NCBI GenBank assembly: GCA_964016885.1 | Contig: OZ024749.1 | Coordinates: 27,900,001-27,964,000 of the forward strand | DNA length: 64,000 nt | Reading direction: 5' to 3' | From: Eledone cirrhosa | Lineage: Eukaryota | Notes under the pieces: generated by a model | What the model was told of the DNA's origin: nothing | The model's input: the letters and a program-made list of their open reading frames with translations, nothing else | The model's database searches: none | Position numbers and translations under genes: made by a program | Part shown: positions 1 to 64,000 of the stretch, in pieces | Numbering within the stretch: position 1 is the first letter of the stretch | How the letters are laid out: each line of letters begins with the position of its first letter

Positions 1-1443
1 AGTGTCTCTAGCTATACCAACAGATATACCAAGCCTACATTAGTACACACAGTGTCTCAAGCTATACCAATAGATATACCAAGTCCTACATTAGTACACA
101 GTGTCTATAGATATACCAATTCCTACATTAGTACACAGTGTCTATAGATATACCAAGTCCTACAATAGTACACAGTGTCTCTAGCTATACCAATATATAT
201 ACCAAGTCCTACATTAGTACATAGTGTCTATAGTTATACCAATAGATATACCTAGTCCTACATTAGTGCATAGTGTCTCTAGCTATACCAATAGATATAC
301 CTAGTCCTACATTAGTACATAGTGTCTCTAGCTATACCAACAGATATACCAAGCCTACATTAGTACATAGTGTCTCTAGCTATACCAACAGATATACCAA
401 GCCTACATTAGTACACACAGTGTCTCAAGCTATACCAATAGATATACCAAGTCCTACATTAGTACACAGTGTCTATAGATATACCAATTCCTACATTAGT
501 ACACAGTGTCTATAGATATACCAAGTCCTACAATAGTACACAGTGTCTCTAGCTATACCAATATATATACCAAGTCCTACATTAGTACATAGTGTCTATA
601 GTTATACCAATAGATATACCTAGTCCTACATTAGTGCATAGTGTCTCTAGCTATACCAATAGATATACCTAGTCCTACATTAGTACATAGTGTCTCTAGC
701 TATACCAATAGATATACCTAGTCCTACATTAGTGCATAGTGTCTCTAGCTATACCAATAGATATACCAAGTCCTACATTAGTACATAGTGTCTCTAGCTA
801 TACCAATATATATACCAAGTCCTACATTAGTACACAGTGTCTCTAGCTATACCAATAGATATACCAAGTCCTACATTAGTACATAGTGTCTATAGATATA
901 CCAAGTCCTACATTAGTACATAGTGTCTATAGATATACCAAGTCCTACATTAGTACATAGTGTCTCTAGCTATACCAATATATATACCAAGTCCAACATT
1001 AGTACACAGTGTCTCTAGCTATACCAATAGATATACCTAGTCCTACATTAGTACATAGTGTCTATAGATATACCAATAGATATACCAAGTCCTACATTAG
1101 TACATAGTGTCTATAGATATACCAAGTCCAACATTAGTACACAGTGTCTCTAGCTATACCAATAGATATACCTAGTCCTACATTAGTACACAGTGTCTAT
1201 AGATATACCAATAAATATACCAAGTCCTACATTAGTACATAGTGTCTATAGATATACCAAGTCCAACATTAGTACACAGTGTCTCTAGCTATACCAATAT
1301 ATATACCTAGTCCTACATTAGTACACAGTGTCTCTAGATATACCAATAGATATACCAAGTCCTACATTAGTACACAGTGTCTCTAGCTATACCAATAGAT
1401 ATACCAAGTCCTACATTAGTACACAGTGTCTATAGATATACCA
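1..1443. repeat. 49-bp minisatellite (TAGTACACAGTGTCTCTAGCTATACCAATAGATATACCAAGTCCTACAT) with 37-bp short variants
   Basis: Unit read directly; a diagnostic variant block at 1 recurs at 369 (~368-bp higher-order duplication). Confidence 0.95.
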
Positions 1444-1559
1444 AAGCCCTCAATAATATAGTGTGTGTGGCTAGACGAATAGATATACCAAAGCTGTGAC
1501 TAGTACACATAGATGTACCAATTGCCAAACACTATATGCTAAGTAGATTGTAAAAGTGC

Positions 1560-1601
<42 letters not shown>

Positions 1602-1734
1602 GTAAAAGTACACACATATATATGTGTGTCTATATATATATATAGTTGTAAGAGTATACATATATATGTTATATGTATATATAAAATTGTCAATATGTTT
1701 CTTAGTCATGGCAATTATCTATACATCTATCTAC

Positions 1735-1780
<46 letters not shown>

Positions 1781-1781
1781 G

Positions 1782-1820
<39 letters not shown>

Positions 1821-1843
1821 GTAATATATATATATATATAATG

Positions 1844-1879
<36 letters not shown>

Positions 1880-1880
<1 letters not shown>

Positions 1881-2066
1881 GAAGGAATTGTGGTAAGGAA
1901 CCAGATGGACCATAACGCACCAGAGTACTCAATACTTAGGGTAGTAGAGTGGATAATAGGAAAAAGTATGACCCCGACGGCAGAGCTCAAGCCGTTTCGA
2001 CGGCTATTTCAGTCCAGAAATAGCCGTCAAAACGGCTTGAGCTCTGCAGTCGGGGTCATACTTTTT

Positions 2067-2070
<4 letters not shown>
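1880..2070 (-). mobile_element. Fold-back element in (TA)n: ~54-bp inverted arms plus tail carrying the ACTC..GAGTACT stem
   Basis: Arms 1957-2010 / 2017-2070 with a 6-nt loop; minus-strand tail ACTCTACTACCCTAAGTATTGAGTACT at 1924-1950; related arms at 12621-12680, 27790-27865, 53550-53605, 62005-62045. Confidence 0.7.
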
Positions 2071-2109
<39 letters not shown>

Positions 2110-2123
2110 TAGATAGATACATG

Positions 2124-2168
<45 letters not shown>

Positions 2169-2619
2169 TTACTTACATACATATAAATACACATGCACAT
2201 ATACATGTTTGAAAGAAGAGAGAGAGAAGGATAATAAACAGATGTATATGAATGTATGTATGTGTGAGTGAGTGTGTCAGCATGGTGTGTGTGTGTGTGT
2301 GTGTGTGTGTCAGTGTGGTATGTGTGTGTGTGTGCTTGCTTTTTCTGTTTGTCCATCAACAACCATCTGATGAACAAATATAGGTGTGTATAGATATCTA
2401 CAAGATGTATTGGTGCACATTTGTAAACACACACACACATACACACACACGTATGTACCCATGACTTCTCATAGAGGTGCAGGGGTGCCATAGTCTCATA
2501 CAGCTTTTCTTGGGCATTTAAAAAAAAAGCCAATGGCCCCCATCCTCTCTCCAAGTCTGAACACAGCCTAACTCTTCCAGAGAGAGAGAGAGAGAGAGAG
2601 AGAGAAGTGAGAAAGTGAG

Positions 2620-2935
2620 GAGAATCAACTCCAGTATTCAACTGGTACTTTTTCTATCTACCTTGAAGGGATGAAAGGTAAAGTGATAAAGATATATAGG
2701 AGAATCAACTCCAGTATTCAACTGGTACTTTTTCTATCTACCTTGAAGGGATGAAAGGTAAAGTGATAAAGATATATAGGAGAGTCAACCCCAGTATTTA
2801 ACTGGTACTTTTTTTATCGACTTCAAAAGGATGAGAGGTAACATTTACCTCAGTAGGATTTGTACTCGGAGAGCAGAGAGCTGGAACAAATACCACAAAG
2901 CATTCTATTTGACGTCGTAAAGACTCTGCCATTTC
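2620..2935 (-). mobile_element. tRNA-derived SINE with Meta-like domain, 3' part triplicated
   Basis: Reverse complement contains the CCTTTCATCC..GGT(A/C)GATA..AAAGTACCAG motif three times. Confidence 0.65.
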
Positions 2936-2944
2936 ACTGCAATA

Positions 2945-3825
2945 TATATAAAAATTCAAGCATGTTTTGCAGCATGAAGACCAGAAACAGGAGGTGTTCA
3001 GAATTGCAAGGCTGTGCGTCAGGGAAAATTGCGATGTCATTGGTGAGAAGGAGTATCCGGGATGATAAAGGTGCACTTGCCCTCACAAGCGCCGAAAAGA
3101 AAGCTGCATGGAAGAACCATTATGAAAGATTACTGAATGAGGAGAATGCATGGGAAAAAGAGACTCTACCCCAAGTGGACCCTACAAAGGACCCAACCAT
3201 ACAAGACAGCAGCAGTGTAGTAACTAAGGCAATTAAGGATATAAAACCAGGAAAGCAGCCGGTTCATCAGGAATAGTTACTGAGATGCTGAAAGCATCTA
3301 GGTCGGTAGGTCACATCTTAACCATAAGTATTATAAACCAAGTAATACTAAATGGTGCCATACCAAATGATTGGCGCAGCAGCATCATTGTCAACTGCTA
3401 CAAGGGTAAAGGAGATGCATTAGATGGAGGAAACTATAGAGGCATCAGGTTGACTGGGTGTTGTGTGCAGAGGACCTGCACAGATTGGAAAGGAATGAAG
3501 CATGCATGCTGCGTTGGATGTGTAATAGTAATATACATGAATGACAAAACATAAATGAACTAAGTGAGAAATTAGGAATAAGAAGGATCAGATGCAGTTT
3601 ACTTGAGAGGAGATTATGTTGGTATGGTCACGTGATGCGCATGAAAGGCGACAGCTGTATAAAAAGTGCAGGGAGATCAAAATTGATGGAAGCTATGGAG
3701 TAGGTAGACCCAGAAAAACCTGGGATGACATGATAAAAACTGACCTTGCACACTTACACCTCTCTAAGACAATGTCACTGGATCGAGACCTTTGGCGCTA
3801 CGCAGTAATACAGAAGACCCGCCTT
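2945..3825 (+). mobile_element. Decayed, internally deleted RTE-clade LINE ORF fragment
   Basis: Translated pieces WKNHYERLLNEEN, IPNDWRSSIIVNCYKGKGDALDGGNYRGIRL and GRPRKTWDDMIKTDL; frameshifts; RT core missing. Confidence 0.9.
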
Positions 3826-3844
3826 CTCTTATCATCATCATTCA

Positions 3845-4181
3845 TCATCATCATTCCATTTTACGTCCACTTTTTCCCTGCTTGCAAGGGTGGGACGGGA
3901 ACTGATTCTGGCTTGATTTCTACAGCTGGATGCCCTTCCTAACACCAACCTCATTTATAGTGAGTGCTGGGTGCTTTTTTGCCGTGGCACCTCCACGACC
4001 ACTTTGCAGTGGAATGATATGGACCCCAGTCCTATCATCTCATTTCTACAGCTGAGTAAACTGGAGCAATGTGAAATAAAGTGTCTTGCTCAAGGAAACA
4101 ACACATCACCCAGTCTGGGAATTGAACTCACAACCTTTTGATTGCAAGGCCAATGCTCTAACCACTAAGCCATGTGCCTCC
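3845..4181 (-). mobile_element. tRNA-head composite SINE with RTE-type 3' tail
   Basis: Head GGAGGCACATGGCTTAGTGGTTAGAGC with B-box GAGTTCAATTC; central CCTTGAGCAAGACACTT; GTTAGGAAGGGCATCCAGC; tail GGACGTAAAATG..(ATG)n; near-identical copies elsewhere in the window. Confidence 0.9.
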
Positions 4182-4309
4182 ATATGTATGAAGTTAAACC
4201 TACAGCCAGTAGACACCTCTTGACCCAATATACAACCCACCCCAATAGCCCTACTCCATCCTCCCACTCCCACCAACACCACCCTTTCTCTGTAAAGTTA
4301 TGTTGGTAC

Positions 4310-4590
4310 CACAGAATATCCAGTCCACACTGTAAAGTGGTCGTGTAGGTGCCACGACAAAAAGCACCCAGTCCACACTGTAAAGAGGTCGTGTAGGTAA
4401 CACGGTAAAACGACTCCCAGTCCACACTGTAAATGTGGTTGGTGTTAGGAAGGGCATCCAGCCGCAGAAAACCTACCAGATAGTCCTATACGAGTGAGAC
4501 ATGGTCACCCGACGAATTTTGCCTCAAGTGGGACAGTCCCGTCTAACCCATGCTAGTGTAGAAGATGGACGTTAAACGATGATGATGATA
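4310..4590 (+). mobile_element. SINE/RTE 3'-tail fragment with internal ~45-bp repeats
   Basis: CAGTCCACACTGTAAA x3, GTTAGGAAGGGCATCC, CCCATGCTAG..GGACGTTAAACGATGATG. Confidence 0.75.
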
Positions 4591-4800
4591 TATGTATATA
4601 TAATGTATAAACTCACACATGTATATATGCAGATATCCCTTAGGCGGGGCATAAGAAACAATGACTACATGAGTAGATACACCCCCCTTATATAACAATG
4701 GGATCCTCTCTAGCTGTGTAGTGAGTAAAATAACCACCCCACCCCACCCCACCAACTCAGCAGAAATGAGGGAGGAGGGAATGATGAGTCAGAGGATTAC

Positions 4801-5545
4801 ATCATGTTGGTGGTGATGGTGATGGTGGTAGTGGTGGTGGTGGTGGTTATGGTGGTGGTAGTGGTGGTGGTAGTGGTGGTGGTGGAAGTGGTGGTGGTAG
4901 TGGTAGTGGTGGTGGTAGTGGAAGTGGTGGTGGTGGTGGTGGTTGTGAGGGTTGTGGTGGTTATGGTGGAGCTTATGGTGGTGGTGGTAGTTGTGATGGT
5001 GGTAGTGGTGGTTGTGATGGTGGTGGTGGTGGTGGTTGTAGTGGTGGTGATGGTGGTAGTGGTGGTGGTGGAAGTGGTGGTGGTAGTGGTAGTGGTGGTG
5101 GTAGTGGAAGTGGTGGTGGAAGTGGTGGTGGTAGTGGTGGTGGTAGTGAGGGTTGTGGTGGTTATGGTGGAGCTTATGGTGGTGGTGGTAGTTGTGATGG
5201 TGGTAGTGGTGGTTGTGATGGTGGTGGTGGTGGTCATGATGGTGGTGGTGGTGATGGTGATGGTGGTGGTGATAGTGGTAGTTGTGGTGGTGGTGGTGGT
5301 GGTGGTGATAGTGGTAGTTGTGGTGGTGGTGGTGGTGGTGGTGATAGTGGTGGTGGTGGTGGTGGTGGTGGTAGTGGTGGTGATGGTGGTGGTGGCAGTG
5401 GGGATGATGGTGGTGGTGGCGGAAGTGGTGATTATGGTGGTGGCGGTAATGGTGGAGGTGGTAGTGTGCTGTGAATTGTGGTGGCAGTGGTAGTGATGAT
5501 GGTGTAACTACAGTGCATTAAAAATGATGATGGTGATGGTGGAGG
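4801..5545. repeat. (GGT/GAT)n degenerate trinucleotide repeat
   Basis: Read directly; explains the poly-V and poly-T ORFs. Confidence 0.95.
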
Positions 5546-5737
5546 ATCAGAAATAGCATTAAATATGCAACATAGACAAAATACTTTGTTCTGTGAGAGA
5601 GAATGGAGGGAGACTGATGAGACTTGCCTAAGGCACTGGTCTGTTTCACTTATTTCTGCTTAAGTCATTTCACTGCTACAACATACACACATACCACCAC
5701 CCCATATATATATACACACATACATATATATATAAAC

Positions 5738-5768
<31 letters not shown>

Positions 5769-5934
5769 CACATACATATATATCACCACGTACCACTACC
5801 ACCACCACCACCACCACCTATATATATAAACAGACATGTATACAAACAGGTGTACATGTGTTTGTTGTAACATATATGTATATTTTAATATATACAGAGA
5901 CATATACCGTTTTTGTGTGTGTGTGTATATATAT

Positions 5935-6440
5935 AGAGAGAGTGAGAGTGAGAGAGAGAGAGAGTGAGAGTGAGAGAAAGAGGGAGAGAAGAGGTAGGGA
6001 GAGAAAGAGGGAGAGAAGAGGTAGGGAGAGAAAGAGGGAGAGAAGAGGTAGGGAGAGAAAGAGGGAGAGAAGAGGTAGGGAGAGAAAGAGGGAGAGAAGA
6101 GGTAGGGAGAGAAAGTGGGAGAGAAGAGGTAGGGAGAGAAAGTGGGAGAGAAAGTGGGAGAGAAGAGGTAGGGAGAGAGAGAGAGGGAGAGAAGAGGTAG
6201 GGAGAGAAAGAGGGAGAGAAGAGGTAGGGAGAGAAAGTGGGAGAGAAAGTGGGAGAGAAAGTGGGAGAGAAGAGGTAGGGAGAGAGAGAGAGGGAGAGAA
6301 GAGGTAGGGAGAGAAAGTGGGAGAGAAGAGGTAGGGAGAGAGAGAGAGGGAGAGAAGAGGTAGGGAGAGAAAGTGGGAGAGAAAGTGGGAGAGAAGAGGT
6401 AGGGAGAGAGAGAGAGGGAGAGAAGAGGTAGGGAGAGAAG
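5935..6440. repeat. Purine-rich 27-bp minisatellite (GAGAAAGAGGGAGAGAAGAGGTAGGGA)
   Basis: Tandem unit read directly. Confidence 0.95.
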
Positions 6441-6799
6441 ATTATGTAAACGAGCACAGAGTATAAATAAGATTTGTTACAAGCAATTATTTCTAACTTT
6501 GCCCAAAATTTACAAATTACAAGTTGGGACATATTCAGCTTCAGCACATACATACATACATACGTGCATACATACATAGGTACCTACGCATATATACATA
6601 CACACACACACACACAATCATCATCATCATCATCCTCATCATCACCACCGTCATCATAATCAATGTTTAGCGCCATTTTTCCATGCTTGTATGGGTTAGG
6701 CGGGCTGTCCATGTTGGGAGTCAAGTCTGGCCAGAGTTGGTCACACTGTACCTTGCTCCGACGAGGCCTGTATATATATATATATATATATCTTTTCTT

Positions 6800-7125
6800 T
6801 TCATTTTACGTCCACTTTTCCCTGCTTGCAAGGGTGGGACGGGAACTGATTCTCGCTTGATTTCTACAGCTGGATGCCCTTCCTAACACCAACCTCATTT
6901 ACAGTGAGTGCTGGGTGCTTTTTTGCCGTGGCGCCTACACGTCCACTTTGCAGTGGAATGATAGGGACCCAAGTCCTATCATCTCATTTCTACAGCTGAG
7001 TAAACTGGAGCAATGTGAAATAAAGTGTCTTGCTCAAGGAAACAACACATCACCCGGCCTGAGAATTGAACTCACAACCTTTCGATTGCAAGGCCAATGC
7101 TCTAACCACTAAGCCATGTGCATCC
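6800..7125 (-). mobile_element. tRNA-head composite SINE copy
   Basis: Highly similar to 3845-4181. Confidence 0.9.
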
Positions 7126-7149
7126 ATATATATATATATATATACACCT

Positions 7150-7793
7150 TTTCCAATCCCAGGAAGGATCCATAGAAGTGGTTGAGATAGCTTCTGTTAC
7201 CTAGGTGATATTATTAGCAATGGAGGAAGGTGCTTGGAGAGCATAGTAACTAGAATAAGGACAGGATGGAAGAAGTTTAGGGAACTGCTACCCCTGCTAA
7301 CAACAAAACTGTCTCCCTACAAATGAAAGGTTGTTTGCATGATACCTGTGTGTGAAGAGCCATGCTGTATGGTAGAGAAACATGGGCAGTGAGTGCAGAG
7401 GACATGTTATGGCTGGAGAGAAATCAAGCAACCATGGATGTGCAATGTTAATGTGCAGGAATGACAAAGCATGGATGAACTGAGGGGGAAACTGAGTATA
7501 AAAGGAATCTGAAGTGGTGGGCAGGACAGGAGACTATGTTGGTATAGACATATGATGCTCATGAATGATGATCGCTGGGTGAAGAAATGCCAAGAAATCC
7601 TAATGGAAGGAAGCCACAGTAGAGGAAGACCAAGGAAGACCTGGATGGATGTGGTGAGAGCTGATCTCAGATCACTAAAGCTCACGGAAGAGATGTCAAA
7701 GGAATGCAACAAGTGGAAAGATGCTGTACTGAGAAGGACCTTCACAACCCATGCAAGCATGAAACAACGGACGTAAAATGATGATGATGATGA
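7150..7793 (+). mobile_element. 5'-truncated RTE LINE 3' end with (ATG)n tail
   Basis: RIRTGWKKFRELLPLL and GRPRKTWMDVVRADL; ends CCCATGCAAGCATGAAACAACGGACGTAAAATGATGATG. Confidence 0.9.
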
Positions 7794-7960
7794 TTATATA
7801 TATATATATATATACACACATACATTCATAAATACATATTTATATATGTATATACACAAGCATACATATATAAATATACACACATATGTATATACCCAAG
7901 CATTCATATATAAACATACCCACATATATACTTACACATGCACACACGTGTGTGTGCTGC

Positions 7961-7995
<35 letters not shown>

Positions 7996-9301
7996 TATTT
8001 ACATAAATATATTGATGAGGAGTCATCATCATCATCATTGGAAAGAAAAATGAAAGAATCTCAAAGAATCTGCTTGTCTGTGGAATCGGTTGTGTTTTAG
8101 CAACAGAAAGGGCTTTATGATGATCATCATCATCATCTTTTTAAAAAATGTGAGCAGTCAGAGGGAAGCTGGGGATTCTTAAACCACCATTAAAACAACA
8201 TGTTCTTTTGGGGCCTACACAAATTATGCGAGATGAAAGAATTGGTTAAAACAGGGAATTATTTTATGGAGAATAGAATTCCTGGAAGATTTCCACCACA
8301 ACCTCCACCTTCCACACTCAACCAAGTCTTCCATTACTACCACCTTCCACCAGCACCACACTCCACCCCACCACTAACATCCTCCTCCACCCCACCACCA
8401 ACATCCTCTTCGACCACCACACTCCACCCCAGTCCACCCTCCAACCCACCACCACCACAACCATAAAACCCCCCAGCAACACCTCACATTATATGTTTAA
8501 GGTCTAAACAGTATGGCAGGGAGGTGGGTGGCTATAGTGTGGTGGCAGTGGTGGCTATGGTGAGGGGGGGGGGGGGTAGTGGTGGAGGTTATAAAAGGGT
8601 GTTGGAGGTGGCAATAGGGGTGGAGTGGGGCAGCTGGTGAGGAGATATGAGGTGTGGCTGTTGAGGGTGGTGGTGGCACCTGAATTATTAACAGAGTAGA
8701 GGCTGAAGCTGGGGTGTAGTGGGAATAACTATGGAGCAATATCTATCTAGCTATCATCATCATAATCATTACCACTTATATATCATCATCATCATTGCAT
8801 GTACCCTACCACACCTACCACCATCACCATCACCATCACCATCACCATCACACCTAGCATTATCACCACCACCATCATCACAACCATCATCATCATCTCA
8901 ATTACCTCCACCATCACCACCAGCATCATTATCAACATCACCTCCATCACACCTGATGCTCACCATCATCATCATCTCAATTACCACCACCATCATTATC
9001 AACATCACCACCAGTACACCTGCTGCTTACCAGCATCATCATCTCAATTACCACCACCACCACCACCACTAGCATCACTTTTCATCAGTTTAAAAATCAC
9101 ATGTCCATAATTACATCCAAACAGAGCATCTCGTTAGCGATATTACATTGAAATAGATCTCGTTAACCCTCTGATCCATTTCTTCTCTTTTTTTAAAGTT
9201 TTTCATAAAAAATGTATAATGATGTCTTGAAGCAACATTCGATGCAATGTTTTAATGATTCTACCATTTATTCCGGCCTTATTCAAGGCTTACCTAGGGC
9301 T

Positions 9302-9343
<42 letters not shown>

Positions 9344-9844
9344 ATAAATTATCGAGATTCGCATTTCGGCACTTGAAATAACGAAAAACAACCTCCAAGA
9401 TGTGAGGCAAGTGCTCAATGATTCAGATGAACCAGAGCTATAACAAACGTTAAAGGCCAAACACACTGAGACGATAGTTAAACAATCATTCGCATAGCCA
9501 AAAAAACGATCAAGTAATTCGGGTATTGAAAATTTACCCGGACCCCTGGAAGGTTGGTAAAATCCAGTATTTGGGTTTCTGCGGCTCCTAAATCAAGTAC
9601 CGTCTGCTTACATAAATAACGTCAGGCTTCTGGTAAGATGATTGAACAAGGAAGCCACTTTCTCAACAGGTTTTAGTTCAATGTTAATACAAGGACTGAC
9701 TATTGCTGACCCCACATGGGGATCAGCAAGGGAGGCAGCCCCTATATCAGGCGAATAAATTCAGTTGTGTATATTTTTGCAAGAATGCAAAAACATCACA
9801 AGTCGAATAGAGTTCTCTCTCTCTCTATATATATATATATAGAT

Positions 9845-10294
9845 TTTGAGTGTATGTTGGTTGTATACCAACACCTCAGTATGCAGGCTGGAGCACTCGA
9901 CGAAGTGCGCAGGTTGGTTTCGTTACTCCGGAGTAATGTAAAATAAAGTTAAATAAAAAGTCAAATGTTTAAAATTTAGCTTCGTTTATTGCTGCTATAT
10001 ATATTTCAGTGACAGCCATCTTTGGCTGTGACCTCTTCAGGCAGTCTGAACCAGTGTGGTACAGACAAGCACACATGTTGTTGAGGTGTATAATACTGTC
10101 AATACTCTGATATGCCCAGTTCCTGGTTGGGCCGTCATTTCACTGAGGAACCGGAATCATGATATGATTCCGGTTCCTCAGTGAACTGGTTCGGACTGCC
10201 TGAAGAGGTCACAGCCAAAGATGGCTGTCACTGAAATATATATAGCAGCAATAAACAAAGCTAAATTTTAAACATTTGACTTTTTATTTAACTT

Positions 10295-10301
<7 letters not shown>
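9845..10301. mobile_element. Fold-back element with paired hammerhead ribozymes, nested hairpin and ACTC..GAGTGCT tail
   Basis: Arms ~9938-10055 / 10185-10301; flanked by (TA)n on both sides. Confidence 0.8.
10196..10248 (+). ncRNA. Type I minimal hammerhead ribozyme
   Basis: CTGC|CTGAAGA-GGTCACAGCC-AAAGAT-GGCTGTCACT-GAAA-TATATA-TA|GCAG followed by AATAAA; mirror copy on the minus strand at ~9992-10044. Confidence 0.8.
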
Positions 10302-10332
<31 letters not shown>

Positions 10333-10335
<3 letters not shown>

Positions 10336-10476
10336 TGTTAGGAAGGGCATCCAGCCGTAGAAAACCTGCCAGACAGTCCTATGCGAGCAAGACAACCATT
10401 CTTGCCTCAAGTGGGAAAACTCCCGTCCAAACCCATGCAAGCGTGGAAGATGGACGTTAAACGATGATGATGATGA

Positions 10477-10480
<4 letters not shown>
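10333..10480 (+). mobile_element. SINE/RTE 3'-tail fragment
   Basis: GTTAGGAAGGGCATCCAGCC..CCCATGCAAGCGTGGAAGATGGACGTTAAACGATGATG. Confidence 0.75.
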
Positions 10481-10516
<36 letters not shown>

Positions 10517-11249
10517 GGTGTCCCAAAGAAATGTATACACACTTTGATTACCTGTACAGGCAATATTTATTAGTATGCTGTTGATATATATATGCATACA
10601 TACACTACGTGTGTGTGTGTATAAATATAAATGTATGTGCGCATGTATGTGTATAGGTATATATATATATATACGAAAGTATGTATATGTATATATATAT
10701 ATATTTATTTATGAGTGTGTGTATATATGTGTGTAGAAATCCTGTTACAGGAATGTATAACAGATTATAATATATTTCAGTGTCTTCAGATAACAAAAGT
10801 ATAGCCTATATAGAATGTCATTAACGGAACACACACATATACACTCACTAACACACATACATACACATATACACTCACTAACACACATACACATACATAC
10901 ACACATATATTTACACAAACACACACACACAGAATCAGTGACAGTTCCACAGAGAAAAATCTCTAATAGACTAATATGGCCAAGACTGTAATTGAAAGGA
11001 GGATGACGATGATGAGGATGCAGAGGAAGAGGAGGAGGTGGAGGGGAGGGAGAAGAGGAGGAGGGGTGTTAAAATGTAAAAAAAGATGGGATTTGTTGAA
11101 AATGTCATCCACCATTTAAAACAACATTGGAGACAAATATATCAGAGATATTGCAGACACCACATTGTCAAAGACAGAAGAAGACTAAGTGGGTGCTTAA
11201 TCTCATAGCAATACCAGTGAAATATATCTGGAAAATATACAACAAACAC

Positions 11250-11860
11250 TCCAGTATTGTAAAGTGATAGTGCTGGTGCCAGACTAAAAAGCAACCAGTC
11301 CACTCAGTAAAATGGAAATGCTGGTGCCATGCTAAAAGGCAACAAGTCCACCCTGTAAAGTAATAGTGCTAGTGCCATAATAAAAGGCAACCAGTCCATT
11401 ATGTAAAATGGTAGCACTAGTGACACAATAAAAGTCACCCAGTCTACTCTGTAATGTGGTAGTGCTGGTGCCAGGTTAAAAGGTGACCAGTCCATCCTGT
11501 AAAATGGTAGTGCTGGTGTCACAGTAAAATACACGCAGCCCACTCTGTAATGTGGTAGTACTGGTGCCATGGTAAAAGACAGCCAACCAACTCTGTAAAG
11601 TGGTAGTGTTGATGCCACAAAAAAATGCACCCATTACACTGTGTAATGTGGTTCTGCTGGTGTCACAATAAAAGGTATCCAATTCACCCTGTAAAGTGGA
11701 AGTGCTGGTGCCACAAAAAAATGCACCCATTACACTGTGTAATGTGGTTGTGCTGGTGTCACAATAAAAGGTATCCAATTCACCCTTTAAAGTGGAAGTG
11801 CTGGTGCCATAATAAATGCACCCCAGTCCACACTGTAAAATGGCAGTAATTGTACCATGA
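11250..11860. repeat. ~45-bp degenerate minisatellite derived from the SINE/LINE tail unit
   Basis: Unit CCAGTCCAC(A/T)CTGTAAA(G/A)TGGTAGTGCTGGTGCCACAAAAAAGCAC resembles 4320-4430 and 13535-13630. Confidence 0.8.
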
Positions 11861-12072
11861 TAAAACACATGCAACCAAGAAAGCCTAGTGGAAGGAAGCT
11901 GCAGTAAAGAAAATCTGGATGGAAGTGGCAGGAGCTGATCCCAGATCACAAGCTCACGGAGGAGATGACAAAGGAACGCAACAAGTGAAGAGATGCTGTA
12001 CTGAGAAGGACCTGTCCAACCCATACAAGCATGGAACAATGGATGTAAAATGATGATGATATATATATATAT

Positions 12073-12412
12073 GGAGGCACATGGCTTAGTGGTTAGAGCA
12101 TTGGCCTTGCAATCGGAAGGTTGTGAGTTCAACTCTCAGACCGGGTGATGTGTTGTTTCCTTGAGCAAGACACTTTATTTCACATTGCTCCAGTTTACTC
12201 AGCTGTAGAAATGAGATGATAGGACTGGGGTCCATATTATTCCACTGCAAAGTGGTCGTGGAGGTGCCACGGCAAAAAAGCACCCAGCACTCACTGTAAA
12301 TGAGGTTGGTGTTAGGAAGGGCATCCAGCTGTAGAAATCAAGCCAGAATCAGTTCCCGTCCCACCCTTGCAAGCAGGGAAAAGCGGACGTAAAAATGAAA
12401 TGAAATGATGAA
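12073..12412 (+). mobile_element. tRNA-head composite SINE copy (full length)
   Basis: A-box TGGCTTAGTGG, B-box GAGTTCAACTC, tail GCGGACGTAAAAATGAAATG. Confidence 0.9.
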
Positions 12413-12756
12413 ATGATACATACATACACACACTCAAACATGTACACACACAGAGACATACACATATATATAATTATTCCTCTGAATTTTTCAATTTTCA
12501 ACGGAAACTTCAATACTTATATATATATATATATACACGCACACACACATATGTATTTACACATACACACACACACATATATATATATACATACCTAACA
12601 TATATATATATATATATATATCCAGAAATAGCCGTCGAAACGGCTTGAGCTCTGCCGTCGGGGTCATTCTTTTTCCTATATATATATATATATATATGGG
12701 TACATATATATATATATATATATATATAAACATATATATATATATATATATATATA

Positions 12757-25612: not shown

Positions 25613-27154
25613 CTTTATGTCACTCCCCACACTGGTATAGTTTAGACAGGCTGTGTCTGTAGATGTGTTGTGTCTGGAGACGCGTTGAATCTGTAGATGC
25701 GTTACATGTGTAGATGAGTTACATCTGGAGATGCGTTATATCTGGAGATGCATTATATCTGGAGATGTGTTGTAACATCGAAACACCAATGTAAAAATGA
25801 TGATGATGATGACGAGTAAGACAAGCTTAGAGAGATTTAAATATCAAGTGAAGACAATTGAAATTCCATCTTGTGTGGGATATTTAGTAAAGAAATGTTG
25901 TCAGTCTTTCTCTGATAAACAGTCATACAAGACAATCACATCATGCCACTACCATTACCACCACCATTACTAACACCACCACCACCCATACCATTACTAC
26001 CATTGCCACATCCTTCACACCACCAGTACTACCCACCAACAACGATACTACCATCATGACCACTGCCATCACCAATGCCACTACCATCACCAATACACTT
26101 CCAACGATACTACCATCACCACCCACAACAACAACACCACTATGACCACCACAACCACCACCATCCCGCTTCTACCAACAACAACAACAACAACAACAAA
26201 ACAACAACACCAACAACACCACCACCACCACCATTATGACCACCACACCTAAAATACAATGTAAGTAATGTAACAAGTGGAATATAAAGAATACCACTAT
26301 CAGTTGATAAAGATGACGGGTTAGAGACATTTTCTAAATATTTCAGGAAATAAAAAGAAAAAGCATGGAATTTACCAATTCAGCAACAATCACGTTTTAC
26401 TGGGTAGAATTTAAATGAAAAATTAAATTAGAATATAATATATATATACACACACACATACAGACACACACACACATATACAGACACACACACACATATA
26501 TATATATATACACATATATATAGTTACTGCACTATGGAGTGTTTTTTAGAATTTAGATAAAAAATTAAATTAAAAAAAATATATATAAACAGTTCTATTT
26601 AGTGTTTTTTTAGGATATTTTAGTATTTATTTAAAAAAGAAAAATACATACATAACATGATAATGTTTATTTTGAATAATCTTTAATGGTGAATTACATA
26701 TAAGTTATTTTATATGTAAAGAAGTCATATGTGTAACTATATACGATATATTTATGTAAATAAAACAGACATTTAGTTTCGTTGTAGTTTAAGCTGTGAT
26801 TAACATCGGAGTAAAAGTGGTGGATATATATTTCATCATCATCATTTTAACGTCCACTTTTCCTGCTAGTAAGGGTTGGACGGGTCTATATAGACCAAGC
26901 TTGTACTGAAGCGAAGCCACTGATCGGCCAAGCAGACCAGGGATCTATCTCATGTTCCATCGAGTGCTCAGAAAAGGTTGACATGCCTTTCACACCACTG
27001 AGGGCTCTCCCAACCTTTTGTTTGGCAAGATTTCTACAGCTGGATGCCCTTCCTATCACCAACCTCTTTACAGTGTGCATTAGGTGTGTTTATCGTGTAA
27101 ATCACCAACACTAGGGAAGTTGTCATGCCCTTGACATGACTAGAGGGTTCTCCC

Positions 27155-27223
<69 letters not shown>

Positions 27224-27226
27224 TAT

Positions 27227-27715
27227 GCACCAGTTGCTTTCACTCCAATTTATTATAGATTAAAAAAAAATTTTTTTTAATTTTTTCAAAAAATTAATAA
27301 ATTTCCGGTTGGTTGGTTGGTTCCACAACCAGACGGTTGTTCATATACTGTCAAAGTTCTTTCGTCACACATTCTGTGACCTCTTCAGTGACTGGGGATT
27401 CTTTTCTTTGTTTTGTGCCTCTTCTTTGTTCTGTCCTACGCCATCTTACAAAAACAAGATGGCGTAGGACAGAACAAAGGAGAGGCACAAAACAGAGAAA
27501 AGAATCCCCAGTCACTGAAGAGGTCACAGAATGTGTGACGAAAGAAATTTGACAATATATGAAGAGCCGTTCTGTTGTGGAACCAACAAACCGGAAATTT
27601 ATTAATTTTTTTGAAAAAATAAAAAAAAATTTTTTTTTAATTTATAATAAAGTAGAGTGAAAGCAACTGGTGCGTGTGTTTCTTATTGGCAACATGACCC
27701 TCCCAAAGCATAACA
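27227..27715. mobile_element. Large fold-back element (~220-bp arms) with paired hammerhead ribozymes
   Basis: Arms 27227-27447 / 27456-27673 with an 8-nt loop; adjacent to (TA)n; single-arm copy at 61302-61557. Confidence 0.85.
27511..27553 (+). ncRNA. Minimal type I hammerhead ribozyme
   Basis: GTCA|CTGAAGA-G-GTCACA-GAATG-TGTGAC-GAAA-GAAA-TT|TGAC; mirror copy at 27350-27392 (-). Confidence 0.8.
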
Positions 27716-28569
27716 ATATCGGTTTCAACACACGTTTTCAGATAAAGAATCATGCTAAACAAATTCAGAAACGAAATATATATATATAAGAAAGAGGGTG
27801 TGGTAAGATACCAGGTGGACCATAACGTAACGGAGCTCAGCCGTTGGTTCCCGACTCTTTTCCTAAATATACATACATACACACATAGACATATATATCC
27901 ATTGTTTTTACACTGATGTAAATGTGTGTGAGTGTATCTATCTATATATGTGTGTGTGTGTTTATATTAATCTAAAAACCATCATAATTTCATGTAAGAA
28001 CCTTTGTTAAGTTATGTTCCAAACACTCCTGGTTCTATGATACAAAACTTTGTTTTAAAGTGCTTATATTTATCTAAAAATCTTCCATCATAATCTCATG
28101 TAAAAACCCGTTAAGTTATGTTCCAAGCACCAGCTTAACCCGTCTGATATCAAACCTCCTCAAACCAGTCCTGGTTCTATTATGTAAAGTTGTACATTTT
28201 AAAGTGTTTCTATTGAGCAAAAAAAAAACCTGCCATCATAATTTTATGTAAGAACCTTTGTTAAGTTATGTTCCAGACACCAACTTAATAATGATTTACA
28301 CCAATGTACATACATTCCCAGCCACTTCACAATAACTAAACAAACAAATATGTTGTCACAGTACTGACAAAATATTAGCATAGATCTCCTCCCTCAACAC
28401 AGCTCCCTCTCCCCTCCATTCAACACAGACCTCCTTCTCCAGCCTGCAGCCCCCTCCTCTCCAAATTGGGACTCCCATCGAACACATCCCGCCCACCACA
28501 CCACACATGATAGGAAATTCTAAGAAATGCGTCATATCTGTTGTGCAATATTTCTAACAAATACAATCT

Positions 28570-28613
<44 letters not shown>

Positions 28614-28758
28614 TATATATATATACACACACACACATATATATACACACACACACATATATACACACACACACATATATTCACACACACACACACATAT
28701 ACACAGGCACACATACATATATATTCATATATATATATATATATATACACACACATTC

Positions 28759-28793
<35 letters not shown>

Positions 28794-28861
28794 TATATAT
28801 ATATATACACACATAATATATACACACACATATATATATATACACACACATATACATATAT

Positions 28862-29780
28862 ATCATCATCACCGTTTTACGTCCGTTCTTCCACGCTAGC
28901 ATGGGTTAGACGGGTTGTCCTGTGTTGTGGGCAGTAGCCGGTTGGCTGACCATGCCTTGCTCATACGGGAACTGATTCTGGCTCGATTTTTACAGCTGGA
29001 TACCCTTCCTAACACCAACCTCATTTACAGTGTGGGCTGGGTGCTTTTTTGCCGTGGCACCTCCACGACCACCCAGTGGGAGGGGGTGGGGTCATATTGT
29101 CTATATGCTTCAGCTTGTACCCGTGGGGGTTCAGGTTTTCTGTATTACTGCACGACACCAGAGGTCACGGTCGTGTGTCATCGCCTTTGAGAGGTAATTG
29201 GTTAAGGTCGGCTTTTATCACCTCATCCTAGGTCTTCTTGGGTCTCCCCACTCCGCGGCTTCCATCAACTTCTAGTGCTCTGCACCTTTTTATGCAGCTG
29301 TCATTCTTCATACGCATCACATGTCCATACCAACTCAACCTCCTCTCCTGCACACAGCATTTGATTCCTCTTATGCTCAGTCTCTCTCTCAATTCGTTTA
29401 TGCTTTGCTGTTCGCGTATATTACTCTTACACCTCCATCAGAGTATGCAGGCTTCGTTTCTTTCTAATCTACGCAAGTCTTCTACAGACAGCACCCAGGT
29501 CTCACTACCATGTAACATTGCTGTTCGTAACACGCATCATAAAGTCTGCTCTTCATTTTGAGGGAAAAGCCCTTTTGCAGCTAGCAGTGGCTCCCTGAAC
29601 CTCTTCCATCCCGTTTTTACCCTAGTTATTGTTTATTCCAAACACCCACCTCCGCTGCTAATTCGGTCACCTTGGTAGCAGAAGCTGTCTACTGTTTCAA
29701 CAGAGCCCTCCCAGAGTTTGGTGGTGCTTGTTTCCTGTGGCTGTTTGCTGCTTGCTGTCCCAGCGCAGTTTTGGCATTGA
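28862..29780 (-). mobile_element. Decayed RTE LINE 3' end, sister copy of 12757-13797
   Basis: Reverse complement is collinear with the 12757 copy, including the 3'UTR and (ATG)n tail; frameshifted. Confidence 0.9.
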
Positions 29781-31059
29781 TACACTGGTTGGATGCCCTT
29801 CCTAACACCAGTGCCACTTTATAGCATGGACTGGGTGTTTTTATTTGTGCCACCAGCACTAGAGAGGATGTCTTACTGGACTCATGGGCCCTCTCTACTC
29901 CTCCATTTTACAGCATGTTCATGAAAAAAAAAAAAAAAAAAAAAAATTGACAAAGGACCGTGACAAGTGGAGAGATGCTGTGCTGAATAAGACCCGTCCC
30001 ACCCTTGCAAGCAGGGAAAGGCGGACGTAAAATGATGTTGATGATGATGATATACACACACAAACATATTCACAAATTCACAAATATGCGCGTGGTATCT
30101 ATGTTTGTGTGTGTATGTGAGTGCATGAGAATGTGTGTGTGGTCAGTGTGTGTGTGTTTGTATATGGTCAGTACATGTGTGTGTAGGTGTATGGTCAGTA
30201 TTCTGTCTGTGCATGTCTGATAAGTTTATCAATTGATTAAGTTCTAAGATAACTGCCTATCTTCACGACCTTCTCACTTATAACGAGAACAGGACATTAC
30301 CACAGTCATCACTATCACCACCATCTTCTCCACCACCACCATCTTCACTACCACCACCACCAACACCATCTTCTCCACCATTACCACCACCACTACCATC
30401 ACTATCACTACCACCATCTTCTCTACCAACACCACCACCATCATTATCACCACCACCACCACCATCTTCTCAACCAACACCACTACCACCACCATCCCTA
30501 TCACCACCATCACCACCACCACCAACTTCTCTACCACTACCAACACCACCATCATCATTACCACCTTCATATATCATCTCTCAATACACCCCCTCTCCCA
30601 TCACCATATAGCTTCTCTATCAACACCACTACCCCCACCATGATCACCACCTTCATCTATCATCACTATCTATACACAACTCCCTCACTCCCACCCTAAC
30701 CCTCACCATCATCATCACCCTCATATATCATCACTATCAATACACCACCCCCTAACCCTTCCCACCATCACCACAGCCACATCTTCCTCAATCAATATAC
30801 TACCACCACCATCACCATGTACCTTCACTGTCAACACCCCCCTGTAACCCTCCCCATCACCCCCACGACCATATCCTCCTCACTATCAATACACACCCCC
30901 ACCAACCCCAATTGTCATCACCTCATGACCTCAACCATCATCACCATATATATCTATTATCAATACCCCCCACACACACATATATAACACCACCCTTGAC
31001 CCTATCATCATCATGTCTTCACAACCAATAATACCACCACCACCACCCCTACTATCATC

Positions 31060-34000
31060 ATCCAGACAGTACCACCATTACCAACATTATCACAACCACC
31101 ACTATCATCATCATCATCATCAACATTACCATCACAACCACCACTATCATCATCATCACCAACATTACCATCACAACCACCACTATCATCATCATCAACA
31201 TTACCATCACAACCACCACTATCATCATCATCACCAACATTACCATCACAACCACCACTATCATCATCATCGTCAACATTACCATCACAACCACCACTAT
31301 CATCATCATCATCAACATTACCATCACCACCACCACTATCATCATCATCATCAACATTACCATCACAACCACCACTATCATCATCACCAACATTACCATC
31401 ACCACCACCACTATCATCATCATCATCAACATTACCATCACAACCACCACTATCATCATCACCAACATTACCATCACAACCACCACTATCATCATCATCA
31501 ACATTACCATCACAACCACCACTATCATCATCATCACCAACATTACCATCACCACCACCACTATCATCATCATCAACATTACCATCACAACCACCACTAT
31601 CATCATCATCATCAACATTACCATCACAACCACCACTATCATCATCATCATCAACATTACCATCACAACCACCACTATCATCATCATCAACATTACCATC
31701 ACAACCACCACTATCATCATCATCATCAACATTACCATCACAACCACCACTATCATCATCATCATCAACATTACCATCACAACCACCACTATCATCATCA
31801 TCAACATTACCATCACAACCACCACTATCATCATCATCAACATTACCATCACAACCACCACTATCATCATCATCACCAACATTACCATCACCACCACCAC
31901 TATCATCATCATCATCATCAACATTACCATCACAACCACCACTATCATCATCATCATCAACATTACCATCACCACCACCACTATCATCATCACCAACATT
32001 ACCATCACAACCACCACTATCATCATCATCACCAACATTACCATCACCACCACCACTATCATCATCATCATCAACATTACCATCACAACCACCACTATCA
32101 TCATCATCATCAACATTACCATCACAACCACCACTATCATCATCATCACCAACATTACCATCACCACCACCACTATCATCATCATCATCATCAACATTAC
32201 CATCACAACCACCACTATCATCATCATCACCAACATTACCATCACCACCACCACTATCATCATCATCATCATCAACATTACCATCACAACCACCACTATC
32301 ATCATCATCATCAACATTACCATCACAACCACCACTATCATCATCATCATCAACATTACCATCACAACCACCACTATCATCATCACCAACATTACCATCA
32401 CAACCACCACTATCATCATCACCAACATTACCATCACAACCACCACTATCATCATCACCAACATTACCATCACAACCACCACTATCATCATCATCATCAT
32501 CAACATTACCATCACAACCACCACTATCATCATCATCACCAACATTACCATCACAACCACCACTATCATCATCATCATCAACATACCATCACAACCGCCA
32601 CTATCATCATCATCATCAACATTACCATCACAACCACCACTATCATCATCATCATCAACATTACCATCACAACCGCCACTATCATCATCATCATCATCAA
32701 CATTACCATCACAACCACCACTATCATCATCATCATCATCAACATTACCATCACAACCACCACTATCATCATCATCATCAACATTACCATCACAACCACC
32801 ACTATCATCATCATCATCAACATTACCATCACAACCGCCACTATCATCATCATCATCAACATTACCATCACAACCACCACTATCATCATCATCATCAACA
32901 TTACCATCACAACCACCACTATCATCATCATCATCATCAACATTACCATCACAACCACCACTATCATCATCATCACCAACATTACCATCACAACCACCAC
33001 TATCATCATCATCATCAACATTACCATCACAACCGCCACTATCATCATCATCATCAACATTACCATCACAACCACCACTATCATCATCATCATCAACATT
33101 ACCATCACAACCGCCACTATCATCATCATCACCAACATTACCATCACCACCACCACTATCATCATCATCATCATCAACATTACCATCACAACCACCACTA
33201 TCATCATCATCATCAACATTACCATCACAACCACCACTATCATCATCATCACCAACATTACCATCACAACCACCACTATCATCATCATCACCAACATTAC
33301 CATCACAACCACCACTATCATCATCATCAACATTACCATCACAACCACCACTATCATCATCATCAACATTACCATCACAACCACCACTATCATCATCATC
33401 ACCAACATTACCATCACAACCACCACTATCATCATCATCATCAACATTACCATCACAACCACCACTATCATCATCATCAACAACATTACCATCACAACCA
33501 CCACTATCATCATCATCACCAACATTACCATCACAACCACCACTATCATCATCATCATCAACATTACCATCACAACCACCACTATCATCATCATCATCAA
33601 CATTACCATCACAACCACCACTATCATCATCATCATCAACATTACCATCACAACCACCACTATCATCATCATCATCATCAACATTACCATCACAACCACC
33701 ACTATCATCATCATCATCATCAACATTACCATCACAACCACCACTATCATCATCATCATCATCAACATTACCATCACAACCACCACTATCATCATCATCA
33801 ACAACATTACCATCACAACCACCACTATCATCATCATCATCAACATTACCATCACAACCACCACTATCATCATCATCACCAACATTACCATCACAACCAC
33901 CACTATCATCATCATCACCAACATTACCATCACAACCACCACTATCATCATCATCATCATCAACATTACCATCACAACCACCACTATCATCATCATCATC

Positions 34001-37000
34001 ATCAACATTACCATCACAACCACCACTATCATCATCATCATCATCAACATTACCATCACAACCACCACTATCATCATCATCAACAACATTACCATCACAA
34101 CCACCACTATCATCATCATCATCAACATTACCATCACAACCACCACTATCATCATCATCAACATTACCATCACAACCACCACTATCATCATCATCACCAA
34201 CATTACCATCACAACCACCACTATCATCATCATCACCAACATTACCATCACAACCACCACTATCATCATCATCACCAACATTACCATCACAACCACCACT
34301 ATCATCATCATCAACAACATTACCATCACAACCACCACTATCATCATCATCACCAACATTACCATCACAACCACCACTATCATCATCATCATCAACATTA
34401 CCATCACCACCACCACTATCATCATCATCATCAACATTACCATCACAACCACCACTATCATCATCATCAACATTACCATCACAACCACCACTATCATCAT
34501 CATCACCAACATTACCATCACAACCACCACTATCATCATCACCAACATTACCATCACAACCACCACTATCATCATCATCACCAACATTACCATCACAACC
34601 ACCACTATCATCATCATCAACATTACCATCACAACCACCACTATCATCATCACCAACATTACCATCACAACCACCACTAGCATCATCATCAACATTACCA
34701 TCACAACCACCACTAGCATCATCATCATCAACATTACCATCACAACCACCACTAGCATCATCATCATCAACATTACCATCACAACCACCACTAGCATCAT
34801 CATCATCAACATTACCATCACAACCACCACTATCATCATCACCAACATTACCATCACAACCACCACTATCATCATCATCAACATTACCATCACAACCACC
34901 ACTATCATCATCATCATCAACATTACCATCACAACCACCACTATCATCATCATCAACATTACCATCACAACCACCACTATCATCATCATCAACATTACCA
35001 TCACAACCACCACTATCATCATCATCACCAACATTACCATCACAACCACCACTATCATCATCATCAACATTACCATCACAACCACCACTATCATCATCAT
35101 CAACATTACCATCACAACCACCACTATCATCATCATCACCAACATTACCATCACAACCACCACTATCATCATCATCATCAACATTACCATCACAACCACC
35201 ACTATCATCATCATCAACAACATTACCATCACAACCACCACTATCATCATCATCATCAACATTACCATCACCACCACCACTATCATCATCATCATCAACA
35301 TTACCATCACAACCACCACTATCATCATCATCACCAACATTACCATCACAACCACCACTATCATCATCATCAACATTACCATCACAACCACCACTATCAT
35401 CATCATCAACATTACCATCACAACCACCACTATCATCATCATCACCAACATTACCATCACAACCACCACTATCATCATCATCATCAACATTACCATCACA
35501 ACCACCACTATCATCATCATCAACAACATTACCATCACAACCACCACTATCATCATCATCATCAACATTACCATCACAACCACCACTATCATCATCATCA
35601 TCAACATTACCATCACAACCACCACTATCATCATCATCAACAACATTACCATCACAACCACCACTATCATCATCATCATCAACATTACCATCACAACCAC
35701 CACTATCATCATCATCAACAACATTACCATCACAACCACCACTATCATCATCATCATCAACATTACCATCACAACCACCACTATCATCATCATCATCAAC
35801 ATTACCATCACAACCACCACTATCATCATCATCAACAACATTACCATCACAACCACCACTATCATCATCATCATCAACATTACCATCACAACCACCACTA
35901 TCATCATCATCATCAACATTACCATCACAACCACCACTATCATCATCATCAACAACATTACCATCACAACCACCACTATCATCATCATCATCAACATTAC
36001 CATCACAACCACCACTATCATCATCATCATCATCAACATTACCATCACAACCACCACTATCATCATCATCATCATCAACATTACCATCACAACCACCACT
36101 ATCATCATCATCATCATCAACATTACCATCACAACCACCACTATCATCATCATCAACAACATTACCATCACAACCACCACTATCATCATCATCATCAACA
36201 TTACCATCACAACCACCACTATCATCATCATCACCAACATTACCATCACAACCACCACTATCATCATCATCACCAACATTACCATCACAACCACCACTAT
36301 CATCATCATCATCATCAACATTACCATCACAACCACCACTATCATCATCATCATCATCAACATTACCATCACAACCACCACTATCATCATCATCATCATC
36401 AACATTACCATCACAACCACCACTATCATCATCATCATCAACATTACCATCACAACCACCACTATCATCATCATCACCAACATTACCATCACAACCACCA
36501 CTATCATCATCATCACCAACATTACCATCACAACCACCACTATCATCATCATCACCAACATTACCATCACAACCACCACTATCATCATCATCAACAACAT
36601 TACCATCACAACCACCACTATCATCATCATCACCAACATTACCATCACAACCACCACTATCATCATCATCATCAACATTACCATCACCACCACCACTATC
36701 ATCATCATCATCAACATTACCATCACAACCACCACTATCATCATCATCAACATTACCATCACAACCACCACTATCATCATCATCACCAACATTACCATCA
36801 CAACCACCACTATCATCATCACCAACATTACCATCACAACCACCACTATCATCATCATCACCAACATTACCATCACAACCACCACTATCATCATCATCAA
36901 CATTACCATCACAACCACCACTATCATCATCACCAACATTACCATCACAACCACCACTAGCATCATCATCAACATTACCATCACAACCACCACTAGCATC

Positions 37001-37895
37001 ATCATCATCAACATTACCATCACAACCACCACTAGCATCATCATCATCAACATTACCATCACAACCACCACTAGCATCATCATCATCAACATTACCATCA
37101 CAACCACCACTATCATCATCACCAACATTACCATCACAACCACCACTATCATCATCATCAACATTACCATCACAACCACCACTATCATCATCATCATCAA
37201 CATTACCATCACAACCACCACTATCATCATCATCACCAACATTACCATCACAACCACCACTATCATCATCATCACCAACATTACCATCACAACCACCACT
37301 AGCATCATCATCAACATTACCATCACAACCACCACTATCATCATCAACATTACCATCACAACCACCACTATCATCATCATCACCAACATTACCATCACAA
37401 CCACCACTATCATCATCATCATCAACATTACCATCACAACCACCACTATCATCATCATCAACATTACCATCACAACCACCACTATCATCATCAACATTAC
37501 CATCACAACCACCACTATCATCACAACCACCACTATCATCATCATCAACATTACCATCACAACCACCACTATCATCATCATCATCAACATTACCATCACA
37601 ACCACCACTATCATCATCATCAACATTACCATCACAACCACCACTATCATCATCACCAACATTACCATCACAACCACCACTATCATCATCACCAACATTA
37701 CCATCACAACCACCACTATCATCATCATCACCAACATTACCATCACAACCACCACTATCATCATCATCATCACCAACATTACCATCACAACCACCACTAG
37801 CATCATCACCAACATTACCATCACAACCACCACTATCATCATCATCAACATTACCATCACAACCACCACTATCATCATCAACATTACCATCACTA
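31060..37895. repeat. 6.8-kb minisatellite, unit AACATTACCATCACAACCACCACT(ATC)3-6
   Basis: Read directly; unit lengths are multiples of 3, producing spurious 1700-2400-aa ORFs. Confidence 0.97.
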
Positions 37896-38109
37896 TCATC
37901 ATCACCTTCTACTCAAAAGTTATACCATACATCATCATCCGTTTCATGGCACCACTAGCAACCAATGCTGACATATTTATCCCTCCCCAACCATCATCAT
38001 CAACCTCATTTGAATATCTGTTCTTCACACATCTAACACTGAGCAGCAGAACTTTTGTTTATGCAGAACATAAACAAATATCACTGCCTCTGCTTGCAAT
38101 GTCAATGTT

Positions 38110-39110
38110 GGTTAATTCAAATGTTTATAGTATCTTGACAGTTTGTTGAAAAATTTGCTGTAAAGTAAAGACTTTAATTTTTAATGTGAGGTATCATAGT
38201 GATGTGTTGTACTTTTCAAGAATGTCTTGCTAATGTGGTTTCATGTGGTTTGTTAATTCAAATGTTTATAGTATCTTTATTAGTGAATAGATTGTTTACA
38301 AATTTGCAGTATTAAAGTAAAGACTTCAATTTTTGATGCAGACATAGTACTGTTTAGTACTTTTCAACAATGTCTTGCTAATACAGTTTCATATGGTTTG
38401 TTAATACAAATGTTTATAGTATCTTATAGATTGTTCAGAAATTTGCAGTGGAGAATTTAATTTTTAATATGATGCAGTCATAGTGTTATTTTGTACTTTT
38501 CAAGAATGTCTAGCTAATGTAGTTAATTCAAATCAGCATCATCACCTGATAATGTCAATTTTCCACGCTAGCATGTGTTAAACTGTTTGTAGTATCTTTA
38601 CTTATGGACAGATCATTGTGAAAATTAGCAGTATTTGAGTAAATACATTAATATTTAATGTGATACAGTTATAGTGTTGTTTTGTACTTTTCAAGAATGT
38701 CTTGCACATGTGATTTATTAATTTAAACGTTTCTAGTATCTGTACTAGTGGACAAGTCATTGTGAAAATTTGTAATATTAGAGTAAAAATTAATTTTCAA
38801 TGTGATGCAGTCATAGTGCTGTTTTCAAGAATATTTTGCTAATGTGGTTTCATGTGTGTACTCAAATGTTTATAGTATCTTTACAAGTGGATAGATCATT
38901 GGGAAAATTTACAGTATTAGAGTAACAACATTAATTTTTAATGATATGCATGTCAATCCAAATCAATTGGAGATGGTTACTTCTGAAAGGACATGCTGGA
39001 AGGAGTGTTTGAGGACTCTACTCTTATGACCTTCCCAGGAATAAGTGAACAAAAAAGAAGATTCAGTCATAGTGTTGTCTATACTTTTCAAGAATATCTT
39101 GCTAATATGG
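38110..39110. repeat. ~125-bp degenerate tandem repeat
   Basis: GTACTTTTCAAGAATGTCTTGCTAATGTGG and AAATGTTTATAGTATCTT recur about 7 times. Confidence 0.85.
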
Positions 39111-40443
39111 TTCCAAGCAGTGCAGGTTGTTAAGAGTTTCATATAAGCATAAACCTAACAATGTATGTATGGTCCCATAACTCTTGAGTCCTAGGGGCGC
39201 CATATTGACATACAGTGTTTCTTGAGACATGTTAAAACCTGATGGAGCCCATCTCCTCTCCAAACCTGAGAACAACAGATTTCTTTCAGAAATGGATAGA
39301 GAGTGAGAGAGAATGGAAGTGAGAAAAAGAGAGCCAAAACAAATGCCACAGGGCATTCTATCTGACATTCTAACGATTCTGCCAATTCACCACCTCCAAA
39401 CCTAACAATACTACTTCTTTATTAAAGACATATATTTCTGGAACTTCAAGATTTTGTTGGCTAAAATCTCGAATTACATAAACAGAGAAATGCTGGACAC
39501 TGGAAGTATTGTATACCATCCAATCTATGTCTGGTTTAAAAAACCCTAATTAAAACATTCATTAAAATGTCAGTTTAATTAGCTAAACAGTTACATGTTT
39601 ATTTCAAAACACTTTATCAGTGTTGCACTGAGTGTATCTCGACCCCCACCACCATCATCATTGCCACCATTGACACCATCATCACCATTGACATTACCAC
39701 CACCACCCCTACCAAAATCTCCATCATTGACACCATCAACCCCACCCCACCTCAACCACTACCTCCATCACCAGGAACGTCGCCAACACCACCTCAACCA
39801 CAAACACCAGAAACACCACCACTGCCACCACCATCACCCCACCTCAACCACTACCTCCACCACTACCACCATAACTATCACCATCACTAACCTCACCACT
39901 AACACCATTACCCCACAGTACATTCTCTAGTATAACAACATCAGCTTAACTCTTTCCATTCCAAACCATCTGATACCATCCATCATTCTACAATACAAAC
40001 CTGTTTATTTTAAAGTGTTTATATTTATCTAAATACTTTCCATCATAATTTTATCTAAGGACTTTTGTTAGGTTCCAAACACCACACTAACAATGGGAAA
40101 GTTATATTACTAAATTGACATAATTTTTTAATTTTTTAAATTATTTGAAAATCATAGGCAATATGTTTCATTAGAAATATGGTAACAAAAGGGTTAAATT
40201 GTTTATATTCTAAAAACCATCCATCATAATTTTATGTAAGAACTTTTGTTAAGTTATGTTTTAAACATCAACCTAATAATGAGAAAGTTATTTATATTAC
40301 TAAATTCCTCCAAATTCTTATTTATTTTGAAAGTTATTTGAAAATTATAGACAGTCTTTCATTACAAATATAGTAACGAAAGGGTTAAAAGTGTTTATAT
40401 TTATTTAAATACCTACCATCATAATTTTATGCATGGACCTTTG

Positions 40444-40654
40444 TTAACCCTTTAGCATTTAAACTGGCCACATCCGGCCAGAATTCTCTCACCTCTTTCT
40501 GTTTAAACCGGTCATAACCAGCCACTCATACCAACGTAAAGGTATTGTTCTCAAATAATATCCAAATCTCATAGTTTCGATATTATGCGAGATAAAGCCT
40601 TTACCGTGAAAATACAATAGTAAATATAGAATAATGTAAATACTAAAGGATTAA
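40444..40654 (+). mobile_element. piggyBac-type MITE with TTAA target-site duplication
   Basis: Interrupts CTTTG-TTAA-GTTA; an uninterrupted version of this host motif is at ~40243-40258. Confidence 0.88.
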
Positions 40655-40925
40655 GTTACATTCCAACCATCAACCTAATAATGAGAAAGTTAGTTATATT
40701 ACTAAATCCCTCCAAATTCTTGATTATTTTCAAAATATTTTGAGGAGCATAGACAATGGCTTCCCTTAGAAATATGGCAACAAAAGGGTTAAAACAAATT
40801 CCTAACAGCTCCAGGAAGTTGTGTAATGTATAGATCAGTTTTGTTAGTAATTGTGTGTGGTGTTTATTATAGCAGGAATGGTGAATCTATTCTAGAATGT
40901 GTAGCTATAGTGATGATAATTTTCC

Positions 40926-41143
40926 TTAACCCTTTAGCATTTAAACCGGGCAGAACTCTCTCACCTCTTTCTGTACAAACCAGCTGAACTGGCCACTCAT
41001 ACTGATGTTAAGGTATTGTCCTCAAAATAAATAACATTCAAATATTGTAGATTTGATATTATGTGAGATAATTGTGCAAGGTAAAGCCTTTGCCGTGAAA
41101 ATATAATAGTAAATATAGAGTAATGTAAATGCTAAAGGGTTAA
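40926..41143 (+). mobile_element. piggyBac-type MITE
   Basis: TTAA CCCTTTAGCATTTA ... TAAATGCTAAAGGG TTAA (14-bp TIR). Confidence 0.88.
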
Positions 41144-41239
41144 ATAGGTCCATCACATACACTCAGGTATTTTTGAGTAACAGATTATCAAAACCAAGTG
41201 TTTATAGAGACCCATGACCAGCTTCTACATTTTCTCGAT

Positions 41240-41555
41240 ATCATGTGCTGACATGTGCCGCCAACATGTGCCACTAACATGTGGGACCAACATGTGCCAT
41301 TAACAAGTACCGACGAAATGTGCCAAAAACATGTAGCAGTAACACGTGCCAACAACATGAGACACCGACATGAGACACCAACATGTATCGACAACGAGTC
41401 AAAAACATGTGGCGCCAACATGTGTCAACAACATGAGTCACAAACATGTCCCACAAACATGTGGTACCAACATGTGTGCCATCAACAAGTGCAGTCATGC
41501 GGCACCAACATGTGACTACAACATGTGACACCAATATGTGCCATCAACATGTGGT
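41240..41555. repeat. Degenerate ACATGT-containing minisatellite
   Basis: CAACATGTG recurs about every 14-15 bp. Confidence 0.8.
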
Positions 41556-41665
41556 AATATAGGGCATTGTTAGACAAAGAGAAGAATCAATAAAATAGAT
41601 TGATGAAGTTCAGTAAATTATGATTGAGTATGATACAACTGGGGAATGACATTTCATGAATGGAT

Positions 41666-41736
<71 letters not shown>

Positions 41737-42100
41737 TATATATATATATACACACGTATATCATCATCATCATCATTTAGTATCCACAATATGCATATAT
41801 ATATATACACATAAACAACATATGAAGAGAAGCACATACACTGTGTGAGTGCATATATATATATACACATACACACACATGTATGTATCAGTCACTAATC
41901 AATTAATGTTGTTGATCTCCCCCACCCCACTGTCTCCGTAAAGGACTAATTATACATCAAGGACACATTCCATATAGATTCTGAGAAAAGTGGAACTGAT
42001 AGAGATAATTGTATCATCACAGTGTCCTAGTTACTGTTGTATCATATATATATATATATATATATAATACAACATATTATGTATATATACACACACATAC

Positions 42101-42157
<57 letters not shown>

Positions 42158-42182
42158 CAACATATTATGTATATATACACAC

Positions 42183-42229
<47 letters not shown>

Positions 42230-42260
42230 CAACATATTATGTATATATACACACACATAC

Positions 42261-42304
<44 letters not shown>

Positions 42305-42563
42305 AGTGGAAGCTTAGTAAAATCGAAGCTTTGGCTGTGGCCAAGCAAAGTCAACTTACAATAAGGAATGAGTAACAAAGCACTCAATAAGGGCAGGTCC
42401 TTAGAGTAATAAATAACATTACGTTTAAATAGCTTGACAAATTGGAAATTGCAGTAGGCAAAACCCAACCATACAGTACCAAAACAACAAAAATATATAT
42501 AGATATATTACATATATATATATATAGATATATATATATAGAAAGAGAGGAAGAGAGAGTGAG

Positions 42564-42813
42564 ATAGAAATAGAAGCTTTCACTGTAATATTTGACTGAA
42601 TAGAAAAAATGGACACCAGTTCCCATGGGAGTCGAACCCACATCTCTCATTTGCTGGACGTAATGGTAGTGGATTCATCCAGCAAACAAGCGGTGTAGGT
42701 TTGACTTCCATATGTGCGCTGATACCCATCTTTTTCCATTCAGTGGGTTTAGACACCCTATCATTAGACTATATTATAGTCATAGATATTACAGCTAAAG
42801 ATTCTATTTCTAT
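42564..42813. mobile_element. Diverged fold-back element containing a tRNA-like head
   Basis: Outer AGAAATAGAAGCTTT..CTGTAATAT / ATATTACAG..AAAGATTCTATTTCT; B-box GGTTCGACTCC (minus arm) and GGTTTGACTTCC (plus arm). Confidence 0.6.
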
Positions 42814-42874
42814 TCTAAACTCCGCTCACCGTGTTCCATACATACTTCCTTTAAATATACATTTTTTTTTTTCA

Positions 42875-43250
42875 CCGTTTTTTACGTCTGTTCTTCCACA
42901 CTAGCATGGGTTAGACGGGTTGTCCTGTTGTGGGCAGTGTCCAGTCGGCTGACCTTGTCTTGCTCATACGGGAACTGATTCTGGCTTGATTTCTACAGCT
43001 GGATGCCCTTCCTAACACCAACCTCATTTACAATGAGTGCTGGGTGCTTTTTTGCTGTGGCACCTCCACGACCACTTTGCAGTGGAATGATAGGGACCCC
43101 AGTCCTATCATCTCATTTCTACAGCTGAGTAAACTGGAGCAATGTGAAATAAAGTGTCTTGCTCAAGGAAACAACACATCACCCGGTCCGAGAATTAAAC
43201 TCCCAACGTTTCGATTGCAAGCCCAATGCTCTAACCACTAAGCCATGTAG
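42875..43250 (-). mobile_element. tRNA-head composite SINE with a longer LINE-like tail
   Basis: Matches 3845-4181; its tail matches the RTE 3'UTR at 13670-13790. Confidence 0.88.
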
Positions 43251-44021
43251 ACATGACCTGGGCCAATACTGGCCAAAACCTATCAAAATTATCGCTTGTC
43301 ACGAGTTGTCATGTTATGAGACAAGCCAAGTCCAGAGATCATGTCTTGCTCATACACATCTGTATTTTGGCTTGGTTTCTACAGCTGGACGCCCTTCCTA
43401 ACACATACATACATACACACGCATATATATATATATATATAAATACACACATGCATATAGTTACATTCCTTTATGTTCTGTGTTCAAACACCATCTTTAT
43501 GAGGTCAATAAAATAAAATAGTAATTCACTGGGGTTGATTTAATTGACTTTCCTTTCAAATTGCTAGCCTTAGCCTAATACCAAAAGTAGAAACACTTAT
43601 TAAGAAGATATTTGTAACATAATTTAACAAAAGCTTTCTAATTTAAATAGGAACCTTTTAAAATGGATGGGTTTTGTTTCATAGAACCGGAACCAATTAT
43701 TAGCCAGGTTGGTATCAAAAGTGTTAAGTGTCTCACAAGTTAGTTTTATTAAGTGGTCTGTGTTAGATTGCTGAACTTTCTTATCAAGTGAAGATCACAG
43801 AATCAGATAGACAGAACCTATCAATCAATAAACGAAGAAGAGGAGGAGGAGGCGGAGGAGGAGGAGGAGCTGTCTTAAGATTCTGTCCAGTTCTCAGCAG
43901 TTATTTCTCTCAATCTCAAGTTTGATAAATATAACCCAAATGACTTGATCTTCTTGAAATAGATAGAAGAGAAAACTAGAATTATATAAATGTGTGCGTG
44001 TGTGTGTGTGTATATACATAC

Positions 44022-44054
<33 letters not shown>

Positions 44055-44589
44055 CACCCATACACACACATTTATATATTCATTTTATTAAGGTTGAATA
44101 GTAAGTCTAGTTACTCAGGAGTTTGGCCTATTTATCACAGGGTCATCAGACAAGAACATATATGTGTGTGTGTATATATGTGTGTGTATATATATATATA
44201 TATACACACACACATAATACATAATAACAAATAGGCACAGCCTTATATATATATATAGAGAGAGAGAGATAGATAGATAGATACATATATGTCGTATATC
44301 AACATATGAGGTTTCAACAGTTTTCCCACTTCAATTTTTTTATGGTTACACCTTAAGTGGCACTTCAGTCCAGCTGTAGATTTACACATCAAGTCGCATT
44401 TGGTACAGATGACAGGATTTTGAGTGGAATAGGATGGATCGGATCTTTTTGTTAGATCTTAGATCACAAAATGGACCAGATGAGATTTTTCAAAGCCCTT
44501 TATAACTTCATGGCAGACAGTTCTCCATTTTCCACGGTTAGCAGCTAGGGCTTCGAAAGAAGTAAGAGGTATGTTCATATATATATATA

Positions 44590-44855
44590 GTTATGTAATA
44601 AACAACATAAGATAATTATTTAATTTACCAAAGGTTTCACAAAGACAGACGAGCCTGGCAGAGATGTCTGGCTTCAATTGTCAGAATGAAATTTTATTAA
44701 ATAAAATTTCATTCTGACTATTGAAGTCTGTGCCAAGCTCGTCTGTCTTCATGAAACCTTTGGTAAATGAAATAATTATCTTATGTTTATTACATAACTC
44801 AAAAGCTCTGTAGCCTACACTCTTTTCCTTTACCTTTCCTACGGAAACACTTCAT
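44590..44855. mobile_element. Fold-back element with paired, decayed hammerheads
   Basis: Arms 44590-44698 / 44700-44798; TTTCATT|CTGACTA-TTGAAG..CTTCAT-GAAACC-TTT-GGTA|AATGAAA; (TA)n on both sides. Confidence 0.75.
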
Positions 44856-45154
44856 ATATATATATATATATATATATAAAGTGGTTGCCATACAGCGACA
44901 AGAGAGGTTCAGATCAGGTAGATGAATGTTTAGTTACAGAGTTGGTATAGTAATTATCAAATTCCCAACAGAGGGGCCCATTCCATTTCAGCTTACTAGC
45001 TTTGAACAGTTCACAGCTTGTAAGTAAGCTTACAGGCCACCCAAAATGGAGTGGGCCCTCCTTGGGGGATTTTATTAATATGAAGCAAGATGTGGTTCTC
45101 CAACAAATCTAGAAAGGCAGGAATTAACTGAATAAAAACTGACTCCAGGAGTAA

Positions 45155-45490
45155 TGGATTTTGATTTAGACACAAGGCCAACAATTTTGGGGGCAGGTAA
45201 TGTCAATTAAATTGAGCCCAGTGTATTACTGGTACTTTATTTTATCAACCTCTATAGGATGAAAAGTAAGGCCAACATCAAAATAATGGTTTCTGATTTA
45301 GACACATGTCAAACAATTGGGCGGGGGAATCGATTAAAGCAATCCCAGTACATTACTGGTACTTTATTTTATCGATCTCTGTAAAGATGAAAGGCAAAAC
45401 TAACCTCAGCGTAATTTGAACTCAGAACGTAAAGGGATGTATCTATATGCCGCGAAGCAGGTAGTCCGATACTGCCGATCTGTGGCCCTT
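45155..45490 (-). mobile_element. Meta-domain tRNA SINE with duplicated 3' part
   Basis: CTGGTACTTTATTTTATC..GATGAAA twice; TTTGAACTCAG (B-box reverse complement). Confidence 0.75.
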
Positions 45491-45821
45491 GACTCAGGTA
45501 GTAATAACCATCCATCTCATGCCAACATGGATAGCAGACATCAGAATTACGGTATGTATGTGTGTGCTTTCATGTGTCTATGTCGGTGTGAGAAAACCAG
45601 TGCAGTGAGTTGCAACCCCTCCACGTCTTAGCGATTTGATAAACTGACATTAACAAATCATGTACTAGACTGAAATAAATACTGGAGGTGAGATGGTTAA
45701 CTAACATTTTGAAGGTGGTCACAATCTATTGACTAGAAACAGTTAAATAATATCTACATATATATATATATGTATGTGTGTTTCCTGCCCATCCCTTCAA
45801 TTTTTTTAATTTCCCATTCTT

Positions 45822-45857
45822 TCTTCTGATGAAGGAATAGCGTCCGAAACGTTAAGA
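45822..45857 (+). ncRNA. Canonical Penelope-type minimal hammerhead ribozyme (solo)
   Basis: TCTT|CTGATGA-A-GGA-ATAGCG-TCC-GAAAC-GTT|AAGA; palindromic AACGTT replaces helix III. Confidence 0.85.
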
Positions 45858-46199
45858 CCCTCTTCCTGCTATTTCAAGCAATAACCTAATATATTCCTTC
45901 CATATTCTCTACTGATTGTGTTGTTTTTTCTGTTTACCTTTTATATATATATAATAAATATAATATATCGATTTCTACATGCTGTTGAAATGTTGGATAA
46001 ATACTCTATCGTAGCCACCGCAAAGAGGCCGCTTTTGGTTATTTGTCGAAAATTTCTTCATAGGAGCCTTTATTCTTATAGCTTGGTCTAATTGATTTTT
46101 TATATGGTTAATTATGCTAATTGGGAGAGGAAATAGTATATATTATATCTAGTGATTCTAAAGACATGATTTATGATATATATATATATATATATATAT

Positions 46200-46420
46200 A
46201 GGAGGATTCCCGAAACATGTCAGGAGGTGAACACTGTTAAAACAGTTACTCCTCAATACGTTAGTAGAGTGTAGGTATCTTTATCTTTTTTATATAGAGC
46301 TGACTTCTACAGGATTAAAACTGTTTCATTCATATGAAATCATCAGGATTATTCCTTATGGTTTCTCACAAATGAAACAGCTCTAGTCCTGTAGAAGTCA
46401 TTTCTATATAAAAAAGAAAA
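46200..46420 (-). mobile_element. Fold-back HHR element (GAAACAGTTCTAGTCCTGTAGAAG family)
   Basis: Arms 46285-46417; minus-strand CTGATGA at 46340-46346; tail ACTCTACTAACGTATTGAG; between (TA)n tracts. Confidence 0.75.
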
Positions 46421-46752
46421 AAATATATATATATATATAGCCCCAGCATGGCCTCAGCCGGATGGCTGAAACAGGTAAAAGAGTATACATATATATTCTA
46501 CCAGGAGTTGTGACCGGTAGATTATATGAGCAATAGAAAAACCAATGGAAACTATTTCCTTGGTTCATATTTGACAATCAGTTCATTTCTTGTACAAGGA
46601 GTTGTGACTGGTAGATAGATTCAGTAATAGAAAGACCAATGGAAACATTGTTTCTTTGGTCCTATTTAATGAGTTCCACCCTACTTGGTAAGCAAATGAG
46701 ATCTGGAAACTAGTTGATCGATAAAAAAAATATTAAAAAATATATATAGTTA

Positions 46753-47090
46753 TGGAGGCACATGGCTTAGTGGTTAGAGCATTGGGCTTGCAATCGAAAG
46801 GTTGTGAGTTCAATTCTCAGACTGGGTGATGTGTTGTTTCCTTGGTCAAGACACTTTATTTCACATTGCTCCAGTTTACTCAGTTGTAGAAATGAGATGA
46901 TAAGGACTGGGGTCCCTATCATTCCACTGCAAAGTGGTCGTGGAGGTGCCACGGCAAAAAAGCACCCAGCACTCACTGTAAATGAGGTTGGTGTAAGGAA
47001 GGGCATCCAGCTGTAGAAATCAAGCCAGAATCAGTTCCCATCCCACCCTTGCAAGCAGGGAAAAGCGGATGTAAAATGATGATGATGATG
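46753..47090 (+). mobile_element. tRNA-head composite SINE (full length)
   Basis: Matches 12073-12412; (ATG)n tail. Confidence 0.92.
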
Positions 47091-48829
47091 CTTGGTGAAG
47101 GTCACACTGCCAATGAAAATATACATTGGATTCATAATTAACTGGAAAATTAATTAATTAATGATTAACTAATTACATAATTGAAAATAGAAACTGAAGT
47201 GAGGGAACTACAACAGTGTGTGTGTGTGTGTGTGTGTTGACAGCATGACCTTACCAAAGTACAAGAATATCTCTTTCAACACATAATATCACATCAAGAA
47301 TCTTCCAAAACAAATACAAAAAGCTATATACATATATATATTTATACACACACACATATATATATATACACACATGCAAGCCCATATGCATATATATACA
47401 TACATATTCTTACACACACATAAATATACATATATAAACATACATATACATACAAATACATACATATATATGTACAAATACGTACATATATATACAAATA
47501 CATATATATACAAATATATACATATATATATACAAATATATACAAATACATATATATATACAAATATATTTATATATATAATGATAAAATAAATATATAT
47601 TTGATTATTGTTGCGTTAGGGTACACCTATATATATATATATGTACATCTGAGTATATACATACACACACATATTTAAATAAACACACACATACCTACAC
47701 ACACACACATACCTACACACACACACATATCTACACACAAAAAAAATATTGTATTTTATTTTGCAGATGGTTTCCATTTTCAGCTGGTTCCATCTGACAT
47801 GTCAAGCAGAGTTCTAAAAGGAGGATGAGGAGGAGGAAGAAGGGGTGAGGGTTTGTGTAAAGGCCTCCCCCCACCCCTATACCACCACCACCATGAACCC
47901 TCAACTCAACAGACCAAAAATAGAAACCTCCACCACCATCACCACCATGACACCTCCACCCCGAAATGTTCATAAACCGCCCACACAAAAACATCCATCA
48001 TCCCATCAGGATTCTCTGAGCCCCATCCTTTTGATGTGCAACTGTAATTTATCCCTAACAACCCCCCTCTTCTCCCTGCCCACTCCCTTCATACTCCCTA
48101 TCCACCCCCTTCTTACTCCCTACACACACCCTTCTTACTTCTAACCCACCCTGCCAACCTCCACCATCAGCATCACCACAATAACTAATTTATCCCCACC
48201 CCCTCTTTTATTTTCCTACCCCCCCCCCCCCCCACCGACCTGCACCACCACAACTGTAATTTAGCCCCCCTCTTCTCTCTCTCTCTGCAGACCTCCTTCA
48301 CCCCCATCACCCAATCTCCACCACCATCACCATCACCACCACAACTATAATTTAGACCCCCCCCTCCGCCTGCCAACCTCCACCACAAACACCATCACCA
48401 CGATTCCTACTGCATATTATTCCCCCTCTCCCAACACACCCCAAACCCCCATACCCACATCTCTGGTCCCTACTTAATAATAACCAAGAAATGGTTAGAA
48501 TAGTACAAGAGTGATGGCTGGGGTGTGTGGTGGTGTGGTGCATGGGGGCAGGTGACAATAAAAGGTGGAACCGGTTGGGGTGGGGGTAGAAGTAATGTCA
48601 GGTTTGATGGTTAACAGATGTTAGAGGGAGCTGATGAAAGAGGGTGGTGGGGTGAGGGGGTGGATGGGTAATGGTGATGATGTTATTGTTGATTAGCTGG
48701 AGAGTCATCCTGCTAGGGATAAAGGGGAGAGGAGAGCAATGGGAGGGGAGTGTGATCGTTTAGATAGGGAGTGTCCCACTAGGCGTGGAGTGGGATAGGG
48801 TGGGATTTGTGAGGGTTGAGACACAGGAC

Positions 48830-50215
48830 AGTCTTGCTGGGGGTGGGGTGGTGGAGGTTTAAGACACAGGAGAGCAAGGACAGTCTTGGTGGGTGGAGTG
48901 TGATGGTTTAAGAGACAAGAGAGTCTTGGTGGGTGGTGTGTGATGGTTTAAGAGACAAGAGAGTCTTGGTGGGTGGTGTGTGATGGTTTAAGACACAGGA
49001 GAGCAAGGAGAGACTTGGTGGGTGGAGTGTGATGGTTTAAGAGACAGGAGAGTCTTGGTGGGTGGTGTGTGATGGTTTAAGACACAGGAGAGCAAGGAGA
49101 GACTTGGTGGGTGGAGTGTGGAGGTTTAAGACAGGAGAGCAAGGAGGGTCTTGCTGTGGGTGGACTGTAATAGTTCAATACACAGGAGAACAAGGAGAGA
49201 CTTGGTGGAGTGGGGTGGAGTGTGGTGGACTGTGATCGTTGAAGTTACAGGAGAGCAAGGAGAGACTTGTTGGGGTGGAGTGTGGTGGTTTAAGACAGGA
49301 GAGCAAGGAGAGACTTGTTGGGGTGGAGTGTGGTGGTTTAAGACACAGAAGAGCAAGGACAGTCTTGTTGTGGGTAGAGTGTGATGGTTTAAGACAGGAG
49401 AGCAAGGAGAGACTTGCTGGGGTGGAGAGCGGTGGTTTAAGACACAAAAGAGCAAGGAGAGACTTGCTGGGGGTGGAGTGTGGTGGTTTAAGACACAAGA
49501 GAGCAAGGAGAGACTTGCTGGAGTGGAGTGTGGTGGTTTAAGACACAGGAGAGCAAGGAGAGACTTGTTGGGGTGGAGTGTGGTGGTTTAAGATACAGGA
49601 GAGCAAGGAGAGACTTGTTGGGGTGGAGTGTGGTGGTTTAAGACACAGAAGAGCAAGGAGAGACTTGCTGGGGATGGAGTGTGATGGTTTAAGACACAGG
49701 AGAGCAAGGAGAGACTTGTTGGAGTGGAGTGTGGTGGTTTAAGACACAGAAGAGCAAGGAGAGACTTGCTGGGGATGGAGTGTGATGGTTTAAGACACAG
49801 GAGAGCAAGGAGAGACTTGCTGGAGTGGAGTGTGGTGGTTTAAGACACAGAAGAGCAAGGAGAGACTTGCTGGGGATGGAGTGTGATGGTTTAAGACACA
49901 GGAGAGCAAGGAGGGTCTTGCTGGGGTGTTGTGTGATGGTTTAACTCTTAGGATTCAAACCAGCCATACCCAGCCAGAATTCTCTCACCTCTTTCTGTTT
50001 AAACTGGTCGTAACCAGCCACTCATACCGACATTAAGGTATTGTTCTCAAAATAAATAGCATCGAAATCTTGCAGATTCGATATTTTGTGATATAAAGCC
50101 TTTTCTGTGAAAATAAAACAGTAAATATAGAGTAATGTGAATGTTAAAGGGTTAAGACACAGGAGAAAAGGCAAGTCTTGCTGGGGTGGGGTGGAGTGTG
50201 ATGGTTAAGACCCAG
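48830..50215. repeat. ~59-bp minisatellite (GGTTTAAGACACAGGAGAGCAAGGAGAGACTTG(C/T)TGGGGTGGAGTGTG(G/A)T)
   Basis: Read directly. Confidence 0.93.
49941..50155 (+). mobile_element. piggyBac-type MITE inserted at the TTAA of a minisatellite unit
   Basis: GATGGT-TTAA-[element]-TTAA-GACACAGG versus the intact unit GATGGTTTAAGACACAGG. Confidence 0.88.
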
Positions 50216-50287
50216 GAAAGCAAGGGCAGTCTGATTTAATGTTGATAGTTTGAGCTGAAGCAGGAACAAGGCAGTTCCTGTGATATA

Positions 50288-50319
<32 letters not shown>

Positions 50320-51274
50320 GGGTTATGTTGGTGAGGAGCAAGATGATATTGTTGATGATGGTTGTCATGGTAATGATGACTGATCTTTAATTATTCATTT
50401 ATCTTTAATTCATCAACAAATTGTGGTTCTTTAAAAAAAAAGAATATTAGCAATTCTTTTTGTTTGTTTGTTTGTTTAAAATATCCTTTGTTAATTTTCA
50501 TATTACATGTCAGCCATATATCTAATTCTACACACTGTTATATCTCAATTATAAGCTTCACACAGTTATTAGAGTTCAAATATATACTTCACACAGTTAG
50601 TAATAAAACAATCATGTTCATTATTAAGCTGGTGTTTTGAACATAACTTAATAAAGGCTCTTACATAAAATTATGATCACCATATTTCTAATGAAAGACA
50701 CTGCCTAAGATTTTCAAATAATTTTGAAAATAATCAAGAATTTTAAGGGATTTATTAATATAACTAACTTTCTCATTATTAAGCTGGAACATATCAAAAG
50801 GTCTTGCATAGAATTATATTAGACAGTTTGGGGTTAGCTGGCTGGCTGGTTGGTTGGATGGATGGAATAATGGATGGATAGATATAAACATGTTAAAGGA
50901 ATGTTTTGTATAATAGAGCCAGGGGTTGGTTTCAGACAGTTTAGTAAGAAAAGGGTTAATGAAGTACTCAAAATGTTTAACTCAAAGATACCCAGCACAG
51001 TTTTTACAGACCTCCCAGGGCCTACAGTCCTCTAAGTTAGCAGAGGGGTGAGGGAAGGGGAATGGCTGCACTAATGTGTCACAACAAACAGTGTGGAAAC
51101 CTTTACCCCAAATATTCTAATTAATGTCCCACCTTCCCCTTCCCCAGTGCCAGTGTGTGTCTCAGTATGGAATCAATTTGGTCTGTCATCATAACATGAT
51201 TGGGCTGACAGGAACACTTGTAGAGAGAGAGGGGGAGGAGAGGGAGGGGGAGGAGAGAGAGGGGGGAGAGAGGG

Positions 51275-51327
<53 letters not shown>

Positions 51328-51762
51328 CGAGCTCTAGGATTGGATGTGAGAAAAGAAGTATTACCTCTCTCTCTGTCATGTAAATAGCAACAATAGCTAG
51401 AGAGAATAGAAAAGAGAGAGAGAGAGAGAGAGAACAGAGACAGAATGGGGAAAGAGAAGAGAAAACTAAGTTTGAAGTATTGCCAGTGTACTCCTCTCTC
51501 TCTCTCTCTCACTCACTCTCAAGTCAGTCTCCCAGTGTTGTAAAAAACAAAGATCCTCAGCTGAGAGAGAGAAGGGAGAAAGGAGGGAGAGTGAGGGATA
51601 AGAAGGGAGGGAGAGAGAGAGGAAGAAGGAGGAGAAGAGAGAGGAGGAGGGGGAGGAAAGACAAATGGTTGTTTTGATTTCTCAGATTTAATTAAACCTG
51701 ATAGAAATCAGGAAATAATTTAATGAAACTAATCAAACAATTACACACCCACACATATATAT

Positions 51763-51980
51763 ATCAAATTTAATATAGAAATGGCTTCTACAGGACTAGA
51801 ACTGTTTCATTTGAAAGAAATCAGCAGGAAAGCTTTTTTGATTTCTTGGGCTTTCCTGACAACTTCTTTCGAATGAAACAGTTCTAGTCCTGTGGAAACC
51901 ATTTTTATATTAAATTTGATGTTTATACTCTACTAATGTATTGAGTACCTTACTAACTGTGGTTACCCCTCATTGAACTC
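51763..51980 (+). mobile_element. Fold-back HHR element, same family as 46200-46420
   Basis: Arms 51763-51920; cores CTGACAA (+) and CTGCTGA (-); tail ACTCTACTAATGTATTGAGTAC at 51927-51948. Confidence 0.78.
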
Positions 51981-51981
51981 A

Positions 51982-52062
51982 CAGGGTGTCCCCCAAAAAT
52001 ATATATACCCACTTTGATTAGAATGCTGTTGAAGTATGTATACATTTTTGGGGACCCCTGTA
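51982..52062. mobile_element. Short Tc1/mariner-like MITE
   Basis: CAGGGTGTCCCCCAAAAAT ... ATTTTTGGGGACCCCTGTA; a related end lies at 10514-10550. Confidence 0.55.
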
Positions 52063-53199
52063 CATATATAGTTCACTGAGAATAAATGTGTTCTCTTAGC
52101 TCTCTCACTGTTAATAAGGTCCCTGAGCTTAAACCCAACTGCCTTTTTTTTTAACTTTGTCCTCTCTCCCTTTGGTTACTTTACTTACATGTGCCATTGT
52201 CTTGTGTTTCCCCTCTTCTATCGGTATATTTTTTTTCTTTTTTCCACTTTTTTTTCTTCCTTTTTCTCTCTTCGCTCTCACCTCTTTTTCGTCATTTCTT
52301 TCCCTCATAACTTGATAAGTTATGGGCGCACTACAGATAGATGTATTGTCTATAATGCACTGAAACATCAATGACCCGTAATAGACAACTGATGAAGGAA
52401 AAATGTTTATCACTTGTTTTGTGTTCCCTTAACTTTCTAACACTATATAGTATATATAATGTATTAATGAAAAAAAGGAAGATGGGCAGAAATAAAGAAA
52501 AGAAGGAAGACAAGGACATACTACCTATGTTAGTACACTAGTGTACTAACATAGGTAGTATTAGTATCACACCTGGTACACTTGTGTACTAACAAAGGTA
52601 GTATTAGTATCACATCAATTGTACTAGTGTAATAACAAAGGTAATATTAGTATCACATCAATTACACTAGTGTACTAACAAAGGTAGCAGATCAAACCAA
52701 GTGTTTTTTTGCTTCTGTTTTTAACCAATTTCCAGTCAGTTTCTACATTCACTTTGGTCTGTTTCCAAATGAGAACTTCAGAACCAGACATCACCCCTAA
52801 CACATCCAGCACAAACACAACCACCCCTAACACATCCAACACAGACATATTCACCCCCTCCCCCAAACTCATCCACTCCAGACACATTCACCTCTAACAC
52901 AGCCACCCCCAACACATCCACCTCTAACACATCCACTCCAATACAGCCACCACCCACATCTATCCGCAACACCCCACCTCCAAGGCATCTCTCCTCCAGT
53001 CATACAACCACCCCATCACCCTACATCCATCACTCACACAACTCTCTATAATCTCAATTTACACAAAAGAGAAGACACTAGAAAACTATCTCACATTCTC
53101 TCTTCCTTTCTCCCTCTTACTCTTACTGTCTCTCTCACTCTCTTCCTTTCTCCCTCTTGCTCTTACAGTCTCTCTCTCACTCTCTCTTGCCCTAATTGT

Positions 53200-53385
53200 G
53201 GATTGGCAGTATCGGTAGAGGGTCGGACGCCATGCTTTGCAGCAAAGAGTTACGGCCCTTTATGGTCTGAGTTCAAATCCCACCGAGGTTAACTTTGCCT
53301 TTCATGCTTAAGGGGTCGATAAAATAAAGTACCAGTAATACACTGGGATAATTGCTGGCCTTGTGCCAAAAGTGGAAACAATTAT
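53200..53385 (+). mobile_element. Meta-domain tRNA-derived SINE (near full length)
   Basis: A-box TGGCAGTATCGG, B-box GAGTTCAAATCC, GCCTTTCATGCTTAAGGGGTCGATAAAATAAAGTACCAG. Confidence 0.8.
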
Positions 53386-53442
53386 ATCTCTTGGTCTCTC
53401 TGTATCTCTCCACACTATATAAATGCATATATTGCACCTACA

Positions 53443-53481
<39 letters not shown>

Positions 53482-53832
53482 GTACATATATATATATACA
53501 TCATCCAGTTTCCCCACAACAAGGGTTATATATATATGTGAGTGTGTGGTATCTGGAACTAGCTGTTGAAATGGCAAGAGCTCAGCTGTCAGGGTCATGA
53601 CCCTTTATGATATCATTTATTTTCCACGCTTGCATATATATATATATATATATACACACATACACACTCACAGTTGTCCTCCCGGAAAAAAATCATTAAA
53701 AAATCCCGGAAGATATTTACGATTCCACGAATATGCGGTGGTTTCCAGGAACAATTATTAGTTAGGTTCTAAGGAAAATTCCACGAATAACCGGGAAGGC
53801 GAATGTTGGGCGTGCACTGTATATATATATAT

Positions 53833-54273
53833 ATCATCATCATCATTTTACGTCCACTTTTCCCTGCTTGCAAGGGTGGGGCGGGAACTGATTCTGGCTT
53901 GATTTCTACAGCTGGATGCCCTTCCTAACACCAACCTCATTTACAGTGAGTGGTGGGTGCTTTTTTGCAGTGGAATGATAGGGACCCCAATTCTATCATC
54001 TTATTTCTACAGCTGGATGCCCTTCCTAACACCAACCTCATTTACAGTGAGTGCTGGGTGCTTTTTTTTTGCTGTGGCACCTCCACGACCACTTTGCAGT
54101 GGAATGATAGGGACCCCAGTCCCTATCATTTCATTTCTACAGCTGAGTAAACTGGAGCAATGTGAAATAAAGTGTCTTGCTCAAGGAAACAACACATCAC
54201 CCGGTCTGAGAATTGAACTCACAACCTTTCGATTGCAAGACCAATGCTCTAACCACTAAGCCATGTGCCTCCA
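53833..54273 (-). mobile_element. Composite SINE with an internal ~100-bp duplication
   Basis: The block TTTCTACAGCTGGATGCCCTTCC..GGGACCCC is present twice. Confidence 0.88.
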
Positions 54274-54289
54274 TATATATATATATATA

Positions 54290-54680
54290 GGGAGTGTAAC
54301 TTGGAGTTACTGCAGGTTCACCCGGGTGAGCACTCGATGTTTAGGTTCACTTCTGTGTTGAGGTGTAGAGCTGTACAGAGTGTAATATATTGAAAGGATA
54401 ACAAGGACGATTGGTTACTCCTTCATTACATTTTTTGGTAGGTGACGCGCGTTTCGCCACTGATCAGCTCAAGGTTCGATCTGTATCAATCTTACCTGAC
54501 TCTATAATCCGTAGCTCGACGGACCCTTTCTACTAGCATTTTAAAGGGTCCGTTGAGCTGCGGATTGTAGAGTCGGGTAAGATTGATACAGATCGAACCT
54601 TGAGCTGATCAGTGGCGAAACGCGCGTCACCTACCAATAAATGAAGGAGTAACCAATCATCCTTGCTATCCTTTCAATAT
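54290..54680. mobile_element. Fold-back element (~140-bp arms) with HHR 3' half GAAACGCGCGTC and AATAAA
   Basis: Arms 54387-54529 / 54543-54680; minus-strand tail ACTCT..ATCGAGTGCT at 54329-54381. Confidence 0.78.
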
Positions 54681-54758
54681 AGAAATATTAGAAAGTGAGG
54701 TTTTTTTTACAAAATGAAAAATAACCGAGGTGTCCTACACGAGTGAAAGTATAAAGAA

Positions 54759-54953
54759 AAAAAGATGAAATCGAAAATGCAACTGGAGTCTTATTTAAAA
54801 AAAAATACATATATTTATTTGGTTCCTTTACCGGTTTCGCAGTTCTTCTGCTTTTCAAAAGTAGAGTTGAGATGGAGGGTCTGTGGTAAAGGAACCAAAT
54901 AAATATATGTATTTTTTTAAAAATAAGACTCCAGTTGCATTTTCGATTTCATC

Positions 54954-54958
<5 letters not shown>
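54759..54958. mobile_element. Fold-back element with a U3-A8 variant hammerhead
   Basis: ~75-bp arms; ribozyme on the minus strand; ends in (TA)n. Confidence 0.78.
54826..54861 (-). ncRNA. Minimal hammerhead ribozyme, TTGAAAA core variant
   Basis: CTT|TTGAAAA-GCAG-AAGAA-CTGC-GAAA-CCGG-TA|AAG followed by AATAAA. Confidence 0.78.
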
Positions 54959-55013
<55 letters not shown>

Positions 55014-55320
55014 GTTTTGACTAAATGCCATAGTAAGAGACTATATGACAAACAAATAGATGCCATGTATATCCTGGTGTATTTCCATAGATAGACAATA
55101 GACATGTAAGACAATAGACATGTATCCCTGTGCATTGTAAGAGGTAACTAAAAGGATTGGCATCAGGAAGCGCATCTGGCTGTAAGGCATTGCCTCAAAA
55201 CATACCACCCAATACATGCCAGCATGGAAAGGTGGATGTAAAAACAATGATGATAATGATAACATGTTGTCTGTGTGTGTTGTCTGAATATATACATATA
55301 AATATATTGTGTATGCATAC

Positions 55321-55351
<31 letters not shown>

Positions 55352-55361
<10 letters not shown>

Positions 55362-55520
55362 TACAAATATTAATAAAATAGATGTTCTTGTGATCAATTA
55401 AATTTTTTTATACATATTTCAGAGGTACAACAGTACGTCCTCATCAGAACATCTATTTTATTAATATTTGTATTTTAATATTAATAACTCTGGAAAATAT
55501 TTTTCAGTAGAGTGCTTCCA
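55352..55520. mobile_element. Fold-back element with an HHR in the loop
   Basis: ~36-bp AT-rich arms; minus-strand CTGATGA-GGACGTAC-TGTT-GTACCTCT-GAAA-TATGTA-TA; plus-strand ACTCT..GTAGAGTGCT at 55487-55516. Confidence 0.7.
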
Positions 55521-55709
55521 ATCTACTGTAAAACTCATTCTTTGATGTACTCATTGAATCTTGTTTAACTCTTTAATATATATATATATAATGTGTGTGT
55601 GTGTATTCTTCTCTGGTTCACTATATCTCTTTCATACACAGATAAAACACCAATACAAGAAACTATTCCCAATCTGAAGAGTCTGTTTACAGACTGTCTA
55701 ACACCATGG

Positions 55710-56735
55710 CGCCACCACAACATCACCAGCACTACCACAACTACACACCACCATCACCAAGACACCACCACATCATTACTCTACCACCAGCACCACTACC
55801 ACAATATCACCACCAAGACACCAACACATCAGTACTTCACCACCACCACAATATCACACCACCACCACCACCACCACAATACCACACCACCACCACCACC
55901 ACAATACCACACCACCACCACAATATCACCACCACCACTACAATATCACCACCACTACCACAATATCACCACCACTACCACAATATCACCACCAAGACAC
56001 CAACACATCATTACTTCACCACCACCACAATATCACCACCACTACCACAATATCACCACCAAGACACCATTACTTCACCACCACCACAATATCACCACCA
56101 AGACACCAACACATCAGTACTTCACCACCACCACAATATCACCACCACTACCACAATATCACCACCAAGACACCATTACTTCACCACCACCACAATATCA
56201 CCACCAAGACACCAACACATCAGTACTTCACCACCACCACAATATCACCACCACTACCACAATATCACCACCAAGACACCATTACTTCACCACCACCACA
56301 ATATCACCACCAAGACACCAACACATCAGTACTTCACCACCACCACTACCACAATATCACCACCAAGACACCAACACATCATTACTTCACCACCACCACC
56401 ACAATACCACACCACTACCACAATATCACCACCACCACCACTACCACAACATCACCACCAAGACACCAACACATCAGTACTTCACCACCACCACAATATC
56501 ACCACCACCACCACAATATCACCACCACCACCACAATATCACCACCACCACCACAATATCACCACCACTACCACAATATCACCACCACTACCACAATATC
56601 ACCACCACTACCACAATATCACCACCAAGACACCAACACATGAGTACTTCACCACTACCACAATATCACCACCACTACCACAATACCACCACTACCACAA
56701 TACCACCACTACCACAATACCACCACTAAGACACC
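55710..56735. repeat. Compound (CAC)n-based minisatellite
   Basis: ACAATATCACCACCACTACC and AAGACACCAACACATCAGTACTTC units. Confidence 0.93.
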
Positions 56736-57345
56736 AGTTGGATGTTTTACAATAAAAAGACAATTTAGTTAATAGTTTATTGATCACCTGGCTGTCAATA
56801 CATTACATATATATTTATATATATAGAGAGACACACACACACACACACACATATATGTGTGTGTGTGTGTGTGTCTGACTTTCAATGTATGTGTATGTAT
56901 GTGGGTGTGTGTTTGTGATTGTGTATATGCACATATATATATATGTATGTGTGTATATGTGTTTGTATGCACGTATGTGTGTATCTCACTCTTTCTCTCT
57001 CTCTCTCTCTATGTATATATATAGAGAGATACACACACATATGTACATACAAACACATATACATATACACACACACACATATATATACATAAACACAGAT
57101 ATACAATCACAAACACATACAGAATCCCACATACATTGAGAGAAACTCACAGACACACACACACACATATATATATATTATATATATATATATATGCACA
57201 CACAAATATAGCAATGGTAAATACAATATATTATATTATATTTACCATAGAAGCAGTGACAACAATAGTGATAACAAATTGGTATTGATAGTTACCATTT
57301 ATAGCAGAAATATGGTAGAGGAACAATGGAGAGGGGGGGGGGGGG

Positions 57346-57397
<52 letters not shown>

Positions 57398-57577
57398 GTA
57401 GGGGTTAAATGTTTAGAAAACTATTGATAGAAGACAACAGATACAGAAACAATCAGATTTTATATCTAATTCTTAAAGTCAATGTTCAGATTGTAATATA
57501 TAAATCTGTCTCCTCTCTCTCTATTATATAATATATATATATATATATATTTATATTTGTGTATCTATTTATTTACA

Positions 57578-57639
<62 letters not shown>

Positions 57640-57697
57640 AACACATCTATGTCTATTTATCTATATGTATGTCTGTCTATATATCTATCTATCTATA

Positions 57698-57734
<37 letters not shown>

Positions 57735-58193
57735 GTAGAAGGGGGGGGGGGAGATAGATATATATATGATTAATGGAGCTTGAGCAATTTTTTAAAAACT
57801 ATTCTGTTTTGTATTGTTTTTTGCCACCCCATCCCCACCATATATTTCTTTAAATATCTGAACTTTTCATCTTTGCTATTTATGCAATATTATACACCAC
57901 CACCACACTACACACACAAAGGTAAGCACACATATACACATATACTTATATATATATATATCATCATCATTTAACGTCTGCTCTCCCTGCTAGCAAGGGT
58001 TCGACGGGTCTACATAGACCAAATCAGTACTGAAACAGGGCCACTGACGCCCCCAGACAGGCTGGGGAGGGGGTCTGTATCCCATTTACATACAGTTATA
58101 TTGAGTGCAGAGGAGAAGTTATGTCTTTTGACACAACTAAAGGGCCCTCCAAACCCTTTGTTTAGCAAGTTTTCTATGGCTGGATGCCCTTCC

Positions 58194-58233
<40 letters not shown>

Positions 58234-58239
<6 letters not shown>

Positions 58240-58555
58240 ATTAAATAAATGGAAACTATATTTATAAAACCATATTTATTTCATTATATATATTTCGGGG
58301 ATATCATATTAACAATATGCTATGCCAAATCTATTTATCTATAAAACTATTTATATTGTATTTTGTCTGAGGAAGGCATAGCATATTGTTAATATGATAT
58401 CCCCGAAATATATATAATGAAATAAATATGGTTTTATAAATATAGTTTCCATTTATTTAATATTGTAAATATACTCCAAATATTTGTCGAGTGCTTTTAT
58501 ATCAGTTATAAATATTTACTAGTTGTAACCCAACAATTTTAAATATAACTTTCCA
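58234..58555 (+). mobile_element. Fold-back element with apparently perfect ~93-bp arms, an HHR and the ACTC..GAGTGCT tail
   Basis: Arms 58234-58326 / 58375-58467; CTGAGGA at 58367-58373, GAAA at 58405-58408; (TA)n on both sides. Confidence 0.82.
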
Positions 58556-58953
58556 TATATATATATATATATGTGTGTGTGTATATATGTATAAGATAAG
58601 ATATCGTTTAAGGTAATCGAGTGTCCTGACTTCTAACGATCAGTGACCTTTAGACACACTGGACTAATGAAACAATTGTTAATACTTTAAATAAACCCCA
58701 TTGTACAGCTGACCATGTTACTCTTCATTCTTTTACTATATATATCTATATATCTATATTCGTTTGTTTTGTGGTTCACCACTGGATAGAACTGGTCATT
58801 CCATTTAGTTAACCATGATGTAATAGCAGGAAAAGCACTCTACATTATGCAAGTCATCCATCGTTGATGTTGAATTCCATGGTTGGTGTAGGAACAGAGT
58901 TAAATATTAATTAGAAAAACTTTAAAAGGCTATCCCTTGTCTGGCCTCCTGTT

Positions 58954-59003
<50 letters not shown>

Positions 59004-59554
59004 CTAGAAATTGATTAACATATATATAAACATGAATAATCATAATTTAATTTACCTTAATTTTGGATATATATATATATATATATATATGAAAAAAATA
59101 TTGTTTTTTACAAAAACAATATAAAAACTGGAAAAAGGAAGGTGGAGAAGTAAAAACCTAAAAAAACTAATTTATTATAATAAACAGTACAAAAGGCTAG
59201 TGGTTTGACGCTAAACCTCTATAGTTGGATAACATATATCTTTTAAGCGTCTCTGCTTATGACATTATTGCGTCTTTTTAAATGTAAATAAATGCTCTGA
59301 CTGTGTATTGTCGGTCTGTTTGATGAGACAATATTATGAGGTATTTCCTTATAAATGATTGATTTTGATAAGTCCCAATAAAGGAAAACAATACTCAATC
59401 TAGTACAAGAGAACTTGTACTAGATAGAGTATTGTTTTCCTTTGCCTTTTATCTACGGATATCCTGCATATATATATATATGGTTCCACATGCAGATTTT
59501 TGTAGCAAAGTCTGTCATACAACAATAAAACAAACAGGCATACAGTAGCCTAAA

Positions 59555-59730
59555 TAATTGTTTCCTACTTTTGGCCCAAGTCCAGCAATTATCCCAGTGC
59601 ATTACTGGTGCTTTTTTTTTTTTATCGACCATATAAGGATGAAAGGCCAAGTTAACCTAGGCGGGATTTGAACTTAGGCCGTAAAGGGCCGTAACTCTAT
59701 GTTGCAAAGCATAGCATCTGACCCTCTACA
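59555..59730 (-). mobile_element. Meta-domain tRNA SINE
   Basis: Reverse complement is similar to 53200-53385. Confidence 0.78.
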
Positions 59731-59743
59731 GCAATCTTCAGAC

Positions 59744-59956
59744 TTGACCCTTTAGCATTCACGTTACTCTATATATACTATTATATTTTCATGGTAAAGG
59801 CTTTATCTCACATAATATCGAATCTATGAGATTTTGATATTTATTTTAAGAACAATACCTTAACATTGGTGTGATCAGCCAGTTATAGCCAGTTTGAACA
59901 GAAAGAAGTGAGAGAATTCTGGCCGGATATGGCCGGTTTAAATGCTAAAGGATTAA
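59744..59956 (-). mobile_element. piggyBac-type MITE
   Basis: CCCTTTAGCATT ... AATGCTAAAGGA TTAA. Confidence 0.82.
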
Positions 59957-59990
59957 GGATAAAATTCTCCGGGTGTACATATACATAAAT

Positions 59991-60034
<44 letters not shown>

Positions 60035-60069
60035 GTCCAAGCAGGGAAAAGCGGACGTAAAATGATGAT

Positions 60070-60391
60070 GATCATCATCATCATTTCATTTTACGTCCGC
60101 TTTTTCCCTGCTTGCAAGGGTGGGACGGAAACTGATTCTGCCCTTCCTAACACCAACCTCATTTACAGTGAGTGCTGGGTGCTTTTTTGCCGTGGCACCT
60201 CCACGACCACTTTGCAGTGGAATGATAGGGACCCCAGTCCCTATCATCTCATTTCTACAGCTGAGTAAACTGGAGCAATGTGAAATAAAGTGTCTTGCTC
60301 AAGGAAACAACACATCACCCGGTCTGAGAATTGAACTCACAACCTTTCGATTGCAAGGCCAATGCTCTAACCACTAAGCCATGTACCTCCA
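60070..60391 (-). mobile_element. tRNA-head composite SINE with a small internal deletion
   Basis: Matches 3845-4181. Confidence 0.9.
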
Positions 60392-60420
60392 TGATATATC
60401 TATATATACATATATATTCA

Positions 60421-60586
60421 TTATTATTAAAGCTAAAAATGAGTGTTGTTACTCTTGAGATTCACCTGATAAACAGGTGAAACTCCAGAATAACAAAAGC
60501 CACTTTTTAGCTTGAATAATAATTGTTTCTACTTCAAACTCTACTTTGGTATTGAGTATTCCTTTTTCTCTGTTGTCAACTACATG

Positions 60587-60590
<4 letters not shown>
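60421..60590 (+). mobile_element. Diverged fold-back element with HHR remnant and ACTC..GAGTATT tail
   Basis: IR 60421-60522 centred on TTCACCTG-ATAAA-CAGGTGAA; tail ACTCTACTTTGGTATTGAGTATT at 60538-60560. Confidence 0.65.
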
Positions 60591-60643
<53 letters not shown>

Positions 60644-60849
60644 TGGGCGATATATATATATATTTTCGAGGTCAAGTGGAAGTGGAAGGAATCACTTGAC
60701 TGGTGGATAAGGATCAGAGTTAGTTCTCTACAACAGGAGCTCTGATATACAGGAGTGTATCTGATCTGGTGCTACACTGGCTGAGAAGGAAGAGAAGTCA
60801 ACAACTCAGGGAATACTTGGTGTATGATCAGATGCAGAGAGGGTGTGTG

Positions 60850-60891
<42 letters not shown>

Positions 60892-61301
60892 TATATATAC
60901 ATACATATATATACATATATATATAAACGGAAAAAATGAAACAAAATTTCATTTCCCACTCTTAGTACGGCTGTTACTTAAATATAAGTATGTATACGTA
61001 CATACATATATGTATACAGACGTACAGTAGTATGTATATATATATATATATGTATGTATGGATTCACCGAACATTTATTATAATGCTCGGTGTGTTTGTA
61101 AACAAACATCCCGAATTAAGCCATCGTTGCTCATTTGTTCAACACTGACAAAGGAACGCTGTACTAGTTTCAAGCTTATTAGCTATCGTCAGCAACGTAT
61201 ATCTTCCTGCCAGATGGTTGAACGTCTGAAAGTATATACTTTCCTTATGCATATTAACGGCTGAGCAGCCTAATTTGCATATATATATATACATATATAT
61301 A

Positions 61302-61557
61302 CTTTGGGAGGGTCATGTTGCCAATAAGAAACACACGCACCAGTTGCTTTCACTTCAATTTATAATAAATTAAATTTATAATAAATTAAATTTATATTAT
61401 AAATTTAAGAATTTATAAATTTCCAGTTGGTTGGTTGCGCAACCAGATGATTGTTCATATATTGTCAAAGTTCTTTCGTCACACATTCTGTGACCTCTTC
61501 AGTGACTGGGGATTCTTTTCTTTGTTTTTGTGCCTCCTTTGTTCTGTCCTACGCCAT
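61302..61557 (-). mobile_element. Single-arm copy of the 27.2-kb element, with HHR at 61464-61506
   Basis: Collinear with the reverse complement of 27456-27708; between TA-rich tracts. Confidence 0.82.
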
Positions 61558-62092
61558 CAGAAACGAAATATATATATATACACATTCATTTATATATACA
61601 TACATATATATATATACATACATATATATATATACATACATATATATATATACATACATATATATATATATACATATATATATACATACATATATATATA
61701 CATACATATATATATATACATCCATATATATATATACATCCATATATATATACATACATTTATATACATACATATACCTACATATATATACCTACATATA
61801 TATACCTACATATATATACATACATATACCTACATACATATACCTACATATATATACCTACATATATATACCTACATATATATACCTACATATATATACC
61901 TACATATATATACCTACATATGTATACCTACATATATATATATACATACATACATACATATATATATACATGCATAAATATACATACATATATATATATA
62001 CATACATCTGAGCTCTGGCCGTTTCGATAGCTAGATCTGAACTGGTCTACCACATCCTATCACATATATATATATATCCTATCTGATATATG

Positions 62093-62147
<55 letters not shown>

Positions 62148-62196
62148 GGTTACCCCCAATTGAACCCGGGATAAACTTATATATACTGTATATATA

Positions 62197-62250
<54 letters not shown>

Positions 62251-62474
62251 TAAAGGGGTAGACACCCAACAGTGAACCCAGCTGTTTATTGCTAATTCGG
62301 CCTCCTTCTATATCACTAAATATATTTTTCAAAGAAACAATTTTTATTTATTTCACCACAGGTTATTTCCTCTACTTTCCACTATTTATATGATATATTC
62401 TTACAAACTAAACATAATTGATTCTTACCTGTAACCATGTTTTCCTTCTCTTACAGACGTTTTTATTTAATACT

Positions 62475-62900
62475 ATCTACCAGTCAAAACTCCTGGCAGA
62501 AAAATATGAGCTGATCATCAGATCAGACCAAGAAAGCAATGTTCTCATAGGTCTTTCCATTGTTGATACTATCTGTCAGTCAAAACTCCTGGCAGAAGAA
62601 AGGAGCTGATCGTCAGATCAGACCAAGGAAGCAATGTTTTCCATGGCTTTGCCATTGCTGATACTATCTGTCAGTCACAACTCCTTGCAGAAGAAAGGAG
62701 CTGATCGTCAGATCAGACCAAGGAAGCAATGTTTTCCATGGCTTTGCCATTGCTGATACTATCTACTGGTTGCAGCTTCTGGCAGGAGCAGCAACATGAA
62801 ATAAAGTGTCTTGCTCAAGAATAAACACACTGTCAGGTCCTGGAATCAAACACACAACTTTACTTTCATGAGTTCAACACCCTAACCACTAGGCCACGTG
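62475..62900. repeat. ~100-bp tandem repeat followed by a minus-strand tRNA-SINE head; related to the reverse complement of 46500-46720
   Basis: GATACTATCT..CAGTCA(A/C)AACTCCT..GAGCTGATC..AGATCAGACCAAG three times. Confidence 0.7.
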
Positions 62901-63382
62901 CTTTCAATTACCCAATTAAATAAAATTAAAATTCTTAAAGTTTGCTTCCTTTCTGGACCCTCTTTGGGGTCTTGGGATACCCAACTCTCCCGATGGGAGC
63001 AGCCTTCAACAACTTTAATTGCTAGACAGATTATATGGGTTGATTACAGCAATGATGATGATGACACAGGAGAATGCTGCAGGTGAAACATACATTATAT
63101 TAGAGCATGAATAGATCAGTCCAGGTAAAAATAATCAAAGAATTCTTTTTAAATTCCAATATTCCAGAGAAAATATGAAGTAAAGATCCACCATCAGAGA
63201 GAAGCATTAAAAACAGAATTGGTTAAAATACAGAAATACAGAATTTCATAAAGTTGAATAAACAAAGAGACCATCTTTAAAACAATATATATATAGATCA
63301 TTATAATCATCATCATCATCATTTAACGTCCATCTTCCATGCTAGCATGGGTTTGGACGGTAATATATATATATATATATAT

Positions 63383-63462
63383 ATGACTACAGGACTAGAA
63401 CTGATTCATTCATAAGAAATCATCTTATGAATGAAAGAGTTCTAGTCCTGTAGAAGTCATTT
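63383..63462. mobile_element. Shortened fold-back of the GAAACAGTTCTAGTCCTGTAG family
   Basis: CTACAGGACTAGAACT..TCATTCATAAGA / TCTTATGAATGAA..AGTTCTAGTCCTGTAG next to (TA)n. Confidence 0.72.
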
Positions 63463-64000
63463 CTACAAAATAATGTGTGTGCGTGTGTGTGTGTGTGTAA
63501 ATAAATAGAAAGATAAATATATTTAGAGTTTATTTGCTTTTCATGTTAAAATCTACCACAATTCATAAATCAATTGAAAAATAGCCAAATAAGTCAGGTA
63601 AATTAACAATGGCGATGGGAAAAGGTGGAGGGAAAGAGAGATGCCTGATTTATTCAACTATTTTACAGTTAACATATATATTGGGGCCAATTTTTACATT
63701 AAAAGCCAATAGATTTCAAAATTTCAAGCTTACCTAATTTCTTTGTAAAATACACACACACACAATGAGAAATTTAGATCGATACAATGCTAAAGCCATA
63801 AAAGCCATTCCAATCATTTCAACCTTGCCTCATATAGAACTGCTCATTGATAACACGTGTTACGGAGCAAATCAATACGATACATTCATAAGAATAGAAC
63901 AAATTAGGCTGACATATATATATATATATAATATAAAATCAAAAGATGGTTAAAAGAGTTCCATGTATTTTATTATGCGCATTTCAAAAACAAATATCAT

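Follow-up and report, generated by a model that had tools for sequence, protein, structure and literature searches.

Penelope-like elements (PLEs) of the Hydra clade, as described by Craig et al. 2021 (PMC8557442), target (TA)n, carry a hammerhead ribozyme near the 3' end, and leave an inverted 5'-truncated copy with a tail on one side. The same features are seen in the window, the 64-kb stretch of Eledone cirrhosa DNA analysed here, where tails consist of the motif described below plus 29–80 nt, versus a general 30–40 bp in that study. In the anole Poseidon element, PAc, the reverse transcriptase (RT) initiates internally at two sites bounding the tail; RNA lying about 55 nt 3' of these sites is required, and each strand is both cut and extended (Frangieh 2024, PMC11167929). 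In the published PLE work compared here, the RNA feature recognized by the RT has been localized, for one element, no more finely than to about 170 nt, and explanations of the one-sided tail are in outline only. The motif is not described in the main text of Craig et al. 2021 (PMC8557442), and no such motif appears in those Naiad and Chlamys passages of its supplement that were examined.

A bulged stem-loop in the window

The first-pass annotation listed nine sites with a conserved ACTC-loop-GAGTRYT stem in the tails of otherwise unrelated elements. All nine were recovered at their coordinates and on their strands (E1–E9, Table 1), but the full ACTC..GAGTRYT is present in only seven, the site at 46252 stopping at GAG and that at 51927 ending in GAGTACC. 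These two are not unrelated but belong to the same family (69% identity over about 180 nt), so that the nine sites represent eight families.

Taken alone, the bare ACTC..GAGTRYT expression is weak: it matches the window 11 times (both strands of one palindrome accounting for two of the 11) against 4.2 ± 2.2 in block shuffles (n = 200), and 11 was equalled in one shuffle or more. The bulged stem-loop is genuine, and is judged so because features outside the expression are decisive. The triplet preceding GAGT is R-T-H in 11/11 strict matches, though the expression does not demand it (null 0.13); an inner stem of at least 3 bp lies beyond a 3' bulge of 2–3 nt in nine of the 11 (null 0.11); and the two features occur jointly nine times, against a shuffle mean of 0.057 and a maximum of one (300 shuffles). 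Together with the covarying inner pairs described below, the bulged stems bear out the earlier suggestion of a second inner stem, with a 3'-side bulge, whose structure is kept while its sequence varies. The refined consensus is RCTC-Y-[stem]-loop-[stem']-R-TH-GAGY-RYT, with a loop of 9–56 nt, and the outer pair is mostly A-U in the window copies.

A (TA)n run, the Hydra-clade target, lies 25–85 nt past 9/11 strict matches (background 13.9%, P 8e-7), while GAGTRYT lacking ACTC shows the same proximity in only 4/26 cases. Isolated stems are weak: folding of the nine sites together with their tails placed the motif stem in the minimum-energy structure of five, and the z-score was below -2 for only one. 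That no named motif matches, as had been remarked, agrees with an Rfam search, which gave no covariance-model match on the motif in four foreign loci, in 9341–10299 or among the 150 of 210 window matches listed. Copies absent from the earlier list are included in Table 1 (58834–58900, 24302–24342, two with a G-C outer pair at 9410–9438 and 16149–16175, and degenerate ones).

Table 1. Motif copies and associated features in the window
Feature	Position	Strand	Remarks
Motif copy E1	1924..1950	-	45 nt ahead of (TA)n; two related copies have their tail-less ends 5 nt upstream
E1 head-to-head hairpin	1953..2075	.	Contains hammerhead 3' half (by eye)
Motif copy, G-C outer pair, 6-bp inner stem	9410..9438	-	69 nt ahead of (TA)n; closes high-depth repeat 9341-9825
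Motif copy E2	9892..9934	-	50 nt ahead of (TA)n; inverted arm stops 4 nt upstream
E2 inverted arms, 98% identical	9939..10301	.	Full type I hammerhead core in each (box 10040 on -, 10200 on +)
Motif copy, G-C outer pair, TTT replacing RYT	16149..16175	-	33 nt ahead of TA-rich repeat
Motif match, 6-bp inner stem	24302..24342	-	Downstream (TA)n absent; putative member
Motif copy E3	42379..42407	-	Insert is 5'-truncated and lacks hairpin and hammerhead; 78 nt ahead of (TA)n
Hammerhead hairpin	44590..44853	+	Tail resembles G-C motif from 44805, 6 nt past arm end; about 7 nt of 3' half gone (by eye)
Degenerate motif copy	46000..46053	-	Outer stem with two G-U pairs
Motif copy E4	46252..46270	-	Damaged 3' end; arm end 5 nt upstream; hairpin 46276-46425, hammerhead box 46346
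Motif copy E5, family of E4	51927..51949	+	Arm stops about 6 nt upstream; hairpin 51756-51927
Motif copy E6, long loop	54329..54381	-	Arm stops 4 nt upstream; hairpin 54386-54681 carries hammerhead 3' half
Motif copy E7, 3-nt bulge	55487..55516	+	Arm end 5 nt upstream; hammerhead on opposite strand only (55447)
Motif copy E8	58473..58495	+	Arm end 5 nt upstream; full hammerhead, box 58367; element 58236-58554
Motif copy, long loop, 5'-truncated insert	58834..58900	-	80 nt ahead of (TA)n
Self-inverted copy	59380..59443	.	Centre inside motif loop; 34 nt ahead of (TA)n on +
Motif copy E9	60538..60560	+	29 nt ahead of (TA)n; arm stops about 14 nt upstream, an outlier; hairpin 60420-60523

Occurrence in Hydra-clade elements

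The same motif, with the outer A-U pair swapped for G-C, marks Hydra-clade PLEs in animal DNA found within four to five prokaryote assemblies, and it is present, by eye, in 4/6 published Hydra consensus sequences (File S7 of Craig et al. 2021, PMC8557442). It is conserved across animal phyla. Hydra-clade ORFs were recognized by RWK and DKT motifs, a CxCX5C linker and, at the C-terminus, a GIY-YIG domain that lacks CCHH. The foreign loci (G001–G006) were assigned to the clade by these ORF motifs: the linker is invariant in 7/7 aligned sequences, the six N-termini have an invariant MRW and an ADKT consensus, and one of four gave a GIY-YIG match (E 6e-4). The motif follows ORFs that carry the CxCX5C linker. 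When 25 Hydra-like ORF ends were examined without use of the motif, 10 ran on into it, 10 ended in a microsatellite just short of it, and five were ambiguous.

The motif is not general to hammerhead-bearing PLEs, being missing in 23/26 other hammerhead loci, with a full tail in only about 4/26; the three positives are due to a neighbouring Hydra insert past a (TA)n run. Scans of viral contigs gave six chance matches in one and none in another, with no Hydra relatives. A pattern scan of metagenomes returned 113 loci, mostly by chance, with short inner stems among the matches listed, and the A-U pattern gave five bacterial matches in genome contigs, all by chance. In G001 the A-U pattern occurs at background (26 vs 40 in the control), and the G-C pattern matches 42 times, about nine of these being tRNA-derived or palindromic-repeat false positives (by eye) that were excluded. 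A looser, degenerate pattern was excessively noisy and was dropped.

Covariation

Among 34 family representatives, inner pair 1 is Watson-Crick in 32 (shuffled mean 17.9), and pairs 2 and 3 are each paired in 30 (shuffled means 16.4 and 14.5). A second count found 31 cells with double changes, a value reached in 0/500 shuffles. These shuffle counts are not probabilities, because the representatives are related and the search patterns presuppose the outer pair, whose A-U/G-C covariation is therefore partly built in. G-U occurs seven times among the inner pairs and A-C not at all, so that the sense strand is favoured.

A covariance model (R2) was built from 25 copies outside the window; since MAFFT misaligned 23 foreign motifs, it was seeded on five copies of equal length and then refined. 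Its top 10 window matches comprise eight of the nine original sites and two new ones. A search of G004 and G006 with R2 found nothing, yet one locus in G006 (L229) matches the model when searched singly.

Two motifs and two copy ends

In intact units the hammerhead is followed after 30–60 nt by motif 1, then after some 40 nt by motif 2, and then by the ORF start. Motif 2 is present at 6/6 intact ORF starts, five of which have both motifs, 39–41 nt apart, and the distance from its end to the conserved S.KNIP codons is 37–56 nt (five ORF starts measured).

Copies end at short and long positions. The short ends lie 3–6 nt ahead of motif 1 in seven G001 families. In the window, where the motif had been described as lying a few nucleotides outside one arm, this is so for 7/8 hairpins, whose short ends are 4–6 nt ahead of the motif, but not for E9 (about 14 nt). 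The short-end offset holds although the distance from hammerhead to motif varies from 25 to 62 nt (by eye). Long ends lie 29–41 nt past motif 1 in G001, and in two families showing both motifs they are 4 and 6 nt ahead of motif 2, a rule that rests on these two families. Head-to-head pairs are 16 mixed short/long, one short/short and no clear long/long: G001 contributes eight mixed and the one short/short pair with no long/long, and 8/8 pairs in the window are mixed (P 0.0015; counting the self-inverted copy as long/long gives 0.01).

Eight of the nine original window sites show an inverted copy that is 5'-truncated and tailed at one end. Three sites have full hammerhead cores, four have 3' halves on the motif strand, one has a hammerhead on the opposite strand only and one has none; Rfam misses the window hammerheads. 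A Penelope ORF fragment was not found in the window (Pfam on 100 of 223 candidate frames, and a six-frame short-motif scan), so that only motif, target and geometry link the window copies with the Hydra clade. Motif 2 is not visible there, and the copies are likely to be 5'-truncated Hydra-type insertions displaying motif 1 only.

A probable signal for internal initiation

According to the first-pass annotation, the stem would serve the mobilising RT as a cis-acting RNA signal, for recognition or for priming. Motif matches do accompany hammerhead hairpins, their inner pairs covary, and the motif stands far above background frequency, all of which support the proposal; binding and initiation are what we infer. 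The data support a narrower form of it, in which a Hydra-clade motif, present twice per unit, lies a constant distance 3' of either copy end. Since it is found a few bases past both ends, it is likely an RNA signal that sets the RT start, and this would account for insertions being tailed on one side only. We consider it probable, from sequence evidence, that the tandem leader stem-loops each bind the RT-endonuclease and start reverse transcription internally, about 3–6 nt upstream of the stem. The stem would fold in the sense RNA, and the element protein would cut (TA)n; the cut ends could then pair with the AU-rich bases preceding a stem and serve as primers at that point. If one RNA carried two protein molecules, both sides of the break would be primed, one per motif, and joining of the two cDNAs would give an insert shaped like a hairpin, with motif 1 and the spacer forming its 'tail'. 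A stronger version, which we offer only tentatively and hold to be somewhat short of an even chance, treats the stem-loops as two RNA 'ruler' copies per transcript, each for one RT-endonuclease subunit starting about 5 nt upstream, so that a single RNA, at two fixed internal sites, would prime both ends of the (TA)n break.

Structured, often bulged RNAs likewise position an RT away from the RNA 3' end in hepadnaviruses (the epsilon stem-loop) and in diversity-generating retroelements (the 3' spacer). In those systems priming is from protein or RNA and the element is single, whereas the Hydra motif is duplicated and priming is proposed to occur from cut target DNA. PAc is alike in its two internal starts with the tail between them, its need for 3' RNA, and the cutting and extension of both strands (PMC11167929). 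It belongs to another clade, initiates in an AC-rich stem-loop within the ORF, and has no defined conserved or duplicated recognition motif. Initiation by PAc proceeds without target homology (PMC11167929), whereas TA microhomology is seen at Hydra-type copies.

Alternative explanations

The main rival, which we think unlikely, is that the stem directs RNA cleavage or 3'-end formation a few nt upstream, by the element protein, a host nuclease or self-cleavage, with the RT then target-priming at that end. It predicts the same end geometry, and would fit one full-length copy (L184) that begins exactly at motif 1, the Hydra-1_Ajap consensus, which begins 2 nt ahead of motif 1, and the RNA-seq read ends that fall on initiation sites (Frangieh 2024, PMC11167929). 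Independent cuts, however, would not yield the mixed short/long pairing, internal starts are made by the anole enzyme on templates extended at the 3' end (PMC11167929), and the Rfam matches listed include none to the motif, which is small.

Internal initiation also has to be weighed against the idea that the motif is a relic with no role, either of a hammerhead that has lost its core (the catalytic boxes gone but stem I, stem III and the NUH triplet kept) or of a tRNA D-arm. Penelope pseudo-LTRs carry minimal type I hammerheads (Cervera and De la Pena 2014, PMC4209133); these occur upstream in the same elements, and the motif mimics their stem I, stem III and NUH; its geometry is that of a type I hammerhead minus the core, the R-T-H between its stems (11/11) being a triplet of NUH type. 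One Hydra hammerhead in the table of Craig et al. (PMC8557442) has an ACTC/GAGT stem I, as do 11 of the 113 metagenome pattern matches, which are full hammerheads. The motif differs in that the CUGANGA and GAAA boxes are absent inside it (34 representatives) and in its position, which is beyond the end of the pseudo-LTR and downstream of another, distinct hammerhead. The ACTC/GAGT hammerheads sit about 50 nt ahead of the short end, a place taken in the window elements by their separate hammerhead, and neither copy end coincides with NUH. The 11 metagenome hammerheads, which belong to another element group, were rejected as positional equivalents, R2 matching 0/9 of the ACTC/GAGT hammerhead loci. 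Although the G-C pattern is matched by tRNA D-arms, the invariant A and GG of these arms are missing from the motif. Conservation across phyla argues for function, and a relic without a role is quite improbable; as the origin of a functional motif, a hammerhead or tRNA D-arm is possible.

Action as DNA, as an endonuclease recognition site or an internal promoter at the junction of pseudo-LTR and body, is less probable again. The motif does lie within the 5' leader, where Craig 2021 (PMC8557442) puts the Penelope and Chlamys-3 promoter, and the D. virilis endonuclease needs tail sequence (as cited by Frangieh 2024, PMC11167929), but the inner pairs covary despite variable sequence and loop length, G-U pairs favour the sense strand 7 to 0, and recognition of a double strand would not conserve pairing. 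Least probable of all is a translation or stability element of the uncapped, ribozyme-cut RNA, the ends tracking the motif in some other way such as RT pausing or packaging: the upstream hammerhead and the spacing of motif 2 from the S.KNIP codons would suit it, but the 3–6 nt offset of both ends and the mixed pairing are left unexplained.

Significance

A motif of 25–40 nt that covaries across phyla, present twice and at a fixed distance from both ends, allows exact mutations to be defined. It also helps to locate the true ends and the non-autonomous passengers of Hydra-clade elements, and bears on the choice of template start by telomerase-related RTs. If the two-ruler reading is true, it would supply the molecular cause of the one-sided tail and of head-to-head PLE insertions, and the motif would be a portable 25-nt tag, possibly descended from a core-less hammerhead, able to direct any RNA into (TA)n.

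Within the window, the high-depth repeat at 9341–9825 has no recognisable hammerhead, and its reading as an exon or ORF was rejected, there being no Pfam or protein match. At E2, depth in another organism's contigs is limited to the hammerhead and the motif-bearing tail.

The stem-loop motif in the window

The motif is a bulged stem-loop (RCTC-Y-[stem]-loop-[stem']-R-TH-GAGY-RYT), and all nine sequences of the first-pass annotation were found at the positions reported for them (E1–E9, see table). They had been placed in otherwise unrelated elements, but those at 46252 and 51927 belong to one family; the rest have no mutual BLAST matches. The plain pattern is weak evidence alone, with 11 matches in the window against 4.2 ± 2.2 in 200 block shuffles, and the reality of the motif is settled by features beyond the search pattern. 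The triplet before GAGT is R-T-H in 11/11 matches (null 0.13), the second inner stem that the annotation described (at least 3 bp past a 2–3 nt 3' bulge) is present in 9/11 (null 0.11), and the two occur jointly nine times against 0.057 in 300 shuffles, well above background. Nine of the 11 matches also lie 25–85 nt ahead of a (TA)n run (P 8e-7), compared with only 4/26 occurrences of GAGTRYT without ACTC.

The proposed association with hammerhead hairpins was borne out. A head-to-head inverted repeat precedes 8/9 sites, and a hammerhead core or part of one is found at 8/9: a full core upstream on the same strand at three, the 3' half at four, and a core on the other strand only at one. Hammerhead-to-motif spacing is 25 to 62 nt (counted by eye). 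The tail-less inverted arm meets (TA)n 4–6 nt ahead of the motif in 7/8 hairpins, counted at maximal TA microhomology; the arm of E9 ends about 14 nt ahead of it, and that of E6 adjoins another element. Penelope-like insertions are known to have this plan, an inverted truncated copy with a tail at one end (Craig 2021, PMC8557442), and the window inserts share it.

Sequence from four runs was mapped on 9341-10299. Depth of the E2 family is very high in organisms A and C, and one contig of organism C ends in (TA)n at 9939. In organism B, coverage is confined to the hammerhead and motif-bearing tail, and the contigs diverge just 5' of ACTC. Among the best-supported 40 of about 190 variant rows, organism B variants preserve the motif pattern, with an outer-stem C-to-U change leaving G-U and a bulge change of UC to UU.

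Structure and covariation

Covariation was assessed in one set of 34 copies representing the families, 11 from the window and 23 foreign, and the inner pairs do covary. Inner pair 1 is T-A in 20, C-G in 12 and T-G in two, while inner pairs 2 and 3 are each paired in 30/34, with five pair types each. The bulge reads TT, TC or TA, and G-U outnumbers A-C by 7 to 0. In the model alignment, which was fitted to the structure and contains related rows, 31 cells are changed on both sides, a count reached by 0/500 shuffles. The outer pair covaries as well (G-C 24, A-T 10), pairing there having been demanded by the search patterns; a less biased case is the second copy in the foreign contig locus L229, where A-T replaces T-A at outer pair 3. 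Predicted fold stability is modest, as might suit a protein-bound element more than a self-standing fold. No Rfam family matches the motif in four foreign loci, in 9341-10299 or among the window matches listed (150 of 210).

Occurrence in Hydra-clade Penelope-like elements

Hydra elements, their hammerheads and tail have already been published. Six Hydra-clade consensus sequences (Craig 2021, File S7) were inspected by eye. Hydra-2_Amil and Hydra-2_Ajap have the motif, its outer pair being G-C, in their 3' tails. Hydra-1_Ajap opens at its 5' end with two copies, and a variant stands at both ends of Hydra-1_Crog; the remaining two sequences end about 35–45 nt past the hammerhead. A generalised scan also located a G-C copy in the window. 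Among assemblies filed as prokaryote, a scan for the G-C form close to (TA)6 found 13 loci: 11 in G001 (one such assembly, with animal DNA), one in a bivalve-symbiont assembly and one in a bacterial tRNA. Without the TA condition, G001 gave 42 matches against one in the control. One family of G001 differs very little from the coral consensus, so these two are not independent of each other. Animal retrotransposon DNA occurs in assemblies filed as bacteria at L129, L208, L209, L226 and L229, and heavily in G001 (record CBDDTI01).

The Hydra linker CxCX5C is present in the foreign ORFs. In a survey anchored on the ORF and not on the motif, 25 Hydra-like ends were examined: 10 run through a hammerhead into the motif (one with an incomplete hammerhead, one with a cut motif), 10 end in a microsatellite just ahead of it, and five are undecided. 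The motif is missing from 23 of 26 other hammerhead loci, and at the remaining three it belongs to a neighbouring insert; the tail is complete at only about four of the 26. The top ten window matches of a covariance model built from 25 non-window copies are eight of the nine annotated sites plus two new sites, and the ninth ranks 15th (E 8); two copies with long loops, at 58834 and 24302, were not recovered by this search.

Neither the motif nor its duplication nor its constant position relative to the two ends was found in the passages and supplement portions covered of Craig 2021, in the portions covered of Cervera 2014 (PMC4209133), Frangieh 2024 (PMC11167929) or Li 2026 (bioRxiv 10.64898/2026.07.22.740005), or among the openly accessible literature listed by wider searches. 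The motif is a real and apparently undescribed cis element; the retrotransposon clade to which it belongs is known, and it offers a testable explanation for the tail.

Tandem motifs and copy ends

The motif lies ahead of 6/6 intact ORF starts found (two more were excluded as truncated), and in five of these there are two copies at a spacing of 39–41 nt; an inversion interrupts the sixth. The entire junction, from hammerhead through motif 1 and motif 2 to the ORF, is seen in L210, L229 and L234. Inner pair 1 of motif 2 is C-G in all six starts (those three plus L168, L184 and L277), and mostly T-A in motif 1.

Short (tail-less) ends lie 3–6 nt ahead of motif 1 in seven G001 families; by exact extension, 6/22 fall at 9–14 nt because mismatches halted the extension. 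Long (tailed) ends lie 29–41 nt past motif 1 in 23/30 model matches, the spacer less a few bases, a figure that is partly circular since the families used for training had been picked up by a TA-anchored scan. In the two families showing both, long ends are 4 and 6 nt ahead of motif 2. Short ends near motif 1 and long ends near motif 2, at a similar offset, therefore follow one rule. The nine inverted pairs in G001 comprise eight short/long, one short/short and no long/long; short/short pairs are under-sampled, as contigs were selected for motifs or ORFs. Together with the eight window hairpins there are 16 mixed and 0 long/long pairs (P 0.0015 if ends are chosen independently, rising to 0.01 when the self-inverted copy at 59380 is scored long/long).

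Proposed mechanism and alternatives

Layout, covariation, end offsets and mixed pairing are the demonstrated part. We propose that each stem would bind the element's protein and place the start inside the RNA, a few AU-rich bases upstream, where the cut (TA)n would act as primer. With two proteins on one RNA, opposite sides of the break could both be primed, and the resulting cDNAs would join head to head; the tail would consist of motif 1 and the spacer, which would be copied only when synthesis starts at motif 2. Frangieh 2024 describes internal initiation at two sites bounding the tail, a requirement for RNA 3' of both start sites, and cutting and extension of both strands, which supports the frame of this two-site mechanism.

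The main rival is that an RNA cut just ahead of the stem sets the copy ends. This agrees with one full-length copy starting at motif 1, but it does not account for the mixed short/long pairing. Action at the DNA level, a translational role and a relic are weaker readings. The resemblance of the motif to a core-less hammerhead may hint at its origin. Hairpin elements in (TA)n whose hammerhead stem I sequence equals the motif outer stem plus RYT occur at L010, L019, L022, L033, L063, L069, L093, L102, L103, L113, L118 and L169 (4908, +).

Other features of the window

The window is animal DNA, apparently cephalopod-like and rich in repeats, with 37% GC and 221 (TA)n runs. Its inserts probably sit in introns of a Polycomb gene, given a SUZ12 zinc-domain match. 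The repeat ending at the G-C motif has no recognisable hammerhead and no protein match in the 390 nt upstream of the motif, and is a candidate non-autonomous passenger.

Features of the window, in window coordinates
Feature	Position	Remarks
Motif sites E1–E9	1924, 9892, 42379, 46252, 51927, 54329, 55487, 58473, 60538	
G-C motif copy	9410-9438	
Repeat	9341-9825 (-)	Deep coverage in organisms A and C; ends G-C motif, 69 nt, (TA)n
Motif copy	16149-16175	Similar to the 9341-9825 case
E2, second hammerhead-like core	10136-10188	Stem II long and palindromic
E7, hammerhead	55390-55450	Strand opposite to tail, as if two cDNAs joined at stem I
E1-related insert	27789-27890	Arm joins tail at shared hexamer within motif 3' half, deleting the stem
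Hammerhead inserts without clear motif	27220-27775, 45772-45941, 54682-54957, 61302-61567, 63385-63453	
Family tail	27227	Different predicted stem, beginning about at arm end
Hammerhead insert	63387	No tail
SUZ12-like zinc-domain exon-like frame	44246-44458 (-)	E 9e-6, below curated cut-off
Satellite, 7 kb	30929-38149	Short units
LINE-like fragments	12757-13797	Taken to be RT ends
SINE-like repeat	12073-12463	Presumably tRNA-headed, many copies
Small MITE-like insert	51983-52095	TA-flanked

Follow-up and report, generated by a model that had tools for sequence, protein, structure and literature searches.

How does a near-perfect palindrome with a hammerhead-like motif on each strand come to lie in an AT-rich stretch of animal DNA, and is it a small mobile unit or a by-product of something larger? 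The question is raised by an inverted repeat of 447 bases (27227-27673) in the window, the 64,000-nucleotide stretch of DNA analysed here. Our answer is that the hairpin consists of two short, head-to-head copies of a high-copy repeat, most likely laid down in one insertion by the protein of a Penelope-like retrotransposon (PLE). We place the probability of this reading at roughly three in four. Membership of the PLEs rests on architecture and is likely.

The two arms are 90% alike, with 406 of 452 alignment columns identical. The first-pass annotation had singled out this fold-back as the largest, and it is the longest of the 14 in the window (15 rows were found, one of them nested and dropped). 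As RNA, the hairpin folds with a z of -33, a value equalled by 0 of 100 shuffles. Rfam searches gave miRNA matches over the hairpin centre, the best at 61.4 bits against a gathering score of 95; these sub-threshold matches appear because the sequence forms a hairpin. Close to the centre lies a motif (27456-27464) that may be YY1-like. Between the hammerhead motif and the tail runs an AT-rich stretch (27590-27655), which differs in sequence between the hairpin and its sister copy and is much shorter in several contigs of sequencing run X4; it may be an intron or a spacer prone to slippage. Private substitutions are uneven, with 10 in the right arm and 4 in the left. This could reflect two templates or chance, and it counts against the PLE explanation, because an origin from a single template in a single event does not predict it. 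The positions of all features are collected in Table 1.

Table 1. Parts of the hairpin, its sister copy and related sequence in the window.
Feature	Position	Strand	Remarks
Left (TA)n microsatellite	27158-27219		ends 7 nt from left arm
Left (inverted) arm	27227-27447	-	5' start 59 nt before hammerhead core; stops at the counterpart of 27673, the first 3' stop point; tail absent
Hairpin loop, 8-nt centre	27448-27455	+	at least 27452-27455 is extra 5' element sequence of right arm
Right arm, portion pairing with left arm	27456-27673	+	from inverted-repeat alignment
One-sided tail, 103 nt	27674-27776	+	family sequence; second stop point 27708-27719, third ~27776
Right-flank (TA)n	27777-27788		beyond far 3' end
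Putative minimal type I hammerhead motif, left arm	27350-27392	-	core with extra G; stem I of 4 bp, stem II of 6 bp, stem III of 2 bp capped by AA; cleavage site CUU
Putative minimal type I hammerhead motif, right arm	27511-27553	+	stem III pair 15.2-16.2 broken by private A at 27547
Putative minimal type I hammerhead motif, sister	61464-61506	-	same sequence as left-arm motif from stem I to stem I
ATG plus 27-28 codons (MTLPK...)	27694-27776	+	codons shared with diverged relative
Sister copy	61302-61558	-	5' start 56 nt before core; extends 35-39 nt beyond the end of the left arm; followed by (TA)n
Inverted stub	61557-61569	+	identical to far 3' end 27765-27777; 2-nt overlap with sister's 5' end; then (TA)n
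Diverged tail relative	47224-47322	+	76% over 99 nt; same ATG, same 3' end before (TA)n; no hammerhead part

A spaced hammerhead core pattern occurs 3 times in the window against an expectation of 0.12, and 0 of 100 shuffles reach 3. The cores lie at 27515 (+), 27388 (-) and 61502 (-), those of the hairpin being 127 bp apart. All three copies carry the CTGAAGA core, a 6-bp stem II and a 4-bp stem I (GTCA/TGAC); the conserved positions C3-A9, G12-A15.1 and U16.1-H17 are kept in each, as are an extra G between A9 and G10.1 and the pair G10.1-C11.1 that closes stem II, while stem III is vestigial. The site triplet is CUU in the window and CUA in many reads. Intact hammerheads had been noted on both strands. 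For the core and stems I and II of both arms this is correct; the right arm falls short at stem III, where the pair 15.2-16.2 is broken. Position 16.2 (27547) is A in the right arm, C in the left arm and the sister, and C in 104,896 of 106,817 plus-strand first mates of run X23, so that only two of the three motifs keep both stem III pairs. A palindromic 15.2-16.2 plus loop III, of the kind that serves dimer formation, is absent, the sequence being G-AA-C in the left arm and sister and G-AA-A in the right arm.

The assignment of these motifs to hammerheads draws on core, topology and family variation and is putative. Rfam gave no hammerhead family at either motif tested, up to an E value of 10, and none among the 150 of 210 matches listed for the whole window; taken by themselves, the motifs have folds of about the same quality as shuffled sequence (z -0.3 to -1.0). 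Within 27511-27553, the sites that vary across the family are N7, loop II, loop III and H17. All 4 fall among the 10 unconstrained of 43 hammerhead positions (p = 0.0017, with 40 of 60 variant rows listed and with 27547, where the window alone differs, omitted). This pattern is what selection on the hammerhead fold in source elements would leave. In RNA that reads through the entire hairpin, both motifs are predicted to be buried in one long duplex with neither able to fold: the predicted probability of a stem II pair is 0.95-0.99 in single-arm RNA versus 2e-19 in read-through RNA. On this prediction, the presence of hammerheads on both strands would be a by-product of geometry and not a two-ribozyme device.

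At their outer ends the arms are unequal, the right one continuing into a tail made of the element's own sequence. The far end had been set at 27715; read depth extends to about 27776-27785, and the actual end is near 27776. Three 3' stop points emerge for the family: 27673, 27708-27719 and ~27776. Among the rows listed, only the left arm displays the first. The sister stops at the equivalent of 27708-27712, with a tail of 35-39 nt versus 103 nt in the hairpin. Loose (AT)n sequence stands behind 27719 in 91 and 128 contigs and in 2,321 reads, and behind 27788 in 82 contigs (among the rows listed). The tail (27674-27776) is common to the sister, the diverged relative and the reads. Two pile-ups of read ends in X23, at 27599 and 27765, were rejected as element ends; both sit on AATT sites and are presumably RAD restriction ends.

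The ATG at 27694 is suggestive of the start of the parent element's ORF. Differences between the hairpin tail and the diverged relative fall on third codon positions in 10 of 21 cases (p = 0.12), or in 10 of 19 (p = 0.065) once two window-private sites are removed. The 30-residue putative N-terminus had no match in Pfam or Atlas. Two protein matches of this peptide (E 7e-4), to a repetitive 2641-aa protein and to a 108-aa repeat, were set aside as uninformative. No reverse transcriptase or GIY-YIG domain tied to the family was found with the 27-28 codons available as query.

How could such a structure arise? According to the excerpted text of PMC11167929, AT-rich DNA is nicked by the PLE protein of the anole, which then extends both strands; it prefers RNA that its hammerhead has left uncut, and reverse transcription starts inside the RNA at tail ends. 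By analogy, a PLE protein would here have copied the 5' few hundred bases of the element RNA twice, once for each strand of a nicked (TA)n target. Reverse transcription would start inside the RNA at "tail" sites (27673, ~27712-27719 and ~27776) and run toward the RNA 5' end, with both target strands extended as in the in vitro work on the anole protein. The template would be hammerhead-uncut, as the same source suggests, so that every arm would read through the cleavage site. The two cDNAs, primed from different internal start points, would then meet near the 5' end of the RNA and be linked at that point. The clustered 5' ends would mark where transcription starts in a pseudo-LTR promoter, with only longer copies retaining the portion upstream; the hammerhead motif would lie within this pseudo-LTR, and both hammerheads of the hairpin would be passengers.

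Several observations agree with a PLE insertion. An inverted 5'-truncated arm combined with a one-sided tail is a published PLE signature (PMC8557442; PMC3846280, both in excerpt), and PLE insertions often carry an inverted, 5'-truncated copy along with a one-sided tail of 30-40 bp (excerpt of PMC8557442). Both the hairpin and the sister hold a head-to-head, inverted, 5'-truncated copy, the 3' tail is one-sided and made of element sequence, and insertion favours AT-rich, (TA)n targets. The 103-nt tail exceeds the 30-40 bp of PLE tails in this literature and counts against the assignment. Direct partial tandems (pLTR-ORF-pLTR) are absent from the window; one X4 contig reaches the far 3' end and returns to 27515, as in a partial tandem.

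The same PLE origin could also be reached by another route, in which the inverted arm forms by self-priming, or snap-back, at the 5' junction instead of from two separately primed cDNAs. The discussion in PMC3846280, as excerpted, reads palindromes at inverted junctions in this way (proposed for an antisense template). The hairpin centre would suit it, the junction between the right and left arms being blunt or nearly so, because reads align from 27452, and the inner 95 bp of the arms having just 2 differing sites. The outer ends are harder to reconcile with snap-back: the hairpin arms stop at different family-wide 3' points, and the sister bears a 12-nt stub that is absent from its own long arm and so is no copy of that arm. 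The anole protein, moreover, extends both strands in vitro. We give self-priming a lower, though appreciable, probability.

The sister copy deserves closer description. It had been taken for a single-arm relative that starts at the hairpin centre. Dispersed it is, at 85% identity, and its arm does stop at the centre, but its 5' end is abutted by the 12-nt inverted stub of the far end; the sister is therefore itself a very asymmetric head-to-head structure. All 16 of 16 letters agree between 27765-27780 and 61557-61572, the plus-strand 12-mer of the stub occurs in the window only there and at the hairpin's far end, and its chance of appearing at a given junction is ~2e-7. Since the stub is not contained in the long arm, two primings are favoured, unless it is a relic of deletion. 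(TA)n borders both outer ends of the hairpin and of the sister.

The asymmetry of the sister was made either at insertion or by later deletion. In the latter case, 61302-61569 would once have been a hairpin, and a deletion between microhomologies of 2 nt would have removed its plus arm except for the last 12 nt. Long palindromes are deletion-prone, and TC is shared on both sides of the junction. Microhomology deletions of PLE copies are described in the excerpted text of PMC3846280. Against such decay, the breakpoint coincides with the 5' end of the long arm, which belongs to the cluster formed by the other arms, nothing of the plus arm's 5' part remains, and 2 nt of homology is common by chance. 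We find decay doubtful, while granting it some weight for this one copy.

The reading of the hairpin as two joined cDNAs also has to be set against the family at large. One arm plus tail (27450-27790) served as the query for four sequencing runs (X1, X4, X23 and X17), which hold at most 0.52 of the window's sampled words and may be from other species; carriers number 9,994 of 16.5 million contigs in X1, 10,834 of 17.6 million contigs in X4 and 126,552 of 12.5 million reads in X23, a RAD library. In X17, RNA by guess, 0 of 53,089,204 records aligned, a null that can be false. Exact-pattern scans gave 0 loci in metagenome contigs, prokaryote genome contigs and viral contigs. With ~10,000 contigs in each of two genomic runs, the earlier recognition of a dispersed, PLE-type mobile repeat with hammerhead motifs is well founded. 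Its further statement that the unit is mobile holds for the family, which is dispersed and high-copy and has moved; that the short unit itself is the mobile species, as opposed to a truncated product of a longer element, finds no support.

Much depends on the 5' ends. Relative to C3, the right arm starts at -63 to -67, the left arm at -59 and the sister at -56. The first-pass annotation saw a fixed 5' boundary about 55 nt upstream that defines a unit; the ends only cluster within ~10 nt, and longer copies are common. In X23, family-like or shared sequence extends to ~96 nt upstream of the core in 62,151 of 126,552 reads, a proportion of about half that is no copy fraction, the RAD library selecting copies with a site upstream. 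They come from the three loose-end classes listed (33,709, 11,907 and 16,535 reads, with median lengths of 33, 72 and 76, agreement of 0.94-0.99 and a common reach to ~27419). A 15-nt piece of the upstream read consensus had 0 matches in the window at 3 mismatches. Loose ends also stand before 27509-27510 in 156, 194 and 53 contigs (low agreement, ambiguous), and an opposite-strand joint 27450/27511 occurs in 1 and 3 contigs; these counts come from the rows listed, 18 out of 817 for loose ends and 15 out of 150 for joints. Taken together, the breaks at 27509-27515 suggest that a second group of 5' ends lies at the hammerhead edge. The 5' boundary is a preferred stop and not the family's limit. 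Random boundaries extending into long PLE coding sequence, named earlier as the pattern that would speak against a unit, were not what we found: ends are clustered, and no long ORF was found.

These data bear on the proposal of a non-autonomous, self-contained unit of ~250-330 nt with a fixed 5' end, transcribed and re-mobilised itself in the manner of a mini-PLE or retrozyme. All 3 of 3 window arms start within ~10 nt, copy number is very high, the hammerhead is conserved at constrained positions, and a long ORF is lacking, all of which such a unit would explain. The longer X23 reads tell against it (with the reservation on RAD selection just given), as do the further 5' ends at 27509-27515 and a window without the tandem array that animal retrozymes have. 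We regard a self-contained unit as unlikely.

Could the hairpin instead be a fold-back DNA transposon (MITE) with long terminal inverted repeats and a chance hammerhead-like motif? It is a near-perfect palindrome of MITE size in a TA-rich target. Its ends, however, are asymmetric by 103 nt of family sequence, where a MITE would have symmetric ones, the partners of the arms are unequal, some relatives consist of the tail, and the hammerhead core is left untouched by family variation, which makes this origin very improbable. Nor can a target-site duplication be defined inside the (TA)n, a point that weighs against the PLE explanation as well. Long-read chimeras can yield palindromes, but an assembly or library artefact has a negligible chance of explaining arms of different length that disagree at 46 of 452 columns and carry private changes on either side, in a window where 14 fold-backs of several unrelated families share the same anatomy.

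This shared anatomy extends to the flanks. Fold-backs lie within 5 nt of a (TA)4+ run at one end in 9 of 14 cases versus 373 of 5000 random intervals (p = 1e-7); the hairpin studied here, with its (TA)n 7 nt away, is not among the 9. On the far side, the distance to (TA)n is 54-102 nt in several other fold-backs (upper bounds). A CTGAnGA core is present in 5 of 14. In this genome several families give rise to the head-to-head structure as a matter of routine.

Comparison with known systems, drawn from excerpts of the papers cited, places the hairpin close to the EN+ PLEs (PMC3846280; PMC8557442), which share the head-to-head inverted arm without a tail, the one-sided tail, the (TA)n-associated insertion and the solo or stub forms. 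The pLTR plus tail of PLEs holds the first ORF codons (12 and 22 aa in A. vaga Pen2a; PMC3846280), and the 27-28 codons here are suggestive of the same arrangement. Unlike EN+ PLEs, the hairpin has no ORF body between the arms, and its 103-nt tail has three stop points as against 30-40 bp between two. PLE minimal hammerheads have stems I and II of 4 and 6 bp, one additional nucleotide after position 9 (before 10.1) and a G10.1-C11.1 pair, and dual motifs on opposite strands, 100-700 bp apart, are described in Schistosoma mansoni (PMC4209133). The motifs of the window resemble these metazoan forms in their long stem II, 4-bp stem I, extra 9/10.1 nucleotide, G10.1-C11.1 pair and near lack of stem III; they differ in a loop III (AA) that is not palindromic, in their site triplet (CUU, or CUA in many reads) and in the damaged stem III of the right arm.

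The element Poseidon PAc of Anolis carolinensis (PMC11167929) offers the closest view of the ends. As there, arms read through the uncut hammerhead, the target is AT-rich, and internal 3' ends recur in an A/C-rich stretch at or after the putative ATG. In Poseidon PAc, the ORF starts at stem II and in vitro mapping gave two start sites of reverse transcription. The putative ATG of the present family is separated from the core by ~180 nt and follows an AT-rich stretch of variable length. Animal non-LTR retrozymes (PMC7229834; bioRxiv 10.64898/2026.07.22.740005) are likewise short, non-coding, PLE-related and equipped with a type I hammerhead. They form head-to-tail tandem units, each with a hammerhead (bioRxiv 10.64898/2026.07.22.740005), whereas copies in the window are inverted or single, carry a minimal hammerhead and include no tandem. 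A limited literature search by title and start of abstract found no octopus paper on such a structure and no start-site explanation. Little sets the hairpin apart within an architecture already known: its 3' stop points number three, its tail is 103 nt long and its 5' ends cluster at some distance upstream of the hammerhead.

The hairpin adds one more family to that described architecture. If the reading of its boundaries holds, thousands of copies provide a natural test of how inverted PLE ends arise (two primed cDNAs versus self-priming) and of whether the hammerhead serves any purpose in vivo. ADAR acts preferentially on repeats that fold on themselves, and editing of Penelope is heavy in lizards (excerpt of PMC5625713); by analogy, dense PLE palindromes could possibly matter for editing load. 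A bolder and, in our estimate, rather unlikely extension is that PLE proteins of this lineage mass-produce ORF-less palindromes, with outer ends set by three internal start points of reverse transcription (tails to ~100 nt) and the centre set by the pseudo-LTR transcription start. With 14 fold-backs in 64 kb, such insertions would then supply most of the ready-made long dsRNA of the genome and rank among the chief targets of A-to-I hyper-editing, and the asymmetry of the arms would record how a PLE dimer primes the two strands.

Other fold-backs of the window vary in form. The one at 9941-10299 has complete-looking hammerhead motifs on both arms (cores 10040, -, and 10200, +), a palindromic TATATA loop III and a longer spacer with a perfect hairpin (10136-10188); (TA)n adjoins it on one side and lies 99 nt away on the other. 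A 110-bp fold-back of another family (1959-2068) has an 81-nt one-sided extension, with a single arm of the family at 12622-12676 and a diverged piece at 53550-53598; the first part of 27780-27866, directly behind the right (TA)n of the studied hairpin, matches that extension. Three fold-backs of one family (46280-46421, 51756-51927 and 63387-63453) have different centres in or just before a hammerhead-like core, so that centres are not inherited as a fixed unit there. In 55357-55477, the hammerhead-like core (55447, -) has the reverse orientation to those of the other fold-backs, pointing from the outer end towards the centre. Further ones lie at 44589-44799, 54386-54681, 54760-54957, 58236-58466, 59380-59443, 60038-60114 and 60420-60523, most with (TA)n at one end; 54760-54957 has an 8-nt motif in common with the arm end of the studied family. 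Single motifs occur as well: a minimal hammerhead motif at 45826 (+), with the extra nucleotide and a CG loop III, and a mini-hammerhead-like motif at 61150-61215 (-; core 61192), with a palindromic CTAG loop III, ~100 nt from the sister and with no other copy in the window.

The window as a whole is AT-rich and of animal type, with simple repeats covering 24,018 of 64,000 bases. Visual inspection of the frames of at least 45 aa listed from 154 candidates revealed no host exon. LINE-like reverse transcriptase fragments lie at 12830-13777, 28872-29768 and 2857-3819 (RT and PHD domains in relatives); the fragment 12804-13490 has 986 relatives, those named among the 120 listed being sea slug, oyster and priapulid at 41-49% identity, a spread that places the host among the animals but no more closely. 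These fragments share their end with a young dispersed repeat of ~330 bp (90-97% identity; 3857-4189, 6796-7125, 12065-12392, 42968-43248, 46751-47075, 54003-54272 and 60081-60392), which is probably a tRNA-derived SINE, since 46761-46824 and 54206-54263 weakly match tRNAs. Another dispersed repeat, ~210 bp long, has six copies at 76-85% identity (15884-16095, 22662-22889, 40444-40656, 40915-41144, 49948-50156 and 59742-59969). Finally, a CAT/CAC-rich minisatellite of ~7 kb (31000-37950) has a GC skew of -0.99 and long spurious frames.
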